This document shows, piece by piece, positions 1-53,254 of a stretch of DNA of 53,254 nucleotides. The stretch spans positions 1 through 53,254 of IMG/VR virus record IMGVR_UViG_3300048686_001049; one strand, 5' to 3'. The notes beneath the pieces were generated by a model. That model searched no databases and was not told where the DNA came from. It saw only the letters and a list, made by a program, of their open reading frames with translations. The stretch is from a virus. Lineage: Duplodnaviria > Caudoviricetes. The position numbers and the translations under genes are program-made. How positions within the stretch are numbered: the stretch's first letter is position 1; each line of letters starts with the position of its first letter.

Positions 1-3000
1 ATAGTAAAGAGACGCAATAAAAAACGCAAAAAATATAAAAAACTAAATGAATTTGATGCGGAAGAATACGCAATCAAGGAAAAAACTTTAGCTTCAGGAA
101 AAGAAAAATTCTTTTATATCCCTGTTGATGTGGAAAATGCTTTTGAAGTAAAATCTTTACTGGACGCAGTACTGGACCACCATAGGGTTGATTCGTTTGT
201 TGATGAATATGGAATTGTTTTAACATCCGGACTAACAGCCGAATCAGTCGATGCAATAAATATTGCAGTAAAAGGCATTGGGACAAGAATAGGAAAAAGA
301 ATTGGCAGCGGTCTAATCGATAGACCGAGAATCGGTGACAGAAGAAGAAGGCTTGGTGGCGGAAGAATTGATATACCTACCGGCGGTATGCGTGGCACAA
401 AAAAACCAACAGGAAACCGTCGCGACGTTGATGCTGATGGTTGGGCTGATGAAGGCACCACGAACCCAGTATGGGTTGGTCTGCCTTCGGGCGCAAACAA
501 AAAACCCACACCATCAGGTACTGGTAAACCCAAAAAACGCACTCCAATCTGGGAGCAAAATCGTCGCCCAAGCCCACCAGTCCCTTCGCGACTCAGAGAG
601 TTGTTGGATGACAAAAAACCAGAATCACGTCGGACACCTCCTCCGGCCCCCCCAAAACCAAAGCCTACAAAAACCCCATCTTCACCACCTCCACCCCCTC
701 GCAAAAAAGAAAAACTATCTTCAGGCACAAAAGATATTACTAGACATCGTTCTGCCAAAAAACTAAAAAATCCAGCCGAAGACGCAAAAGAAACAGACTT
801 TGAAAAGATTGCAAATTCATGGCGCGAACAAGGATTGGGTTGGGTAGAAATTCCGCGATACCCGGCTGACAAAAAACTAAGCAACGATTTCTTACGCGGC
901 AGGGAACTTGGGTACAACCAAGTAAGAGTGATGTGGAATGGTTCGGGCACCTATAAGCGGCCGGCCAATTTTAACGAGAAAGCAAAATCTTCGGTTGAAT
1001 ATAGGACTTGGTTTTTGAACACAGCTAAAACTGCTGGCGAATACATAAAAAACAGCCGTAAAAGCAGTAATACAAGCGAAGCAGAGAAGGAAATAAATTT
1101 TGGCATTCCCGAAGGCATAGAAAACTTTTTGGATGCAGTGAAGCCAAATGTCTCTGGCTTGAGCATGAACGACAGAAGAGAATTTTTTGGTGCACTAATT
1201 CAATATGAGTTAATACCAAGGAAAGACATATTTGGCGGAGATTATGGCTTCAGAGGTGGATACGTACCCCCTAAAGCCATAGAACCTAAACCAAGCAAAA
1301 AACTCAGCAGCGGCAGAAAAGTACCATTCCCTGAAGTAAAACCAAAGCGCACATCAAAACAGCAACGAGATGACGAAAAAATTTACAAGCGTCGCAACGA
1401 CGGAGAGTCTCTCGCCGATGTTGCTGAAAGCCTTGGTCTTTCTCGCGAGGAAGTAAGAAAACGTGAGCAACGACACATGCGTCGTCTTCGCAAAGAAGAG
1501 GGCGAAAGACTAAGTGAAGATTCAAATCGTTCCGGTGAAACACTGTCTTCTGGACGACGAGAGTACGAAGACAAATCAAAGACTTCGGTTAAAAACATGC
1601 CGGCAGATGTTCGGTCGTTTCTGAACCAACAAATCGAATCTCAAAGAAAGATAAACAAAAACTCAGATGTTGCAAAACTCTATGAAAAACTTAGAGATGG
1701 GTTTGAGTTGGACGCCAATGAGCGAGACTTCATTATCGATTTCCTTGACCAAATTGAAAAACTTTCTACGCAAGACAGCCGCGTATATACCCCTGGACAA
1801 AGAGCTTCAGCAAGAAGATTAAATGCGCTTTTGAATAAAGACAACCCAAATTTCCGGGCCCCCAAAGGAACAGAGTTAAGAGACCTTGATGTTCCTTTGC
1901 GTATGGGGGAAGGCGGAAAACTTTCTTCCGGTCTCAAAAAACCAAGAACATTTAGAGAGATGATGACCGAAAGTGACAGACTCAGAGCGCAAGGAATAAT
2001 GTCGGATTCATCATTATTTGACGATGAATGGCAAAAAACTGAATATGGCATTAGAATAAATGCGCCAGACATTGATGGCTCTTATGAAATACAAGGCAAC
2101 GCTAAAGATGGATTCGTAGTCTCTCGTATTGCCGACGCCGTACGTAACGGTGGTCAAGAGGCCAAAGAGTACGAACATGATAAAGTTTTTAAATCAAGAG
2201 CTGCAGCAAAAAAATGGGCAGCAAGAGACTATAAGCTGATATCTCAAGAGGTAGGTCTTTCTTCTGGACGTAAAAAAAAAGGGAAGACAACTAAACGTAA
2301 ACCATTCTCCCCTGAGGACCGACAAAGATTTGCTGACGGAGACCGGTTAAAAGCCAGAACAATTCCGAGCAAAAAGAAGCCTGGCCCAAGTATTGATGAA
2401 TTCAGATTAAGCAGTGGATATGGCGGAGGGTCGAGACCTGCTCGTCGCCTTGCTCAATTGAATCGCCGAGAAGTTGAGCAAATCTATATTCAAGAATCTA
2501 GGGGCATGGAAGAACAGGCTAAAAATCTTTTAGCCAATCTCAAAACCCCATCGTTTGACGAAAGCCTTGAAAAAGGTTCAAAATTAGAGACCATTCGTGG
2601 AAATCTCAAGAAAGCATTCACAACTCCAGCGCTTGTTGGTTCTCTGTCGGATAATAAAAACAGAAAAAAAGACGGACCATGGATGCTTTCGTTTGAAAAA
2701 TTAAGACCCCTTTTGAGAGACCCTAAGGGCGAACCAATGTCTGATGAAAACATTAAAAAAATGTTCAATCTCAATGAAGACGAAATGAAAAAATTGCTAG
2801 GGAAAAACGGCGCAATATCGTCTGCTTCTGTTCAGTCGTATTTGACTGCACATTCGGATACTAACTTGCCCGGCGAATCAGATGGACTAATCAGAAAAGT
2901 TTGGGGATTTGATTCTGCCCCATATTGGTATGACGGCCTAGAAGATAATAAGCCAGTAAGTCGTGAGGATTATGACGCCGCCAAAGACGAATCAACCTTT

Positions 3001-6000
3001 TTGGGTGCCATCTACCCCTTAGATGCACCTATAGATTTTAAGACTTCAACCGAAATAGATGAAGACGCTCTTCCTAAAAAGAGAGAAATAGTTGTTGCAG
3101 AAGATGTAAAGCGCTCAATAGAAAGCGTGAAAGGAAAAGAATCTAAAGAGGCCTACAGTCTTGACAAGTTAATTGAAAAACTTAATATGCCAGCTGATTC
3201 AGGAAAAAATCGAGAAGAAATAGCTAAAGCTTTTGAGAAGTTACTAGGGGTCCCAACTAGCACGGAACAATTATTTACTTCTCCAGGTTCATGGAGAAGA
3301 AATGGTGTACCAACAAATGTGGTTTTAGAATTAAAAAAACGTAAGCACATTACTAGTGCTGCCGACGTTTTTGGTAGTGATGAAGCCAAAAACCTTGACA
3401 AAGCAACAGAACAAAATAAATTCTTTAGTGCTTTAGATAATCTCCTAAGAGCAAATGGGATACAAATAGGAGGAGGTAAGGGCAATCTTTCGGACAGAGT
3501 TATTGGTGAAATTATGGGAGACGCTATTGGCTCTAAGCCTTTGGCAAAAATAGGTCGAGCCTTTAAAAAAGCTGGAGAAGAAAGGCCTTTTACTTACAAA
3601 GTGGGCGCCGCTGTCGTTTGGACTCCAGAAGAAATTCAAAAAACTCTTGATGGAATTAATAAAGCAACAGGAAAAGATTTTAAAGTTTCTGACCTTAAAT
3701 TGAGTAGCGGTAGATTCGGCAAAGGTGAAAGAAAAATAGCACCCAGAGCAGCAACTGCAGTTCAAATGGAAATGGACCCCCGTAATTCCAAACTTGCTAA
3801 AAAAATTACTTATGACCCACAAGACCAAGTTCTTGGAGTTACATATAGGGACACCGGTAAAACTGTTGAATTCAGAAACGTTACATACGAGAGTGCTCGA
3901 CAGGCTGGGGCTTCAAATAATCCAGACAAATTTATTAGAAGCCTGGAAGAAGGTCGCAAGTTATCTTCGGGCAGAACTGGGACTGAATCTTTTTCAGCTA
4001 ATGAATCAATTAACGAAATTGACGAAAGATTGCGTACAGCCAAAAAAAGAGGCTCAAAAGTATTTAATGAAATGCTTCGAGCAGAAAGTAAAAAACAAAG
4101 TTCTCAAAAAGCAAAACCGAATCCACTAGACAAAATGAAAGATGGTGAACGTCTTTCATCGGGCAAACTTGATGAAGTTTATAAGTCAATCACTCAAAAA
4201 TTAATTAAAGCAATAGAGACTGCTGATGGAGATAAGTGGGAAGCCCCTTGGTACAAAGTTGGTGCATTTCCTAAAAATCCAACCAATAAAAACCGTCCAT
4301 ACTCAAACACAAACTTATTGTTCCTATTAATGGCGCAAGAAGATAAGGGATACACGAAACCATATTGGGCAACATACAAGCAGTGGGAAAAATCTGGCGG
4401 CCAAGTCAAGGCGGGAGAAAAAGGAACCAAAATTCTCGTCCCAAGAGTTTACAAAGCAAAAGAAGATGATGAGGGCAACAAGAAGGGCGGCGGAGTATTT
4501 TATTCAGTTGCAACGGTATTTAATGTCGACCAAGTAGATGGCGTAGATGTTGATGAGATGGAAAATAAATTTCCAAAACTTTCAGAAGAGCAAAGAGTTT
4601 CTCAACTTGAAAGCGCTATTAAAGAAATAGGTGCAAAGATTACCGAAGCCGCAACTGATAGGGCTTACTACAGTCCATCAAAAGATGAAATAGTTCTACC
4701 AAAATTTGAAAATTTTAAATCTCCTTTGGATTTTTACGCGACTCAAGCTCACGAATTAATGCACTGGACCGGACACACATCACGTCTAAATAGACCAAAC
4801 ATGAATTATTTTGGTAGTCCAGAATACGCATACGAAGAATTGGTAGCAGAAATTGCTTCTGCTTTCTTTATGGCAGCACATGGTCTCTCCGCGGAGCCGC
4901 AGCCACAGCATGCGATGTATCTTGCTTCATGGCTTAAGCGACTCAAATCAGACCCTGATGCTCTGCAAAAAGCAGTGTCCGATGCACAAAAAGCTGTAAA
5001 TTTCGCCATCAAACTATCCCCGAGCATGAGTAAACAAATGGCCGTATCAGAAAACGTAGATGACGTGCCTGGGATAACGGTCCCCGACACTGGCGGTAAG
5101 TTGTCGTCGGGTAAAACTCCTGATTTACCTGCTCTTACTAGGGCGCTCGAAAACGCAGGGCTTGCTGAATCAGTAACCGAAAATATGATTACTGAAGCTA
5201 TTGGTGTATGGAAGGACAACCCTTCGCTACATAGGCAATATATTGAGCGTCTTGACGGAGATGTTAATGGCGCAGTGTTCTCTCTCTATAACGATTATCT
5301 CGAAGATATGTTTGACCGCTCTCCAGAGGGAGCCGCAAAAATAGAACGCGAGCTTAATGAACAATATGAAGCAACACAAAGCCTTTCGTCAGGCAGACCA
5401 TCAAAAAGACTTTCGCGTCGACTAAAAGATGATGAATCATCAAAACTCTCATCTGGCAAGCAACCATGGGATGACCCCGCTGTACAGAAAAGATTAATAG
5501 ACGGTGCAAGAACAAAAAAGAAAACCAAAGCCGATGGTAAAACCGAAAGTTACATGGCAAGCATGGTTAGACAATTTGACGCAGGGAAAAAACTGACAGA
5601 CAATCAGTGGAAACCTCTGTGGGAAAGCTTCGGCGGCGAAACCTCGGCCACAAAACCGAGCACACCGTCGACTGCATCAACAAGTAAAGCCCTTAAGCCA
5701 TTTAGCGGCCTTAAGCGTAAAGAAATAGACCTGTCTGATGTTAAAAAATATGATTACCCAACGACTGATGCTAAAGGAAAGAAAAAACCACTTCCGACAG
5801 AAGAGCAATCAGATGCGATAGATGCAATGATGACCGGTAGCGACGTCAAGGTTGCCGCATTAGCCGCAACCGGTAAAACTACTACGGTAATCAATTTTGC
5901 AAATCGACTTCTAGATGAAGAACCTGAATCAAGAATTCTTTATTTAGTATTTAATAAAAATGCTGAAAGAGACGTTGTAAAACGTGGCATGCCAGAAAAC

Positions 6001-7983
6001 GTAACAGTCAGAACAATGGACGCAGTTGCCTTCCGCGCCATGAAAACAATTGATTCGAAAATGACTGACAAAAGTTTTAATCCATCAATAAAACCAATCA
6101 AGTCTTTCCGAGATAGAGCGGCATATCTTGGTGTCAAGAGAATGGTGTCTCAGGGAGACGAGCTAACATCTGCCGATGTTGTGAAAAGAATAGCAAAAGC
6201 CGTAGAACATTTTTCGATTAGTAGCGATACGGAAATCGGACCACAACATTTTAATGGGAAATTTAATGGAAAGCTTGCTGTCGACGATGATGCAATACTC
6301 CCGGAATTAGTGGCACTTGCCAACAAGTACTGGAAAGACATTAAAACTCCACGAGATGGAGTTGCTGGAATGTTGCCAGTCAATAACACACATATTACAA
6401 AAATGTGGGCTTTATCAAAGCCAGACATAGGTTCGTCAATGGATGTAAATATCGCAATGGTCGATGAAGCGCAAGATATGAACCCGGTTTTTGCTGAAAT
6501 TTTACAAAAAGCAAATAAAGTGCAAAGAATATATATAGGCGATACAAACCAGGCCATAAATGCTTGGCGCGGCGCGGATGGACAGACTCTTGTCGACGCT
6601 CCAGCTAAATACACAATGCCAATAACTGATTCGTTTAGATTTGGTAAAAATATTGCAGGCATAGGCAATAGATTTCTTTCGCTACTTGGAGCTAAGGAAA
6701 AAATGACTGGTCGGAAAGTGGATAAATCTGGCAACCCGGTAGATGGGTTTATTGGGGACGTAGAAAATCCAACAATGATTCTTACTCGCTCAAATGGTGG
6801 AGCGATGGCCGCAACGATGAAGAGTTTTGAAAAAGGCCTAACCGTCTATGGCAGCAAAAACTTCAAAGAAGATTTAACAAAATTTATTGACAATGTTGAA
6901 TACATGGAAACATCCGCTAATGGCAAAAAAGGTTATTACACCAGCGCTGATGGTAGAAAAATCTATGAAAGACCATCAATGAGTCAAGACCTTGATGGCA
7001 TCAGCAATATTGAAGAATTTAAAGAAGCAGTGGAAAAGGGTGATGATAATAGGCTAAATATGCTTAACAAGCTGTTGAGCGAACATGGCGTTGAAGAACT
7101 TCGAAATGCCCTTGGCAGAATCATAACCGATGAAAAAAAATTACCCAAAAACCGTGATGAATATGTTCACATACAGACAGCACATACGTCTAAGGGTCTA
7201 GAGTCGCCCAGAGTCCAGATATGGAGCGATTTTGCTAAACCCAAAAAAGCTACCGATGGCACAAACATCACAATAATGCCCAACGAGCAAGAGCTCAGAC
7301 TTTCTTATGTGGCGGTCACCAGGGCTGAAGAAAAACTAGATTTGGGTTCTTTGTCGTGGATTTATAATCATACGAGCGACGAGGATGGCGCATCGAACAA
7401 ACTCAGTTCTGGTGCAAACTTGTTGATGCCGAGACTTTCTGGAACACTTTCGAACGCCATAATTAATTCAACACCGGCGGCTCGTAAAATGAGAAAAGAA
7501 TGGAAAAAGCGCGAATCAATGTCTGGACACCCATCTAAGAGAAAGGGTATAAAATTAAGTTCCGGAAGATATCTTAATTTTGAACGAATATTGTCTTCGG
7601 ATGAACTTGATGACAACCTAGAACCAATTAGGGGGCCTTATGGGGACCCAAATGACTTAATCCACCGAAAGCAAGTCAGATATGCGGTTCGCCGTTTCAA
7701 ACATACCGAATCCGTTCCAGTCCGTCAGCGTAGTACTGGGCTTCCTACTGGGCGTATGGTTGAAAGAACCAGGACATATTTCTGGATTGAAGACATGAAG
7801 ACCAACCAAACCCCAGTATGGGCTTCAGGTATTTTTTACTACAGAAACCACCTAATAGGAAGATTGCAATCACACCTAAATTCATTGTCGGAAGACGAAA
7901 AAGCCGCACTAGTAAAAGAATACGAAAAAAGTGCCAAAACATTTACCCGTCGCACGAAGGATGAATTAAAAATTCCATCCTAA
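1..7983 (+). CDS. Giant polyvalent protein 1 (>2660 aa, 5'-truncated): leader, sigma70-r4-like HTH, KTSC, ArdC and UvrD-like helicase modules separated by 14 LSSG motifs
   Basis: Frame 1 is open from base 1 (IVKRRNKK...PVDVENAF), so the GTG at 130 is probably internal. Domain motifs are listed in the sub-features. Confidence 0.85.
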   Translation: MVKRRNKKRKKYKKLNEFDAEEYAIKEKTLASGKEKFFYIPVDVENAFEVKSLLDAVLDHHRVDSFVDEYGIVLTSGLTAESVDAINIAVKGIGTRIGKRIGSGLIDRPRIGDRRRRLGGGRIDIPTGGMRGTKKPTGNRRDVDADGWADEGTTNPVWVGLPSGANKKPTPSGTGKPKKRTPIWEQNRRPSPPVPSRLRELLDDKKPESRRTPPPAPPKPKPTKTPSSPPPPPRKKEKLSSGTKDITRHRSAKKLKNPAEDAKETDFEKIANSWREQGLGWVEIPRYPADKKLSNDFLRGRELGYNQVRVMWNGSGTYKRPANFNEKAKSSVEYRTWFLNTAKTAGEYIKNSRKSSNTSEAEKEINFGIPEGIENFLDAVKPNVSGLSMNDRREFFGALIQYELIPRKDIFGGDYGFRGGYVPPKAIEPKPSKKLSSGRKVPFPEVKPKRTSKQQRDDEKIYKRRNDGESLADVAESLGLSREEVRKREQRHMRRLRKEEGERLSEDSNRSGETLSSGRREYEDKSKTSVKNMPADVRSFLNQQIESQRKINKNSDVAKLYEKLRDGFELDANERDFIIDFLDQIEKLSTQDSRVYTPGQRASARRLNALLNKDNPNFRAPKGTELRDLDVPLRMGEGGKLSSGLKKPRTFREMMTESDRLRAQGIMSDSSLFDDEWQKTEYGIRINAPDIDGSYEIQGNAKDGFVVSRIADAVRNGGQEAKEYEHDKVFKSRAAAKKWAARDYKLISQEVGLSSGRKKKGKTTKRKPFSPEDRQRFADGDRLKARTIPSKKKPGPSIDEFRLSSGYGGGSRPARRLAQLNRREVEQIYIQESRGMEEQAKNLLANLKTPSFDESLEKGSKLETIRGNLKKAFTTPALVGSLSDNKNRKKDGPWMLSFEKLRPLLRDPKGEPMSDENIKKMFNLNEDEMKKLLGKNGAISSASVQSYLTAHSDTNLPGESDGLIRKVWGFDSAPYWYDGLEDNKPVSREDYDAAKDESTFLGAIYPLDAPIDFKTSTEIDEDALPKKREIVVAEDVKRSIESVKGKESKEAYSLDKLIEKLNMPADSGKNREEIAKAFEKLLGVPTSTEQLFTSPGSWRRNGVPTNVVLELKKRKHITSAADVFGSDEAKNLDKATEQNKFFSALDNLLRANGIQIGGGKGNLSDRVIGEIMGDAIGSKPLAKIGRAFKKAGEERPFTYKVGAAVVWTPEEIQKTLDGINKATGKDFKVSDLKLSSGRFGKGERKIAPRAATAVQMEMDPRNSKLAKKITYDPQDQVLGVTYRDTGKTVEFRNVTYESARQAGASNNPDKFIRSLEEGRKLSSGRTGTESFSANESINEIDERLRTAKKRGSKVFNEMLRAESKKQSSQKAKPNPLDKMKDGERLSSGKLDEVYKSITQKLIKAIETADGDKWEAPWYKVGAFPKNPTNKNRPYSNTNLLFLLMAQEDKGYTKPYWATYKQWEKSGGQVKAGEKGTKILVPRVYKAKEDDEGNKKGGGVFYSVATVFNVDQVDGVDVDEMENKFPKLSEEQRVSQLESAIKEIGAKITEAATDRAYYSPSKDEIVLPKFENFKSPLDFYATQAHELMHWTGHTSRLNRPNMNYFGSPEYAYEELVAEIASAFFMAAHGLSAEPQPQHAMYLASWLKRLKSDPDALQKAVSDAQKAVNFAIKLSPSMSKQMAVSENVDDVPGITVPDTGGKLSSGKTPDLPALTRALENAGLAESVTENMITEAIGVWKDNPSLHRQYIERLDGDVNGAVFSLYNDYLEDMFDRSPEGAAKIERELNEQYEATQSLSSGRPSKRLSRRLKDDESSKLSSGKQPWDDPAVQKRLIDGARTKKKTKADGKTESYMASMVRQFDAGKKLTDNQWKPLWESFGGETSATKPSTPSTASTSKALKPFSGLKRKEIDLSDVKKYDYPTTDAKGKKKPLPTEEQSDAIDAMMTGSDVKVAALAATGKTTTVINFANRLLDEEPESRILYLVFNKNAERDVVKRGMPENVTVRTMDAVAFRAMKTIDSKMTDKSFNPSIKPIKSFRDRAAYLGVKRMVSQGDELTSADVVKRIAKAVEHFSISSDTEIGPQHFNGKFNGKLAVDDDAILPELVALANKYWKDIKTPRDGVAGMLPVNNTHITKMWALSKPDIGSSMDVNIAMVDEAQDMNPVFAEILQKANKVQRIYIGDTNQAINAWRGADGQTLVDAPAKYTMPITDSFRFGKNIAGIGNRFLSLLGAKEKMTGRKVDKSGNPVDGFIGDVENPTMILTRSNGGAMAATMKSFEKGLTVYGSKNFKEDLTKFIDNVEYMETSANGKKGYYTSADGRKIYERPSMSQDLDGISNIEEFKEAVEKGDDNRLNMLNKLLSEHGVEELRNALGRIITDEKKLPKNRDEYVHIQTAHTSKGLESPRVQIWSDFAKPKKATDGTNITIMPNEQELRLSYVAVTRAEEKLDLGSLSWIYNHTSDEDGASNKLSSGANLLMPRLSGTLSNAIINSTPAARKMRKEWKKRESMSGHPSKRKGIKLSSGRYLNFERILSSDELDDNLEPIRGPYGDPNDLIHRKQVRYAVRRFKHTESVPVRQRSTGLPTGRMVERTRTYFWIEDMKTNQTPVWASGIFYYRNHLIGRLQSHLNSLSEDEKAALVKEYEKSAKTFTRRTKDELKIPS
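1315..1542 (+). other. Sigma70 region 4-like HTH module in polyprotein 1
   Basis: GESLADVAESLGLSREEVRKREQRHMRRLR matches the tl.EiA..lglSreRVRQiE.rAl.kLR pattern; bounded by LSSG at 1303 and 1543. Confidence 0.7.
3712..3960 (+). other. KTSC-like module in polyprotein 1
   Basis: SKLAKKITYDPQDQVLGVTYRDTGKTVEFRNVT...ASNNPDKFI resembles the KTSC pattern; bounded by LSSG at 3700 and 3961. Confidence 0.65.
4165..5100 (+). other. ardC: ArdC-like antirestriction module (ssDNA-binding N domain plus zincin MPTase)
   Basis: WEAPW...PKNPTNKNRPYSNTN...WATYKQW...GGQVKAGEKG...VFNVDQ, AYYSPSKDEIVLP, HELMHWTGH (4750), YAYEELVAEI, YLASWL; bounded by LSSG at 4153 and 5101. Confidence 0.9.
5790..7401 (+). other. 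SF1 UvrD/FBH1-like helicase module
   Basis: PTEEQ, Walker A ALAATGKTT (about 5857-5883), LYLVFN, VDEAQD (6460), GDTNQAINAWRGA, SFRFG, TAHTSKGLE, YVAVTRA; ends at LSSG 7402. Confidence 0.9.
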
Positions 7984-7990
7984 AAACTAG

Positions 7991-8011
7991 TTGTCAATAG
8001 ATGTTTGACAA
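7991..8011. promoter_or_regulatory. Inverted repeat TTGTCAA-N7-TTGACAA upstream of the 8138 gene
   Basis: Perfect 7-bp dyad containing a canonical -35 TTGACA, in an intergenic gap. Confidence 0.4.
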
Positions 8012-8137
8012 TATCTAATTTATTGATACTTCCCGTATGGGCCTTATGGTAGCGTATACTTTTACAAAGACATTTGTAATTAATATAACGGCCATTTTCA
8101 GGAGTGGCTAAAACAACAAACCCCAGGGAGTCATGAA

Positions 8138-9844
8138 ATGAATAGCGATGAAAAAGCTACGGTCAATATCGATGCCGATGGGGCTGTCGTAAAATGCGCA
8201 AAAGGTCTTGCGTCAGGCGAGTGCGGCTACGTTAAAGGCGCTGAAATATGCGGCAAATGTGGAGCTATGGCTGTTGAAGTCAAAATGGTTCCAGTAGATA
8301 TTTTCAACACAAAAGGTGATAAACCGGAAATGGACGAAGAATACATGAAAATGGCAGATGACTCTTATCCAATCGAAAATGAAGATGACCTCAAAATGGC
8401 AATTATGGCTGTCGATGATGCAGAAAACCCTCAGGCTGCAAAAATGCATTGCATGAAGCGTGCGCAAGAACTTGGCAAGGAAGACATGATTCCTAAATCT
8501 TGGATGTCGGAAAAAATGGATGATGAGGAGTACAGCGAAGCGAAGGCTGCTGACGTGGGCGACGACGAAGACATGGGCGACGATGAAGACATGGATGATG
8601 AAGAAGACATGGACGAAGATGAAGACATGGATGAAGACGAAGACATGGATTCGGAAGAGAAAGCTGCATCAATGGATGACGAAGACGAAGACATGGACGA
8701 AGACATGGACGAAGACATGGATGAAGACATGGATGAAGATGAAGATGAAGATGAAGATGAAGAAGACATGACTGAAGATGAAGACATGGATGAAGACGAA
8801 GAAAAAAGCATGTACATGCCCTTTAAGGCCAAGAAGCGTAAAAAGGGAATGAATTCAGACATGGACGTCGAAATGGACGAAGAAGGCGACGCAGAACTTG
8901 CAGAAGAAATGGAGCCAATGCGTAAGCGTCGAATTGAATCAATGGGCATGAAATCTGAAGATTTCTCAAATAATGGTTATGTTTGCGCGATAGAGCGCAA
9001 AGCTTATGGTGGCGGCGTGTCCGTATGCGATGACTGCCCAGGTGGTTGCGTGTCAGAGAAGGGCCTACCTGGCCTTCTTCATATTGAAGGTCTTGCCGAA
9101 GAGATGTTCGATGGAAGCGTCATTGACTCTGGTTATTCGGCAAATGCAGATATGTATGTTGTTGATGTTCAAGTCAAAGATGGTCGTGCAGTAGAAGTTT
9201 TCGTAGACGGCACAACAGCAGAAGTTGTGGGTTGGCACAAACTCGATGAAAACGTATTTGAGTCAAAGTCGGCAAACAACGAACTTACATTGATTAGCTT
9301 TACCGAAGCAGCAGAAATAGCCGTCAAGTCAATTGACGGTCATGTTGTCGCTGTAGAGCCCGACACATTCGAAGGCTACGATGCGTACGCCGTAGAAATT
9401 GATGGTTTTGACGGCAAGTCTTACGACGTGTTTGTTGCCATGGATGGAGAGGTTCTTGGTTACGACAAGTATGAGCCAGAAGAGGCAGAAGAGATTGAGG
9501 CAGAGGCTGCAGAGATAGCTCTTAAGAGAGCATTTTCCGAGGACCAGAGAAATTTAATGGCCAAAGAAGGAACTGCTCTTCCAGATGGTTCATTCCCAAT
9601 TGCTTCTTCCGAAGACCTTCGTAATGCAATTCAGGCTTTTGGTAGAGCAAAAGACAAGAATGCTGCAAAGCGCCACATAATGAAGCGTGCAAAAGAAATG
9701 AATATGGAAAAATTGATTCCAGCAACTTGGTTGGTAAACGAAAACATTGAAAGCAAAGAAAAATCTGCCGAACAAGTTGAGGGAGAATTCCTTAAGTCAC
9801 TAGTAGAGTTTCAGCTTCTTGAATTAGAAGAAGACTCAATCTAG
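8138..9844 (+). CDS. Acidic head-associated (scaffold-like) protein with Cys-rich segments, an Asp/Glu/Met repeat, two PepSY-like domains and two copies of a FPI...DL..AI...KRA helical domain
   Basis: GGGAG RBS; ISFTEAAEIAVKSIDGHVVAVE...YAVEI...DVFVAMDGEVLG is PepSY-like; internal repeat at about 8360-8505 and 9580-9730; located in the head module. Confidence 0.7.
   Translation: MNSDEKATVNIDADGAVVKCAKGLASGECGYVKGAEICGKCGAMAVEVKMVPVDIFNTKGDKPEMDEEYMKMADDSYPIENEDDLKMAIMAVDDAENPQAAKMHCMKRAQELGKEDMIPKSWMSEKMDDEEYSEAKAADVGDDEDMGDDEDMDDEEDMDEDEDMDEDEDMDSEEKAASMDDEDEDMDEDMDEDMDEDMDEDEDEDEDEEDMTEDEDMDEDEEKSMYMPFKAKKRKKGMNSDMDVEMDEEGDAELAEEMEPMRKRRIESMGMKSEDFSNNGYVCAIERKAYGGGVSVCDDCPGGCVSEKGLPGLLHIEGLAEEMFDGSVIDSGYSANADMYVVDVQVKDGRAVEVFVDGTTAEVVGWHKLDENVFESKSANNELTLISFTEAAEIAVKSIDGHVVAVEPDTFEGYDAYAVEIDGFDGKSYDVFVAMDGEVLGYDKYEPEEAEEIEAEAAEIALKRAFSEDQRNLMAKEGTALPDGSFPIASSEDLRNAIQAFGRAKDKNAAKRHIMKRAKEMNMEKLIPATWLVNENIESKEKSAEQVEGEFLKSLVEFQLLELEEDSI
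8557..8800 (+). repeat. Coding low-complexity tandem repeat (GAAGACATGGAC/GATGAA units; EDMD)
   Basis: 12- and 18-nt degenerate units, directly visible. Confidence 0.9.
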
Positions 9845-9860
9845 AAAAGGGGCACCCGCC

Positions 9861-12800
9861 ATGACGGGGAAGCCGTTTCGCAAAACAAGAATAATAATTT
9901 CAGACAAATTAATATCTGCTCACACCGAGGCTAAAGATACTGATTTTTCTGCACATTTTTTTAAAAATGCCGTTTCTGAATCAATGAGTTCACCTCGCCT
10001 TGACGCTGATTTAGCCATTAAAAGCTTGGGTTCAAGCATTGGTTCAAAGAAAAAGCCAACATACGACAATACGGACAATAAGACCCGAACCAATTCAGGC
10101 GGTGAGCCAGGAATGGTAGTTACCCCCAATGGCTATAGATACCAACCAAAAGAAAAAAATGGTCCAGGCAAAGAACTTGTTTTGTTTCCCTCACAGAAAA
10201 GTCGAGAGTCAAACGGAAAAACCAGTAATTTTGGCTGGCTTGATAGAAAAAATACAAGCAGCATAAAAAACTATATTCAGCATCAAAAAGAACAGCCTCA
10301 AATAAGAATTAGAAAGTTTAAAGTAAACCCTAAGACGGACGAAATTATTCCTGGTTCAGACATAGAGATGTCTCCGTTCCGCAAAGATAATAATTCAGAA
10401 AACAATATTTCTGAAAAAATGCTTCCAGGAAGAACTCTTGGGTCAAGAGGAACATCACTAATAGGTAGGGCTGCAGGAAAATTCGGCATAGTAAGGGATG
10501 CTTTAAACAAGTTCAGATGCCCGCCAGGAACCCCAGCCGCAAACCAATTTACGGACCACATGGGAAGCAATTGCTTTGGTCAGTCAGCAGGAGACTTAGT
10601 TGACTTTGCGATAGACGCTTTTCAAGCAGCCCGCAAAGCTTTCACTGAACCAAACTCTCGAGAAACATTATCTAAATTTTTCAAAGAAGCAGCCTATGAC
10701 GCCGACAATGGAAGATTTGGTTCCTTTTTTGCTCGGACAATGTGGCGCGATGCTGACGGAAACAAAATACGTAATTTACGTAAATGGAACTCAGAACTAA
10801 GAGAGGGTGAATACAAAATATTTGCGGGGGGCATGGCAAATGCACAACTCGAACTTGAAGCTCAAGATAATCGAATAGCAAATCTTCGCGACTTATTGGG
10901 AGTACCAAGCACCCCAGAAACAAGAAAAAACAACGACGACCTTCATGAAATATTTAGGATTTTAAAAGAAAGAGGAATGCTAAATGTAACCCTTGGCAGC
11001 CCAAATCCCCAAGAAGAAGGAGAGGGACAACGACCTACCCCTGAGCAAGTAGCTCAAGTGGTTGAAGCAAGACTCAGGGCAGTACCAGGATTTAGCGAGC
11101 TATCAAGAGAGCAGCAAGAAAGAGTCATTGCAAATGATATTGAAAGATTCTATGAAACGGAACGAGCTTTGTTGGAAGGGTTTTTAGATGAATACGTCAA
11201 AAATCCAGAACATATGGGAACTATCAAAAACCTTATTTATGAATACAAGACGTCGCCACCAGCTGAATTTTTAGATGAAGCGAGCTATAACGTAAATGTC
11301 ATAAATGGCCAAGCTATTGGTGAAATAAGAATTGATATTCCTTTCATAATGCATTCACAAGAAACAATGCTGCCTCAACTGGCAGACAATGAAAGACTAA
11401 GAATTGATGTTGTTGGCGCAAAAACTGATTCTGAAGCGGCTAAACATCTTGGCGATTTCTTACTAACTACTGCTCAGCATTCCAAGCAACATGCGGCAAC
11501 AGTCGAAGAAAGAGGGTTTGCGCGACACATAATCAAACACGAAATAGCACACTCAATTCAGGCCAGGGTGTTCTTTGATGAAGCCAAAAGACAAATTAAC
11601 GAAAATGGCTTCATATCAATTGGGGATAAAAAAATTGAAAGCCTAGATAAATTAACTGGTTCAGATTTGCTTAACCTCATGACCGAATCAGCTGATTCCA
11701 TTAATCTTGAACAACTCAGTAAGGCTTTATCAAGAACAGAAAATATTATGTTCATGGCCGGGGAATACCCTCGAGACTACATAGACAAAGGTCGCGAAAT
11801 CACGGCAATTGAAGCAACAGCAGAGCTTTGGGCTCTAAGAAACGCAGGGCTGATTTGGGGCGACGATGTTGATGCCGCCCTTGAGTGGATGGACAATAAA
11901 GCTGACGGACGAATCGGAGAAAAAAGGGTTCGCTCCGATATTGAAACAATGAGAATTGTTGAAGATTCATATTATCTAAGCCCTGGCGAGTCTTCTGCTC
12001 CTTGGTACGTACCAGAAGACCCAGTTGCCACAGCCGCGGCGAAAAAACGAGCAGAAAATAAAGCGCTTAAAGGTGCTATTGAAAAATTGGACCACGACAC
12101 AATTATTGATGAACTTGCGCAACTCGAATTTAAAAAAGATGAAATTAATTTAAAAATCAATGCCGCAAAAGCCATAGGCGAAGACGTTTCTGATTTAGAA
12201 AAACAATTATCAGAATTGAAGAATGATGAAAAAATTATTCGTTCTGTATGGAAAAAGAAATATGGTACCGGCTCCGAAGACGCTACGGCTCTCAAGCTAT
12301 TAATTAAAAAAAGAAGAGAAGAACATGGTGCATTTACGCCAGACGTTCTTGAATCAAAAATTCGTGACAAAAAAATAATGGCAGCAAAAGCCGATGCGGC
12401 GACTATAGACAGCTTAGATGAATTGGTGCAAATGATGGCGGCTTATGACTTGGACATAAGACTTGCAACCAGCGATAAAGACAAAGGATTAAAGCGTGAA
12501 GAAAGAAAGGCATACCTTAGTCGATACCGAGCACTCCTTGATAAATCCGGCGACTCTCGTAGTTGGGTTGAGCAAAAGCGTGAAATGGAAGAAAAAATAG
12601 ACAGAATTCTTAGGCCTACAAAAACTGCGCCACTCAAAAAACCCAAAACCCCAACAACCGACAAGCAAGCTACAGATGTGGGTAATAAAGCAAGAGAAGA
12701 AGCGCTACGCACAGCTACACCTAGACAAAGAATTGCAGTTTCAGAATTTTCTGACTCACAAACATCTTCAGTAGCTCAGTTGTTTGATGCAGAAAAAAGG

Positions 12801-15800
12801 GATTCAGCTCTTGCTGGCATGAAGGAAAGAAATCAAAGGCTAAAAAAACAAGGCCTCAAAATCGACCCTACATTGCGAGGTGAGGCGTCACCCGAAGAGC
12901 AAGTCGAAAATATTCTTATTCCAACAATGGAAATTATCGACAAATCCAGAATTGGTACAAACCTAGAAGTAGAGGCAGAAATTGAAGTAGATGTTAATGA
13001 CGTTACTGGGGAAATTTCGCTTTCGGAAATCACGCATGACTCATTTATAAGCGGACGTGTTTTATCTAAAAAAAATCCATTTTCTGTAGATTCAAAAATC
13101 AAACCTCCAGTTAATGGAAAACAAAAAAGAAAAATAATAATTCAAACCACCGAAGAAGATAGAGGTATATTCCCTCATTGGTCAATGGATGTTGACAAAG
13201 ATGATAAGCGCCCACAAAAGCTAGTTTTACCTCCAGGCAAGTTGAAAGTCGTAGAAATACGAGACGATGGAACAGTAGTCGCTCAAATATCTGAACAGAA
13301 AGATACTGAATCAGTATTAGATACCTTGGTCGCTGCTGATATTAAAGGAACCAGGTTTCGTTCAGTTGCCGACAGGTACATAGTTGAGCGTAGAGAAAAC
13401 AAAATTCCACGCGAACAAAAAAGACCACTAAAAGCGCAAGAAACCCAAGACCGAGGAATTCTCGCCACTCGAGAATTAAAGAGAAGAGGTGGACGTTTTG
13501 GTCAAGGTCTTGATGATGACGATATAGATGAATCGTCTTCAAAACTTTCTTCTGGCAAGATTCGTACCAGAAGCCAGGTCAAGTCGGAAAGAATTAAGAC
13601 AGAAAAAGAAAACATTGCAGACGTCAAGGCTGTTCTCACAGGTAATGAACCAACTAAATTCAAATCACTTTCTCGTGACTCCTTGGACCCAGAGGTGGCT
13701 GAATTAATTATAAAAAACGAGCCAGAACAAATCATCAAATTAGTCGAAGACGCTGCAGTTGAACTACATAACAGCATGGATAAAAGAACAAGAGTCAGAA
13801 TGAGAGAGTCCGAACTCAATAATTTTGTTTCTTCTGGTACTTACAATCCAAGATTGCAAGCAGAAACAGTTCTGGATTCAGAATCAAAGCCAAACAGCAG
13901 GCTAAAGCGCAGGATTAAGGACTTTAGGGATAAGGCAAAACAAGCTGCCGCCGCCCAGGGGGCCAAAGATGAATTTAAAAAATTAAAAGAAGCAAATCTA
14001 GGCAACGGCGAACTACATAAACTGGATGATGCGACATTAATGAGCAACCTTGGCCTAGAACGCTCAAAACAAAAAAGTGTTATTTCAGACAATCCAATAT
14101 ATAGAACAAACTCTGCCGAACAAGCGATTGCTTTGTTGGCTCTTGGCTATGAAGTAGAGGTTCCAGACAGAGCCGAACGAAAGATGGTCAAAAATGCAGC
14201 GCTACAAACCGAAAAAGAACTTAAAACTCTTGCCGGAGCAGAAGCTGACAGTCTTGGGTTATCTGGTGACGAAAAAGATAAATACATTAAAAATTTTATG
14301 GAAACGCATGATATAGACCTTTGTGGCTTATATGAGGTCGGACGAAATCTCTTTTGTAACGAAAACATTGGAGTCAATCGTGAACACATGCCACAGAGCG
14401 GAGGCCCCACTAAGGGAGCCAATTCACCAGCGATGAGGGCTTTAATATCTGGCCATGTTGGCGGTGAGTATAAAGATGCCTTTAACCCTTCTTTGTCCAA
14501 GGAAGATAAGGAACGATATTTGGCAATAGTAAAAAATCTGGGAAATCCTGACACGTTTGCGAGCGTTAGTGAAGAAGATAAAAAATGGGTATTCGATAAT
14601 ACTGTTTGGAGCAAAGTCGAGGTTGTGACAGAACCCGAATTGATAAAATTTCTAAAACAAGCCCTTCCTGGTGGAGAAGACTCAGTCGTCCGTAAGTCAA
14701 AAAATCCAGACGACCTTTTTGCATCACAAAAACAATTAAAAAATGCACAAATTGATAAGACTGCTGAAAACATTTACGACCAATACATGGCCGCCAGAGA
14801 CAAGTGGGGCAAGCCGGGGACTGAAGAATTTATTAAAAATCGTCAAAATTTTTTGGATTCAAAAGAGGCATGGTTTCAGGGGCCAATACTTACGTCAAGA
14901 GATGGGTATGTAGTTGACGGACATCATCGATGGGCTGGCATCAAAATGCTTAATGACCATTTGCCAGAAGATGAAAAAATTCAAGTTCAAGTAAACGAAT
15001 TGCAAACATCTATTTTTGAAGCCCTGACTTTAGCAAAAGTATTTCAAGAACATCTGGAAATTAAAGGAAAAACTGTAGGAAAAGTTGTTCCTTATGAGGA
15101 TGGCGAAACCAAGCCAATGTCCAAAGCAGATTTTGATGAACATATGGCGCTATTAAATAATCAGATAAAAGAAAAAATTCAAGAAATAAAAGACAAAAAC
15201 ATCTATCCAATTAAAGTCAAAAATCTTGCAGCCAATAACGAACTACGTTCTCCGGGTCTCAAAGATAGTCGCGACAGGTCTGTGCGAATATACGGCATGG
15301 AATGGAAGCCAGAATACTCAGAGAACCAGGCACTTGAAGCATCCAAGAAATGGGATGGGTGGGATGATGTTCCACTTACGGAAATTGATTTGTCATCAGA
15401 GATTCGTCCGACCGAATCCCACTTAAAAGGTTCAGCAATAGATAGCGTTGTTTCCGGCGAAGTTCCTTTTAGGGAGGGTTATCACCCGCATATCGTCATA
15501 GACGTTGATGGGAAAATGTATGTGTCTGATGGACACAATAGAGTTGCCATGAATCGTGCTTTAGGGAATCAGAAAATACAAGCACGAGTAGTCGACCTTC
15601 GAAAAGTTGATGCACCATGGGGGGCGGTAGACCCAAGTAAGAAAAATTACAAAGGCTACGACCTTGTCGACCCACCAAATCCTTTTCCAAAAGATGGCAC
15701 ATATCCGGTCGAGATAGTGGAGGCAGCTAAACAGCAACGAGAAAAGATAGAAAAAGTAGAAAAAGAAATTACGGAAACATTAATAGACCTTGCAGAAAAA

Positions 15801-17810
15801 CATGGTTCTGTCTTAATTGGCTTAAAACATAGATTGAAGTCGATTAAGTCTTTAGCAAGAAAAATTAATGACGAAAAGGGCAATCGCTCAGCGACTGAAG
15901 CCGCAGAAGAAATGTCTGATGTTGTGCGCTACACAGCAACATTTCCCCCAGAAAATTATGTTTCTGGAGCATCTGGGGTTATAGAAGATTTAAAAAAATC
16001 AGGCTACAACCTGACTGTAAAAAATTACTGGCAAGCAGGAGACCCGTATCAGGGTATAAATATTGCCGCCGTTCATCCAAATGGAACAAGATTTGAATTG
16101 CAATTTCACACACCACAGTCCGCTATTGATAAAGAAGCCATTCATGAGATTTATGATGAATACAAAGTCGCCACTGACCCCAAAAAACGTTTTCAACTAT
16201 ATAACAGAATGACAAGAATGGCAGAGAGAATAGCAATCCCTGCCGAAAAAGATAAACTTTATGAAATTGGCGAAATAAGAACTCAGGAATTTTCCCCGAC
16301 AAGAACCAAATCAGAAATTTCTAAATTGGTTACTAGGGATTTTAATAGATATTCAAATAACCAGCTGATTACCAGAAAATCAGGCCAAATTATTGACGCA
16401 GCAATGAGAAGGGCTGGATTTGATAAAGATATTCGGGAAAAAGTTAATTTTGCTGTTCTTTTAATTTCGTCCTACAACAAGAACAATCAACACAATACTT
16501 TTTCATATTTCGTAAAAGACCTAATTAAAAATACTGGACCAACTATTGCCAGAATATCGATACAAGAAGTAGCCAAAAAAGAAAGAATACCTCTAGAGGA
16601 ATTAAATAAAATTTTATCAACAATTGACCAACAAGAATTTAAAAACATATCTAGCCGTGAGGATAAAAATTCCAAACTAGCTTTTAATATTGCGTATAAA
16701 ATTTTAAACGAAATACGCAGTTCTGTTGATATGAGAAAAGCCGATTATGAAACCAAAACTGCAAAAAATGATTTAGAAATGGGTCAAAGATTTAAATTCA
16801 AAAAAGGGTCTTCTGCTGATAATTATCGATTAAAGTACGAAGAAGAAATAGGTATCCCAGCAGACACCCCAGCCGCGCTTCGTCCAGTAACTGGATATGT
16901 TGTAAATAAATCACATATTGAGGAAAAGAAAAAACGAGTACAAAAAACTGGCTCTGGGAATTATGGAGCTGACGCGATTTTCGAAATACAAGATAAAGAC
17001 GTCATAGGTGATGGACTTACCGCTTCTGGGGAAATAGAAGTAATTCTACGTCCAGAAACAGCGAACAGAGTTGCCTATGGCAGGGGCAACTCGTTTGACA
17101 CAAGACACCAGCCTGTGTTGCTTGACTCTACGGAAAGAGAAGATATCGTAAACGCAGTCACGGTTAGTGACGGATTGGGTAAGGATGACGAAAACCTTGA
17201 TGCCATGCTCCACTTACTCGGTTCATCAAAAGACAAAAACTATTCACATGTTGGTGCTAAAAGAGATTCAAATGGCAGAATGAAGCCGGTAGGAAAAATT
17301 GACCCGTCAGACGACAGGGAGCATGAAGTCTTTGAAGCGAACATTCTTGGTGGGTTCTCAAAAGATGAAGTTGAAGGAATTCATTATCCGTTTTCAAAAG
17401 TTGCAAAACTTGCAGAAAACGAAGACGTTTCGGATGTCGTAAATATTGAAATTCTTAAACCAAGGATGCAAAAACTTGGATTTACTTCAGACGAAATTCA
17501 ATATATATCAGTTGTGTCAAAACAATCACCTATCGTTACTCTAGGAGTTCAGAAATTAAAAGAATACAGAACTGCTCAAAAAATAAAGAAAAAGTATGAA
17601 TCAATGGGGATTGGTTATGTTAAATTTGCTCACCCAACTGGTATAAATATTGAAAATCCAAAGACATATAACAAAACTGCGAACGTTAACGATAGTCCTG
17701 AGCAAGTAATTAAGCAAAATATTTACTCAGAACTAGACGAAGCGTTAAGGGATATTGTAAAAAAAATGAGAAAAAACAAAACACGAGAACTTGTTGGTAA
17801 CCCAGAATGA
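9861..17810 (+). CDS. Giant polyvalent protein 2 (2649 aa): zincin HEIAH, degenerate ART-like, two ParB-like, RelA/SpoT-like nucleotidyltransferase and DUF3626-like domains
   Basis: HEIAH (11538), VVDGHHRW (about 14910), VSDGHNR (about 15522), RLKSIKSLARKI...SDVVRYT...YQGIN...FELQFHT (15831-16112), RPVTGY...FEANILGG; a single LSSG at 13545. Confidence 0.85.
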   Translation: MTGKPFRKTRIIISDKLISAHTEAKDTDFSAHFFKNAVSESMSSPRLDADLAIKSLGSSIGSKKKPTYDNTDNKTRTNSGGEPGMVVTPNGYRYQPKEKNGPGKELVLFPSQKSRESNGKTSNFGWLDRKNTSSIKNYIQHQKEQPQIRIRKFKVNPKTDEIIPGSDIEMSPFRKDNNSENNISEKMLPGRTLGSRGTSLIGRAAGKFGIVRDALNKFRCPPGTPAANQFTDHMGSNCFGQSAGDLVDFAIDAFQAARKAFTEPNSRETLSKFFKEAAYDADNGRFGSFFARTMWRDADGNKIRNLRKWNSELREGEYKIFAGGMANAQLELEAQDNRIANLRDLLGVPSTPETRKNNDDLHEIFRILKERGMLNVTLGSPNPQEEGEGQRPTPEQVAQVVEARLRAVPGFSELSREQQERVIANDIERFYETERALLEGFLDEYVKNPEHMGTIKNLIYEYKTSPPAEFLDEASYNVNVINGQAIGEIRIDIPFIMHSQETMLPQLADNERLRIDVVGAKTDSEAAKHLGDFLLTTAQHSKQHAATVEERGFARHIIKHEIAHSIQARVFFDEAKRQINENGFISIGDKKIESLDKLTGSDLLNLMTESADSINLEQLSKALSRTENIMFMAGEYPRDYIDKGREITAIEATAELWALRNAGLIWGDDVDAALEWMDNKADGRIGEKRVRSDIETMRIVEDSYYLSPGESSAPWYVPEDPVATAAAKKRAENKALKGAIEKLDHDTIIDELAQLEFKKDEINLKINAAKAIGEDVSDLEKQLSELKNDEKIIRSVWKKKYGTGSEDATALKLLIKKRREEHGAFTPDVLESKIRDKKIMAAKADAATIDSLDELVQMMAAYDLDIRLATSDKDKGLKREERKAYLSRYRALLDKSGDSRSWVEQKREMEEKIDRILRPTKTAPLKKPKTPTTDKQATDVGNKAREEALRTATPRQRIAVSEFSDSQTSSVAQLFDAEKRDSALAGMKERNQRLKKQGLKIDPTLRGEASPEEQVENILIPTMEIIDKSRIGTNLEVEAEIEVDVNDVTGEISLSEITHDSFISGRVLSKKNPFSVDSKIKPPVNGKQKRKIIIQTTEEDRGIFPHWSMDVDKDDKRPQKLVLPPGKLKVVEIRDDGTVVAQISEQKDTESVLDTLVAADIKGTRFRSVADRYIVERRENKIPREQKRPLKAQETQDRGILATRELKRRGGRFGQGLDDDDIDESSSKLSSGKIRTRSQVKSERIKTEKENIADVKAVLTGNEPTKFKSLSRDSLDPEVAELIIKNEPEQIIKLVEDAAVELHNSMDKRTRVRMRESELNNFVSSGTYNPRLQAETVLDSESKPNSRLKRRIKDFRDKAKQAAAAQGAKDEFKKLKEANLGNGELHKLDDATLMSNLGLERSKQKSVISDNPIYRTNSAEQAIALLALGYEVEVPDRAERKMVKNAALQTEKELKTLAGAEADSLGLSGDEKDKYIKNFMETHDIDLCGLYEVGRNLFCNENIGVNREHMPQSGGPTKGANSPAMRALISGHVGGEYKDAFNPSLSKEDKERYLAIVKNLGNPDTFASVSEEDKKWVFDNTVWSKVEVVTEPELIKFLKQALPGGEDSVVRKSKNPDDLFASQKQLKNAQIDKTAENIYDQYMAARDKWGKPGTEEFIKNRQNFLDSKEAWFQGPILTSRDGYVVDGHHRWAGIKMLNDHLPEDEKIQVQVNELQTSIFEALTLAKVFQEHLEIKGKTVGKVVPYEDGETKPMSKADFDEHMALLNNQIKEKIQEIKDKNIYPIKVKNLAANNELRSPGLKDSRDRSVRIYGMEWKPEYSENQALEASKKWDGWDDVPLTEIDLSSEIRPTESHLKGSAIDSVVSGEVPFREGYHPHIVIDVDGKMYVSDGHNRVAMNRALGNQKIQARVVDLRKVDAPWGAVDPSKKNYKGYDLVDPPNPFPKDGTYPVEIVEAAKQQREKIEKVEKEITETLIDLAEKHGSVLIGLKHRLKSIKSLARKINDEKGNRSATEAAEEMSDVVRYTATFPPENYVSGASGVIEDLKKSGYNLTVKNYWQAGDPYQGINIAAVHPNGTRFELQFHTPQSAIDKEAIHEIYDEYKVATDPKKRFQLYNRMTRMAERIAIPAEKDKLYEIGEIRTQEFSPTRTKSEISKLVTRDFNRYSNNQLITRKSGQIIDAAMRRAGFDKDIREKVNFAVLLISSYNKNNQHNTFSYFVKDLIKNTGPTIARISIQEVAKKERIPLEELNKILSTIDQQEFKNISSREDKNSKLAFNIAYKILNEIRSSVDMRKADYETKTAKNDLEMGQRFKFKKGSSADNYRLKYEEEIGIPADTPAALRPVTGYVVNKSHIEEKKKRVQKTGSGNYGADAIFEIQDKDVIGDGLTASGEIEVILRPETANRVAYGRGNSFDTRHQPVLLDSTEREDIVNAVTVSDGLGKDDENLDAMLHLLGSSKDKNYSHVGAKRDSNGRMKPVGKIDPSDDREHEVFEANILGGFSKDEVEGIHYPFSKVAKLAENEDVSDVVNIEILKPRMQKLGFTSDEIQYISVVSKQSPIVTLGVQKLKEYRTAQKIKKKYESMGIGYVKFAHPTGINIENPKTYNKTANVNDSPEQVIKQNIYSELDEALRDIVKKMRKNKTRELVGNPE

Positions 17811-18271
17811 AAGCAGTATTGGTCGGTGGAATAGAAGATGAAAAGCTCTATTACGTAATTGATTCTAAAGGCTCATCCAAAGATGGGGTATTGGTCGGTC
17901 CAGATGGTCATACCGTAATGATTAGATTTTTTTCCTGGGTATCCCAGAACCCAGGAATTAGAAAAATAAGAAACACAAAATTTCATCGTTTTTTATGGGA
18001 CTCCCCTATTGACCCCTCAAAAGGTAAATGGTTTGATGTTTTTATTGGGAAGAATACAGAGATTGACAAATCCATGCTGGATGGGGTTGTTGTCGTTACG
18101 GACATAAAGTCGTCTCAAAAAGTTATTAAAAAGAAAATTGACAACATTGAAAAATCTATGTCCACCAAGAAAGACCGAACAATGATACTCTCAGATAAGG
18201 CTTTATTTCGGCCCGAAGACGCACATCGGGCATGGCTCCTGATGAAGCTCTTTGATACTGGAGAAAATTAA
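17807..18271 (+). CDS. Hypothetical protein
   Basis: 154 aa, ATGA overlap with the upstream stop. Confidence 0.75.
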   Translation: MKAVLVGGIEDEKLYYVIDSKGSSKDGVLVGPDGHTVMIRFFSWVSQNPGIRKIRNTKFHRFLWDSPIDPSKGKWFDVFIGKNTEIDKSMLDGVVVVTDIKSSQKVIKKKIDNIEKSMSTKKDRTMILSDKALFRPEDAHRAWLLMKLFDTGEN

Positions 18272-18272
18272 A

Positions 18273-18926
18273 ATGAACGAAAACAACTTTTCTCAAAAAC
18301 TAGACCCTCTTGGGGGTATTCTCCCACAAGAGATAATTACAGGGGATATTCTTCGCGGCTACGGCCCGCGTAGGGGTAATTTGGAAAGACTTCTTCGATA
18401 TTGGCGACCGATAATGAAGAAGCCTGGCGGATTTCGTCGGTGCAGGGTCATACTTGCCGACCACCCAGAACTCTACCCCCTCAACAATATCTGCGCATGG
18501 CTGCATCATGAAACAACTGGTCTTTGGCCAAACGAAGGCTGTCATCATCCAGGCATGAAAAATTGTCGAGGTAAGTTGAAGAAAAGAAATTGGTCAAATG
18601 CTGATTTTTCTAGAAGATTAAGAAGTTTAGGAAACCCTAAGAAAAAAAATTTAGAATTTAACGAAGAAACTGATGATGTTTTCTTTCATGAATTTAAATC
18701 ATTGCCCCAAGATGAACTAACTCCAGTTGTAACTAATTTAGATATTGTCCACGGTATCGAAGTTTTGCGAGACTTTATCGAAATGGAAGAAAAATTCATA
18801 CAAGAACTTAGAAATGTAGATAATTGGGAAATACATGGTGAAGACGAGAATGGCCAAAAAATGATTATTGGGGCTTCCGAAAAGTCTTTAAATCAAGAAT
18901 GTTGTTCGCAAGATGATTTTATCTAA
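18273..18926 (+). CDS. Head-module protein with GNLERLLRYW...GGFRRC...CAWLHHETTGLWP motif
   Basis: ATG at 18273 after GGAG; motif resembles a Cys/His domain seen in actinophage head proteins (recall, not searched). Confidence 0.7.
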   Translation: MNENNFSQKLDPLGGILPQEIITGDILRGYGPRRGNLERLLRYWRPIMKKPGGFRRCRVILADHPELYPLNNICAWLHHETTGLWPNEGCHHPGMKNCRGKLKKRNWSNADFSRRLRSLGNPKKKNLEFNEETDDVFFHEFKSLPQDELTPVVTNLDIVHGIEVLRDFIEMEEKFIQELRNVDNWEIHGEDENGQKMIIGASEKSLNQECCSQDDFI

Positions 18927-20931
18927 GGACGGCTGCTGCCCTGAATCTGGCTTGGATTCCAGAATATCCGTAACTCGATTCATATTAACCGATTTATCAA
19001 GTTTAGAAAAATTAAATTTATTTAAATCAAAAAGAAAATTAAACTCACAACTAATTGAGTACAAATCGCTTGCCCAAAGAAACGGAAGTCAAAGGTCGAA
19101 AAAAAACAAGAAATCTGATTTTCAATTACTTAAAACAAAAAAATTGGGCCGGACAGCATTGAGTCTTCTTATCCCAGGGGATTCAGACCCAATACGCTCA
19201 CCTGTGAGGTCTGCTATTTACAGAACCCTTACCCCTGGTAAACCTAGTTTTTCTGGAAGCATACCAACTAAACCATCAAGAGGGTATCGATGTCCTGAGG
19301 GCTATCAGTACGGAGGTAGATTTACTGATTCACGTCTTTCTACTTGCGGCGCAAAACTATTTGACATACCATCTCCTTTGGGTTTGGCCTTAGCAACCCT
19401 AAGAAGACTTGCAAAAAAACCAAAATTTCCCGAAGTGCAAGCAAACCCCGTAACCGGTGTGCCTGTCGCTGGAAATTTAATAGAAACAAGAAGACCTCAA
19501 ATTCCAAAAGTTTCTTTAGCCAATTCAAGAGCCGCATCAATTGAAATAAAAGAGATGGTCAAACAAATAGGCCAACATAGTGGCAAGGTTGCCAGAATGG
19601 TTAGAAGAGATGGATTCACTCTGGAGCCGGTTGTTCCCGCAAAGGTTTTAAGGGCAATTCCAGACAACAGAGACATGGAGGGTGCGACTTATATTCTGTC
19701 GGCTTTGTCTCCGTCAGATATCGGCAATGATGAACTTGGATTACTTTCAAACACTGGCATAACTTCTCTTATTTACGTAATGCCTGGGGGCTCAACTCTT
19801 ACTTTAGGGAAAAGACGCAAACTCTCAATTGGTGAAAGACGAAAATTAGGAAGAACTGTGAATTCATCAATGACCATCAACAATTCAAGAGACCCCGGTG
19901 CTCGACTGAAAGCCGTAGCCAGAGAGACGGGCGATGGAATGAGTTATTCAGAAAACTTTGTTGGAATAAAAAATCCTAATCAAATTATTAACGGTAAGCC
20001 TAAATGGTCAATTGATGCGTTTAAAGCACAAAACAGAAAAACAAAAATCCCTAATTCGCAAAACATATCTAGGGAGTCAGCTTCTAATGAAGCCATAGCT
20101 GGAAAAATTAATTCGATAGAAAAAGCTATAGACCATTTGTCCTCTGGTGGTAGTTTGTCCAAAATATCACCGGCTATACTCTCTCAGGTTTTATCAAGTA
20201 GTTCAGATATTCAAATTCAAAGATTAGAAAACAATCAATCTTTGGTTACTTATGGCAATAAAAAGTATTTCCTACATACAGCACCTAGGCAGTATCAACA
20301 CATTGAGGAGCTTTTTGCCGCCGACATACAGCAATACATGGGACTTGAATCGCCGGATATTATTCTGGCTTCCGGCGAAGGTCCAGAGCGACCCTATCTC
20401 AGGGAGGATGTCGAAACAGCTTTTAGTGGAGCAAAATTTAACCCCCAAATTAAGTTTGATGACTTAGACCCCAAGGATGTTGCGGTAATTATGTTGTCAG
20501 ATTTTCTAACAGACCAAGAATCCAGGCCATTATCATCCATATATCCAATGGAGAGCACATCTGGTACTGTGCCGATGTTGGCTCAAAACAACTTATCCAA
20601 ATTAGTGGACTTAGATAAAATTTCTATTGTAAAAAGAAATAAAATGAATATAAAAGAGTTTTATAATAATTTTACTGGAAATTATTACTCAAAATATTAT
20701 CTTGCCTTAAAAGCTGAACAAAAAGTCGTTTTTAGAAAAACCCTAGACAAATTGATATCAAGAGCTAAAGCGGCAAGCCTTGCAGTAATGAGGGAAAGAT
20801 TTAATAAAAATGGTTTGTCTGCCGGAGAAAAACAGCATTTAAATATTCTTGAAAAATTGTTCGACGTAAGACTTGAGTCTTTAGTGAACTCAAAGAGGAG
20901 CATTATTGAGATGCTAGAAAAGCAAACATAA
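18913..20931 (+). CDS. Putative virion protein with RCP-x-G..FTD..C motif and degenerate HipA/PI4K-like kinase C-terminus
   Basis: 672 aa; EELFAADIQQYMGLESP and DVAVIMLSDFLTDQESR resemble a HipA-like fold without the DRH..N and DhG motifs. Confidence 0.65.
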   Translation: MILSKDGCCPESGLDSRISVTRFILTDLSSLEKLNLFKSKRKLNSQLIEYKSLAQRNGSQRSKKNKKSDFQLLKTKKLGRTALSLLIPGDSDPIRSPVRSAIYRTLTPGKPSFSGSIPTKPSRGYRCPEGYQYGGRFTDSRLSTCGAKLFDIPSPLGLALATLRRLAKKPKFPEVQANPVTGVPVAGNLIETRRPQIPKVSLANSRAASIEIKEMVKQIGQHSGKVARMVRRDGFTLEPVVPAKVLRAIPDNRDMEGATYILSALSPSDIGNDELGLLSNTGITSLIYVMPGGSTLTLGKRRKLSIGERRKLGRTVNSSMTINNSRDPGARLKAVARETGDGMSYSENFVGIKNPNQIINGKPKWSIDAFKAQNRKTKIPNSQNISRESASNEAIAGKINSIEKAIDHLSSGGSLSKISPAILSQVLSSSSDIQIQRLENNQSLVTYGNKKYFLHTAPRQYQHIEELFAADIQQYMGLESPDIILASGEGPERPYLREDVETAFSGAKFNPQIKFDDLDPKDVAVIMLSDFLTDQESRPLSSIYPMESTSGTVPMLAQNNLSKLVDLDKISIVKRNKMNIKEFYNNFTGNYYSKYYLALKAEQKVVFRKTLDKLISRAKAASLAVMRERFNKNGLSAGEKQHLNILEKLFDVRLESLVNSKRSIIEMLEKQT

Positions 20932-21713
20932 TGAATTCATTTTCGGTTATTTATGATGCTATAAGGAAAATCCCTTTTGCTCTTGCGTTTAAAAAAGATA
21001 ATCAAATAACTTTCCATGGAGTCAACTCACTTGGTGAATCTTGGGCCAGAGAGATGAACGAAAAGAAAGTAAGTGCATGCTGTTGGAATATCCCAAGTGG
21101 AATGGCTCGTTCTGCGTACAAGAGCTTCAATAAGGAGGAGGAGTATCTTCTAATTAAAAGTTTCAATATATCAAGCGACCAAATCGAGACAAAAAATCTA
21201 CCAACGATAGATGTTCAAAACAAAGAAAACATCACCCCTAAATCCGCTATAGGCGCAAAATCTTTTATAGAAAGACGCTTGTCAGTTAGTGGCAAGTCTG
21301 TAATTAAGCCTTTGTTGGTTAGTAGCTTGAGCCAACATGGAAGTGAAAACAAACAGATAAATCTAGAATATAAAGCAAAAGCGTTTACTGTCAACAGGAA
21401 AATTAGTTCTTTTGCGAATCTGGTTAAAGCTAAAAATCTTGGTTTTGATTCAACGACTAATTTGTTTAAAAACAAACCGTCTAATGAGTTGTCTGATTTT
21501 TCAGTACAAAAGACAATGGAAAGTATTGGATTTGGTATTTTGAGACGTTTTGGCCGCAAAAACCTAAACCAACAAGATTCTTCCTCGTTAAAGAGAAGGG
21601 TCAGTAGGCGTGTTAATAGTTTAACCGAAGCAGAAACTGAAGGTAAGAAAAGTTTAAATTTTGGTCAGAAAAAAAACAATTTGATTTACATGAGTGCTAG
21701 GTTCACGAAATGA
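20931..21713 (+). CDS. Hypothetical protein
   Basis: 260 aa, overlapping stop/start on both sides. Confidence 0.7.
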   Translation: MNSFSVIYDAIRKIPFALAFKKDNQITFHGVNSLGESWAREMNEKKVSACCWNIPSGMARSAYKSFNKEEEYLLIKSFNISSDQIETKNLPTIDVQNKENITPKSAIGAKSFIERRLSVSGKSVIKPLLVSSLSQHGSENKQINLEYKAKAFTVNRKISSFANLVKAKNLGFDSTTNLFKNKPSNELSDFSVQKTMESIGFGILRRFGRKNLNQQDSSSLKRRVSRRVNSLTEAETEGKKSLNFGQKKNNLIYMSARFTK

Positions 21714-22810
21714 AAAAACCAAAATCTCAATTAAATGAAAAAATACAAGCCCTAAATGTCGCCAAAATGATTGGCTGCAGTGGTGCCCATAGAACAGCTG
21801 ATGGCGTTTGGATGCCATGTGAGTCTCACGAAATTCTCAATGAGATATCTACGGTAGCGGAATCTTCTAGGTGGCGGACCGTTGTCCCTGGGTCGAGGCC
21901 AGAGAGAATCCAAAAAAAATCCTTGGATGAATGGTTCAAAGAAAAATGGGTCGACATTTCTAGGCCAAAAAAGGGAGGCGGATTTGAGCCTTGCGGAAGA
22001 GGGGATGCCAAAAAAGGCGCGTACCCTAAATGCGTGCCAGCATCCAAGGCTGCATCAATGACTGCCGCCGAAATAGCATCTGCCGTTAGAAGAAAAAGAA
22101 AGGCAGAATCTACTCAAAAGAGAAGAGGTAAAAAACCAATTTATGTTCCAACAGAAAAGAAAAATCTTGATGCTTTGGGCTTAAATGAAAAAGCCGCTAT
22201 ACCTACAAACCCTGAATTGTATGCACGAGTTAAGGCTAAGGCAAAAAGAAAATTTGATGTGTATCCTTCTGCCTACGCCAATGCTTGGTTAGTTCGTGAG
22301 TACAAGCGAAGAGGTGGCGGATATAGGTCAGATGAAACTTCACAAAAAAGTAGTCAAGAAGACGCTCGCAGATTTACTCGGATGAAAAAGGGTAGAAAAT
22401 ACAAGAAAAGAAGAAACCTCCCAATGCATACCGGAGTAATACACCTTGACGGAGTAGGTCTTGTTTCCGATAGCGGAATTTCCATGAAATCTGAAATAAA
22501 ATCTTTAAATAGGGGTCCTGAGTACGTAAGAGAAACAGACCCAGATGTATTTTTAGACCCAGAATCAGCAAGATTTAGGTCGCGACAACTTGGCTGCATC
22601 GGGATAAGCAGAAGAATTTCAAAAAACGGGAGAGCCGTTTGGATGCCATGCACAAATATGACTGATTATTCAAGGCTTTCTGGAACCACATCCCTTGGCA
22701 GAAGACATCAAAGAGAAAACAGCCAATCCATGGTTAGGACCATCTTGCGTCAAGAGTTAAGTAAATTAAAAAGAAAAAAATCAATTTGCGAAGAGATTTT
22801 ACAAAAATAA
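21710..22810 (+). CDS. Basic multi-motif head-associated protein (DUF5872-like)
   Basis: WFKEKWVDISR...CGR...YPKCVP and LYARVK...FDVYPSAYANAWLVREYKRRGG motifs; two GC.G...WMPC repeats. Confidence 0.7.
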   Translation: MKKPKSQLNEKIQALNVAKMIGCSGAHRTADGVWMPCESHEILNEISTVAESSRWRTVVPGSRPERIQKKSLDEWFKEKWVDISRPKKGGGFEPCGRGDAKKGAYPKCVPASKAASMTAAEIASAVRRKRKAESTQKRRGKKPIYVPTEKKNLDALGLNEKAAIPTNPELYARVKAKAKRKFDVYPSAYANAWLVREYKRRGGGYRSDETSQKSSQEDARRFTRMKKGRKYKKRRNLPMHTGVIHLDGVGLVSDSGISMKSEIKSLNRGPEYVRETDPDVFLDPESARFRSRQLGCIGISRRISKNGRAVWMPCTNMTDYSRLSGTTSLGRRHQRENSQSMVRTILRQELSKLKRKKSICEEILQK

Positions 22811-22962
22811 AATATTTATTGACATTCTTTTCTCTTAAACACAACTAGTTGCACTATAGGTGCAAAATGCCTGCTAATTTTGATAACTAGGGCTGGGTGC
22901 TTACCTAAGCCACGAAAAATAAATATTAAACCCAACCCTCAAATTTCAATAGGAGAAATATC

Positions 22963-24318
22963 ATGTCGCAAGACAATAAGAGAGTCGAAGAACTGCAATC
23001 AGCTCTTCGCACAAAAATGGCAGAAAACAAGGCAATTGCTGATTCTTTTAAAATCGAAGAAGGCACAGTAGTCGTCTCTGCAGAGCAGAAATCAGCGTTC
23101 GACAAGAACATGGTTGACATCAAAGAAATCAAGAGTCTCATCTCTGGTTTGTCGGCAATGGAAGAAGTTGACCAGTGGGCATCACAGCCACAAAGTTCAG
23201 TAGCAGGCGCATATGCTTCTGCAGCTGCAGGTGTTCAACAACTCACAAGCCGCGAAATCAAGACAATCGGCGAAATGTTCCTTGACTCACCAGAGTTCAA
23301 GTCACTCGCCAATGGTCGCAACGGCTACAACATGTCATCACCATGGCAGGTAGCTGCATCGTTGACTCAACACAACTACGGAGTCAAAGATGTCTTCAGT
23401 GCAATGCCAACAGTTGGTGCAATTGCTCGTGGTTCGGGTCTCGGCGACTTCGGCACCATTCAGCGTGACCCAATGGTGACACCACCGATGCGCACAAAGC
23501 GTGTTCGTGACCTGTTCCCAGTTCGCACAACAACAGCATCGGTCATCGAGTACTTCCGTCAAGTTGGATTTACCTCGGTTTCAGGCGCACCAACCAACAA
23601 CGCTGCATCAGTTGCTGAGCGTTCAGGTAACGCCTTTACCGCTAAGCCACAATCTGGTTTCTCGTTTGTTGGTGAGCAAGTAGCAGTGAAGACATTGGCT
23701 CACTGGGAGGCTGCACACCGCAACGTCCTTGCTGATGAACCACAGCTGCGTTCAATCATTGACAATGAGTTGATGTACGGTCTTCGTCTTCTTGAAGACC
23801 AACAAATCCTCAACGGTGACGGTGCAGGAGAAAACCTTAAGGGTATTCTTCAGACATCAGGCATCCAGACTTACCTCTGGTCGTCGGGTGCTTCGGCTCC
23901 AGTCAAAGACACACGAGCAGACGCAATTCGTCGTGCAGCAACACTCGCTTACTTGGCCTACTACGAGCCAAGCGGCGTTGTTGTTCACCCATCGGATTGG
24001 GAAAAACTCGAATTGGCAAAGGACGCACAAGGTCAGTACCTGATTGCTCTTTCAGTAGCAATGGGTGGCGAACCAAAGGTGTGGAGAATGCCAGTTGTTG
24101 ACACACCAGCAATCGCACAGGGCACCTGCTTGACAGGCGCCTTCGGCACGGGAGCTCAGCTCTACGACCGTGAGCAGGCAAACATTCGCATCAGCGAACA
24201 GCATTCGGATTTCTTTATCCGCAACGCAATTGTTATCTTGGCAGAGCAAAGACTCGCTCTTGCTGTCAAGCGACCAGAAGCGTTCGTGAAGGTAACATTC
24301 GACAACGCTCCAGCCTGA
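22963..24318 (+). CDS. Major capsid protein, HK97 fold
   Basis: AGGAG RBS; coiled-coil delta domain; RVRDLFP, AASVAE..AKPQS, VKTLAHW, LADEPQLRSII, EDQQILNGDG, VHPSDW, F.RNAIVILAEQRLALAVKRPEAFV; strong codon bias; followed by a terminator. Confidence 0.95.
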   Translation: MSQDNKRVEELQSALRTKMAENKAIADSFKIEEGTVVVSAEQKSAFDKNMVDIKEIKSLISGLSAMEEVDQWASQPQSSVAGAYASAAAGVQQLTSREIKTIGEMFLDSPEFKSLANGRNGYNMSSPWQVAASLTQHNYGVKDVFSAMPTVGAIARGSGLGDFGTIQRDPMVTPPMRTKRVRDLFPVRTTTASVIEYFRQVGFTSVSGAPTNNAASVAERSGNAFTAKPQSGFSFVGEQVAVKTLAHWEAAHRNVLADEPQLRSIIDNELMYGLRLLEDQQILNGDGAGENLKGILQTSGIQTYLWSSGASAPVKDTRADAIRRAATLAYLAYYEPSGVVVHPSDWEKLELAKDAQGQYLIALSVAMGGEPKVWRMPVVDTPAIAQGTCLTGAFGTGAQLYDREQANIRISEQHSDFFIRNAIVILAEQRLALAVKRPEAFVKVTFDNAPA

Positions 24319-24333
24319 TAACTAAGTAAACAC

Positions 24334-24380
24334 AAACCCCACGCCCCCAGTAATGGGTAAGCGTGGGGTTTTTGTTTTTG
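24334..24380 (+). terminator. Rho-independent terminator after the MCP gene
   Basis: Stem AAACCCCACGC / GCGTGGGGTTT followed by TTGTTTTTG. Confidence 0.85.
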
Positions 24381-24395
24381 TGAGACAATAGTTGT

Positions 24396-24797
24396 ATGCA
24401 AAGATTTTGGTACGGAGCGACAATACTGGGTGTCGTCGACGGAGACACTGTCGACTTGATGGTGGACTTAGGTTTTAATGTCCACCATAAAATAAGAGTT
24501 CGCCTTTACGGTATTAATACACCGGAATCAAGAACCAAAGACTTAAAGGAAAAAGAACTAGGGCTCAAAGCAAAGAAGTTTGTTGAAGACTGGTGCTCAA
24601 ATCATAAATGGGTATTTGTGAACACAATTCCTGACAAAAACGATAAATATGGACGTGTATTAGCACGAATATATTCATCGGATAATATAGACAGCCCTCA
24701 GACAGCCTGCCTAAATATAGACATGATTCAGTCGGGCAACGCCAGAGAGTATTTTGGTGTTGGAGACAAAACTTGGGCTGAGTTCAAAACTAAATAA
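24396..24797 (+). CDS. Thermonuclease (staphylococcal nuclease-like)
   Basis: VVDGDTVD...RVRLYGINTPE...DKYGRVLA...MIQSGNA. Confidence 0.9.
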   Translation: MQRFWYGATILGVVDGDTVDLMVDLGFNVHHKIRVRLYGINTPESRTKDLKEKELGLKAKKFVEDWCSNHKWVFVNTIPDKNDKYGRVLARIYSSDNIDSPQTACLNIDMIQSGNAREYFGVGDKTWAEFKTK

Positions 24798-24820
24798 CCT
24801 CAATGTGGGATAATTAATGC

Positions 24821-25093
24821 ATGAAAAAAGACCTTTTTGTAAATGTCCTTCTTAGAATTCTTGCTACTTTTGCAGCATCTGGTCTTGGCGTTATCGGCGC
24901 AGGAACGATTGCTGGTGTTCCAGTACTCAAGGCCGTCTTTATGGCTGGAATTGCAGGGGTTGCAGTAGTTGTAGAAGGTTTGTCTCGCGCCTTCCTTGAA
25001 GACGGCAAATTATCGCATGCAGAAATAAATGAAGTGTTCAACAAAGTTGACAAAAAATCGCCAGCGAAGGCAAAAGCGAATGAAGCGGTTTAG
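24821..25093 (+). CDS. Small membrane protein, holin-like
   Basis: Two hydrophobic segments and a charged C-tail (DGKLSHAEIN). Confidence 0.6.
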   Translation: MKKDLFVNVLLRILATFAASGLGVIGAGTIAGVPVLKAVFMAGIAGVAVVVEGLSRAFLEDGKLSHAEINEVFNKVDKKSPAKAKANEAV

Positions 25094-25295
25094 TCTTGGG
25101 TTGGTTATTACTTTTTTGCTTACTGGCTGCGGTTACGACGGTAGTTATCGCTATTCTTGTCAAGACCCAACAAATTGGGGGAAAAAAGAGTGTGAACCAC
25201 CTCTATGTGAAGTGGATGGAAACTGCACAGAAGTTCTGCTTGGTTGGGACCCAACAGAACCAAAAGTAAAAACCACACAAAATACAGGAGACTGA
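25080..25295 (+). CDS. Small Cys-rich lipoprotein
   Basis: ATG at 25080: MKRFSLGLVITFLLTG-C lipobox, then YRYSCQDP..W...EC.PP.C...C. Confidence 0.75.
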   Translation: MKRFSLGLVITFLLTGCGYDGSYRYSCQDPTNWGKKECEPPLCEVDGNCTEVLLGWDPTEPKVKTTQNTGD

Positions 25296-25296
25296 A

Positions 25297-25959
25297 ATGG
25301 CTGAGAGAAATGGTTGGGGTATCGTTTACCATCGCTCAGATTGTGGTGACGATTATGTGAGAATGTATGGTTTGGGTGGCGATGCACCAGGTTCATGCTG
25401 TGATACATGGGGGCTTACTAGCCACGCAATAAGATACGTCCACGAACATCCCGAAAAAAATCACACACTTGAAGACTTGCTTGCCTTAGAAATAGTAGAC
25501 GGCTACGAAATAGTAAAAGCAGGAGTAATTGACGCATACCATTGGGTGGATGAAAACGCTTGCAACTTAGCGATAACCGCACTAGTCAATGCGGCGGTAT
25601 TTGCCGCGTTTGGACCAGAGCAACCTGAAGGTGCCGCAACATCAACCACTCTGTCATTGATGGCAGAGCCAATTCTTTGGATTGAAGACAAAGCAGAAAA
25701 AGCAGTTGTAGTAAAAGCAATGACCGAAATAATTGCTGATGCATTTTTGCTTATTCCAGAAGTCAGTAACAGCATTGACCATTCACTGCTAGACAACATA
25801 ATTTCAAATTGTCTGGCTGAAAGTTTGAAACATACAGAACTGTGGGCAACACCAGCGGGTGTTTTCATTGCAATTGGGGCGGCATTTGCGCCTGTTATTG
25901 CAGATTTAATTTGTAAAAAAACCTGTCCTCAAGGATTTACGAAAGCGTTTGGAGCATAA
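25297..25959 (+). CDS. Hypothetical protein
   Basis: AGGAG RBS, 220 aa, hydrophobic segments. Confidence 0.75.
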   Translation: MAERNGWGIVYHRSDCGDDYVRMYGLGGDAPGSCCDTWGLTSHAIRYVHEHPEKNHTLEDLLALEIVDGYEIVKAGVIDAYHWVDENACNLAITALVNAAVFAAFGPEQPEGAATSTTLSLMAEPILWIEDKAEKAVVVKAMTEIIADAFLLIPEVSNSIDHSLLDNIISNCLAESLKHTELWATPAGVFIAIGAAFAPVIADLICKKTCPQGFTKAFGA

Positions 25960-26270
25960 TGTTTAAGATAAGTAACTCTAATAACCGTCCTCGTTTGACG
26001 CCAACAGAACTAGATGCCCGCCTCAAATTTGTGGTCGGCTGTGTTCTTGGTTTTGTTCTTTTGATTACAACCGTTGGTGTTCTTTGGGCATTGGTGTTTG
26101 TGACTCAACCAATTGGTGCACAGGCAGAGAATGACAAAATGTTCTTTGGGGTTCTTTCTTCTGTGGCGACCTTCATTACAGGCACCCTTGCGGGCATTAT
26201 GATTTCAACAGGGCGTAGCCCTGAAAGTAAAAGCAATAATGGAACATCTGACTCCGAAGGGTCAGAGTAA
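25959..26270 (+). CDS. Two-TM membrane protein
   Basis: Two long hydrophobic helices; TAATG overlap. Confidence 0.75.
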   Translation: MFKISNSNNRPRLTPTELDARLKFVVGCVLGFVLLITTVGVLWALVFVTQPIGAQAENDKMFFGVLSSVATFITGTLAGIMISTGRSPESKSNNGTSDSEGSE

Positions 26271-26294
26271 CCCTAATTCAGAAAGCGATTCATT

Positions 26295-27503
26295 ATGAAT
26301 GACGAAGATATTCTTCTAGAAGAATTATTACTAATTGAGCAGCAATTAAAAATTGCTTGTTGCGGTGATACTCAATCAAAGTCAGATGAATCAACTAATG
26401 AAGACACCGACAGAGAAATAAAAAATATAGAAGAAAAAGGACTTCCATGTTGGGAGGGCTACATCCAGGTGGGAATGAAAAAGGGAAAAGATGGGAAAAT
26501 GGTTCCCAACTGTGTCCCAATTAAAAAGAAGACAGAAACAGACGAAATAGAAATATCTGAAAAATCCGAAAAACAAAAAATACGTGACCCGAAAGGTGGG
26601 CTAACAGCTGCCGGTAGGGCTTATTTCAAACGAACAGAAGGCGCGAATCTTAAGCCAGGAGTAAAAGGTGCCGCAAACACCCCAGAAAAAATGCGTCGAA
26701 AAGGTTCATTTTTAACAAGGTTTTTTACCAACCCATCAGGCCCACTTGTTGACGAAAAAGGACGAGCAACTCGTTTGGCTTTGTCTGCAGCGGCTTGGGG
26801 TGAACGTGTTCCCAAGAACGCAGAAGATGCAGCTCGTCTTGCCGAAAAAGGAAGAAATCTTCTCGAAAGATACAAAAACATAAAAGAAAAATCAGACGAA
26901 CTAGACATGGAAATTAAAAATCTTGGTCAATCAATTGGACAGATGGCTGGAGTATCCCCAACATCTAATCAAGCAGTAGACCACGATGGCGATGGAATGA
27001 TTTTTGACGGAACACCACAAGAGCAAAGAGCTCCATACAAAAAACAAAGCAATACTGCATACGAAAAAGCTCGTAGAAAATTTGTTCGCGCAGAACTTGC
27101 ACGTCAAGGAATAAAGCGTAATGCAAAAGTGGGAGACCGTTCTAAGGCGGAACGAGATGCCCGAGCACGCGCACGAGCAAAATATGACCAAATGACAAGA
27201 GCTGTTGGTGAGGAAAAACAAAACGAAATTGACAGGGCTAAAAAGAGGACACCAGCAACAACCAATCCAAAACCTGCCGACAGATACCCGAACCCATCTT
27301 CTGATAGAAGCAGGAAACCAGCTGACAGATACCCGAATCCACCAAACGCGGATAGAGGTAGAAAACCGGCCGACAGATACCCAAATCCATCTTCAGATAG
27401 AAGCAGGAAACCAGCTGACAGATACCCGAATCCTGGGAAAAAATATCCCCCGGGTCAAAAACCATCCGCGCCAAAACCTCCTCGCGACATAAGAGGTTTC
27501 TAG
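26295..27503 (+). CDS. Multi-motif putative head protein (CW.GY...VPNCVP, DUF6321-like, DxDGDG motif, C-terminal repeats)
   Basis: CWEGYIQVGMK...VPNCVP; DPKGGLTAAGR...NLKPGV...RRKGSF; DHDGDGMIFDGT. Confidence 0.75.
   Translation: MNDEDILLEELLLIEQQLKIACCGDTQSKSDESTNEDTDREIKNIEEKGLPCWEGYIQVGMKKGKDGKMVPNCVPIKKKTETDEIEISEKSEKQKIRDPKGGLTAAGRAYFKRTEGANLKPGVKGAANTPEKMRRKGSFLTRFFTNPSGPLVDEKGRATRLALSAAAWGERVPKNAEDAARLAEKGRNLLERYKNIKEKSDELDMEIKNLGQSIGQMAGVSPTSNQAVDHDGDGMIFDGTPQEQRAPYKKQSNTAYEKARRKFVRAELARQGIKRNAKVGDRSKAERDARARARAKYDQMTRAVGEEKQNEIDRAKKRTPATTNPKPADRYPNPSSDRSRKPADRYPNPPNADRGRKPADRYPNPSSDRSRKPADRYPNPGKKYPPGQKPSAPKPPRDIRGF
27270..27434 (+). repeat. Four coding tandem repeats KPADRYPNP (period 45/48/45 nt)
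   Basis: Copies start at 27270, 27315, 27363 and 27408. Confidence 0.9.
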
Positions 27504-27531
27504 TCGCATAACGAAGATTAGGACAAAAGAA

Positions 27532-27870
27532 ATGCCAGCTCCATCAAGAAAAAAGAAACGCGAAGAAACAAGGTCTAATGAAGAAATTGCCTTAACTTCA
27601 GCAATGAATTCAGAATACAACATAATGCACCCAATGGTTAATGCTGAATATGTCCGTGTTCGTAATCCCCTAACAGGTCTTGACCCATCTTTTAAAACCA
27701 ATTCAGAATCTTTTCGTAATTTAGTATTAGAGCTATGTGATAAAGGTCTAGATAAAAAACTTTCTAAAGAATTTGATGAGTTTTCTGTGAACTATGATTC
27801 TAAATGGTCTTTGATAAAAGAATTTGCGATGCGTCCAACCGCGAAGACTGTAGTAGATGACGATGTATAA
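27532..27870 (+). CDS. Hypothetical protein
   Basis: 112 aa ORF in a co-oriented gene run, AGGA upstream. Confidence 0.65.
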   Translation: MPAPSRKKKREETRSNEEIALTSAMNSEYNIMHPMVNAEYVRVRNPLTGLDPSFKTNSESFRNLVLELCDKGLDKKLSKEFDEFSVNYDSKWSLIKEFAMRPTAKTVVDDDV

Positions 27871-28042
27871 TAATTTAGAAAAAACACAAATTTTACCAAT
27901 GGTCTGCAAACATTGTAGGTGGCCAATACACGAAGAACCCTATAAAGAGTTCACTGTTTGGCTTGATTATCAAGGTGATGGAATATTTTGTGGCAGACGG
28001 AACAAAGGCTTGCCGCATGAGCCAAAAGAGAATGGGGTATAG
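27857..28042 (+). CDS. Small Cys/His protein
   Basis: CKHC...C...H, fills the gap between neighbours. Confidence 0.55.
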   Translation: MTMYNNLEKTQILPMVCKHCRWPIHEEPYKEFTVWLDYQGDGIFCGRRNKGLPHEPKENGV

Positions 28043-28046
28043 CAAA

Positions 28047-28502
28047 ATGAGCGACAATACATGGGGAACATATAAAGGACAAATATCTGGATTTCGTTTT
28101 GAGACAAAAGGTGATTCAGCAACAGAAAAATGTCCAAAAGCCACAAAAGATATAGCCGTTAATCTCCGTAATCGTAGCAATGCAATCAAAACTGCCATGT
28201 ATGGTCCGTTGAACCCATCTGAACCAAACGACGATTATTGGAAGAAACTTGGCAAGGAATGGGATGTTGACTCCGCCAGCGCTAAGAAACAATTATGTGG
28301 CAACTGTTCGCTTTTTATTAAAACTTCGTCCATGATGACGTGCATAGAAAGTGGCGTAACCGGAGGAGAAAGAAAAGATGAATGGGACGCAATTGACGAT
28401 GCTGGCCAACTTGGTTATTGTGAAGCATTTGATTTTAAGTGTGCATCTAAAAGAACTTGTCGTGCATGGGTGACCGGTGGACCCATCACTAAAGAAAAAT
28501 AA
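28047..28502 (+). CDS. Conserved phage Cys-rich protein
   Basis: ATG at 28047; CPKAT.D..VNL.NR..AI...YGP.NP; CGNC; GYC..FDFKCAS.RTC.AW. Confidence 0.75.
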   Translation: MSDNTWGTYKGQISGFRFETKGDSATEKCPKATKDIAVNLRNRSNAIKTAMYGPLNPSEPNDDYWKKLGKEWDVDSASAKKQLCGNCSLFIKTSSMMTCIESGVTGGERKDEWDAIDDAGQLGYCEAFDFKCASKRTCRAWVTGGPITKEK

Positions 28503-28747
28503 TGAAGGTCTGGATTGACCAAGATTTATGCACTGGCGATGGACTGTGCGCAGAGATAGCCCCCGATGTATTCATCATGCTGGAGGATGGGTTGGCGTAC
28601 GTCCAAGAGAATGGGAAAGTATTTTCGAAAGCGCGAGGCAACCCAGAAGGCGCCGCAGGTTGCGCTTCTTTCGGCGAAGATAGGCTCCAAGACGTAATAG
28701 ATGCGGCTGAAGAATGCCCTGGTGAGTGCATCTTTATCGAACCTTAA
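28502..28747 (+). CDS. fdx: Monocluster ferredoxin, actinobacterial type
   Basis: MKVWIDQDLCTGDGLCAEIAPDVF...AAEECPGECI (CxxDxxC...CP). Confidence 0.92.
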   Translation: MKVWIDQDLCTGDGLCAEIAPDVFIMLEDGLAYVQENGKVFSKARGNPEGAAGCASFGEDRLQDVIDAAEECPGECIFIEP

Positions 28748-28770
28748 ATTAAGGTTTAATTAATAATAAT

Positions 28771-29568
28771 TTACTTTCCGAATTTAGTTATAATAACATG
28801 CCCATCTCGATGAGACGTAGGGGGCAATGTATCAATAGCAAGAATTCGCTGCACCCATCTATCAGTGCCGTCATACCGAGCATCAAATGGCCGACGACCA
28901 TGTACTGTTGTCTTATTATTTATAATAACTAAGTCTCCTGTTTTTAGCACTATCTCACGGGTGCAATTTTTAATTGCATTTTTAAGGTGCATCAAGGCAT
29001 CAGTGGCTTCATCATTTATGCCCTTCATTAAAACTTCATCATACATTATATTAAAAAATTGGTCAGCGTTTACGTTTTTTGAAAAATCTTTCCTCAGTAT
29101 GGAGCAAGTAATTTCCATATCTAATTCACCATTAGTTCGAAAACTTTCATCAATAGAAGTGGTAAACCATAACTTTGTCAATGTATCCACAACTGACGGC
29201 TTGAGATGATTGACAATTTCATCAATGTATGCGTAGGTAGTTATAGCGTTTGGGTCGCCACGAAGACAAAGCAACAAAACAGCGGTAGGTTTATAAGGGT
29301 GAAATGCTGTTTCCGTATGCAAACCAAGTTCTATTTTTGATGAAGTAGAAATCTGTTGATTTTCTGTTTTCTTAATTGGGAATATATTTTGGATTAATTC
29401 ACCTTTTTGTTCTTGGGCAAAACTTATTGGCCAACCATAAACTTGAGCATATTTTAAAAGTATATTGCGAGATGGGTTTAGCGTTAAATTATTAAAATTT
29501 GAGTTTTTGGGCGTATTTGGAATATCGCCAATATCCAGATTCTCGATAAGGACAATACCTCTATCCAT
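28771..29568 (-). CDS. TauD/clavaminate synthase-like Fe(II)/2OG oxygenase
   Basis: LGLHTETAFHP (HxE), LLLCLRGD, GDLVIINN..TVHGRRPF..RYDGTDRWVQR. Confidence 0.88.
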   Translation of the reverse strand: MDRGIVLIENLDIGDIPNTPKNSNFNNLTLNPSRNILLKYAQVYGWPISFAQEQKGELIQNIFPIKKTENQQISTSSKIELGLHTETAFHPYKPTAVLLLCLRGDPNAITTYAYIDEIVNHLKPSVVDTLTKLWFTTSIDESFRTNGELDMEITCSILRKDFSKNVNADQFFNIMYDEVLMKGINDEATDALMHLKNAIKNCTREIVLKTGDLVIINNKTTVHGRRPFDARYDGTDRWVQRILAIDTLPPTSHRDGHVIITKFGK

Positions 29569-29575
29569 AGGAGAT

Positions 29576-29785
29576 TTACTCTAGTACAGAATCCGCCTCT
29601 ATCCAGACCCTAGCCCCACACTTGTCTGGTGTATCTGACTGCACAACTTTGGCTGCCTCATGTCCACAATTTGAGCAAATTATCGTAATGCTCTTGCTGT
29701 GTTTGGAACCCTTATAGGTCCTATCAATAATCGCAGCGAGGCCTTTTTTAATCTTTTGTTGATGAACGTGAATAATATGTTTCAT
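29576..29785 (-). CDS. Small conserved phage protein
   Basis: MKHIIHVHQQKI...CGARVWIE; start codon overlaps the tRNA CCA. Confidence 0.7.
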   Translation of the reverse strand: MKHIIHVHQQKIKKGLAAIIDRTYKGSKHSKSITIICSNCGHEAAKVVQSDTPDKCGARVWIEADSVLE

Positions 29786-29860
29786 GGCGCGTCGAGTAGG
29801 ACTCGAACCTACAGTCTACAGATTAGAAGTCTGTTGCCTTATCCGTTTGGCCATCGACGC
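29785..29860 (-). tRNA. tRNA-Arg(UCU)
   Basis: Reverse complement GCGTCGA...ACAGA-CT-TCT-AA-TCTGT...GTAGG-TTCGAGT-CCTAC-TCGACGC-G-CCA; full cloverleaf with encoded CCA. Confidence 0.95.
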
Positions 29861-29877
29861 TTGTTTCTGCCATACCC

Positions 29878-31803
29878 CTACTTTATCGGGCATGCTCCTG
29901 TGGCGCAATTGTCGAGGTCTAAATCCCCCATGAATGCAACTTCTTGTAATGGGGTCGAAAAGTCAATCTTGGCAAGCATCTTGTCATACTCATCTTTAGA
30001 CACTTCCTCATACGGAGGTAAAGAAAAGTTATGGTCAACATGCAACAAGAACGAAACTGACTTAACGCTTTTGTCATAATTCTTTGAGAGCCACTCCTGG
30101 ATTTCCCCAAGCTCTTCTTTGCGGTAATAGACGGTCACGGAGACAGCATTATCTGCCCACTCAGTCTGCATCTTTTTCACCCATTCAAGCTGTTCAACTG
30201 CAGTCATTGCTGAAGCAAGAATTGAGCCCTCTGGTGACATGCATGGGAAGTCCACTACGTAGCGCGTGTGGTCTTCTCTGCCATCAATACCGATGTCCCA
30301 TTGAACTTTGTATCCACGCTTACGACACGCATCGACAAGCGGGTCAGAAGAGCCAAAACGAACTCGCCTAACGTAGAAGGGGGCAAATGCAGGGTGAATC
30401 CCTGGTGTGACGCCAGGGAGTAGTGAAAGCGTTCCAGAGGGCTGCACCGTAGTCAAACGAACCGATTCTGGCCACCCACGTTCAGCAGAGTACTGCTTAT
30501 CAAATTCCTGCAAGTATTCGTACGCAGGAGACAGCCATGAAATTTGCTCATCTGAACACTGAAGTATTCCGGTCACAGACTGTCCAAGTCTTGCGTTCTT
30601 GCTTACGATATTTGTTGTTTTCTCATATGGGTACGCCATACGAGTGATTTGTTTTTGTGTCTTGTAAAGCAAGCGAGAGATTTCTTTAAATTGCTCAAGC
30701 GACTCAACGTTTGACAAAAATATAGTTGCAAGGTTGCATGACTCTCCGTCGGCAAGGGCAATCTCAGCACAAGGATTAAACCCCTCAATTGAGTTGTCAA
30801 TTTTTACTTCACCAAGGCGACCATATTTACGAGCAAGACGGCGGTTTAGCAGTCCATAAGGCTCTCCAGTGCCATCGTAACCCTTCCATAGCTCACTCAT
30901 TATTTCGTCATAATGGTCTGCGTAAATTGAGTTATTCGAATTTGCTCTCCAGGCAGGAATATTGCCTGATGCCCAGTTTTTGGCGCGGATAAACAACACA
31001 TCGTCTGGGTCCCCCATGGCGATTTGCGCTGAACGTCGCGAAGAGCCAGAAACGACAATACGTCCAATGATGTTGCAGATGTCTAATACGTCAATGGAAC
31101 GAAGCTTTTTGCCTTCACGGTTTTGCAATACCTTACAGATATCTGAAATTCCATCAATGAGCGCGCCAGGACCGGATGCGGTACCACCAAAAGTTTTTAG
31201 AGGAGCTCCATATTCGCGAATCAAAATAGTTGAATATGAAAATGATTTGCCAGTATCAAAATATGATTTCAGAACAGCATGGAGAAGACGTTTCCAGCCT
31301 TGACGTGAATCAGGAACAATAATATCTGCGTCATTGCTGCGCTCTTGAGTAATTACAACCCCTGATTTAACTTTTGGTAAATCATGAATCTTTGAACGCT
31401 CTACAGAAAAACCGACACCACCACCGAGCATTAAATATTCAAACAAAAGCTCAAAATCTTCAATTTTTTCAATATTGGTGAAATAGCAATTATTAAGCGA
31501 TGTGGCATTAAATTTCTGAACAAGAGGTGTCCCCAGTTGCCATAAAGAGCGTCCAGAAAAAGAACAACGAAGATTGAAACAATGGTCAAATAGTTTTTCC
31601 GCTTCTTCCTTGGTGTAATCGACGCCTATTTCATGCGCACCATTAATAACTCTTTGAAGAGTCTCAACCCATGTTTCGTTATTACCGTTACTTTTTTTGC
31701 GACTATACGTTCTAAGGAAAACAATTTCTCCCATCCCGTTAAAACCCCATGGTGGCAGTTTTGAGGAATACGAATCTACAAATTCTTGGTCAAGTAATGT
31801 CAT
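29878..31803 (-). CDS. nrdJ: Class II (adenosylcobalamin-dependent) ribonucleotide reductase
   Basis: FLRTYSR, SGRSLW, SLNNC, GGGVGF, RRSAQI, NPCAEI, TVQPSGT, C-terminal CATGACP; no small subunit gene nearby. Confidence 0.93.
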   Translation of the reverse strand: MTLLDQEFVDSYSSKLPPWGFNGMGEIVFLRTYSRKKSNGNNETWVETLQRVINGAHEIGVDYTKEEAEKLFDHCFNLRCSFSGRSLWQLGTPLVQKFNATSLNNCYFTNIEKIEDFELLFEYLMLGGGVGFSVERSKIHDLPKVKSGVVITQERSNDADIIVPDSRQGWKRLLHAVLKSYFDTGKSFSYSTILIREYGAPLKTFGGTASGPGALIDGISDICKVLQNREGKKLRSIDVLDICNIIGRIVVSGSSRRSAQIAMGDPDDVLFIRAKNWASGNIPAWRANSNNSIYADHYDEIMSELWKGYDGTGEPYGLLNRRLARKYGRLGEVKIDNSIEGFNPCAEIALADGESCNLATIFLSNVESLEQFKEISRLLYKTQKQITRMAYPYEKTTNIVSKNARLGQSVTGILQCSDEQISWLSPAYEYLQEFDKQYSAERGWPESVRLTTVQPSGTLSLLPGVTPGIHPAFAPFYVRRVRFGSSDPLVDACRKRGYKVQWDIGIDGREDHTRYVVDFPCMSPEGSILASAMTAVEQLEWVKKMQTEWADNAVSVTVYYRKEELGEIQEWLSKNYDKSVKSVSFLLHVDHNFSLPPYEEVSKDEYDKMLAKIDFSTPLQEVAFMGDLDLDNCATGACPIK

Positions 31804-31884
31804 AATAATTTTCCTTAAGTGGCTTAATTGGTCTATCGATATTAACCGAAACCAGAATACTAAAATGGTCTAAAATTAATCAAA

Positions 31885-32211
31885 TTATTTTTTGATTAGA
31901 CCTAGTCTCTCAGCTTCTTTGTATGGTATGTATTTCCCTTTTGCGTGAAGGATTACCTTAACACTTGTAAATGGAGTTATTTGCACTGTTTGCAATATGT
32001 CTTCTTCAACTAAGAAATTTTGAATTTCTTTAAGTTCTTCTGTTGTGCCATAGCCGGCTATAATTTTTGGTGGCTCAGATTCTCCGACGCAATCTCCAGT
32101 TGGATGTCCGCAAATCGGACAGGGGGTGTTTTGTTGTGTCCCCGAACCGCTATTACGTATCAATCCTGCACTAGCCCTATCCCTAAATGAAGGAGAGTCG
32201 TAGAACGGCAT
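31885..32211 (-). CDS. Hypothetical protein with CPICGH..C motif
   Basis: 108 aa, co-oriented with nrdJ. Confidence 0.7.
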   Translation of the reverse strand: MPFYDSPSFRDRASAGLIRNSGSGTQQNTPCPICGHPTGDCVGESEPPKIIAGYGTTEELKEIQNFLVEEDILQTVQITPFTSVKVILHAKGKYIPYKEAERLGLIKK

Positions 32212-32226
32212 ACCCCATTATATACA

Positions 32227-32865
32227 TTAATTAAATTCCTGTACATAGAATCCGTTATGTTTAATTAGTATTCTTAGCTCATCATAAGATTCTTTAGGTA
32301 AATCATCAATAACTTTTTCTGCTAAAACTGATTGCAACATTCTCGGATAAAGTCCGTTTCTTAGCTGAGCATCTGGCCCGTTTGGGTAAACCAAAATCTC
32401 GGACCAATCAATACTTTTATTTAAGCCATAAGAATATGGAATTGCCACCATGCTCACGTAGGATGGGGCTCTACCATCTTCTTCAACACCAGCATGACTA
32501 ACAGTTATGCATTCTTTTACCCCTATATTGGGGTCAAGAAAAGCCATAGAAAGCTCCATATCCTTAGTTCTGGTTTGGTTAGCCGAGCAATAACCCTCTG
32601 CGACCATGGCTATTGAATTCACCCCCCAATACCGTCTGAGGACCGAACATAACTCAGCCGCTATATGCAGCCTTTTATCGGTAGAAAGGCTCATAAGCTC
32701 CCTTTTCATTTGGCACACAATAACCAGACGGTCATCAACCCAGCCAAAAAAGTTCATACTCAAGTCCTCCCCTATCCCGTCCTCTTTAACAGTATTTGAC
32801 TTGGCTAATTGAGCAGCCGTCATGACTAGGGCCATTTTGCTCAGGGAGTTATCATAGTCATCCAC
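32227..32865 (-). CDS. Hypothetical protein
   Basis: 212 aa ORF with GTG start. Confidence 0.75.
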   Translation of the reverse strand: MDDYDNSLSKMALVMTAAQLAKSNTVKEDGIGEDLSMNFFGWVDDRLVIVCQMKRELMSLSTDKRLHIAAELCSVLRRYWGVNSIAMVAEGYCSANQTRTKDMELSMAFLDPNIGVKECITVSHAGVEEDGRAPSYVSMVAIPYSYGLNKSIDWSEILVYPNGPDAQLRNGLYPRMLQSVLAEKVIDDLPKESYDELRILIKHNGFYVQEFN

Positions 32866-32957
32866 AAGCCCAGATTAAGCCAATTAGCCCTTCCACAGGG
32901 GATGGTCGTGCTGAGCACATCCACTAAGGAGTATTTTTGTGTACTAAGCTCTTGCCC

Positions 32958-33155
32958 ATGACAACACAAAAGAAAAAATCAACCCCAAAGAAAAAAGCTA
33001 CCCCTAAAGCAGCCAAAGCACCTGTGGTTCAAAAACCAAAAGAGAGCGCACCAGCTACTCCAGAGGTCAAGTTGCCAACGCCAGTTCAGGCTCCAGTCAG
33101 CGTAGCTCCATCTGCGAAAAAGAAAAGTTTTTTGCGCAGATTTTTTGGGTTTTAA
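32958..33155 (+). CDS. Small Lys/Pro/Ala-rich basic protein
   Basis: ATG at 32958; KKKSTPKKKATPKAAK, C-terminal amphipathic SFLRRFFGF. Confidence 0.6.
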   Translation: MTTQKKKSTPKKKATPKAAKAPVVQKPKESAPATPEVKLPTPVQAPVSVAPSAKKKSFLRRFFGF

Positions 33156-33199
33156 AAATTTAATAATTTCTCTTTCTCAAAAAAGAAAAAAATAGCGCC

Positions 33200-33613
33200 A
33201 TGACCACGGAGCATCGTCGCGCCCCTAGACGCAAGATAGTCGAGGTTAGTCGCGAGGGTGCTTGGGGTAAAGTTAAATATAAACATTTACTTGAGTGTGG
33301 ACACACCGAAATAAGACCAAGAGCATCATCAACACCAAGCCTTGCTTGTGCGTGGTGTTTGAGGGTGGACGTAAGGCAAAAAGAAATTAACGCTCTCTCT
33401 ATTACCAATAGGGGCCCATACGTCGATGCTTCACCATTAATGGCGTCTGATGAAATTACTTTGAGTAAAACACGAGCTTTACTCTCTTCTAAATTTGGGG
33501 TTCCTCTCGACGCTGTGGATATTATTTCCAGCGACGTAAACGGAAATTTAGAAATAAATTATGCAATAATTTTTCTTTCTTCGGGAGATGTGGCTAGGCT
33601 AATGAAACCATAA
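33200..33613 (+). CDS. Hypothetical Zn-ribbon protein
   Basis: LECGH...CAWC. Confidence 0.7.
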   Translation: MTTEHRRAPRRKIVEVSREGAWGKVKYKHLLECGHTEIRPRASSTPSLACAWCLRVDVRQKEINALSITNRGPYVDASPLMASDEITLSKTRALLSSKFGVPLDAVDIISSDVNGNLEINYAIIFLSSGDVARLMKP

Positions 33614-33635
33614 TTACACAAAAGGGAGTTAGTCG

Positions 33636-34031
33636 ATGGATAATAATAAAGAGCCTTTTAATAATCCACCGAAGAACGGTAAATGCGTTGGACATCCAAC
33701 AGAGTTATGGTTCCCCCACCACGTCAGGGGAGCAAAAGTTCAAGAGTTCCGTGAAAGAAAAGAAAAAACACGAAGAGCAATTGAGATTTGCAAAACCTGC
33801 GATGTCAGTGAAGAATGTCTACAATATTCATTAAGACACGAACCATGGGGTATATGGGGCGGCAAAACTGAACTACAACGTGCAGCAATACGTGTTCAAA
33901 CCAATGTTCGACTTACTCGGGATGGAAAAATATTTATACCTGGATTAGGTAATAGAAATGCCAATGGAGAAGCATTAATTCGTCAGCCCAAGAGTCTAAA
34001 GAGGCCAACCGCATTGTCTGAGGTTCAATAA
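33636..34031 (+). CDS. whiB: WhiB-family transcription factor
   Basis: C...LWFP...AIEICKTCDVSEECLQYSL...WGIWGGKTELQR: four Cys plus GIWGG. Confidence 0.93.
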   Translation: MDNNKEPFNNPPKNGKCVGHPTELWFPHHVRGAKVQEFRERKEKTRRAIEICKTCDVSEECLQYSLRHEPWGIWGGKTELQRAAIRVQTNVRLTRDGKIFIPGLGNRNANGEALIRQPKSLKRPTALSEVQ

Positions 34032-34032
34032 A

Positions 34033-35745
34033 ATGCCAACACCAGGCCCAATAGCAGAAAATTTTTTGACACGTTTGTCGTCGGTGAGACAAACAGGTTC
34101 CGGCTGGCAAGCTAAATGTCCATGCAGGAATGACGACAATAATCCGTCCTTATCCATAGCAGAGGGCTCGGATGGTCGAGTACTGGTGACTTGCCATAGA
34201 GGCGGTGGGTGTGATGTAAATCAAATATGTGCTGCCGTAGGACTTAAGGTTCATGAATTAATGCCACCAAAAGAGGAGCGAGCCGAAAGGAAAGAAAAAT
34301 TAAAATTTGTTGCTGCTTATGACTTCACTGATGAGCATGGTCATTTATTGTTTCAAAAAGTACGTTTCGTCAATCAGGACGGCGTTAAAACTTTTAGACA
34401 AAGAAAACCAGACGAAAATGGTGAATGGATTTATTCTTTGGGCGAAACACCAAAAGTTTTATACAATCTTCCCGCAGTTTTGGCGGCAAAAGCAAAGGGT
34501 GAACCTATTTGGGTTGTCGAGGGAGAAAAAGACGCTAACACACTTATCGAGATGGGTCTTTGTGCCACCACGATGCCCGGCGGAGCAGGAAAGTGGCTAG
34601 ACATACACACTGAGGCACTGTCGGGTGCTTTAGTTGAAATCATCGCAGATAATGATTTACCAGGCAAACAACACGCCCAAACAGTTCTTGAAGAATTGTT
34701 AAAAGCGGGCTGTGATGCTCAAATATGGATTTCGCCAAAAGCAAAAGACGTAACCGACCACCTAAACGAGGGCTTATCTCTTTCTGACTTAGTGGCTTTC
34801 GAGCCAGAGAGCAAAGAAGAAGTTGATGAGTCTCAACTGAATCCAAAAGACCTTGCCATCCATCGGCTTAAAGAAGTACTAGATAGAACAGATTTAGATT
34901 CTCAACAAAAAATTTCTAAATCATCGTTAATTATTGCCGCATCAACAATTGTTGACCCAGGTGACCCAGGCAGACTCATTCAGTGGAATGATTTTATTAA
35001 CGAAACAAGTTCAGACAGCTATGATTGGGTTATACCAAACCTGGTAGAAAGAGGTGAGCGCGTTATTGTCGTTGCGGCCGAAGGCGTTGGTAAAACAATG
35101 CTTGCTCGTCAAATTGCTCTATGCTCTTCCTCTGGTATTCATCCCTTTACTTTTCAACCAATGAAGCCAGTAGTAACTCTTACTGTTGACCTGGAAAACC
35201 CAGAAAGAATTATTAGAAGAATGTCTTCTTCTATTTTAAATAATGCAATGAGTATGGGTAGGGTACCAAAAGTGACTGCATCTATTTTGACAAAACCGGC
35301 AGGCATGGACTTGCTCAAAGCGTCGGATAGAGCAATTCTGGAGGAAGCAATTGACAGCGTAAAGCCGGACATTCTTTTGATAGGACCGTTATACAAAGCA
35401 TTTATCGACCCTGGAGGAAGAACGTCGGAAGCCCTTGCTGTCGAATTGGCTAAGTATTTAGACACAATCCGAACCGTATATAAATGTGCTCTTTGGCTTG
35501 AGCATCATGCTCCATTGGGCACGACTATGTCGTCTAGAGACCTAAGACCATTTGGCTCTGCTGTGTGGTCTAGGTGGCCAGAGTTCGGAATCTCGCTTCA
35601 ACCCGACCCGACATCTCCCGACCCATATGTTTATGACATTAGACATTTTAGAGGCGCTCGTGATGAGCGGCCTTGGCCAGTAAAGATTAAACGTGGGAAA
35701 CGTTTCCCTTTTGAGGTGCTAGAAGCGTCTAAGATAATTGTATGA
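34033..35745 (+). CDS. DNA primase-helicase (Zn finger, TOPRIM, AAA_25/RepA-like SF4 helicase)
   Basis: CPC...NPSLSI...CHRGGGC; VVEGEKDA; IIADNDLPG; AAEGVGKT; VDLEN; LEHH; PFGS. Confidence 0.92.
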   Translation: MPTPGPIAENFLTRLSSVRQTGSGWQAKCPCRNDDNNPSLSIAEGSDGRVLVTCHRGGGCDVNQICAAVGLKVHELMPPKEERAERKEKLKFVAAYDFTDEHGHLLFQKVRFVNQDGVKTFRQRKPDENGEWIYSLGETPKVLYNLPAVLAAKAKGEPIWVVEGEKDANTLIEMGLCATTMPGGAGKWLDIHTEALSGALVEIIADNDLPGKQHAQTVLEELLKAGCDAQIWISPKAKDVTDHLNEGLSLSDLVAFEPESKEEVDESQLNPKDLAIHRLKEVLDRTDLDSQQKISKSSLIIAASTIVDPGDPGRLIQWNDFINETSSDSYDWVIPNLVERGERVIVVAAEGVGKTMLARQIALCSSSGIHPFTFQPMKPVVTLTVDLENPERIIRRMSSSILNNAMSMGRVPKVTASILTKPAGMDLLKASDRAILEEAIDSVKPDILLIGPLYKAFIDPGGRTSEALAVELAKYLDTIRTVYKCALWLEHHAPLGTTMSSRDLRPFGSAVWSRWPEFGISLQPDPTSPDPYVYDIRHFRGARDERPWPVKIKRGKRFPFEVLEASKIIV

Positions 35746-36368
35746 GTGATGAAAAATCTAATAAAATCTCCACAAGGGAGTTTATTAGTGACAGAGATTT
35801 ACGTATTTTCAAACTACGTCAAGCCGGAACCTCAACATCTGAGATAGCTCGTCGTTTTGGGGTATCAACAACGGTCGTATCTCGTGCAATACAAAGACAA
35901 TTGCAAAAGATGAATAGTGAAACACTTTTGGCTTACCCTGAGGTTTTGAGACTAGAGCTAGAACGACTCGACAATCTTCAACAAGCTATCTGGCCTCTAA
36001 CGCAACATAGACGTGTGGTCATGGATGATGGCACAGAGCAGTCAGTTGAGCCGGACTTAAAGGCGATACAGCAAGTTTTGGGAATCATGGATAGAAGAAC
36101 CAAGCTTTTGGGAATGGACCAGGCGAATATTAATGTTCAAATGGATGTTAAATCATCAACAACTGAATCTATTAAAGCAACACTTGCTGGTTCTGACAGC
36201 TTAAAATTAGCCGCCAACAGATTTGACCCCGAAGCCGAGGCTAAGCAATTGTTGCAATTAATGGGTATTTCTGGTGTTTTGCCCGAATCTGTCATAAATC
36301 AAATTTTAGAAAAAAACGAAATACATGATGCGGAAATTGTTGAAGACGAGGAAGAAAGTGATGAATAA
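35742..36368 (+). CDS. HTH protein, terminase small subunit-like
   Basis: LRQAGTSTSEIARRFGVS HTH; LELERLDNLQQAIW; DLKAI..VL.IMDRRTKLLG. Confidence 0.6.
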   Translation: MSDEKSNKISTREFISDRDLRIFKLRQAGTSTSEIARRFGVSTTVVSRAIQRQLQKMNSETLLAYPEVLRLELERLDNLQQAIWPLTQHRRVVMDDGTEQSVEPDLKAIQQVLGIMDRRTKLLGMDQANINVQMDVKSSTTESIKATLAGSDSLKLAANRFDPEAEAKQLLQLMGISGVLPESVINQILEKNEIHDAEIVEDEEESDE

Positions 36369-36702
36369 CGAACAAAACAACACAGAAAACAAAGACTCAA
36401 ATTTGATTTCCGCAATGAATCACGTTGCAGAAAATACTTCTATGTCCGTTTCTCCAATGCAAAAATCCGACGATGCACCAGCCGACAAGCAAGTCCTTAT
36501 CCGCGCAACCGAACACGACCGAGATAGGTGGAAAAACGCATCCAATAAAGTCGGGGTTACTCTTTCCTCGTGGATTAGGGATGCTCTTAATAAAGAAGCC
36601 GCAAGCGTTCTGGACTGCCCACACCCTGGTCACCAGGTGAGATATTACCCATGGGCAACAATATGTCTAGAGTGTGGACAAAGATTTCCTGTTGTCCAAT
36701 AG
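36361..36702 (+). CDS. Ribbon-helix-helix-like protein with C-terminal Zn motif
   Basis: VLIRATEHDRDRWKNAS..VGVTLSSWIRDALN; CPH...CLECG. Confidence 0.65.
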   Translation: MNNEQNNTENKDSNLISAMNHVAENTSMSVSPMQKSDDAPADKQVLIRATEHDRDRWKNASNKVGVTLSSWIRDALNKEAASVLDCPHPGHQVRYYPWATICLECGQRFPVVQ

Positions 36703-36764
36703 ATAATTAATAAACCTTGTTATATCGACTTCAGGTCGACAGAGCATACAATAGATATACCACT

Positions 36765-39700
36765 ATGTTCGAACCAATCATTATAAAGCTTGACTACTCG
36801 CCACGAGACGAAAGACATAGCAAGCAGATAAAAAGCGTGGCATCTAGACTCGGTAAAAGAATTGGTAGAGGCCTGGCGGGCAGGCCAAATATTGGTAAAA
36901 ACAGAAGAACGATTGGTTCTGGAAGAATTGACATACCCACTGGTGGTGTGCGTGGATACAAGAGACCAACAGGAAATCGTCGCGACATTGACAGAGATGG
37001 CTGGGCAGACGAAGGCACAACTAACCCTGTATGGGTCGGGCTGAGCGGTGGGCGAGATAGACCAATTATTGAAACCCAAAGAGCTAGACCAAAAATAAAT
37101 TTAAATAATCAAAAAATAAATGAAAGAAAAAAAATTCGCCAAAAAATTAAATATGGCGAAAGTTCTTTGGATGGTAAATTAATTAGTAAAAAAAACGGCC
37201 CCAAATGGTTGAATGGATTAAGCAATGAGCAGATTTCAAACATCCTCGTCCCCGACTCGTATCAGACTTATTCTCAAATGCTGGCCGATGGATTCGGTGT
37301 CGACAAAGAGACTATAGAAAAATATCTTGAATCTAGATGGGGGGTTGGAAAGCCTTGGTTGGAAATTGATTACTCGGAAAGTTCAACTAAGCAATTAAAA
37401 CAAGCACTCAAAACTGCTCTTGACGAATCGCCTATTTTTTCTTGGGCCGTAAGAAATTACGGCTCACCAACATATACGGTAATGACCAGAAAAAGTGCAG
37501 AAACATACAACAATCGAGATGCAGTAAGGCCATTATATGATGCACTCAAAAAAATGTATCCAGATGCACCTGGAGAGCCACAATTTGCCGCAAGCAATCA
37601 TCTTGATTTTGAAATGGTGACTTTTAATCCAATCAATGTGATTGATAAAAAATCATGGCAAACAAATGAACCAATTTCAAGCAGCTTTCAAACGTCTAAA
37701 TTACCATCTAGCTCCGACACCGTAATAGATAGAAGCATCTCTGGAACTATTTTGCATGAATGGGCTCATTGGTATCACTCTGAGATGCTTTTGGCAAATA
37801 TTGAAAGTTCCGAAAATAAAAAACGGTCACCCAAATCTCTAGTTAATCCTCAAGATTCAGATTTTGCCGAAAAAATAAAAATTGCACTTGAGTACAATTC
37901 TGATAATGGAAACATGAATCTTCATTCAACAAAAAAACCACTAGAAGATTCACAGAACGAGCCAAGGACGATTACATCTTATGGGCACGTGAGCAGGAAG
38001 GAAATGTTTGCAGAAGGGATGCTTGCCTATATGCACCCTAATGAGCAGCTAAAACTTAAGGCAATAAATAAAAAATTGAGACAAGATATAGAGACAATTT
38101 TAGCTGGAGATAAGGGCGTTGATGCGTGGAAAGACAGTAAGGCAAACATAAGAAGAGAAAAAAATATTTTAAGTTCGGGTAGAAAAAATCGTAAGCTAAC
38201 AAAATTGTCATCAGGTTCAAAAACTGAGGAACCCGAAAGACCAACGTACCCAAGACACCCTAGCTATGGTCCATTCCTTGATGGCGCTGATGACGTGTTT
38301 GCGGATGTAAAAAACTGGAAAGAATTCAAAGAAATTTACGATAATTTAGAAATAAATTTCTTTGACTACGAAACCACTGGATTGGTTTCTGACGAATTTC
38401 GACAATCGTCCGGTAATGGCGCTCCAGTGCAGTTTGGTGTAACAAAGACCAAAGGCGGCAAGGAAATTGGTCGACTAAATATTTTTATGAACCCGGGAGA
38501 AGAGCTTGGGGATTGGTCGAAAAAAAATCTTAAAAACAAAGACGGAGAACCACTTACTGACGAATGGCTGTCATCTCAAATATCGATAGCTGATGCGCAT
38601 AAAAAATTAATCGAATTTGTGGGTCCTGATGCAATTTTTGGAGTTCAAAATGCAGTATTTGATAAAACGGTACTAGAAGATGCACTGACATCATCAGGCA
38701 TCGAATGGAGACCAAAGGGCTGGGTAGATACGAAAGTTGTATCCGACTTAGTAATTCCTAAATGGACAAAAGAAAATCAAGACGCACCTTGGACTACTGA
38801 CGGGAAAACTGGTGAAAAAATTCCGTCAAGTAGCCTAAAGGCTTTGACCGAATATCTCAACATAGACCTTGGGAAAAAACACCATACAGCAGACGCTGAT
38901 GCGGCAGCCACATCAGAGTTGATGTCAAAAATTATTGATAAAGCAATTGAGAAAAATTGGAGCAACGATATTTTTGATAAAAATTGGCGCGACCAAAAAA
39001 TCAAAGACAAATTAGAAAACTATCAACAAAAAATTATTGATTTTGAACAACAAAAAAGTAATTGGATTTCTGAAACGTCGCCTAAAAAATCCACAGTGCC
39101 AAAAGAAGTGGAGAAAAAAGAATTTGGTTTTGGTAGACTATCTAGTGGTACCACTTCGTACAAGGGCCGTCACGAATCTCCTGATGCGTCAAGTGGGGCA
39201 CCTCTACACAACCTGGCTAATGGCGCCATATATCCAGAAGATATCTATGGTCCAAATGGGGCGAACCTTTATGGGGGCGCATTCCCGGATTTAGCTCAAA
39301 AAGCTGTTGCTATTTTTAGAAAACTCCGCAATAAACCAGACTCTGAATTAACCATATATAGGGCGGTCCCAAGGGGCAAAAACATTAAAGAAGGCGACTG
39401 GGTAACGATTCTCCCCGAATACGCAAAAATACATGGAGATAGTTGGTTGAAAGACAACTATGAAATAGTGACCAAGAAGGTAAAAGCAAAAGAATTATTT
39501 AATGAAGGTAATTCACTTCTTGAATTTGGTTATCACTCAAAATTGTCTTCTGGCAAATACGATGGTGCCCCTACGTATAAAGGAAAAGTCTGGAAAGATA
39601 GAAAAAACGAATTAGATGGCCCTGTGTGGCCATTTCGGTCTCAAGCCAAACAGTACCCAGACGATGGTCCGTCGGGAATTTCATATTTTAAAGGCGTAGT

Positions 39701-42700
39701 TGATGATTCAACATGGGTTGATTGTCTGCTTTATAGAGATGATTCAGGAAAAGTTATTGGCATCTTAAATCATTATCCATTTGCTCTTGTGGACCCAGAT
39801 GACCCGCGAATTGTGGAAAGACGCGGGAATATTAATATCTTTATTGACCCAAAACATCAAGGTAAAGGTATAGCGACAAAACTTGTAGATGAAGCAGTTT
39901 CTCGATATAACGTCGACCTACGCAGGCAGCGATATAGCGAAGATGGCGCAAATTTTATAAACAGGTATATACGTAAGCTTCCCGAAAATAGGGATAAATC
40001 AAAACTTTCATCTGGAAGCCAACCACGAATAAATCTTTCTGATGAAGAAAAACGCGAAATCATAGCTATCGCATCTCAAAGAACCGATGATTTCTCAAAA
40101 AGTGTTGTTGAGCAATTCAGAAGGAATGGAAAGCTCTCAGATAGACAATGGAACGCCCTTAATAAAGCGACTCTTAGACGTTCAAGATTAAGTTCTGGAA
40201 TGAATACCCCTGAACTCAGCGAGATGAGCAAGCAAAGACTTCAACGCCGAATTGACTCATATGAAGCCGCAGTAAAAAAGGGAGATGGTAGTGAGTCTAA
40301 ATTACCATGGGATAAAAATGGGAAAATTAAAGAAAAACCAATTATTGTTTCTGAAGTAGATGACGACTACGACGATGACGAAGAAATGAGTGCAGAAGAA
40401 AAAGAAAACCAAGCCGCATATCGCGAAACTTCAAATATTAGTCCTGCAGAGATGGCTAGAAGAATAGAGCGAGAAAAAGCATCCAAGGAAAGACTCTCAT
40501 CTCCTGAGTACTTAGAGGAGAGTCGCCTTAGGCGTGTAGCAAGAAATAAAGGTAAGGAAACCAGCACGCACAACGCAGATGGAACGTTGAAAACAGAAAA
40601 TAAACCGAAACTATCGTCTGGTAAAACCAACAGAGCCAATAGAAGAGCCAATAATTCAAGATTAAGCTCGGGTAAAAACACTGACACCGAGCCTCAGTTT
40701 TTGCCAATCGAAAACCTAACAGCGGCACGAGACTCGAATACAGATACAAATCTACAAACACCCGCAAAGAGACGGGTGTATGTGAAGTCAAAGATACCAA
40801 AGGTCGGTCGGTTTAAAGAAGCAGACTACCCGTTAAACGTTCAACTGTCTATCGTAGAAGACTATAAAGATAAAAGAAAAACACTTTCTTATATTGCAAA
40901 AAAACACAATGTCTCTATTAGTGTCGTCCAATTTTTGGCACGGCAATATAATTTGCCATACAGGGTAAACAATCCGAAGTCTCCTCGACGACAAAGAATT
41001 ATTGAAGCCATCAGAAACGATATGCCGTTTGAAGAAATTATGGAAAAATTCAATACCTCAAGAGAAGAAGTGATAAAACTTAAAAATATTTCAGAATCTG
41101 CTAAAGCAAGAAAATTAAGACTAACTAGAGAAAAGATTAGAAGACAAAAAAAAGAAGAAAAAATAATCCAACTATTTAATGATGGTTTAAGAATCACCGA
41201 GGTTGCGAGGCTCACCAAGATGGATATCTCGGCAGTAGCCGACGTGTTGCTTGCCAACGAGGGAACAAAACCAAAACTAATAGCGAGAAGGGACGGAAGT
41301 CAGCCTTATCGGTCGATTCTTATACCACAGGTTCGTGAACTATTTAAAAATGGACTGAACATCGCCCAGATTGGAAAAACACTAAAAAAAGACATTAAAA
41401 TAATCCGCAAAATTGTAAATGAAGATGAGGAATTATCAAAATTGCAAAGAGAAAGAATTAAGAAAAGATTTTTACTTGCTCAAATTAGTGAGGAACTTAG
41501 AGAATTTTTCATAAACGGTGGGAGCATGGAAGGCGCAATTGAAAAATTTGGTTTATCACGAAAGCAGATTAAACAATGGAGAGAAAGACAAGCGGCACAA
41601 TCACAAAAACAACCAGGAATACCCCGACTACCCCGACTACAAAGAGGACTCGAGAATGGAACGTTGAAAACAGAAAATAAACCGAAACTATCGTCTGGCA
41701 AAACCAACAGAGCTAACAGAAGAGCCAATAATTCAAGATTAAGCTCGGGTCAATCACCAGTTTTTGATGACCAAGAAAAAAAACAAATACTTGACACTTT
41801 GGAAAAAGAATTCCCCGGCGGAATAACTAATACGATAGCGAAAATTGCAGACTATTCGGGAAGTAGGTTTCAAAATAATAAAAATGACCAAGTGGAGCTT
41901 AGTCCAGAAGAAAAAAAAGCTGTTAAAGCACTTGAAGATTTAGGCAAAATAATTGACCAAAAAATATCAAAATTGATTAATGAAAGAAAGACCACAGAAG
42001 GCTCGAAAGAATCTCAAGAAATACGTTTATTATCTGAAAAAGAAAAAACATACCAAAAAGTTGCTAGTTATTTTAACGCAATACAAAAGGTTATTGACAG
42101 CAAGTATGAGGATGTGGCCAAAATCGACAAACAGGTAAGGAAATCAATAGTTTCCAACATATATAAAATTCCAAAAAAAACGTCAAACATAGACATGGAA
42201 TATATGATGAATAGCAACAAGATATCTGGCTCCCATTTAGTTCAACTAATAAAAGATGTCAGAAAAAATTTAACTGCCGGAGAACTCCTTAAGATAGATG
42301 ATGCCTGGGATGGCTTCTTTGACGGCCAACCGGTAGTCAATTTTAGTGATAGCACCCGCTATTACATTAAGAGTTGGAAAGACAGGCTATACCTTACGGA
42401 TTTAGTTAGTGAAGCCGATATGGCATTTTTAGAATTGAAAGAGAATAAAGCAATCACACACGACATCATGAGGACTCTAAATCTTGCTGACCAAATATTA
42501 AAATCTCTTATTCAACAAACTCAAAGAGAAGAACGTAAAATTTCAGAATTATCAGATGCGGAAGTATTGGATTTTATAGAACGAGAAATATATCAAAACG
42601 GAGAGGCTTTTGGCCCGAAACTTGGTTCAAAGAAATATCGTCGAAACATATTAACCGGTCAAGCGTTTACTTCTGGAGAAGATTCCCCAAATCCACTTCC

Positions 42701-43976
42701 CGAACTTAATGAACCGCCTTTAGTTGCCGTGTTTAATGAAAAATCAGCAAAAGATTTACTCATTAAGACAATACGGGAAGCACTTGTAGACGAAGACGTT
42801 AATCAAGTATTCAATAAATCACTTAAAGCAAGAGAAGATATTGGTGTTGATTATGATGAAAAGCTTGGCGAAGGTGTCAACTCGCAATACCTATTGCCAC
42901 AAAATCTTCCATTCATAGAATTTTTAAAATTATATAATGAGAAACGTTCTATTTTTCAAAGGGAAACATTTGAGCTATTAAAAGAAACACAATCTCTGAC
43001 CGAGCGAGGCTCTCTGCCAGAGCTTACAAAATATGGGCTTCAGGATTTCCTAGAAAGACAAGAAGCAGAACTAAAAAGAGAATTATTTGTTCAGGCCTTG
43101 GGGGAATTAGGTGTTAGATTTACGCAACCAGAAAATGTAAAAAAAACAGTAGTTCGTCTTTATATGCAAAGATTGAACGACTTTTATCTATGGGCTAAAA
43201 ATCTTAACCCTAATGAAGACTTCGGTAAATACAATCCGTATGAGTACATAGGTGGCGAGAAGGGACAGCGACACGCAACGACCATCCCATTAATGAACAA
43301 AGTTTTATCATTAATCCCCGAGAATTTAACCAATGGTTCATTGATTGTTGAATTACCGCCCAAAGAAGCTGAAAGACTTGCAAACCTAGGAGCCGCAGAA
43401 ACGTTTGGTTATTTAGGGAGACAACGAGCCATTTCAAAATATTTTTCTGACGCATGGAATAAAAACCCTCTTGAAAAAGGAGGTCATAAATTAGGTATAA
43501 TTTGGCGTCTTGTGCCAGGAAAAAACAGGGCTCATGCACATAATGTTCTAAACGGAAAAGTTTTAATTACCCAAGAACCAGCACCAGTAGATGGTCCCAC
43601 AGATGATTGGGAGTCAGTGGCTTTGCACGAAATATCTCACGGCGTTGAATACGCCAACCCGGTTGTGACCGCGCTCGAATGGATGTACTGGGCGTCTAGA
43701 AGAAAAGCGAATGAGCAAATAGTAACGTTACGACATAAAAACGGGAAAAAATATAGAGATAAAAGCGAAGTTGGTATAGTTGATGAATGGGGAAACAGCT
43801 ATGCGGGCAAAATATATCAAGGAAGACCATTTGATGCTTTAGAGATATTTACCACCGGTATGCAAGCGATATTTTACGAAAATACAAGCAAAAATGCAGA
43901 CCCTTCACATAGGGCGTTTACGATTGGTGTTCTGATAGCGACTGGACTTGCCGATAAGGGAGGGTCTAATGGCTAA
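36765..43976 (+). CDS. Giant polyvalent protein 3 (about 2400 aa): leader, zincin, DEDDh exonuclease, ART-like, GNAT, tandem HTHs and C-terminal zincin, with 10 LSSG motifs
   Basis: Likely ATG at 36765 (TTG 36717 possible); HEWAH (37755)...SYG...EMFAE; FDYETTG...QNAVFD...HHTADADA; YRAVP..GDWVT..YAKIHG; IDPKHQGKGIATKL; HEISH (43626)...EIFTTG. Confidence 0.88.
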   Translation: MFEPIIIKLDYSPRDERHSKQIKSVASRLGKRIGRGLAGRPNIGKNRRTIGSGRIDIPTGGVRGYKRPTGNRRDIDRDGWADEGTTNPVWVGLSGGRDRPIIETQRARPKINLNNQKINERKKIRQKIKYGESSLDGKLISKKNGPKWLNGLSNEQISNILVPDSYQTYSQMLADGFGVDKETIEKYLESRWGVGKPWLEIDYSESSTKQLKQALKTALDESPIFSWAVRNYGSPTYTVMTRKSAETYNNRDAVRPLYDALKKMYPDAPGEPQFAASNHLDFEMVTFNPINVIDKKSWQTNEPISSSFQTSKLPSSSDTVIDRSISGTILHEWAHWYHSEMLLANIESSENKKRSPKSLVNPQDSDFAEKIKIALEYNSDNGNMNLHSTKKPLEDSQNEPRTITSYGHVSRKEMFAEGMLAYMHPNEQLKLKAINKKLRQDIETILAGDKGVDAWKDSKANIRREKNILSSGRKNRKLTKLSSGSKTEEPERPTYPRHPSYGPFLDGADDVFADVKNWKEFKEIYDNLEINFFDYETTGLVSDEFRQSSGNGAPVQFGVTKTKGGKEIGRLNIFMNPGEELGDWSKKNLKNKDGEPLTDEWLSSQISIADAHKKLIEFVGPDAIFGVQNAVFDKTVLEDALTSSGIEWRPKGWVDTKVVSDLVIPKWTKENQDAPWTTDGKTGEKIPSSSLKALTEYLNIDLGKKHHTADADAAATSELMSKIIDKAIEKNWSNDIFDKNWRDQKIKDKLENYQQKIIDFEQQKSNWISETSPKKSTVPKEVEKKEFGFGRLSSGTTSYKGRHESPDASSGAPLHNLANGAIYPEDIYGPNGANLYGGAFPDLAQKAVAIFRKLRNKPDSELTIYRAVPRGKNIKEGDWVTILPEYAKIHGDSWLKDNYEIVTKKVKAKELFNEGNSLLEFGYHSKLSSGKYDGAPTYKGKVWKDRKNELDGPVWPFRSQAKQYPDDGPSGISYFKGVVDDSTWVDCLLYRDDSGKVIGILNHYPFALVDPDDPRIVERRGNINIFIDPKHQGKGIATKLVDEAVSRYNVDLRRQRYSEDGANFINRYIRKLPENRDKSKLSSGSQPRINLSDEEKREIIAIASQRTDDFSKSVVEQFRRNGKLSDRQWNALNKATLRRSRLSSGMNTPELSEMSKQRLQRRIDSYEAAVKKGDGSESKLPWDKNGKIKEKPIIVSEVDDDYDDDEEMSAEEKENQAAYRETSNISPAEMARRIEREKASKERLSSPEYLEESRLRRVARNKGKETSTHNADGTLKTENKPKLSSGKTNRANRRANNSRLSSGKNTDTEPQFLPIENLTAARDSNTDTNLQTPAKRRVYVKSKIPKVGRFKEADYPLNVQLSIVEDYKDKRKTLSYIAKKHNVSISVVQFLARQYNLPYRVNNPKSPRRQRIIEAIRNDMPFEEIMEKFNTSREEVIKLKNISESAKARKLRLTREKIRRQKKEEKIIQLFNDGLRITEVARLTKMDISAVADVLLANEGTKPKLIARRDGSQPYRSILIPQVRELFKNGLNIAQIGKTLKKDIKIIRKIVNEDEELSKLQRERIKKRFLLAQISEELREFFINGGSMEGAIEKFGLSRKQIKQWRERQAAQSQKQPGIPRLPRLQRGLENGTLKTENKPKLSSGKTNRANRRANNSRLSSGQSPVFDDQEKKQILDTLEKEFPGGITNTIAKIADYSGSRFQNNKNDQVELSPEEKKAVKALEDLGKIIDQKISKLINERKTTEGSKESQEIRLLSEKEKTYQKVASYFNAIQKVIDSKYEDVAKIDKQVRKSIVSNIYKIPKKTSNIDMEYMMNSNKISGSHLVQLIKDVRKNLTAGELLKIDDAWDGFFDGQPVVNFSDSTRYYIKSWKDRLYLTDLVSEADMAFLELKENKAITHDIMRTLNLADQILKSLIQQTQREERKISELSDAEVLDFIEREIYQNGEAFGPKLGSKKYRRNILTGQAFTSGEDSPNPLPELNEPPLVAVFNEKSAKDLLIKTIREALVDEDVNQVFNKSLKAREDIGVDYDEKLGEGVNSQYLLPQNLPFIEFLKLYNEKRSIFQRETFELLKETQSLTERGSLPELTKYGLQDFLERQEAELKRELFVQALGELGVRFTQPENVKKTVVRLYMQRLNDFYLWAKNLNPNEDFGKYNPYEYIGGEKGQRHATTIPLMNKVLSLIPENLTNGSLIVELPPKEAERLANLGAAETFGYLGRQRAISKYFSDAWNKNPLEKGGHKLGIIWRLVPGKNRAHAHNVLNGKVLITQEPAPVDGPTDDWESVALHEISHGVEYANPVVTALEWMYWASRRKANEQIVTLRHKNGKKYRDKSEVGIVDEWGNSYAGKIYQGRPFDALEIFTTGMQAIFYENTSKNADPSHRAFTIGVLIATGLADKGGSNG
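40579..41750 (+). repeat. 95-bp direct repeats (40579-40673 and 41656-41750) flanking an HTH cassette
   Basis: Three mismatches, all synonymous; each copy encodes GTLKTENKPKLSSGKTNRANRRANNSRLSSG. Confidence 0.95.
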
Positions 43977-44322
43977 TTATGAGCAAAAAAAAATATATGG
44001 TTGGTTGAAGTCTTCAGAAAACAATATATCCGTAGAGGAAACCAATGAAGGGGTAATTTTTGAACCTCTAAGTTTTGATTTTTTCGCCAGGAACTACATC
44101 ATTCCGCCATCGTTTTTGGCCTTAGGGGGCACTTATATCGTATACACCAACCCGCCCCCTGAGTCTGGCAGCTTTGATAGTGGTCAAATTTATATGCACA
44201 TAATGAATGAATACGCCAAAACAAAAAACGACACACTAGAGATTAATGACGTTGTTGGGATTGATGAACAACCATCACCAGAGCTGGACATTCATCCCGA
44301 CAACACACAGATTGTCTATTAA
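43969..44322 (+). CDS. Small acidic protein coupled to polyprotein 3
   Basis: GGGAGG RBS; ATG at 43969 lies just inside the upstream gene, whose stop is 43974-43976. Confidence 0.75.
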   Translation: MANYEQKKIYGWLKSSENNISVEETNEGVIFEPLSFDFFARNYIIPPSFLALGGTYIVYTNPPPESGSFDSGQIYMHIMNEYAKTKNDTLEINDVVGIDEQPSPELDIHPDNTQIVY

Positions 44323-44370
44323 TATTTTGTATTAAAATAATGTACTATCTTCTAATGGAAAATCTCAATT

Positions 44371-44595
44371 ATGCTGCCTTTTAGCGACGACGAGCTTTCG
44401 TCACAAATGGCGGTTTTGGCATCTAACCAAAAAGAAAGAAATAATGATTTAGATGCGATGCTTGATTTTGCCGTAGAGGTTTATGCCAAGAAGCGACGTT
44501 TCAAAACCGGAGAATTAGTTAATCCCCCAAAAGACGCTCCTGAATCTTTAGTAAAAGAGACAGAATCTTCAGACGAATCATCAAAAACACAATAG
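44371..44595 (+). CDS. Hypothetical protein
   Basis: 74 aa ORF; TACTAT -10-like element upstream. Confidence 0.55.
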   Translation: MLPFSDDELSSQMAVLASNQKERNNDLDAMLDFAVEVYAKKRRFKTGELVNPPKDAPESLVKETESSDESSKTQ

Positions 44596-44601
44596 TCAAA
44601 G

Positions 44602-44829
44602 CTATTTTGTATTTTTTGATTTGCGAAGACTGCTGGACAAAACGCTTAATTCAGAATCAAAAATTTGATTATATTCCTTAGCGTGTTTGTGTTGCAACAC
44701 GATATGGGCACGACGTCTTGCTTCTTGTCTTATTGCGGTAAGTTCTGCCCTTGCTTCTTTTTCTGCGGCGCTTAGTTTTGGCCTACCTCGGCCCAATCCG
44801 CTTGACTTCAATTTATTGTATTCAGACAT
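44602..44829 (-). CDS. Small basic DNA-binding protein (AT-hook-like GRGRPK)
   Basis: AAGGAG RBS; GRGRPKL followed by a helix. Confidence 0.75.
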   Translation of the reverse strand: MSEYNKLKSSGLGRGRPKLSAAEKEARAELTAIRQEARRRAHIVLQHKHAKEYNQIFDSELSVLSSSLRKSKNTK

Positions 44830-44971
44830 TATTGCTCCTTTTTAATTATTGACTGTAGGTAGTAACAATTATATTAAGACAAAATGAGAAAACAACCTTT
44901 TTAAAAGAAAATCTAAAATTCTTGGTCAAGCTCAACCTGCTAGGCTGGAACACAAGCAAAAGGAGGCTTTC

Positions 44972-45217
44972 GTGGCTAGAGATAAAGGCAAGACATATAA
45001 GTCAAAGTATTTTGGTGACGGCGAGGATGATTTCAGCGAAACAGAATGGGAAAAAAAATTATGGGTTTTGGTTCGTGACGCCTATGCCAAAGAAATTAAG
45101 AAAAACCCTAATTTTGTTGCCCCAGATTGGGTCACAATTACTGATTGCGAAGAGGAACTAAGAAATTCCGGGGTAGTTCAAACTTTTAGACAGTTTGGTA
45201 AGGTCATAAAAAATTAA
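44972..45217 (+). CDS. Hypothetical protein
   Basis: AAGGAGG RBS before GTG. Confidence 0.75.
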   Translation: MARDKGKTYKSKYFGDGEDDFSETEWEKKLWVLVRDAYAKEIKKNPNFVAPDWVTITDCEEELRNSGVVQTFRQFGKVIKN

Positions 45218-45228
45218 ATCTATAAAAC

Positions 45229-45280
45229 AAAAATCCCCTTGTCTCTCTTTCTCGGAAGAGAATTAACAAGGGGGTTTTAG
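45229..45280. terminator. Bidirectional intrinsic terminator
   Basis: AAAATCCCCTTGT...ACAAGGGGGTTTT between convergent genes. Confidence 0.75.
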
Positions 45281-45303
45281 TTTAATTGAAACTTACAACG
45301 CTA

Positions 45304-45768
45304 TTAGAAGGGTTCAGATTCCTCTGCGCCCACTGTTTGTAGTGCTGGCTTTGAACGGCGTTGCTGATTTGCTGCTTGTGGCGGCCTGGCTGAGGACTGA
45401 GCCCCACCCTCTTGCTTTGCACGACGTGTTACCGCGTCAATGCTTCGACAAGCAATTGCTACTTCATCAGCGACCAACTCAATAGCTGAACGCTTATTAC
45501 CTTCTTTGTCTTCGTAGCTGCGTTGTTCAAGTCTGCCAATCGCAATTACTCCGATTCCCTTTTCAAGTGTTTTTGCTGCATTCTCGGCAGTGTAACGCCA
45601 TGCAACAACATTGAAAAATGATACTTTCTCTTGCTTTTCTCCAGCTTGGTCGTACCATACATAATTTGATGCTACGGAAAAAGACAGGCGAGCCTGTCCG
45701 CTACTGGTAAATGTGAGTTCGGGTTCGCTTGTGACGTTCCCCGTAATCACGGTTGGTGTTGGGTTCAT
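45304..45768 (-). CDS. ssb: Single-stranded DNA-binding protein
   Basis: ITGNVTSEPELTFT..G, FFNVVAWR..AEN, GRLEQRSYE, ELVADEV, acidic C-terminal EPF; AAGGAG RBS. Confidence 0.95.
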   Translation of the reverse strand: MNPTPTVITGNVTSEPELTFTSSGQARLSFSVASNYVWYDQAGEKQEKVSFFNVVAWRYTAENAAKTLEKGIGVIAIGRLEQRSYEDKEGNKRSAIELVADEVAIACRSIDAVTRRAKQEGGAQSSARPPQAANQQRRSKPALQTVGAEESEPF

Positions 45769-45868
45769 TTCTTCTCCTTGGTTCTACGTAAATACTGACA
45801 ACTTGTCAGCAGATAAACCATATCAGCTTATTCGCACGTCCGCAACTACTGGGTGCTAGGGTTCTTTT

Positions 45869-46201
45869 ATGGCAAAAAACAAAGTAATTAAATCAAAAGA
45901 AGGCCTAGTTTTGGGCAAGACAAAAGAAGACGGCATAGAAGCCGTACAAGCACTAAGCACTAGTGACGCCACCCTGCAAATTAGCTCCCATATGGCCGCA
46001 ATGATGTTTTTTCTTTTCGGGGATTCAGAGGCGACACCCGAGGAGGATGAAGAGTTCGACGACGTAACATTAAATTTTGCGAGCTTATTGTGTGCTTCAA
46101 TGAATTTAGATGTCAAAAGTATTAATCCAAATGGAGAAATTACATTAACAGTAAAGCTTGAAGATATTAATAAATTCTTGCGGGAAATGCTTTCTGAATA
46201 G
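45869..46201 (+). CDS. Hypothetical acidic protein
   Basis: 110 aa ATG ORF. Confidence 0.65.
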   Translation: MAKNKVIKSKEGLVLGKTKEDGIEAVQALSTSDATLQISSHMAAMMFFLFGDSEATPEEDEEFDDVTLNFASLLCASMNLDVKSINPNGEITLTVKLEDINKFLREMLSE

Positions 46202-46354
46202 TTTATGAAGCCGGGGAAACCCTTATAAACAAAGGCTACAAAAGTAATGTTGCGCCCAACATTTTGCTTTGATATAATGGAATTACTCATAAATACATAG
46301 GCAAGCCATTTACTAAAAGCTTGTTGCCCTATCAACCGACACTAGGAGTCAAAA

Positions 46355-46930
46355 TTGAGAATCTTTGCAGGTTGGGTTACTTCTTTACTTTTTTTTGTCT
46401 TAGGAATTCAAACACCATCATCTCAGGCGAATGCCCCAGAATATTTGGGGAACAAAAACGAAGAAATTAATCAAATTGTGCATAAAAATATTGAAAAACT
46501 AGACCCTGCTGCTACCCCAAAAATCACTTTTGCTCATGGTCGTGTTGATTGGTTATCGCAGTTGGCCAGTCAGGCTGGATGGCCTGAAAAGACCCATGAA
46601 AAACTGAAGGAAATAATTTTGAGAGAAAGCGGTGGCTGCCCAAATCGCAGGGGTGGAGACATTGTCGACAAAAACTGCAATATCACAGGTGTCTCTGAAT
46701 GGAACCATCGCTCCGACACAGGACTGCTTCAAATTAATGGTGTTAACTACGATTTATCAAGAAACAAATGGGCAAGAGTTTGTTTGGATTTAGATATTTG
46801 CACCCAAGAGCCATTGTTGGACCCACTGACAAACCTTAAGGCAGGTTATTTGCTTTACCAATACTCAGGTTGGAGTCCATGGGACCCATGTACTTGGGAT
46901 AAAACAAGGTGTAATAAAAAGAAACCATAA
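46355..46930 (+). CDS. Secreted lytic transglycosylase (SLT/lysozyme-like)
   Basis: Signal peptide; ILRESGG, DTGLLQIN, DPLTNLKAG..LY...GWSPW; AGGAG RBS. Confidence 0.85.
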   Translation: MRIFAGWVTSLLFFVLGIQTPSSQANAPEYLGNKNEEINQIVHKNIEKLDPAATPKITFAHGRVDWLSQLASQAGWPEKTHEKLKEIILRESGGCPNRRGGDIVDKNCNITGVSEWNHRSDTGLLQINGVNYDLSRNKWARVCLDLDICTQEPLLDPLTNLKAGYLLYQYSGWSPWDPCTWDKTRCNKKKP

Positions 46931-46952
46931 AACGTTCGTATAGGATGTTCCT

Positions 46953-47423
46953 ATGAGCGCACAATTCGATATTCCTGGTCGGGAATTTAATTTTAAAAAA
47001 GACTTGGCTTATGGTCAAGACGGCGAAATGCTTATTGATGGTTTCATGCAAGAATTGTCTGGCGGTTCTGTTGAAGTAAAAAGTGACCGATACAGAAATG
47101 GCAGAATGGTTGTTGAAACAGAGCAAAACCCCAAAGGCGCGGTTGATAGTGATGGCAACAGAATTTGGGTAAAAAGTGGGATTAACGTAACCACGGCTAA
47201 GTGGTGGGTTTACATATTTTCCCCAGAGGGCGGGTTCGTGGTTGTTTCTGTCGCTCGGCTGAAAAGGTTTTTACGGCTAAATCCATATAAGTACAACCAA
47301 AATACCAAACGAGATTTCGGCGGCGCAGACAATCCGGCAAAGGGGTTTTTAATTATGCCCAACGAAGTAGCTGACCTTTTATCCAACAAAGCTTATGACT
47401 TGGTTGAAAATGGCGATGAGTGA
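46953..47423 (+). CDS. PD-(D/E)XK-like nuclease-fold protein
   Basis: F.KDL.YGQ.GE...VEVKSDR...GRMVVE...SGI..T.A.WW. Confidence 0.65.
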   Translation: MSAQFDIPGREFNFKKDLAYGQDGEMLIDGFMQELSGGSVEVKSDRYRNGRMVVETEQNPKGAVDSDGNRIWVKSGINVTTAKWWVYIFSPEGGFVVVSVARLKRFLRLNPYKYNQNTKRDFGGADNPAKGFLIMPNEVADLLSNKAYDLVENGDE

Positions 47424-47679
47424 ATCAGGGGAATCTGACATTAGGGGAATCTATATTGAAGAAGGCCTTACTGAGCTTGAGTACATTCAAAAACTACAAA
47501 AAGAAATAGTCACTGCCAGATTAGACAGAGATGCGTGGATTCGCGAATGGCAAAAAGAGAGAATCCTTGCCGACGTACTGAGGGATGCATTGCTTCATGC
47601 CTGTGGAGCTCCCGGCGGCTTGATACTTGAGGGTCCCCCTTTTGATGCCATTAAACAGTATGATTTAGTCAGAAAATAA
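47416..47679 (+). CDS. Hypothetical coiled-coil protein
   Basis: Overlaps the upstream stop. Confidence 0.6.
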   Translation: MSESGESDIRGIYIEEGLTELEYIQKLQKEIVTARLDRDAWIREWQKERILADVLRDALLHACGAPGGLILEGPPFDAIKQYDLVRK

Positions 47680-47699
47680 TTCACCGAAAGTGAGATTTA

Positions 47700-47855
47700 A
47701 TGCAAGACGACGATATCAAGCAGTTAGAAAAACAAATACGAGACATTGATAAGTCAATTGCTTTAATCGATAAACAAATTTTGGAAATCGACAAATCTCT
47801 CGGCCGAAAATCCCCGAGGGTAACTTCAAATAAAAACAAAAATATAATCTCATAA
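47700..47855 (+). CDS. 51-aa coiled-coil peptide (not in the ORF track)
   Basis: MQDDDIKQLEKQIRDIDKSIALIDKQILEIDKSLG..., heptad IDK repeats. Confidence 0.45.
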   Translation: MQDDDIKQLEKQIRDIDKSIALIDKQILEIDKSLGRKSPRVTSNKNKNIIS

Positions 47856-47902
47856 AAAAAATGAAGCAGCCCTAAAATTTTTTTTTAAAAAAAAGGCATA
47901 TT

Positions 47903-48148
47903 ATGAAATACAGATTTTTTACAAAAATGCGCCCAAATGGAGAGCACATCAAGCTATATCTTTTGGCATCAAACGAGAAAAAGAGGGAACTTCATGAGCT
48001 AGTGCTGGAAGATGGCCAGCTCAAAGAAACCTCAGCATTTATGAAAATAATGATTGACGGTTTACAGGATGTTGAAGAGATAAACCAAAAGAAAGCATCA
48101 GAATTATATAAAGACCTAAAAGACGCAATGGACAAAAAATTCAAATAA
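47903..48148 (+). CDS. Hypothetical protein
   Basis: 81 aa ORF. Confidence 0.65.
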   Translation: MKYRFFTKMRPNGEHIKLYLLASNEKKRELHELVLEDGQLKETSAFMKIMIDGLQDVEEINQKKASELYKDLKDAMDKKFK

Positions 48149-48150
48149 CA

Positions 48151-48582
48151 ATGAACGAACTGCAACTTCAAGTAGAAGCGCTAAAAGAAAAAATACCCCC
48201 ATCTTTTGGTAAGTACATCAATGTCGATGAGGGCTGGTATCAGATTGTCGTCGACTGCGATAAAGAACTAACCGCAATTGACCCCGATTATCAAATTCTG
48301 CAAGTTAAGGAAAAGTTTGGCGGATTGCGCTACTACATGACCCCGTGTAACGACACCACAGAAAAACAAAGAAACAAAATGTATGAGGTCATATCTAAAT
48401 ACGAAGCAAAAGCAGCTCAAACCTGTGAAGCAACAGGGCAATCTGGTGTATTAATGAAATCTGTTAGAGGGTGGCTCAAAACTTTAAACCCAGAATATGC
48501 GGCTAGCTCGCTGCATTACAGGAATTATTCAATTGCCAATCAACCACCATCTGATAGTGAATGGTCTGAAGGGATTAGGTAG
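48151..48582 (+). CDS. Conserved phage protein (GW...QVKEKFGGLRYY...TCE.TG)
   Basis: Recognisable KEKFGxLRxY family motif. Confidence 0.8.
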   Translation: MNELQLQVEALKEKIPPSFGKYINVDEGWYQIVVDCDKELTAIDPDYQILQVKEKFGGLRYYMTPCNDTTEKQRNKMYEVISKYEAKAAQTCEATGQSGVLMKSVRGWLKTLNPEYAASSLHYRNYSIANQPPSDSEWSEGIR

Positions 48583-48651
48583 TATTGCTTCACACCTAAA
48601 GAATTCATAAAAGAGGACCTACGTCTCAGCGGTCAGAACAAAGGATGATAA

Positions 48652-48933
48652 GTGTCACAAAAGGGAACATTCGGAAAAATTACAAAAGCCGGCGAAACGC
48701 GCAACTGTATTTATGTGATTTGGCACACAAAAGACCCAGTCAATACCTGGTATGTCAATTCAATGATTAATGGTCAAATTGCCAGATGTAGATTAATTTC
48801 TTTACTGGACCGCCGTCCACATGAAATCAATAGTGGGTTTACTCAGGATGCCTGGTCGTTTGATGTACTTGACGAAAAAACATTCCAAAAAATGGCTGGA
48901 GGTGGGATACCGATACCACCAAGAGATTTATAG
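48652..48933 (+). CDS. Hypothetical protein
   Basis: AAGGA RBS, GTG start. Confidence 0.65.
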   Translation: MSQKGTFGKITKAGETRNCIYVIWHTKDPVNTWYVNSMINGQIARCRLISLLDRRPHEINSGFTQDAWSFDVLDEKTFQKMAGGGIPIPPRDL

Positions 48934-48952
48934 AGAATAAAAAGGAGCACAT

Positions 48953-49627
48953 ATGACTAAAACGCTTAATCAATTAGAATTTCGCATAAACGAAGAGGTA
49001 AAACGCCTTAAATCCTTACGTCTCACAGACGGTCCAGAAACACAATACGACCATAGCTATCGCATCTGGGTTCCGAGGTCTCGCGTTATTGGTTGCGATG
49101 GCTTAGTCAGGACGACGCGTAAACGCAATGAGGAGCCGACATCCCATCCGAAGGATTCGGATTATTTACGTTTGTACTTAGCTTTTATGAAAATGCGCTC
49201 TGATGGAGCGTATGCTAAGTGGAACATTGGTGGCGATGGACACACTGATTACTGGTGCAATCTTCCGGAGCTCAAGCAGCCAATGATTACGCACTACAAA
49301 GGACGCATTATATATAGCGACCATCTCGTTACTGGCATGACTTGGACAAAGAGTTGGGACTGTGTTCAGGACAACGTTTTGATTGATATTCAGAATGACG
49401 GTCTAGATATCGCAACCAAACGACTTGCAGAAGCTGGGTTTGACTTTAAGGTAATCGAAGGAGTATTTAACCCAAGGGACAACATACAAATGGTTAACAT
49501 TATTTTTCGTGGTGGTGGTTGCATTGATGGGGATATCAATGAACCAGGTTTTACAGCATGGACGTGGATTGACAATGCAATGGATGAAGGCCCACAGGAG
49601 CCACCAGCGATAACAGAGGGCCTGTAG
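48953..49627 (+). CDS. Hypothetical protein
   Basis: AAGGAG RBS; 224 aa; stop codon lies inside the downstream tRNA. Confidence 0.75.
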   Translation: MTKTLNQLEFRINEEVKRLKSLRLTDGPETQYDHSYRIWVPRSRVIGCDGLVRTTRKRNEEPTSHPKDSDYLRLYLAFMKMRSDGAYAKWNIGGDGHTDYWCNLPELKQPMITHYKGRIIYSDHLVTGMTWTKSWDCVQDNVLIDIQNDGLDIATKRLAEAGFDFKVIEGVFNPRDNIQMVNIIFRGGGCIDGDINEPGFTAWTWIDNAMDEGPQEPPAITEGL

Positions 49628-49690
49628 CTCAGCGGTTAGAGCAGGGCACTCATAATGCCTTGGCCGTGGGTTCGAACCCCACCGGGCCCA
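49618..49690 (+). tRNA. tRNA with CAU anticodon (probably Ile2/lysidine; elongator Met possible)
   Basis: GGGCCTG-TAGCTCAGCGGTTAGAGC-A-GGGCA-CTCATAA-TGCCT...GTGGG-TTCGAAC-CCCAC-CGGGCCC-A; G1:C72 pair, so not an initiator; CCA not encoded. Confidence 0.92.
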
Positions 49691-49704
49691 CTAAATAAAA
49701 ACTT

Positions 49705-50478
49705 ATGTTAAAAAAATTAAAACCTATACAAATTTGTTCCTACTGTCTAAGGGTTGGGTCAAGCTCTAGTGACCCAGACGGCAATAAATGGCATATTGAC
49801 CACGTCATACCTAAAACGAAATATGCCGGAAGCAGCAAAGACCTATTTAATCTAGTCAAATCTTGTACGAATTGTAATTTAAAAAAAAGCAACAAATTAG
49901 GGGTTATGCCGCAATATGGCTCCCTATATGCTGATGGAACAACGCACGATGAACTAAAGGAGAAAAAACTAATGCTGATGGTAGAAGATGAATATGAAGT
50001 GTGTCTAGAACCAAAAAACAGAACAGATATTTCAATTAATCAAGCGGCAAATGAGCACTGCGTGTCCATAGACACTGTTAGGCGAGCAATTTATAATGGT
50101 CAAATAAGTGGCGTTTATAAAGTAAAAAGAAAAAATGGGTTACAGTATTTTTTCCCACGTAATTCCGCTAATAAGTTATGGCGAACCGGGAAAACAAACG
50201 ATAATTCAATATCAATAAAAGAATGTGCGGAAGAATTGGGTCTATCCGAAAAAACGGTCCGACGCATGATTAGAAAAAATATTTTGGCATATGCAGACAA
50301 GGTATGGGGGATGCACGGATATGAGTGGACGATACCTGTCGACTCTGTAAATTCGTTCAAAAACCTAAATACCAACAAAAACAATAGTAAAGAAAACAAA
50401 GAAATTAATGAATTAAAAAAAGAGATTATTCGTCTTAAAAAAATAATTAACGCAATTGTCGATTTGGGGGAGAAATAG
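49705..50478 (+). CDS. HNH endonuclease fused to two excisionase/MerR-like HTH domains
   Basis: CSYC...HIDHVIP...NLVKSCTNCNLKK; ISINQAANEHCVSIDTVRR and ISIKECAEELGLSEKTVRRMI. Confidence 0.85.
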   Translation: MLKKLKPIQICSYCLRVGSSSSDPDGNKWHIDHVIPKTKYAGSSKDLFNLVKSCTNCNLKKSNKLGVMPQYGSLYADGTTHDELKEKKLMLMVEDEYEVCLEPKNRTDISINQAANEHCVSIDTVRRAIYNGQISGVYKVKRKNGLQYFFPRNSANKLWRTGKTNDNSISIKECAEELGLSEKTVRRMIRKNILAYADKVWGMHGYEWTIPVDSVNSFKNLNTNKNNSKENKEINELKKEIIRLKKIINAIVDLGEK

Positions 50479-50479
50479 C

Positions 50480-50752
50480 ATGAGCATAGGCATAGATTCA
50501 TTAATGGCGATGGTAGATATGAGAAAACTCCTCGACAGAGAAACATTAGAAAAATATCGTCTAGTCAAAAAAGAAACAAAATCACACAATCTTCAGATTG
50601 GCGAAGTCATTGACGCCATATCTCAGACTGAGCCCGAGCTTTTTGGCAAGAGCACTGCAGTGCTTATGCCCGTCAATCATGTTGACAGGCTAGACATCCC
50701 AATATGTGATTCGCGCCTCAACAACCTAAGACTAGACAAACATGGCCGCTAA
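50480..50752 (+). CDS. Hypothetical protein
   Basis: GGGGAG RBS before ATG 50480. Confidence 0.65.
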   Translation: MSIGIDSLMAMVDMRKLLDRETLEKYRLVKKETKSHNLQIGEVIDAISQTEPELFGKSTAVLMPVNHVDRLDIPICDSRLNNLRLDKHGR

Positions 50753-50882
50753 AGAGGAATTGTGCTGGTGTGGTTGGTTGAGAACCAATGGTAAACCGCA
50801 TACACACAACCCCAACTTCAATGATGGTTTTATCCCAGCGCCGACAGCTGTGCCTTCTCGCGATGAGGATAAATCAGAATGA
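50742..50882 (+). CDS. 46-aa peptide (not in the ORF track)
   Basis: MAAKEELCWCGW...H.H...; overlaps the previous gene end and has an ATGA overlap with the next. Confidence 0.5.
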   Translation: MAAKEELCWCGWLRTNGKPHTHNPNFNDGFIPAPTAVPSRDEDKSE

Positions 50883-51427
50883 CCCAACAAAATAAGTGCT
50901 GCGGCTGCAGTGAAGCCATAAACACCGACGGTGATGACTACGGTTGGAGCACCACGAAAAGCGACTATCTCTGCGCTGTCTGTAGAGATATGGACGAATC
51001 ATCATCATCTGTAATGATGGTAACAACCAATGGACAAACAACCAAATACTTCATCGGCGAGCATTTGCGTATAGATGAGAACGGAGAAGAGATGTCTGAG
51101 CCCGACTGGCTAATTACACGCCAATGGGTCAAAAGCGACGACCATAGGGGCTTCTACGACACTCTGGTGGATGGTTGGACCACCGTGCTGGAGGGCTGGA
51201 CTACAGGAAATTGGGACGACTCAACAGGTCAACGAAAAAGAAAATTCAACGAGTGGGCCGAATCTATTCACGACGGAGAAATTATCTCGCCCGTACAAAT
51301 TGCTATTATCGCTGACCCAACTAGCAACATATTCAGTACAGGAATATCAGTATTGACCCCCGACCCAATTGGACTCAAAGAATGGTTGGGTTCAGAATTA
51401 TCCGAGCTGCAAAATTCGCTGCTTTAG
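50879..51427 (+). CDS. Hypothetical protein with N-terminal Zn finger
   Basis: CCGC...CAVC; GWTTVLEGWTTG. Confidence 0.75.
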   Translation: MTQQNKCCGCSEAINTDGDDYGWSTTKSDYLCAVCRDMDESSSSVMMVTTNGQTTKYFIGEHLRIDENGEEMSEPDWLITRQWVKSDDHRGFYDTLVDGWTTVLEGWTTGNWDDSTGQRKRKFNEWAESIHDGEIISPVQIAIIADPTSNIFSTGISVLTPDPIGLKEWLGSELSELQNSLL

Positions 51428-51433
51428 ATAAAT

Positions 51434-51745
51434 TTATCCTAAAAGAGCATCTTCTTTATTTTTAGTGCCAGTACAGCCCGACTCTACTTTTCGCGCAATT
51501 AGATAAAGGTATTCGATACCAAGGCTTGTGATAATGATTTTGCTATCTAGTGTGTATTTAGCAAAGCTGTGACGAACTAATACGTCAAAAGAACGAGCTA
51601 TGTCTGATGGTTTAGATTTATGTAAGCAGAACCTACGGTAGTCATCTACAGACACTGGACATCTCTTCATCCTCAAATAACACAAAACAACATACGTCAA
51701 AGAGCCGTACACAACAGGGGTTTTCACATTTATAATAGAAGTCAT
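51434..51745 (-). CDS. Winged-helix-like hypothetical protein
   Basis: DIARSFDVLVRHSF...IITSLGIEYL resembles a wHTH C-terminus. Confidence 0.55.
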   Translation of the reverse strand: MTSIINVKTPVVYGSLTYVVLCYLRMKRCPVSVDDYRRFCLHKSKPSDIARSFDVLVRHSFAKYTLDSKIIITSLGIEYLYLIARKVESGCTGTKNKEDALLG

Positions 51746-52057
51746 ACTTATTTGGATTATACGAACTAAATACCCAAGTTCCTACCCAAACTTTAGATAA
51801 ATTAAACCAAAATAAGGCTCCTTCTGTATATTTTAGTTTTGCTACCCAAAACCTTGGAAGAATTGAGGCGGTCATTGGGCGGAAAAGTTGAAGGTTTGGA
51901 TAAATCTATCCGGAGTTTGGCGACCAAAAAAATTTGGAATACGCACCCCCACCACCACTGGGGTGCGCCAAAAAGTTCGGCGGGGCTGACCCCGATGTCG
52001 ATTTGATTCGACAAGTAGCATCTCGATTATTTGTAATCACGCTCACGAGTAATCACT

Positions 52058-52087
52058 TAGACATCTGATGAAGTGTCTCACTATCAT
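52058..52087 (+). promoter_or_regulatory. Early-type promoter 1
   Basis: TAGACA-N18-TATCAT, then AAAGGGGA RBS. Confidence 0.75.
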
Positions 52088-52119
52088 TTAGTTATCCAAC
52101 TGAAAGGGGATAAAAAATA

Positions 52120-52428
52120 ATGTTAGCCAAAAAAATACGCAAGACGAATGACGGATTGGGATTCATTTACGAACTCTCTAGTCCGATTACTCACAAAGAC
52201 ATTAGTTATGATTTCGTAATTGCGAAGTCGTATAGTCCAATAGCAGTTGTTGAAGGTTTCTTTTATATGCCTTCCTACTCTTGCCTACTTGGTGCTATCA
52301 AAACTGATAAAGGATTCAGACAAGGTGAGACGATATGGAAATTACAACATAACAAGTTGAGTCAATCATCAATCCTCGCTCAACTGAATATAAAAGTTGC
52401 GAACAAAGTTGAGTGGCAGAACAAATAG
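52120..52428 (+). CDS. Hypothetical early protein
   Basis: Has its own promoter and RBS. Confidence 0.75.
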   Translation: MLAKKIRKTNDGLGFIYELSSPITHKDISYDFVIAKSYSPIAVVEGFFYMPSYSCLLGAIKTDKGFRQGETIWKLQHNKLSQSSILAQLNIKVANKVEWQNK

Positions 52429-52527
52429 TCATCATCATCGCAACACATCGTCATCATCGCCCTCGTGGCATATCAGTAGTTCGCAAGTGCTACGGGTGTG
52501 CTACGGGTGAATACATACATACACAAC

Positions 52528-52557
52528 TAGACATCTGTAGTAGTGCCTTACTATAGT
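52528..52557 (+). promoter_or_regulatory. Early-type promoter 2
   Basis: TAGACA-N18-TATAGT, then AAGGGGGA RBS. Confidence 0.78.
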
Positions 52558-52586
52558 TAAATCATCTCAATGAAGGGGGATACATA

Positions 52587-52817
52587 ATGAACATCAAAGA
52601 AACTACATTTGACAATTACATAGAGCAGTGCGAAGAACTAAACTTTTACAAACAACTTAGGTGGTTCAACAAAAGTGTCGCTCTACAAAACATCATCACT
52701 GAACTAGAAGCGTCTATCTGGAAGTATCTAGAGCCACTCACGATTGCCTTTTGTGAAGCACAATACCAAGCCCACTTGAAGATGATGGCTGAACTTGAAA
52801 AGGAGTTTCAATCGTGA
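52587..52817 (+). CDS. Hypothetical early protein
   Basis: Has its own promoter and RBS. Confidence 0.75.
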   Translation: MNIKETTFDNYIEQCEELNFYKQLRWFNKSVALQNIITELEASIWKYLEPLTIAFCEAQYQAHLKMMAELEKEFQS

Positions 52818-52999
52818 GAGATAAATTCACTGTAGGCTACTCGTGGTTCGCTGACATCTATTGTTATGAACACGGTCATTCACTATCTGACACTGACCCC
52901 GAAGGCAACGAGAAGCACCCTATCGCAACTTGGCACATAGCAGAATTGCTTGAACATAGTTGCGCTGAGTGTGGCTTAGCAGTAGAGGAGTGGAAATAA
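52814..52999 (+). CDS. Small Cys/His early protein
   Basis: AAGGAG RBS, GTGA overlap; ADIYC...CAECG. Confidence 0.7.
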   Translation: MRDKFTVGYSWFADIYCYEHGHSLSDTDPEGNEKHPIATWHIAELLEHSCAECGLAVEEWK

Positions 53000-53018
53000 A
53001 CGAGCAACTACTGACCCC

Positions 53019-53092
53019 AAAAAATACGATTACAGAAAAAGCCCGAACTAAAAAAATACGATTACAGAAAAAGCCCGAACTAAAAAAATACG
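53019..53092. repeat. Non-coding 32-bp tandem repeat, 2.3 copies
   Basis: AAAAAATACGATTACAGAAAAAGCCCGAACTA at 53019 and 53051, partial copy at 53083. Confidence 0.92.
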
Positions 53093-53178
53093 GTTAGGTA
53101 TTTTCTCAACTAAAATTTTCCAAAGTCCGAAATGGAAAAAAGGGGTTAGGCTATGGGTAGCCTACGGGTATCACCAAC

Positions 53179-53207
53179 TAGACATCTGTAGAACTAACCG
53201 ATATGAT
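53179..53207 (+). promoter_or_regulatory. Early-type promoter 3
   Basis: TAGACA-N17-TATGAT, with an AAGGGGA RBS at the window end. Confidence 0.75.
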
Positions 53208-53254
53208 GAATACAATTCAAGAAGCAACCAACAAAACCAAAAAAGGGGATAGTC

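Follow-up and report, generated by a model that had tools for sequence, protein, structure and literature searches.

Proteases of the T4 gp21 type cut after Glu, and mostly strip N-terminal propeptides from separate proteins; the packaged substrates of T4 gp21 include the internal proteins and Alt. Prohead proteases such as T4 gp21 and SPN3US gp245 cut ejection proteins at short motifs, and the enzyme has a targeting propeptide of its own, which it cleaves off itself (PMC7411985). In HK97 the protease gp4 is a free-standing protein of 225 aa, and the capsid gene is adjacent. In phage P1, DarB (251 kDa) and other large antirestriction proteins are packaged into the head, and their genes, neighbours of the portal gene and of one for an HK97-like prohead protease, are separate and free of any protease fusion. 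DarA is presumed to undergo processing, and N-terminal signals for capsid targeting are known; that account reports neither cutting of DarB into modules nor a repeated motif at cleavage sites (PMC9024508).

In 2017 Iyer, Burroughs, Anand, de Souza and Aravind predicted that embedded peptidases set free the domains of polyvalent proteins, and drew an analogy to RNA-virus polyproteins (PMC5512222). According to these authors, the assemblin-like peptidases found in polyvalent proteins are rare and always C-terminal. MuF- and portal-fused effectors gain entry to the capsid through their fusion partner, a protein of head assembly (PMC5512222). The main text of the same paper names no cleavage motif, and "LSSG" and "linker" have no occurrence in it.

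The window analysed here, a stretch of 53,254 nucleotides from an uncultured phage, encodes three giant proteins denominated P1, P2 and P3 (Table 1). These are akin to the polyvalent proteins of phages and conjugative elements, giant multi-effectors encoded among virion genes whose domains include ArdC-N, MPTase, helicase and HTH (PMC5512222). Two of them, P1 and P3, are multi-enzyme proteins in which an exact motif of four residues, resembling a protease site, separates the modules.

The LSSG motif in the giant proteins

LSSG is found 14 times in P1, once in P2 and 10 times in P3, at exactly the 25 positions listed in the initial annotation. The copies expected from composition are 0.092, 0.053 and 0.075, respectively, close to the earlier estimate of about 0.1 per protein, and the maxima reached in 2000 shuffles of each protein were 4, 2 and 2. 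LSSG is the top-ranking 4-mer in both P1 and P3, and occurs once in the 22 other ORFs of at least 150 aa (6715 aa). As counted earlier, K/R is found at -1 in 21 of the 25 sites and at +1 in 16, and the flanks (12 aa on each side) exceed the protein mean in both hydrophilicity and basicity (permutation p <= 0.001). At the peptide level, LSSG is enriched beyond chance.

The 25 sites are encoded by 24 distinct 12-mers. The first Ser is encoded by TCN in 16 sites and AGY in 9, the second by TCN in 21 and AGY in 4, and the 60 flanking bases of site pairs have a median identity of 30%. Two of the P3 sites are copies of two others, being located within a 98-nt direct repeat, and about 23 sites are therefore independent. 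The linkers hold hardly any near-variants such as LTSG. The distinct 12-mers, the mixed serine codons, the diverged flanks, the rarity of near-variants and the coherent lineage changes described below argue that selection acts on the peptide, as had been proposed from the scrambled codons.

Placement of the sites

None of the 25 sites falls inside the seven recognised domain ranges, in agreement with the initial annotation, which had seen no motif inside a fold. Recognised domains make up 34% of P1, and the probability that all 14 sites miss them by chance is 0.003; they make up only 12% of P3, where the corresponding figure of 0.29 is uninformative. An AlphaFold model allowed the assessment of 3 of 9 LSSG sites only. 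The best reading is that the motif is located in disordered basic linkers between modules. Among the modules named earlier, HTH, ArdC, DEDDh (RNase_T) and GNAT were recovered by Pfam and PDB sequence search, KTSC matched Pfam only below the cut-off (20.7 bits versus 25), and no ART-like module was detected by these searches. P2 matched no Pfam family at E <= 0.01.

Three residues after the LSSG at P1 aa 1385-1388, homology to free-standing ArdC begins at residue 8 of the latter (6sna/6i89, E 1e-45), so that a cut there would recreate a natural ArdC N-terminus. Inserted cassettes are flanked on both sides by the motif, and inserts bounded by motif copies are found in the related loci L002 and L024.

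Table 1. Coordinates in the window of the giant proteins, their modules and LSSG sites, and the capsid protein.
Feature	Coordinates	Strand	Remarks
P1 giant polyvalent protein	1..7983	+	2660 aa here, 5' end cut by contig
Basic G/R-rich element, D-x-D-G-W..EGT	268..534	+	ends conserved P1 N-terminal core
LSSG, P1 aa 239	715..726	+	first after conserved core; position conserved, lineage-specific forms
LSSG, P1 aa 435	1303..1314	+	
Sigma70_r4 HTH module, P1 aa 459-498	1375..1494	+	
LSSG, P1 aa 515	1543..1554	+	
LSSG, P1 aa 641	1921..1932	+	
LSSG, P1 aa 753	2257..2268	+	
LSSG, P1 aa 803	2407..2418	+	
LSSG, P1 aa 1234	3700..3711	+	
KTSC-like module, P1 aa 1263-1311	3787..3933	+	sub-cut-off in Pfam
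LSSG, P1 aa 1321	3961..3972	+	
LSSG, P1 aa 1385	4153..4164	+	precedes ArdC homology; position conserved in relatives
Complete ArdC unit, P1 aa 1392-1676	4174..5028	+	ArdC-N + MPTase-PolyVal zincin
MPTase-PolyVal zincin within ArdC unit	4603-4980	+	
LSSG, P1 aa 1701	5101..5112	+	after ArdC; position conserved
LSSG, P1 aa 1795	5383..5394	+	
LSSG, P1 aa 1816	5446..5457	+	
UvrD/FBH1-like helicase module, P1 aa 1925-2448	5773..7344	+	
LSSG, P1 aa 2468	7402..7413	+	19 aa past helicase
LSSG, P1 aa 2519	7555..7566	+	
P2 giant protein	9861..17810	+	2649 aa, one LSSG
P2 zincin-like domain	11181..12140	+	candidate protease; HEIAH at 11538-11552
LSSG, P2 aa 1229	13545..13556	+	
HK97-type major capsid protein	22963..24318	+	39% identical to HK97 gp5, mature part
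L-T-S-R, capsid protein aa 94-97	23242..23253	+	junction of delta-like N-terminal region and conserved body
P3 giant protein	36717..43976	+	2419 aa, 10 LSSG, replication region
P3 aa 38-126	36828..37094	+	copy of P1-core-ending element
LSSG, P3 aa 485	38169..38180	+	
LSSG, P3 aa 497	38205..38216	+	
RNase_T (DEDDh) exonuclease module, P3 aa 548-735	38358..38921	+	
LSSG, P3 aa 808	39138..39149	+	
LSSG, P3 aa 943	39543..39554	+	
GNAT module, P3 aa 998-1065	39708..39911	+	
LSSG, P3 aa 1097	40005..40016	+	
LSSG, P3 aa 1158	40188..40199	+	
98-nt linker repeat, copy 1	40579..40676	+	LSSG at 40611, 40662 (P3 aa 1299, 1316)
HTH_28 module, P3 aa 1599-1624	41511..41588	+	within repeat-bracketed segment
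98-nt linker repeat, copy 2	41656..41753	+	96% identical; LSSG at 41688, 41739 (P3 aa 1658, 1675)

Motif forms in related loci

P3 was seen only in near-identical contigs. In the relatives the punctuation is retained, and the motif differs by lineage: GFAS (8 observed versus 0.04 expected), GMAS (9 versus 0.04), GLAS (9 versus 0.07), GLRS (8 versus 0.10) and FSSG have all been identified. The form found in P1 recurs in P2 of the same genome (LRS 7 and 4 times in L056, LAS 6 and 4 times in L055, LSS 10 and 4 times in L025, FSS 7 and 3 times in L012). The first site past the conserved core occupies a single aligned column, which reads LSSG, GMASR, GFAST, GLASY or GLRSS. In 10 of 10 aligned homologs, comprising the G-clade and minimal forms of 1027-1086 aa, a site precedes the conserved C-terminal module, an arrangement resembling the self-cleaved C-terminal propeptide of SPN3US gp245 (PMC7411985). 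Homologs keep the sites at homologous positions; their loss would have counted against the initial proposal, as would motifs inside recognised folds. LSSG, proposed earlier as the motif, holds for this lineage and is not universal; it represents one lineage's version of a family motif [G/K/R]-[L/F/M]-x-S-[G/S/T/R].

A prohead protease at the P1 N-terminus, and the capsid junction

In locus L001, a relative with 98% identity to the window, full-length P1 measures 3127 aa and starts with a Peptidase_S78 prohead protease. The Pfam domain is N-terminal in 6 of 6 P1 homologs scanned, L001 included (38-45 bits versus a cut-off of 21), and a custom HMM found it in 42 of 43 loci with the P1 N-terminus present, the sole exception, L012, being cut by the contig end and frameshifted. 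The domain is 26% identical to HK97 gp4 (E 3e-9), with His and Ser motifs aligned. The prohead protease domain lies just upstream of the first base of the window, as the N-terminus of P1 itself, and not in a separate partner as the initial annotation had supposed. The portal gene is directly upstream of P1 in relatives, and the order portal, protease is that of HK97. Unlike HK97, the protease carries cargo, and about 15 kb of cargo genes separate it from the capsid gene.

The capsid protein of the window matches HK97 gp5 with an E value of 1e-60. Its L-T-S-R is a candidate maturation site of the same shape as LSSG: L-T-S lies 4-7 residues before the residue aligned to gp5 Ser104, in a tract where the alignment is of low similarity. 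The junction reads L-[ST]-S in the LSSG clade, and G-L-G-S predominates in the other. The HK97 capsid maturation cut falls between TFNK and SLGS, and the cut of phage P1 gp23 by an HK97-type protease has been mapped between AMLE and SVAAEM. In both, position P3 is hydrophobic and P1' is Ser, and the motif, read as hydrophobic-x-S followed by the cut, fits this pattern.

Function of the motif sites

The favoured explanation, held tentatively, is that the sites are cut by the head-maturation protease fused to P1, and that cargo modules are released inside the capsid; that some protease cuts at them is probable. The initial proposal of protease sites in packaged precursors is much strengthened by the comparative data, and cleavage, the identity of the enzyme, packaging and injection are things that we infer. 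Some observations go against the S78 protease. Its domain lies outside the window, and is 76-90% identical between lineages with different motif forms, so that lineage specificity would rest on few residues, whereas the P2 zincin is far more variable around its active site. The capsid junction of the G-clade (GLGS, GLGAS, GLDRS or GLGRN) does not track the motif form of the giants, and neither LSSG nor close variants were found in the capsid, 260-aa and 366-aa head-module proteins.

A serious rival, on balance unlikely, is cleavage by a zincin metallopeptidase, the best candidate being the HExxH domain of P2 (aa ~441-760), in the capsid or after injection. The cut would fall before the hydrophobic residue, between [K/R/G] and [L/F/M], and zincins embedded in P1 and P3 may help (further HExxH motifs are found at P1 aa 1584 and P3 aa 347 and 2304). 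Many zincins favour a hydrophobic P1' residue, and anthrax lethal factor favours basic residues upstream of the cut, which would fit K/R at -1. The P2 domain has the invariants H-E-x-x-H..Q and E..AE; it is found in P2 homologs at 50 of 61 loci, many of which stop at a contig end, and the residues flanking the active site change from lineage to lineage, as the motif form does. The best structural matches of its AlphaFold model (pLDDT 67.5) are zincin peptidases, namely the catalytic domain of lethal factor (Z 8.2, middling by the tool's own scale, rmsd 3.7, 139 aligned), the PPEP-2 and PPEP-3 endopeptidases (Z 5.1-5.2) and the ArdC peptidase domain (Z 4.7). Yet PDB sequence and Foldseek searches gave no match, and Pfam matched one of 17 members, below threshold (eCIS_core, E 0.079). 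Zincin processing of polyvalent proteins has been predicted (PMC5512222), but no experimental precedent for phage head cargo was found in the literature searched, and both the motif-like capsid junction and the fusion of the giants to S78 would be left unexplained. The embedded zincins had been suggested earlier as a possible enzyme. The MPTase-PolyVal of P1 is excluded as a general enzyme because equally punctuated lineages (G-LSSG, GF[AS]S, GMAS, GLAS, GLRS) lack it; it is present in 20 of 60 P1 homologs.

The motif might also stay uncut in intact giants, serving for docking to scaffold, portal, capsid interior or a host factor, or for modification of its Ser. The invariant Ser and the disordered basic linkers suit this idea, which we deem improbable, and Iyer et al. 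state that the virion RNA polymerase of N4 is packaged without processing (PMC5512222). A docking tag, however, need not fall exactly at module boundaries, recreate the N-terminus of free-standing ArdC or flank cassettes on both sides; neither a kinase nor another modifying enzyme appeared in the window, which covers only about a third of the genome, and this reading would put the protease fusion and the motif-like capsid junction down to coincidence. Hardly credible is a functionless motif inherited from a linker copied at each module insertion. The recent 98-nt duplication in P3 and the bounded inserts of L002 and L024 suit this idea, but the diversity of 12-mers, serine codons and flanks, the scarcity of near-variants and the coherent change of homologous sites by lineage all speak against it.

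Proposed processing of the cargo

If the S78 protease is the enzyme, P1 would be taken into the procapsid by way of its conserved N-terminal region of protease and core. Related elements would do the same for P3, and perhaps for P2; P3 aa 38-126, 62% identical to the element ending the P1 core, is possibly a capsid-targeting part. Packaging of P3, whose gene sits in the replication region, is purely conjectural. The activated protease would trim the capsid protein delta region and cut all the linker sites, in cis and in trans, leaving separate proteins of ~50-650 residues (ArdC, helicase, HTH, exonuclease, GNAT and other modules) that would leave the capsid with the DNA at infection.

As in T4 (gp21), SPN3US (gp245) and phiKZ-type phages, a serine head protease would cut both capsid and internal or ejected proteins at a short motif common to them (PMC7411985). 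Here the protease belongs to the HK97 S78 type, not to that of T4 gp21, and carries ~3000 aa of cargo in cis. The motif, known from sequence alone, has the shape hydrophobic-x-Ser, recurs 8-16 times in each protein at the boundaries between modules and varies by lineage. The S78 domain is N-terminal and universal in the family, at variance with the assemblin-like peptidases (PMC5512222). Compared with MuF and portal fusions, the carrier is the maturation protease, and many modules are strung with explicit separators. As the initial annotation had stated, no description of the motif was found in the main texts of the literature searched. Processing of polyvalent proteins was itself predicted in 2017; the explicit lineage-varying site code and the N-terminal S78 fusion are new. 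If the proposed processing is true, one packaged precursor would give rise to many separate anti-host proteins.

Genomic context and the giant ORFs

The window is a whole contig of 53,254 bases from a tailed phage, and its ends do not overlap. From the CheckV values of related contigs (132 kb being 88% complete), genomes of ~150 kb can be estimated, so that the window represents roughly one third of the genome. Among named phages, Gordonia myoviruses are the closest, with a capsid identity of only 45%. In addition to the features listed in the Table, a ribonucleotide reductase and a primase are encoded.

Features of the window discussed in the text
Feature	Coordinates	Remarks
Giant ORF P1	1-7983	5' end open
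Core-end element, P1 copy	268-534	
568-aa protein	8138-9844	Between P1 and P2; N-terminal part very acidic, Met/Asp/Glu-rich
Giant ORF P2	9861-17810	
Zincin-like domain	11181-12140	Inside P2, which has no Pfam family
672-aa ORF	18913-20931	
Head-module protein	21710-22810	DUF5872 and DUF3721
HK97-type major capsid protein	22963-24318	PF05065, E 6e-44; HK97 gp5, 39% identity, E 1e-60
Head-module protein	26277-27500 or 26295-27503	DUF6321
Core-end element, third copy	~26937-27035	Inside the preceding ORF
Giant ORF P3	36717-43976	
Core-end element, P3 copy	36828-37094	P3 aa 38-126
HExxH motif	37755-37769	P3 aa 347
98-nt direct repeat, copy 1	40579-40676	Inside P3
98-nt direct repeat, copy 2	41656-41753	Inside P3
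HExxH motif	43626-43640	P3 aa 2304
HNH endonuclease joined to excisionase-like HTH	49705-50478	Probably a homing-type mobile gene

Related loci were collected by scanning IMG/VR with the conserved 568-aa protein, which has relatives in all 61 of the loci retrieved; the sole hint to its family is a PepSY match below threshold. With the capsid protein as query, 281 stretches were matched, and 80 of them were kept. The 672-aa ORF has 686-aa homologs in relatives, and carries one LSSG along with LSSS, LASG and LSAG; the family search gave no match for it. It was considered as the portal and rejected, as relatives have the portal upstream of P1. The gene immediately 5' of the capsid gene may encode the scaffold.

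LSSG sites punctuate P1 and P3

The positions of all 25 LSSG sites reported in the initial annotation are correct. P1, P2 and P3 host 14, 1 and 10 sites, against 0.09, 0.05 and 0.075 expected, and the maxima reached in 2000 shuffles of the proteins were 4, 2 and 2, respectively. The other 22 ORFs of at least 150 aa (6715 aa in total) contain one LSSG. The preference for basic neighbours also holds, K or R being found at -1 in 21 and at +1 in 16 of the 25 sites. Codons are scrambled as had been described: 24 different 12-mers encode the 25 sites, serines are specified by both TCN and AGY triplets, and the DNA flanking the sites is ~30% identical from site to site. Hence, it is the peptide that is under selection. 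In comparison with the remainder of the proteins, the flanks show significantly higher hydrophilicity and basicity, and near-variants of LSSG are almost absent from the linkers.

The number of independent sites is ~23, because P3 contains a direct repeat of 98 nt, whose two copies (96% identical) each encode a linker with two LSSG sites. The repeats flank a 1077-nt module containing HTH_28, which has the appearance of a cassette that was inserted or duplicated via its linkers.

Searches against Pfam and PDB sequences identified Sigma70_r4, KTSC (below cut-off), a complete ArdC (ArdC-N plus MPTase-PolyVal) and a UvrD-like helicase in P1, and RNase_T, GNAT and HTH_28 in P3. Both HExxH motifs of P3 may mark additional zincin modules; the family search gave no match for either. 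The notion that LSSG lies outside recognisable modules is borne out by the mapping of domain boundaries, as none of the 25 sites falls inside the seven recognised domain ranges. The chance of all sites avoiding domains is 0.003 for P1, and an uninformative 0.29 for P3. One P1 site (aa 1385-1388) ends three residues ahead of homology that starts at residue 8 of free-standing ArdC. AlphaFold2 gave a poor model of P1 aa 200-1399 (14 sequences, mean pLDDT 42.6) with two confident domains; the three sites that could be judged, out of nine in the stretch, are all in low-confidence linkers (aa 239, 435 and 515). Endpoints of BLAST matches are found near P1 sites in a proportion of 0.32, compared to 0.15 at random (p 0.015), but the test is weak, as a site is crossed by 46 of the 110 matches.

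The punctuation changes form among lineages

Punctuation is a trait of the family; the LSSG form is not. Other lineages feature GFAS, GFSS, GMAS (usually RGMASR), GLAS(T), GLRS(S) or FSSG(R), in 4-9 copies versus 0.03-0.1 expected, the general motif being [G/K/R]-[L/F/M]-x-S-[G/S/T/R]. Separate genes of a genome share one form, P1 and P2 hosting respectively 7 and 4 LRS in locus L056, 6 and 4 LAS in L055, 10 and 4 LSS in L025, and 7 and 3 FSS in L012. The first site, located just past the conserved N-terminal core of ~530-700 aa, occupies one aligned column, which reads LSSG, GMASR, GFAST, GLASY or GLRSS. Sites flanking ArdC are kept across LSSG lineages despite diverged flanks. In the other clade (G-clade), all 10 homologs aligned, minimal forms included, have a G-[L/F]-[R/S/A]-S site ahead of a conserved ~150-aa module at the C-terminus. 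Inserts found in L024 and L002 have copies of the motif at their bounds. When P2 homologs were aligned globally, the alignment gave no support for the P2 site being homologous in position from clade to clade. P3 offers no comparative test, because its relatives are confined to four near-identical contigs. In Gordonia phage Gray, the closest relative with a name as regards capsid and protease, the proteins contain no punctuating 4-mer, and no cultured model is thus at hand.

A predicted head protease is fused to P1

In L001, 98% identical to the window, P1 is full-length (3127 aa) and starts with a Peptidase_S78 domain, the family of HK97 gp4-type prohead serine proteases. The window has a truncated P1, and its S78 domain would fall beyond the 5' end. 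PF04586 was detected at the P1 N-terminus in all six homologs scanned, L001 included (38.6-45.1 bits, cut-off 21). A co-occurring protease had been suggested as something to look for in relatives, and it turned up as the N-terminal domain of P1 itself: an HMM built from the six homologs revealed S78 in 42 of the 43 loci that include the P1 N-terminus, the remaining locus being cut by the contig end and frameshifted. In relatives, the ORF directly 5' of P1 is the portal gene (Phage_portal, E 5e-52). In the alignment to HK97 gp4, WGH-NW pairs with FNHKTW and EWSIGY with GMSVGF; the His and Ser of these catalytic motifs, H64 and S128, are invariant in 23 sequences. Among named proteins, the domain best matches the capsid maturation proteases of Gordonia phages, the very phages that also head the list of capsid matches. 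Family match, portal neighbour, invariant His and Ser and shared Gordonia relatives all identify the S78 domain, by homology, as the head protease of this phage, attached to cargo and of predicted activity.

Minimal P1 forms of 1027-1086 aa are found in L013-L021, L047, L051, L053 and L057. In these forms, which hold almost no cargo, a short middle part and a single G-L-R-S site connect the S78 core with the conserved C-terminal module; they probably represent the state before cargo acquisition. The last element of the conserved core, basic, G/R-rich and featuring D-x-D-G-D-G..EGT, is present in all lineages. P3 carries a copy 62% identical to that of P1 in the window, and the element recurs in the DUF6321 ORF and, in relatives, close to the N-terminus of further large proteins of the head module (e.g. 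L015:17315-21130). It may be a capsid-targeting element.

A similar sequence at the capsid junction

In the capsid protein of the window, LTS is found at aa 94-96, at the boundary between the delta-like N-terminal region and the conserved body. LSS or LTS occupies this junction in all eight LSSG/FSSG-clade capsid proteins examined, among which those of the window, L063, L097, L068, L072, L073 and L081. In the other clade, G-L-G-S or S-L-G-S is found in 4 of 6. The LTS of the window is 4-7 residues ahead of the residue aligned with HK97 gp5 Ser104, at the gp5 cut boundary, and marks a candidate cut position. G-clade junctions (GLGS, GLGAS, GLDRS, GLGRN) do not track the form of the motif in the giant proteins.

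Candidate enzymes

The proposal that the motif is a protease cleavage site, by whichever enzyme, is likely to be right in the light of the sequence data. A non-proteolytic role appears improbable, and a motif devoid of any function scarcely credible. Two other mechanisms, translational skipping of a bacterial 2A-like kind and self-cleavage by N-O shift motifs, were set aside, since each would require features that short disordered linkers do not have. Among the enzymes the fused S78 protease is favoured, and the chance that it cuts at the motif may be set slightly below even. It is physically joined to the cargo, and an ancestral-looking junction site is present even in minimal P1 forms. The capsid junction carries a motif-like sequence near the residue that aligns with the HK97 cut. 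The sites cut in HK97 (TFNK↓S) and in gp23 of bacteriophage P1 (AMLE↓S) have a hydrophobic residue at subsite P3 and Ser at P1'; in most lineages of the G-clade, S or T falls at P1' when the motif is read as hydrophobic-x-S↓. Moreover, prohead proteases have been experimentally shown to cut ejection proteins at short motifs (PMC7411985). Counting against S78, lineages that differ in motif form still share 76-90% identity in the domain, and the G-clade capsid junction does not track the form adopted by the giants. A short segment of the domain does sort with form, CAT marking the LSSG clade, LI[TSA] the Phe forms, and LV[SPT] or LLP the Leu/Met forms.

It is rather unlikely, though less so than a non-proteolytic role, that the cutter is a zincin, mixed schemes included. 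Zincins are expected to cut ahead of a hydrophobic residue. The foremost candidate is the HExxH domain of P2, homologs of which are found in 50 of the 61 loci. HExxH..Q and E..AE are invariant, among them H120, E121, H124, E211 and E215 in 17 sequences, and the surroundings of the active site vary by lineage. The best structural matches of its model (pLDDT 67.5) are zincin peptidases, namely the catalytic domain of anthrax lethal factor (Z 8.2) and PPEP endopeptidases (~5). However, no match at threshold was obtained with Pfam, PDB sequences or Foldseek, the latter giving none in the PDB at E <= 0.001. Profile searches of PDB sequences with alignments A2 and A3 gave no meaningful match, and the only leads in the ESM Atlas, all below 0.9, were LPD1, LPD23, a zincin-like cluster and ATLF. 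The zincin embedded in the ArdC unit of P1, MPTase-PolyVal, had also been indicated as a possible cutter. It cannot be the general enzyme, because it is present in only 20 of 60 P1 homologs, and is missing from many equally punctuated lineages (L025, L030-33, L034-36, L043, L048, L052, L055, L056, L058).

Origin and significance

P1 and P3 resemble polyvalent proteins, as each joins several unrelated effector or DNA-binding domains, and capsid and portal genes are nearby. Polyvalent proteins were defined by Iyer et al. 2017 (PMC5512222), who predicted processing by embedded peptidases and drew a comparison with RNA-virus polyproteins. The main text of that paper has no site motif, 'LSSG' and 'linker' having no occurrences; assemblin-like peptidases are described there as rare and always C-terminal. 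In line with the initial annotation, which knew of no description of the motif, the listings from a search of open-access main texts contained no description of the motif or of the S78-cargo arrangement.

Sites at conserved positions, the C-terminal junction of minimal forms and inserts bounded by the motif suggest how P1 could have arisen. A protease with a self-cleaved C-terminal part, comparable to gp245 of SPN3US (PMC7411985), would have received cargo cassettes by insertion, each bringing or acquiring one copy of the junction site.

The anatomy of the punctuated giants is clear, and their function is predicted from it. In the searchable literature, processing of polyvalent proteins into effectors has stayed a sequence-based prediction from 2017 onwards. 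This family offers an explicit short site, two candidate enzymes, natural variation of the site among relatives, and places at which cleavage would restore a protein known in free-standing form, ArdC being an example. Tentatively, and with less confidence than the assignment of S78 as the cutter, a large group of uncultured phages with ~150 kb genomes may be envisaged in which the maturation protease carries cargo in cis, and lineage-specific separators (LSSG, GFAS, GMAS, GLAS, GLRS) indicate the points at which a precursor enclosed in the capsid is split into 10-15 independent anti-host proteins. Cassettes bounded by the code would bring in new modules, code and reading enzyme would co-evolve, and the boundaries of unknown effectors could be read from the sequence. 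If so, the motif would delimit dozens of uncharacterised effector modules in at least 281 related contigs, and an HK97-type protease would also serve as a vehicle which loads, and then releases, injected cargo.

Follow-up and report, generated by a model that had tools for sequence, protein, structure and literature searches.

Why do two giant phage polyproteins, encoded some 36 kb apart, share a segment of 71 residues, and where might this segment direct them? The question is raised by the window, i.e. the whole 53,254-nucleotide stretch of the IMG/VR record IMGVR_UViG_3300048686_001049 analysed here. A preliminary description had proposed that the segment is a leader, the copying of which created a second cargo gene routed to the prohead. 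Its hand count of 52 identities in 71 residues was confirmed by colinear, ungapped translations of nt 271-483 (copy A) and 36831-37043 (copy B). BLASTP of the entire ORFs of polyprotein 1 (PP1) and polyprotein 3 (PP3) aligned 55 of 89 residues as identical without gaps (E 4e-32, composition-adjusted statistics), while the next segments comprised two at E 3e-4 and all others had E >= 0.75. A segment HMM run against the six frames of the window hit these two places alone, with E 1.4e-44 for copy A and 1.4e-43 for copy B. A third copy was not found in the window (best remaining match in six frames, E 0.78), nor did a search of the full 53,254-base record yield copies beyond A and B. The cargo of the two chains was said to be otherwise different, which is correct overall except for one weak stretch of ~60 aa common to both (PP1 aa 1803-1873 and PP3 aa 1083-1148, BLASTP E 3e-4).

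The two copies are 72.8% identical at the DNA level. Of the 71 codon pairs, 29 are the same, 23 show synonymous differences only and 19 encode different residues, corresponding to dN 0.195 and dS 1.07 (dN/dS ~0.18). The segment duplication is therefore old and under purifying selection; the same values rule out that it is recent or that it arose in assembly. The idea that recent copying gave rise to the second cargo gene had to be abandoned, since the pair, ~37 kb apart, is conserved in related phages and its synonymous sites are saturated.

Placement of the two copies

PP1 (1..7983, plus strand) is cut by the 5' end of the window, where its first residue corresponds to residue 462 of the 95%-identical full-length homologue L014. 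Copy A (271..483, plus strand), located by translation, BLASTP, HMM and comparison with L014, spans window aa 91-161, i.e. ~aa 552-622 of the full-length protein, and is therefore no leader there; the designation as leader applies to PP3 (aa 23-93) and not to PP1, where the segment is internal. In homologues the missing ~461 residues contain a Peptidase_S78 prohead protease, and in full-length PP1 relatives, whose gene lies directly downstream of the portal gene, the segment stands about 550 residues in, after this HK97-type (S78) protease domain. Carriers of the internal type open with Peptidase_S78 (PF04586, cut-off 21 bits; L011 aa 41-184, E 1.6e-9, 38.6 bits), and five of five larger relatives have the domain in an open frame of 2,891-3,207 aa (47-51 bits); the fusion was thus found in homologues, the corresponding part being absent from the window. 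His64 and Ser128 of the S78 domain, which we take to be the catalytic residues, are invariant in 13 sequences. Copy A lies at the C-terminus of the first fragment, which bears the protease.

Just 5' of copy A, a small conserved alpha/beta domain (AFEVKSLLD...VDSFVDEYGIVLTSG; 112..270, plus strand) was delineated by alignments and by AlphaFold2, which predicted secondary structure for L014 aa 499-561 with block pLDDT values of 64-76. This domain is confined to the protease-fused type of carrier. Copy A ends with LPSG (481..492, plus strand), which may represent a degenerate site; close PP3-type relatives have LSSG at the same position. A Pro/Lys-rich linker (493..714, plus strand) leads to the first LSSG of PP1 (715..726, plus strand), 74 aa past the module, and no LSSG lies upstream of the module in full-length PP1 homologues. 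The window part of PP1 includes Sigma70_r4, ArdC-N (E 2.7e-26) and MPTase-PolyVal (E 7.5e-40, both Pfam), and a UvrD-type helicase.

PP3 (36765..43976, plus strand) carries the module N-terminally. Its start is conserved in homologues (MFEP) and corresponds to the ATG at 36765, and copy B (36831..37043, plus strand; BLASTP, HMM) covers aa 23-93, so the segment is almost N-terminal as described. The description was also right in placing PP3 apart from the head genes. Upstream of it stand WhiB, primase/helicase and two small genes, neighbours overlapping or being separated by a 63-base gap, and the gene 3' of it encodes SSB on the opposite strand. This close packing behind WhiB and primase/helicase may indicate early expression, which would speak against packaging. 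The domains of PP3 are a DnaQ-like exonuclease, a ParB-C-like domain, GNAT and HTH. Directly 3' of copy B stands LSGG (37041..37052, plus strand), at a position that reads LSSG in the relatives L006, P0006, P0007, P0021 and P0041; the first canonical LSSG of PP3 (38169..38180, plus strand) follows 372 aa past the module.

Carriers of the module and their [LF]SSG sites

A profile of 78 positions was searched against 1,835,955,588 representative proteins at E <= 1e-3 and matched 41 of them, 38 at E <= 1e-10. No match was obtained in deposited phages or in bacterial or archaeal species genomes. With P0045 dropped as being below the domain threshold, 40 database proteins and the two of the window gave 42 carriers. 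Listing what the segment is fused to, as earlier suggested, returned nearly exclusively giant [LF]SSG chains, but the leader position held for only part of them: the module lies N-terminally, within aa 1-104, in 35 of the 42 carriers and internally, at aa 369-631, in the other seven, which include PP1. None of the 42 carriers has an [LF]SSG upstream of the module. Downstream, [LF]SSG occurs within 60 aa in 28 of the 32 N-terminal carriers that have at least 60 aa of following sequence, PP3 of the window being one of the four exceptions without a site in this range, and within 100 aa in five of the seven internal carriers. The module is confined to the first [LF]SSG-bounded fragment in carriers.

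In most carriers no 4-mer is more frequent than LSSG. PP1, PP2 and PP3 contain 14, one and 10 copies, respectively, compared to 0.05-0.09 expected, and every Pfam or PHROG domain found is bracketed by LSSG sites. Of 14 proteins of the N-terminal type, 12 contain RNase_T, its position ranging from aa 155 to aa 2506, and six contain GNAT. At the level of sequence, the cargo domains are shuffled and the tag is the only conserved part.

Residence in the first fragment would also suit a propeptide that acts as intramolecular chaperone or inhibitor and silences both the protease and the first cargo module before cleavage. The tag is always found in this fragment and would usually be severed at the first predicted site, it adjoins the protease fragment in PP1, and one HExxH stretch was seen by eye in the first fragment of the window PP3. 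However, the modules after the tag vary among relatives, which makes a specific inhibitor or chaperone unlikely, and the tag is without a fold of its own. We therefore regard this explanation as improbable.

PP2 (9861..17810, plus strand), with its single LSSG, lies in the head gene block and is as large as PP1 and PP3; neither sequence comparison nor HMM found a module copy in it. As PP2 belongs to the head block and is untagged, the tag is no general requirement. In another phage, L019, a 2,372-aa protein encoded ~1 kb upstream of the capsid gene has the order DUF3721-DUF5872-module-Pro linker-NUDIX-Zeta toxin, and this tagged protein contains no LSSG-like motif. In the window, a DUF3721 + DUF5872 protein is encoded at 21710..22810 (plus strand), just upstream of the capsid gene.

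Make-up of the peptide and co-variation of its copies

The 71-aa segment is best explained as the core of a bipartite peptide of ~90 residues without a stable fold of its own. The conserved module of ~70-90 aa consists of a basic first half, with a predicted amphipathic helix followed by RPxIG and an Arg-rich stretch, and an acidic, Gly/Pro-rich second half (PTGG..G...PTG...DxDxDGW[AV]DEGTxxPx[WF][VI]G), in which conservation is strongest. AlphaFold2 predicted no fold for the module (mean pLDDT 50.9, one helix), and in a 665-aa run it was unfolded except for ~30 residues at pLDDT ~75. This is as expected of a peptide that would fold on its partner. At E <= 10 the module had no PDB sequence match and, bar one chance-level row, no Pfam match. 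Its DxDxDG stretch presumably resembles an Excalibur / EF-hand-like calcium-binding loop, which we treat as a lead only. Membership of a calcium-binding family was not supported, since DxDxDGW[AV]DEG is visible, yet neither Pfam nor PDB gave a match at this threshold.

Gly, Arg and Lys abound in the segment, as they might in an ordinary shared domain or in a low-complexity resemblance due to chance, without any special role. Chance resemblance is refuted by the composition-adjusted E of 4e-32, by 25 invariant columns over 12 diverse sequences, by dN/dS ~0.18 and by a position that is fixed in 42/42 carriers; given these values, we assign a negligible probability to this explanation as a whole.

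The first 52 residues contain 15-16 Lys+Arg compared to merely 2-4 Asp+Glu. Such a composition would befit a basic DNA-binding peptide that remains on the packaged genome after release, in the manner of a protamine or of adenovirus Mu. However, conservation peaks in the acidic, Gly/Pro-rich second half, the existence of only two source genes implies few copies per capsid, and in PP1 the peptide remains joined to the protease fragment, all of which renders a protamine-like role very improbable.

The polyproteins bearing the peptide would belong to one lineage of phages, all uncultured, whose genomes measure ~150 kb and whose host is probably a low-GC freshwater actinobacterium. The lineage was found on at least 281 IMG/VR stretches. 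Four of five larger relatives, two of them complete genomes of 156-158 kb that bear terminal repeats, have a full copy opening a giant ORF together with a match in the protease polyprotein, and six further contigs have two copies spaced 36.7-38.7 kb apart, compared to 36,560 bases in the window. Capsid proteins of phages keeping the pair are only ~75% identical.

The two copies co-vary within a genome, despite saturated synonymous sites (within-pair pS 0.58-0.89, dN 0.15-0.20). Their within-genome identity is 0.73, 0.80-0.82 and 0.83 in three lineages, whereas positional orthologues are 0.43-0.59 identical when lineage A is compared with the other two; in one lineage both copies have the same insertion. 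Between lineages B and C co-variation is weak, with within-pair dN 0.15-0.18 and orthologue dN 0.165-0.171. In the protease-linked copy of the G001-G005 lineage only the first half is recognisable, the second half reading DxNxNGxVGEG..., and the two copies therefore need not match over their whole length.

Within-genome co-variation could equally be a product of homotypic binding. A tag-to-tag or tag-to-protease tether would bring PP3 to the PP1 protease for cutting, with PP3 either riding into the head on PP1 or undergoing cytoplasmic processing with no need of a capsid receptor of its own. It agrees with this that the protease fragment ends with the tag in PP1-type proteins and that a metal ion might bridge DxDxDG-type loops. 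The second halves of the G001-G005 copies differ strongly, however, only one tagged protein is present in L019, which lacks LSSG sites, and the tag was unfolded in both AlphaFold2 runs, bar the ~30 residues mentioned above. We consider a tether unlikely, though worth keeping in mind.

A candidate docking peptide and its counterparts

To our knowledge, the choice of proteins to be enclosed and injected is understood for only a few model phages. The position constraint, the location in the first fragment, the sole conservation of the tag and the protease fusion between portal and capsid genes fit, on sequence grounds, a prohead-targeting propeptide. Our favoured reading, to which we give a little less than an even chance, is a bipartite docking peptide by which both the protease and a second polyprotein of cargo would be drawn into the prohead. 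The peptide would mark the first proteolytic fragment of giant [LF]SSG-punctuated polyproteins, ending the fragment that bears the S78 prohead protease in PP1 and serving as N-terminal propeptide in PP3. It would bind a component of the prohead interior, such as the capsid delta region, the acidic protein beside PP1, or the portal, and protease and second cargo polyprotein would be enclosed together. The protease would then cut the [LF]SSG joints, parting tag from cargo, and roughly 10-16 effector modules per chain would be freed and delivered with the DNA. We infer cleavage at LSSG by S78, packaging of PP3 in the head, and a binding partner of the tag in the prohead. The fuller proposition, that a portable, co-evolving tag of ~90 aa loads the maturation protease and a separate cargo chain of >2,400 aa, with ~25 [LF]SSG joints then being cut to give injected effectors, is tentative, the chances leaning somewhat against it.

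The HK97-fold major capsid protein (22963..24318, plus strand) has an N-terminal delta-like region of ~95 aa. At its likely maturation boundary stands a conserved QL[ST]SRE, and the protein contains no LSSG; S78 is therefore linked to LSSG only indirectly. Directly 3' of PP1, in the usual place of a scaffold gene, a hyper-acidic protein of 568 aa is encoded (8138..9844, plus strand), with 30% D+E overall and 54% in aa 121-270. Its gene is syntenic in L011 and L014, and the protein had no PHROG match. We regard it as a candidate partner that would bind the module's basic half electrostatically.

As Duda, Oh and Hendrix reportedly found in 2013, the C-terminal region of HK97 gp4 encapsidates the protease and fused reporters. 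The encapsidating segment of gp4 is likewise C-terminal to the S78 domain, whereas here ~350 residues and a Cys-rich region part the protease domain from the module. Encapsulin cargo-loading peptides are short and disordered, and dock cargo inside an HK97-fold shell. They resemble the module as disordered docking candidates, but are usually C-terminal, ~10-40 aa long and not subject to proteolysis.

In T4, the capsid targeting sequence (CTS) of IPI-III and Alt is an N-terminal peptide of ~10-20 aa; the proteins bearing it are first enclosed in the prohead and then injected. It binds to the core of the prohead and is removed by the prohead protease (PMC7411985, in the passages cited here). The analogy with this CTS drawn in the preliminary description is retained for the proposed function but not for length, since the module is bipartite and ~70-90 aa long and thus lacks the shortness of the CTS. 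Moreover, there is no sequence similarity between the two, the protease family differs (S78 here), and the module is internal in PP1. Head and ejection proteins of SPN3US have N-terminal propeptides of 111-130 aa that are cut by the prohead protease and were proposed to target the prohead, and a C-terminal propeptide of the protease gp245 was proposed to target the protease (same passages of PMC7411985). The dual placement observed here, after the protease and N-terminal on cargo, is like that of the SPN3US/phiKZ type. However, the SPN3US carriers are separate proteins, compared to polyproteins of 2,400-3,100 aa here, phage lineage and cleavage motif are different, and a single conserved module common to protease and cargo is not described for SPN3US in these passages.

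Polyvalent proteins are multi-domain anti-defence/takeover chains encoded among head genes, for which packaging and domain release by embedded peptidases were predicted (Iyer, Burroughs, Anand, de Souza, Aravind 2017, PMC5512222, in the passages cited here). Their hallmark, many unrelated domains per chain, is seen in PP1 with ArdC-N, MPTase-PolyVal, UvrD and Sigma70_r4, and also in PP3 with GNAT, HTH, exonuclease and ParB-C-like domain. PP1 and PP2 share their gene placement, lying between the portal and capsid genes, whereas PP3 lies in the replication block. Unlike the polyvalent proteins of PMC5512222, S78 stands at the N-terminus here, in chains of the PP1 type, and the chains have a repeated [LF]SSG joint plus the tag, the latter two not being described in those passages. 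A MuF / SPP1 gp7 domain was not matched by Pfam at E <= 0.01 in PP1, PP2 or PP3. The new element would be the tag common to both polyproteins.

One conserved peptide on the maturation protease and on a second giant chain constitutes a sharply defined candidate for a packaging signal, and joins polyvalent anti-defence proteins and prohead proteolysis, hitherto treated apart. If the docking reading is true, it would account for >5,000 effector residues reaching the capsid and would mean that a dsDNA phage uses polyproteins much as RNA viruses do, together with a defined packaging signal; foreign proteins could then be loaded into HK97-type shells by means of the tag.

Peptidase-type domains have been proposed to process polyvalent proteins, possibly after injection (Iyer et al. 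2017, PMC5512222, in the passages cited here). Alternative peptidases in the present polyproteins are the MPTase-PolyVal of PP1 and further HExxH stretches seen by eye.

Two copies of the 71-residue module and their place in PP1 and PP3

The window is a linear virus record of IMG/VR (53,254 bases, 41% G+C, approximately 36% complete by estimate) and carries three giant ORFs on the + strand, PP1 (1-7983, 5' end open), PP2 (9861-17810) and PP3 (36717/36765-43976). Translation of nt 271-483 in PP1 and nt 36831-37043 in PP3 reproduced the two 71-aa segments of the preliminary description, with 52 of 71 residues identical in an ungapped alignment. In a BLASTP comparison of the whole proteins PP1 and PP3, the match comprised 55 identities over 89 positions at E 4e-32, and an HMM of the segment matched the two copies alone in the six-frame translation of the window (E ~1e-44; next 0.78). 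No third, weaker copy was detected by this HMM in PP2, the acidic protein next to PP1 or the DUF3721/DUF5872 protein. These E values and the 25 invariant columns of profile A2 (12 diverse module copies, 78 positions) rule out chance or low-complexity similarity. The cargo had been considered otherwise different, and the remaining BLASTP similarity was indeed mostly noise, apart from two further segments at E 3e-4.

At the DNA level the copies share 72.8% identity, 23 codon differences being synonymous only (dN 0.195, dS 1.07). Judged from sequence comparison, the pair is an old duplicate on which purifying selection acts.

As the ATG at 36765 is the start kept among PP3 homologues, the module occupies aa 23-93 of PP3, in agreement with its proposed location near the N-terminus. 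PP1 is truncated by the window edge: aligned with its 95%-identical homologue from a different contig, L014, it begins in the window at the counterpart of residue 462, and L014 positions 510-2504 encode the missing N-terminal part. Full-length PP1 homologues comprise 3,094-3,112 aa with the module at ~aa 550-640, so that the segment is internal in this protein and the term "leader" does not apply to it.

Modelling of the N-terminal 125 aa of PP3 with AlphaFold2 (21 sequences) returned a single helix (aa 14-37) and otherwise no fold, at a mean pLDDT of 50.9. For the L014 fragment that spans protease to module (665 aa, 13 sequences), the model was poor overall (pLDDT 43.9), with values of ~65-75 for a small alpha/beta domain immediately before the module and for ~30 residues in the second half of the module. 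A module without special role is hardly credible beside the purifying selection. The first 52 residues of the module include 15-16 Lys+Arg, as might be expected of a DNA-binding peptide, and the last 19 are acidic; we regard DNA binding as very unlikely.

The protease polyprotein, gene order and predicted cleavage sites

The N-terminus of full-length PP1 homologues matched Peptidase_S78, the Caudovirus prohead serine protease family, at aa 41-184 with a score exceeding the curated cut-off (E 1.6e-9), and His64 and Ser128 of this domain were invariant across 13 sequences. Between protease domain and module, L014 also encodes a conserved Cys-rich stretch (KCSNC...C...C.F), a KRRNKKRKKYK basic patch and a folded region of ~60 aa (aa 210-270, AlphaFold2 pLDDT ~80). 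The PP1-type gene is located directly 3' of the portal gene; the large terminase is encoded on the opposite strand. The order continues from PP1 through a hyper-acidic 568-aa protein, PP2 and five smaller genes to the HK97-fold capsid protein. A further 12 kb containing opposite-strand nucleotide-metabolism genes separate the capsid gene from PP3, which, as previously noted, lies outside the head module and is tightly clustered with the genes for WhiB and primase/helicase and with two small genes.

Several neighbouring genes showed features of their own. The hyper-acidic protein (8138-9844; 30% Asp+Glu, rising to 54% with DEDMDED runs at aa 121-270) has a weak PepSY-like match, is syntenic in two relatives and directly follows the protease polyprotein, the usual position of a scaffold gene. 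PP2 has no Pfam match at E <= 0.01; its aa 1958-2134 match a 'head morphogenesis' PHROG, and an HExxH stretch and two ParB-like DGHHR/DGHNR motifs were recognised by eye. An HNH endonuclease joined to an excisionase-like HTH_17 domain at 49705-50478 may be a homing endonuclease.

The module is carried by giant proteins, the longest of 6,526 aa, in most of which LSSG is the most frequent 4-mer. It occurs 14 times in PP1, once in PP2 and 10 times in PP3, with fewer than 0.1 occurrences expected for each, and its context over 264 sites is [RSK]-L-S-S-G-[KRA]. The sites flank each recognisable domain, e.g. sites at 1385 and 1701 enclose the ArdC-N/MPTase unit (aa 1389-1680), and [KR]LSSG[KR] is probably a protease cut signal. 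Among the 42 carriers counted for module position (P0045 was below threshold and left out), the module is N-terminal in 35 and located at aa 369-631 in seven. None of the 42 has [LF]SSG upstream of the module, even where 370-540 residues precede it, and 28 of the 32 N-terminal carriers with enough sequence have such a site within 60 aa after it, four N-terminal carriers having LSSG immediately after the module. PP3 of the window is one of the four exceptions, with LSGG after the module and the first LSSG 372 aa later, while in PP1 the module is followed by LPSG, a proline-rich linker and an LSSG 74 aa on.

Since no site precedes the module and one usually follows soon after, the module is always part of the first predicted fragment. 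In PP3-type chains it is a predicted N-terminal propeptide, and in PP1-type chains it forms the C-terminal end of the protease-bearing fragment. A propeptide whose role is not one of addressing would share this position before the first predicted cut; we consider it decidedly unlikely.

Listing what the module is fused to by HMM, as had been proposed, identified the S78 protease chain, shuffled cargo and a DUF3721-DUF5872 chain among its partners. In 14 N-terminal-type proteins, RNase_T occurs in 12, at positions from aa 155 to aa 2506, GNAT in six and ADP-ribosyltransferase in one. The third architecture (L019, 9179-16297) consists of DUF3721-DUF5872-module-proline linker-NUDIX-Zeta toxin in a single 2,372-aa ORF. 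This ORF has no LSSG-like motif and precedes the capsid gene by ~1 kb. In the window a separate DUF3721+DUF5872 protein (21710-22810) is encoded just upstream of the capsid gene, matching the L019 position.

Further repeats and motifs were noticed. The PP3 peptide LKTENKPKLSSGKTNRANRRANNSRLSSG is present twice (aa ~1291-1320 and ~1650-1679; window 40579-40621 and 41656-41698), includes a 43-base exact DNA repeat and flanks an HTH-rich stretch, which suggests that this stretch is a cassette between duplicated joints. A second weak stretch common to PP1 (aa 1803-1873; window 5407-5619) and PP3 (aa 1083-1148; 39963-40160), with 25 of 72 residues identical (E 3e-4), begins at LSSG, contains a ...QF..G.KL[TS]D.QW..L motif and may be a small common cassette. 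In the capsid protein, QL[ST]SRE (aa ~92-97; ~23236-23253) lies at the probable junction of delta and mature regions, where most of 35 relatives conserve it, and is similar to the LSS core of the polyprotein joints; an LSSG that would prove S78 specificity was not found in the capsid protein.

Co-variation of the copies and a putative docking role

In four of five larger relatives, two of which are complete genomes (156 and 158 kb) bearing terminal repeats, one giant ORF matched the whole profile at its start and the protease polyprotein matched profile positions 3-35 only, the second half of the module in the latter aligning as a diverged DxNxNGxVGEG version. Six further contigs carry two DGWVDEGT-type copies on the same strand, 36.7-38.7 kb apart; the spacing in the window is 36,560 bases. 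Within genomes of three lineages the copies are 73%, 80-82% and 83% identical, compared to 43-59% between positional orthologues of the window lineage and other lineages. Synonymous sites within pairs are saturated in all three lineages (pS 0.58-0.89), which rules out recent duplication or recent gene conversion, and dN is 0.15-0.20. This combination implies that the copies evolve in concert at the protein level, an effect that is weak between lineages B and C. It could stem from an old conversion with later selection, as one lineage has an identical insertion in both copies, or from co-evolution with a common partner. Such co-variation would also be compatible with a tether between tags or between tag and protease, which we consider rather unlikely; one lineage's protease chain retains only half of the tag.

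A peptide that is conserved, unfolded, fixed in position before the first predicted cut, attached to protease and cargo, and co-varying is most likely a docking signal. The tag would bring PP1 and PP3 chains to one place in the assembling prohead. The portal, the delta-like region of the capsid protein and the acidic protein encoded beside PP1 are candidate receptors. Cutting at [LF]SSG by the S78 protease would follow. The earlier proposal, by analogy with T4, that copying the segment created a second cargo gene routed to the prohead is partly supported, namely by the fixed position and protease attachment. Against the docking reading, PP2 has no tag, the neighbours of PP3 suggest early expression, and one lineage has only the half tag on its protease chain. 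Furthermore, L019 is tagged yet devoid of LSSG, the likely capsid maturation boundary is not LSSG, and embedded metallopeptidases could be alternative cutters.

The C-terminal region of HK97 gp4 is one precedent for such a docking signal. Passages of PMC7411985 provide the T4 capsid targeting sequence as a published precedent, and describe 111-130-aa propeptides of SPN3US head and ejection proteins and a C-terminal propeptide of the SPN3US protease, proposed as its targeting signal. With ArdC-N and MPTase-PolyVal, PP1 is a polyvalent protein sensu Iyer et al. 2017. As the passages of that paper concerned (PMC5512222) assign the anchor role to fusions with MuF or portal and place assemblin-like peptidases at C-termini only, the arrangement reported here is a variant. 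The module would be a prohead-targeting propeptide carried on polyvalent polyproteins. None of the titles and abstracts surveyed on prohead proteases, polyproteins and ejection proteins, or on polyvalent proteins of phages and capsids, describes the tag, and a literature search found no paper on LSSG as phage cleavage site.

Distribution and host

Of 1.84 billion cluster representatives, 41 proteins matched the A2 profile at E <= 1e-3, and IMG/VR contained 60 loci with one pattern set and 43 more stretches with the DGWVDEGT variant. No known family was found in Pfam or PDB sequences (both E <= 10), nor did tblastn recover the module from the 50,697 phage records deposited. When one genome per prokaryote species was scanned with a pattern seed, there were 87 pattern matches, of which not one was confirmed. 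The lineage's capsid protein is present in at least 281 IMG/VR stretches on contigs of up to 170 kb, its nearest deposited relatives being Gordonia myophages (~45% identity; 45.5% for Gordonia phage Gray). Together with these relatives, WhiB suggests an actinobacterial host, and the low G+C suggests a freshwater low-GC lineage; giant proteins are not mentioned in the relevant parts of PMC10914622, which deals with freshwater phages encoding whiB.

Gray belongs to the nearest cultured relatives, and the module was not found in the 41-kb stretch of it that was examined (best E 0.28). Between portal and capsid (MK279853.1, 9166-26714), Gray encodes an RNA ligase, a VIP2-like ADP-ribosyltransferase and a 971-aa HTH protein as separate genes, which looks like the unfused counterpart of the polyprotein layout, and its protease has an acidic C-terminal tail.

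Follow-up and report, generated by a model that had tools for sequence, protein, structure and literature searches.

How does a giant phage gene change the set of domains that it encodes and keep its reading frame? The phage proteins that meet host defences first are thought to be the polyvalent proteins. Where the founding paper treats their domain repertoires, the fast turnover of these repertoires is left unexplained (Iyer et al. 2017, PMC5512222). The stretch of DNA analyzed here (the window, 53,254 nucleotides of a metagenome-assembled virus record, from an uncultured freshwater phage, that carries a major capsid protein gene) contains a gene of this kind, in which two nearly identical linkers enclose a cassette of HTH units. 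The locus thus raises the question of whether such linkers are the joints at which modules are gained, lost, and swapped, as an earlier note on the sequence had proposed.

LSSG punctuation in two giant proteins

The gene, ORF C (36717..43976, plus strand, as are its parts, the small ORF, and ORF A below), was recognized from the ORF list, its translation, and domain matches as encoding a polyvalent (multi-effector) protein of 2,419 amino acids. Split at the tetrapeptide LSSG, it reads A-(12)-B-C-D-E-F-(17)-G-(17)-H. Domain matches comprised a DnaQ-like exonuclease (phrog_192, aa 546 to 777), a GNAT domain (aa 1000 to 1064), HTH_28, and, at aa 803 to 946, phrog_2579, "ParB C-terminal domain" (5.1e-30). 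Module A, the conserved N-terminal part (36717..38180), has the sequence HEWAH at 37755-37769 and is a candidate zincin-type peptidase that co-occurs with the LSSG motif. Zincin-like families were also the ESM Atlas lead for this module, and an AlphaFold2 model of it (aa 120 to 488, eight-row alignment) had a mean pLDDT of 40.5, unusable for a fold search. Module E (61 aa, 40017..40199) is 90 to 100% identical across all 10 homologues that have it. Module F (141 aa, 40200..40622) lies to the left of the cassette, and its C-terminal half has free-standing homologues of 88 to 90 aa that end in HNADGTLK. The C-terminal cargo, module H (741 aa, 41751..43973), contains HEISH at 43626-43640; its ESM Atlas lead, and only a lead, was "DdrB domain protein" (0.95). 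A small ORF (43968..44322), whose ATG follows AAGGGAGGG, overlaps the stop of the giant ORF and is swapped along with module H. Modules A, E, F, and H had no Pfam match at an E value of ≤0.001, phmmer searches of PDB sequences with H and A gave nothing below an E value of 0.2, and the region of the small ORF (43948-44322) had no Pfam or PHROG match.

Module G, the HTH cassette (40674..41655), consists of a leader of about 50 residues modeled with low confidence, followed by five three-helix HTH units. Several HTH-like units had been named in the earlier note, and their presence was confirmed. The cassette alone (aa 1320 to 1661, 40674-41699) matched Pfam HTH_28 (1.8e-12, with a score that exceeds the gathering one) and HTH_23 (1.1e-08). 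In the AlphaFold2 model (15 helices; mean pLDDT of 71, with residues 1 to 50 and 323 to 342 below 50), each of the five named strings, recognition-helix regions starting at 40881, 41025, 41190, 41358, and 41523, fell on helices 2 and 3 of a three-helix unit. Foldseek found no PDB match to this model at an E value of ≤0.001, the best subthreshold rows (E values of 0.1 to 1) being sigma factors and paired or Tc3-type bipartite HTH domains. Module G also contains a 36-nt internal repeat with a spacing of 168 nt.

A second LSSG-punctuated polyvalent protein is encoded by ORF A (1..7983, its 5' end cut by the window), which shows cassette polymorphism in relatives. Its domains include ArdC-N (PF08401, ArdcN; 2.7e-26), MPTase-PolyVal (PF18818; 7.5e-40), a UvrD helicase, and sigma-70 region 4. 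As judged from their predicted domains, both ORF A and ORF C are polyvalent proteins, with many unrelated effector or enzyme domains on one phage polypeptide; of the signature domains of the class (zincin MPTase, ArdC, and DdrB-like ParB), ORF A has MPTase-PolyVal and ArdC-N, and ORF C has only phrog_2579, the two HExxH motifs, and the ESM Atlas leads. The modules resemble DNA-binding proteins and enzymes for taking over the host or countering its defence.

LSSG occurs 14 times in ORF A and 10 times in ORF C, against 0.09 and 0.075 occurrences expected from composition. The junction motif is [KR]-LSSG-[KR], with K or R at position −1 in 20 of the 24 sites, and in ORF C LSSG stands at all module boundaries. 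At the DNA level, 24 distinct 12-mers encode 25 LSSG sites, and TTAAGCTCGGGT is the only one found twice. LSSG is punctuation between modules, conserved as a peptide. The motif census and the AlphaFold2 confidence values place it, overrepresented, in linkers that are predicted to be disordered (linker-flanking residues in the cassette model had a pLDDT of <50). Among 72 proteins of at least 700 aa, 39 had LSSG at the head of their list of commonest 4-mers (our count of the rows), and 19, mostly remote module A homologues, lacked it. Several of the LSSG-less proteins carry GLAS/LASR, GFAS/FASR, or GLSS/LSSR instead, and the variant of the junction motif shifts along with the divergence of the HExxH module A, a correlation only.

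LSSG itself most probably serves as a cleavage signal. An injected or packaged chain would then be cut into separate effectors, and the HExxH module A, which co-occurs with LSSG, is a possible protease for the task. For polyvalent proteins in general, built-in zincin peptidases have been proposed to process them autoproteolytically (Iyer et al. 2017, PMC5512222). A literature search for an LSSG motif in phages found no related work.

The repeat pair and the origin of the downstream linker

The cassette is enclosed by two copies of a 98-nt direct repeat (40579-40676 and 41656-41753) that are 96% identical and start 1,077 nt apart. The 95-nt version matched 40579-40673 with no mismatches and 41656-41750 with three, and none of 100 dinucleotide-preserving shuffles produced a match. 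The earlier description of two 95-bp direct repeats with double-LSSG linkers, three synonymous differences, and an offset divisible by three is confirmed. The three differences are GGT/GGC (Gly), GCC/GCT (Ala), and AAT/AAC (Asn); a fourth, AAA/CAA (Lys/Gln), lies at repeat position 96, the first codon past the second LSSG. Identity covers 92 of 95 nt, synonymous sites included, and the longest exact run common to both copies is 42 nt. Each copy, in frame in the 2,419-aa ORF, encodes (D/N)GTLKTENKPK-LSSG-KTNRANRRANNSR-LSSG. In the upstream copy (40579..40676), the final 11 codons of module F, with the pre-linker GTLKTENKPK, precede the double-LSSG linker LL1, with quartets at 40611..40622 and 40662..40673, the latter encoded by the recurrent 12-mer. 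Behind the cassette, LL2 (41656..41753) is an upstream-type copy that includes the F-tail pre-linker; its quartets lie at 41688..41699 and 41739..41750, and the last base of the second is the end of homology to a relative, L016. The offset amounts to 359 codons, and the pair as it now stands can mediate the in-frame loss of the HTH cassette.

The wording "recent linker duplication" in the earlier note is not supported. The same 17-residue double-LSSG spacer flanks the HTH cassette in 5 of 12 homologues, including P0007 and P0009, whose cassettes are only 40% identical to that of the window and whose spacer peptide, KTNRANRRANNSR, is identical. Since the spacer flanks the cassette in such diverged homologues, both linkers are old. 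The recent event in the window, as read from the pattern of variants, is the overwriting of LL2 by an upstream-type copy that brought along 32 nt of the F tail. In the 66-nt core, the LL2 of the window differs at 3 positions from its own LL1, at 5 from the LL1 of L016, and at 10 from the LL2 of L016, and the LL2 copies of L016 and of another relative, L013, differ from each other at 1. In the alignment, the cassette tail of the window is common to L016 and L013 and is followed by a switch to LL1-type sequence. The synonymous variants CTA and AGC TCG are present in both window copies and never together in the six linkers of L016, L013, and L005 (the second linker copy of L005 has TCG alone). 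In L013, the LL1/LL2 pair reaches an identity of only 82% over 89 nt. The native pre-linker, KTG[IV]DS[KS], is retained in L016, L013, P0007, and P0009, and GTLK is the native C terminus of the free-standing F homologues.

At the left junction of LL2 in the window (GGACTC followed by GAGAATGGAACG), no evident homology was seen, so the step there would have been illegitimate or mediated by microhomology. To the right, the comparison with L016 (97.6% identity) shows a cargo swap: homology stops at 41750 and restarts at 44340, leaving a gap of 41751-44339, and both L016 and L013 have a 164-aa module J in place of H. The overwriting of LL2 probably coincided with this swap of C-terminal cargo.

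Module exchange among relatives

Outside the relatives analyzed here, INPHARED gave no megablast match for the whole gene and no tblastn match for the cassette. A scan of IMG/VR with a degenerate linker DNA pattern returned only three already known contigs, and one with a module H profile gave 568 pattern matches, none of them a relative. Ten architectures that differ by whole modules were found among the 12 ORF C homologues, in addition to a fragment, P0090, with the order G-tail-(17)-F; ORF A showed 5 architectures in 6 genomes (including L017 to L021). The order A-B-(C)-D was constant in all 12 ORF C homologues, with C absent from P0007 and P0009, and everything past D varied. The 17-residue spacer alone joins 10 module pairs (F-G, G-H, G-J, I-E, I-Y, J-E, K-G, K-J, G-M, and G-F). 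A lack of indels at LSSG boundaries in relatives had been named in the earlier note as grounds against its inference; the whole-module differences at LSSG clearly show the opposite.

To locate these differences on the DNA, we compared the window with 8 related loci by blastn and took as break points the places where an HSP ended within either giant ORF, 19 distinct positions in all. The distance to an LSSG quartet was at most 5 nt for 11 of them (binomial P = 5e-12; this zone takes up 3.5% of the length of the ORFs) and at most 35 nt for 17 (12.1% of the length; P = 3e-14). The other two (window positions 21 and 497) were far from all LSSG sites. Three further cassettes were flanked by linker repeats in relatives and faced single-copy linkers in the window: one in L013 (56 nt, 89% identity, offset of 783), one in L020 (42 nt, 95%, offset of 321), and one in L018 (34 nt, 94%, offset of 279). 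These three repeat-flanked cassettes, the 17 break points near LSSG, and the other cargo found in the cassette slot (see below) support the view that cassettes are gained, lost, and swapped at the linkers. Insertion and deletion cannot be told apart in the present unrooted comparison.

The histories of the modules were discordant. Compared with P0009, the identity of the window was 49% in A, 40% in G, 73% in H, 90% in E, and 100% in the linker; compared with P0008, it was 91% in A but 45% in G. Junctions with a single LSSG varied as much as those with a long linker: the module next to E was F, G, Y, or K, and D stood before E, I, L, or a stub of 20 residues. Shared DNA at these single-LSSG junctions amounts to only about 12 to 15 nt of variable codons, so long linker homology is not required.

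For the cassette itself, the check proposed earlier, a search for related alleles, had a divided outcome. The same linkers were indeed found with other cargo in the slot (P0007 and P0009 read K-(17)-G-(17)-H, and P0011 reads K-(17)-J-H), but no allele lacking 40674-41750 turned up among the 12 homologues. Likewise, the precise deletion product, F-(17)-H, was not seen in these homologues, in P0090, or in the 7 short proteins matched by module F (five free-standing proteins of 88 to 90 aa, P0091 to P0095, one of 48 aa, and a G-(17)-F fragment). In sequencing runs, 20 rows from 11 studies hold the stretch, all as Logan contigs. These are interrupted within both repeats (40608/40644 and 41685/41721) and none spans a whole linker, so neither linkage across linkers nor a deletion junction can show in them. 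A neighboring joint was seen: in run X15, an in-frame LSSG-to-LSSG joint from 40193 to 40668 skips 474 nt (depth of 17.4, side of 84) and is the same E-G junction by which module E is joined straight to G in P0004, P0006, and P0008. A second X15 joint (40193 to 40617, skipping 423 nt), with no more than 20 letters on the shorter side, was set aside.

Explanations for the repeat and likeness to known systems

Taken as a whole, the data are best explained by the exchange of modules between phages at the linkers, with the 98-nt repeat as the footprint of one such event, and we regard this as likely. Phage genomes would recombine with one another at linkers and in this way form new module adjacencies, the substrate being 30 to 100 nt of linker-coding similarity where present and microhomology elsewhere, and selection would then retain only in-frame products with their modules preserved. 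In the window, a segment made of the F tail, linker, module H, and the small ORF would have replaced the native pre-linker KTGIDSK, linker, and module J behind the HTH cassette. The implied parent, F-linker-H, would be the same allele that a deletion between the repeats would yield.

The linker DNA need not have any mechanistic part if recombination is illegitimate and random, in-frame and domain-intact products survive only at linkers, and the near-identity of the repeat is a by-product of one event. The diversity of the 12-mers that encode LSSG, the equal variability of single-LSSG junctions, and the left end of LL2, which lacks homology, all fit such a selection filter, as does the comparison with L005, in which linker DNA (84.6 to 86.2% identical) is no better conserved than its flanks (86.8%). 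Nevertheless, we consider it unlikely that selection did all the work: direct repeats of 34 to 98 nt (89 to 96% identity), all in register, flank four cassettes, each in a different genome, three of the four have single-copy counterparts in other genomes, and the 17-residue spacer recurs at its 10 module pairs with a peptide that is 100% identical where the flanking modules are 40 to 73% identical. Gene conversion within the genome, by which LL1 overwrote LL2 with no connection to the cargo swap, would be silent on the movement of cassettes. It would account for two copies that are each other's nearest relatives and have in common a set of synonymous variants never combined in the linkers of relatives. 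However, 32 nt of the F tail belong to the copied tract, which has no homology on its left to serve as an anchor and ends exactly where the swapped cargo H starts; conversion alone is rather improbable.

Two further accounts deserve little credence. If the copies were alike through conservation of the linker peptide, without exchange of DNA, the spacer should behave as it does in P0007 and P0009, where it is identical despite 40% cassette identity; but the window copies agree at synonymous sites as well, the same pair in L013 does so to only 82%, and the LL2 of the window is nearer to LL1-type copies than to the LL2 of relatives at the same position. Protein-level constraint alone is already at odds with this synonymous-site pattern, and its probability is very low. 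Equally implausible is a chimeric contig joined through the repeat. The record is metagenome assembled and Logan contigs do break at the repeats, but contigs from other samples (X3 record 23, 40644-41685, and X6 record 30, 41336-41685, the latter from a separate study) run with 0 differences through the junction of the cassette tail and the upstream-type pre-linker (about 41647-41661), the copies differ at 3 positions with no exact run above 42 nt, and the G-(17)-H order recurs in P0007 and P0009.

VENN and PxxxxDPxGL motifs demarcate the tips of CdiA and Rhs proteins. Polymorphic toxins of the Rhs, CdiA, and MuF kinds resemble ORF C in having a constant N-terminal part and C-terminal cargo exchanged by recombination behind a conserved motif, and possibly in the swapping of cargo together with a small downstream gene, since H and the ORF at 43968..44322 replace J in the comparison with L016 (PMC3482391, PMC3967940, PMC5576092). 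Unlike these toxins, ORF C has several cassettes in series rather than one tip, the cassette order changes, and its carrier is a phage genome of lytic type rather than a bacterial locus. In the gp38 adhesins of T-even phages, glycine-rich motifs (GRMs) separate hypervariable segments (Trojet et al. 2011, PMC3157838, citing Tetart et al. 1996, 1998), short conserved motifs between variable segments that follow the same logic of exchange as the LSSG linkers. The features described for gp38 were seen in ORF A and ORF C as well: motifs separate variable segments, and the exchange points of natural chimeras lie at or near motifs. In gp38, however, the GRMs form the structural core of one domain and the pieces swapped are loops of tens of residues (PMC3157838), whereas LSSG lies in disordered linkers between autonomous domains of 60 to 740 residues, and both the order and the number of modules change.

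A further likeness is to polyvalent proteins, giant phage polypeptides that string together unrelated effector domains, and ORF A has their signature ArdC-N and MPTase-PolyVal domains (PMC5512222). Here, unlike in the class as described there, a defined peptide, [KR]LSSG[KR], marks the junctions, and natural variants break at it. Cassette-like "recombinational variability" was noted for one kinase-bearing group; the main text of that paper has no use of the word "linker" and no mention of a conserved interdomain motif or of recombination at one (Iyer et al. 2017, PMC5512222). In PMC7824862, "domain shuffling" appears solely in a reference title.

We put forward only tentatively, as one possibility, that the LSSG linkers are dual-purpose joints, acting as a cutting signal for the zincin and as an island of DNA similarity for in-frame exchange among phages that have diverged elsewhere, with the 98-nt repeat as a fresh footprint and F-linker-H, without the HTH cassette, as a parent. 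If this were true, any module placed between two linkers would be released as a working protein, and the giant genes would be plug-and-play arrays of injected effectors. With a junction peptide that marks both processing and exchange, giant ORFs could be parsed into functional units by a simple rule, the rapid turnover of effectors among related phages of one habitat would have a mechanism, and there would be a natural design by which to build or swap effector cassettes in the phages of laboratory strains.

We also considered, and rejected, a site-specific or endonuclease-driven mechanism. The sole candidate nearby is an HNH ORF (49705..50478), and nothing ties it to the linkers; in the comparison with L016, this ORF is itself a presence/absence polymorphism.

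The repeat pair and the giant proteins

Searching the window (53,254 bases; a linear, whole IMG/VR virus record estimated to be 36% complete) for repeats yielded a 98-nt direct repeat at 40579-40676 and 41656-41753, with 96% identity and a spacing of 1077 nt. Its 95-nt version was located at two places in the window (0 and 3 mismatches) and in none of 100 shuffles. Both copies are in frame within a single ORF of 2419 aa (36717..43976, + strand; here, ORF C) and encode the peptide GTLKTENKPK-LSSG-KTNRANRRANNSR-LSSG. Three of the differences between them are synonymous (GGT/GGC, GCC/GCT, and AAT/AAC), while the remaining one, at position 96, replaces Lys with Gln in the codon directly after the linker. 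The 342 residues between the repeats matched Pfam HTH_28 (1.8e-12) and HTH_23 (1.1e-08), so that repeat search, reading frame, and Pfam agree with the earlier note, which had described two repeats with three synonymous differences and an in-frame offset around an HTH cassette. An AlphaFold2 model of the cassette (nine homologues in the alignment; mean pLDDT, 71) predicted a low-confidence leader (residues 1 to 50), five three-helix units, and a low-confidence tail corresponding to the linker; the five HTH-like strings picked out in that note map to helices 2 and 3 of these modelled units. Foldseek found no match in the PDB at an E value of ≤0.001 for the whole bead-on-a-string model.

Along with the HTH array, domain searches of ORF C detected a DnaQ-like exonuclease (phrog_192; 5.9e-19), a ParB-type domain (phrog_2579; 5.1e-30), and a GNAT acetyltransferase. 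The second giant ORF (1..7983), cut by the start of the window, contains ArdC-N (2.7e-26), a zincin MPTase-PolyVal domain (7.5e-40), a UvrD helicase, and sigma-70 region 4. Iyer et al. 2017 (PMC5512222) give such domains as the signature of polyvalent proteins. By domain content, we assign both giant proteins to this class. The third giant ORF (9861-17810; 2649 aa) shows, at aa 1947 to 2147, a MuF-like head-morphogenesis match. Other genes in the window encode a major capsid protein, a class II-type ribonucleotide reductase, a primase/helicase, SSB, and a WhiB-like regulator, the last of which hints at a host that is presumably actinobacterial, given the distribution of WhiB. Window sequence is present in runs from lake, freshwater, and drinking-water metagenomes.

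Roughly the first 100 residues of ORF C (aa 17 to 135; window 36765-37121) recur near the start of ORF 1..7983, and window 286-483 has ca. 74% nucleotide identity to the start of ORF C in the related locus L016. This segment alone matches many other giant proteins, sometimes internally near residue 550, and is a candidate virion-targeting or anchoring segment.

Exchange of modules at LSSG marks

In order to compare architectures, 12 proteins (those of the window and the related locus L005 and the database homologues P0002 to P0011) were cut after each LSSG, and the pieces were labelled by blastp as modules A to N and Y, G being the HTH cassette and H the C-terminal cargo. Ten distinct architectures were found. 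With short spacers given as bracketed numbers, the window reads A-(12)-B-C-D-E-F-(17)-G-(17)-H; P0002 (the L016 type), ...E-F-(17)-G-(17)-J; P0003 (the type of L003, L004, and L013), ...D-(20)-I-E-F-(17)-G-(17)-J; P0004 and P0008, ...D-I-(17)-E-G; P0005, ...D-E-Y-G; P0006, D fused to an extra domain, followed by E-G; P0007 and P0009, A-(23)-B-D-E-K-(17)-G-(17)-H; P0010, ...D-L-(8)-I-(17)-E-Y-G-(17)-M-F-N; P0011, ...D-I-(17)-E-K-(17)-J-H; and L005, which runs off its contig, ...D-I-(17)-Y+J-(17)-E-K. The part from A to D is constant in the 12 proteins, and the whole region behind D is variable. The 17-residue spacer connects ten different module pairs, and the HTH cassette occurs with four kinds of left neighbour and five of right end. 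A fragment, P0090, reads G-tail-(17)-F, reversing the order of the window. Similarly, ORF 1..7983 has five architectures in six genomes, with modules replaced, inserted, or deleted between LSSG marks.

Identity to the window also differs among modules. In P0009, it is 49% for A, 51% for B, 60% for D, 90% for E, 40% for G, 73% for H, and 100% for the linker peptide, while in P0008, which lacks H, the values are 91% (A), 94% (B), 88% (D), 95% (E), 45% (G), and 86% (linker peptide). Such discordance would be expected if cassettes move between lineages, and very unequal rates could also contribute.

At the nucleotide level, close relatives of ORF C (L003 to L006 from IMG/VR and L013 to L016 from JGI metagenomes) and relatives of ORF 1..7983 (L017 to L023) were available. 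Break points were taken as the ends of blastn high-scoring pairs (≥150 nt, ≥80% identity) inside the two giant ORFs between the window and eight loci, excluding ends at locus or window edges and merging those ≤5 nt apart. Among the 19 obtained, 11 were ≤5 nt from an LSSG quartet (a zone of 3.5% of the ORF length; P = 5e-12), 13 were ≤12 nt away, and 17 were ≤35 nt away (12.1%; P = 3e-14), with P values that are indicative only because not all break points are independent events. The two away from LSSG, at window positions 21 and 497, lie in the N-terminal part of ORF 1..7983. The proposal that linkers serve as joints of module exchange was therefore borne out, as relatives break at LSSG and differ by whole modules.

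In relatives, three cassettes absent from the window sit between direct repeats, each consisting of a linker and a few codons of a neighbouring module: cassette I in L013 (56 nt, 89% identity, offset 783) and extra modules in L020 (42 nt, 95%, offset 321) and L018 (34 nt, 94%, offset 279). The window has a single copy of each repeat at these sites, a pattern that deletion between repeats and a pre-insertion state would share. In ORF 1..7983, where the window carries a full 87-aa module, L017, L019, L020, and L021 retain only the initial 11 residues of it between two LSSG, meaning that some double-LSSG linkers are remnants of modules since lost. Furthermore, a contig of the drinking-water run X15 (90 to 99% identical) joins 40193 to 40668 in frame, LSSG to LSSG, skipping 474 nt (depth, 17.4; shorter side, 84 letters), and its junction ...RRSRLSSGKNTD... 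is also present in P0004, P0006, and P0008. As for the HTH cassette itself, other cargo between the same linkers, as the earlier note had anticipated, does occur, J taking in P0011 the place between K-(17) and H that G plus linker has in P0007 and P0009, but the expected allele lacking the cassette, F-(17)-H, was found in none of the 12 homologues, fragment P0090, or seven short proteins. The sequencing runs consist of k=31-type contigs ending at repeats, and they leave three pieces of the repeat region unlinked and carry no evidence for or against a deletion allele.

An X15 contig also enters the HTH cassette at window 40671 from other upstream sequence, with ...REKDGPSLSS (translated by eye) before G-KNTD; this further left neighbour resembles the ...GGPSLSSG stub of P0003 and the ...DGPSLSSD tail of P0008. 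The C-terminal half of module F (window 40350-40610) has free-standing homologues of 88 to 90 aa (P0091 to P0095; 71 to 79% identical), one of them on a 43.6-kb contig. They end in ...HNADGT[LKI]K[QK] (in four of the five, as ...HNADGTLKQ or ...GTIKK), at the point where the window's pre-linker starts. Separate genes may be a source of modules or a product of their release.

Because single-LSSG junctions are as variable as long-linker junctions in the 12 homologues and linker DNA is no better conserved than its flanks between the window and L005, long linker homology would be no more than a help, and selection for products that stay in frame and preserve domains would have to contribute. With its constant head, its variable tail, and a small gene swapped along with the cargo (see below), the arrangement recalls polymorphic toxins (PMC3482391, PMC3967940, and PMC5576092). 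The word "linker" has 0 occurrences in the main text of the founding paper on polyvalent proteins (PMC5512222), and in the parts of PMC7824862 covered here, "domain shuffling" occurs only within a reference title. A search for LSSG in phage retrieved nothing related within the literature covered. As far as that search went, this is modular recombination of a known type, previously undescribed in polyvalent proteins.

Origin of the downstream linker

The 17-residue spacer lies on both sides of the HTH cassette in the window, P0002, P0003, P0007, and P0009; therefore, both linkers are old, and a recent linker duplication, as originally suggested, was not borne out. Overall, the earlier reading is partly supported: the exchange joints were right, and "duplication" needs rewording. 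In L016, L013, P0007, and P0009, the cassette's own tail (...KTG[IV]DS[KS]) precedes the downstream linker, and the linker pair of L013 has 82% identity over 89 nt. In the window, alignment shows that the cassette tail passes after ...GGACTC into sequence of the upstream type, including 32 nt of the module F tail, and this junction recurs with 0 differences in two other samples (X3 record 23 and X6 record 30). Over a 66-nt core, the downstream copy of the window differs at 3 positions from its upstream copy, at 5 from the upstream copy of L016, and at 10 from the downstream copy of L016, while L016 and L013 differ from each other at 1 in their downstream copies. The synonymous variants CTA and AGC TCG, common to both window copies, occur together in none of the six linker copies of L016, L013, and L005 (the second copy of L005 has TCG alone). 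GTLK, before both window linkers, is the native C terminus of the free-standing module F homologues.

Along the gene, the window and L016 are 92 to 99% identical (300-nt bins). This homology runs up to the final linker base (41750) and picks up again at 44340; between these points, the window has module H and a small ORF (2589 nt), where L016 has module J (494 nt). The simplest reading of these alignments is that the window repeat came from one event, in which the F tail, linker, H, and small ORF of a donor with F joined directly to H would have replaced the native pre-linker, linker, and J, with a left junction without evident homology and a right junction in homologous sequence downstream of the gene. 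The alternative, in which the upstream linker later converted the downstream one, is less likely because no anchor for it lies left of the copied F tail. Whether by single replacement or conversion, the 3 differences in 95 nt indicate an event that is recent on the scale of the window-L016 divergence of ca. 2.4%.

The small ORF (43968-44322), whose ATG lies behind AAGGGAGGG, overlaps the stop of ORF C and is swapped with module H relative to L016 (gap 41751-44339). It had no Pfam or PHROG match; a partner or immunity-like role toward module H is possible.

LSSG as a conserved peptide and possible cleavage signal

LSSG occurs 10 times in ORF C and 14 times in ORF 1..7983 (0.075 and 0.092 expected from composition, respectively). 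Outside the giant ORFs, there are two in frame 0 (that of ORF 1..7983) and one in + frame 1, and the three minus-strand frames have two, one, and one. The 25 sites of the three giant ORFs are encoded by 24 distinct 12-mers, the only one used twice being the second LSSG of the two linkers flanking the HTH cassette. The preceding residue is K/R at 20 of 24 sites, and the following one is R/K at 15 of 24. Given this diversity of 12-mers and these flanks, LSSG is conserved as a peptide, not as DNA. By analogy, it is a candidate cleavage signal, and packaging and injection of the chain are likewise proposed. The third giant ORF has a single LSSG, at 13545; either its build or its processing differs from that of the other two.

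The N-terminal module A of ORF C (core at window 37074-38180) is an HExxH module, with HEWAH at 37755-37769. Queried against 1.84 billion representative proteins, it gave 80 matches at an E value of ≤0.001, mostly proteins of 2,000 to 6,500 aa in which its position varies. Among the 72 of ≥700 aa, all chosen for module A and without a control set, LSSG ranked first as the commonest 4-mer in 39 and was missing from 19, mostly remote matches, several of which bear GLAS/LASR, GFAS/FASR, GLSS/LSSR, or GLRS instead. This shift of the motif variant as module A diverges is consistent with a cognate peptidase, which it does not prove, and protease and site may co-evolve. Modules A and H had no significant match in Pfam or to PDB sequences, and their only leads, from the ESM Atlas, were to zincin-like families.

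Elsewhere in the window, 48933-49566 and 49717-50468 are without counterpart in the otherwise 95 to 97% identical L016; a 224-aa ORF and the gene of an HNH endonuclease carrying an HTH_17 domain (49705..50478) lie there, and the difference is probably an insertion polymorphism of a mobile homing endonuclease. Finally, ca. 65 nt at 52526-52593 match L016 twice (24028-24091 and 25027-25093; 78 to 80% identity) and may be a dispersed intergenic repeat.
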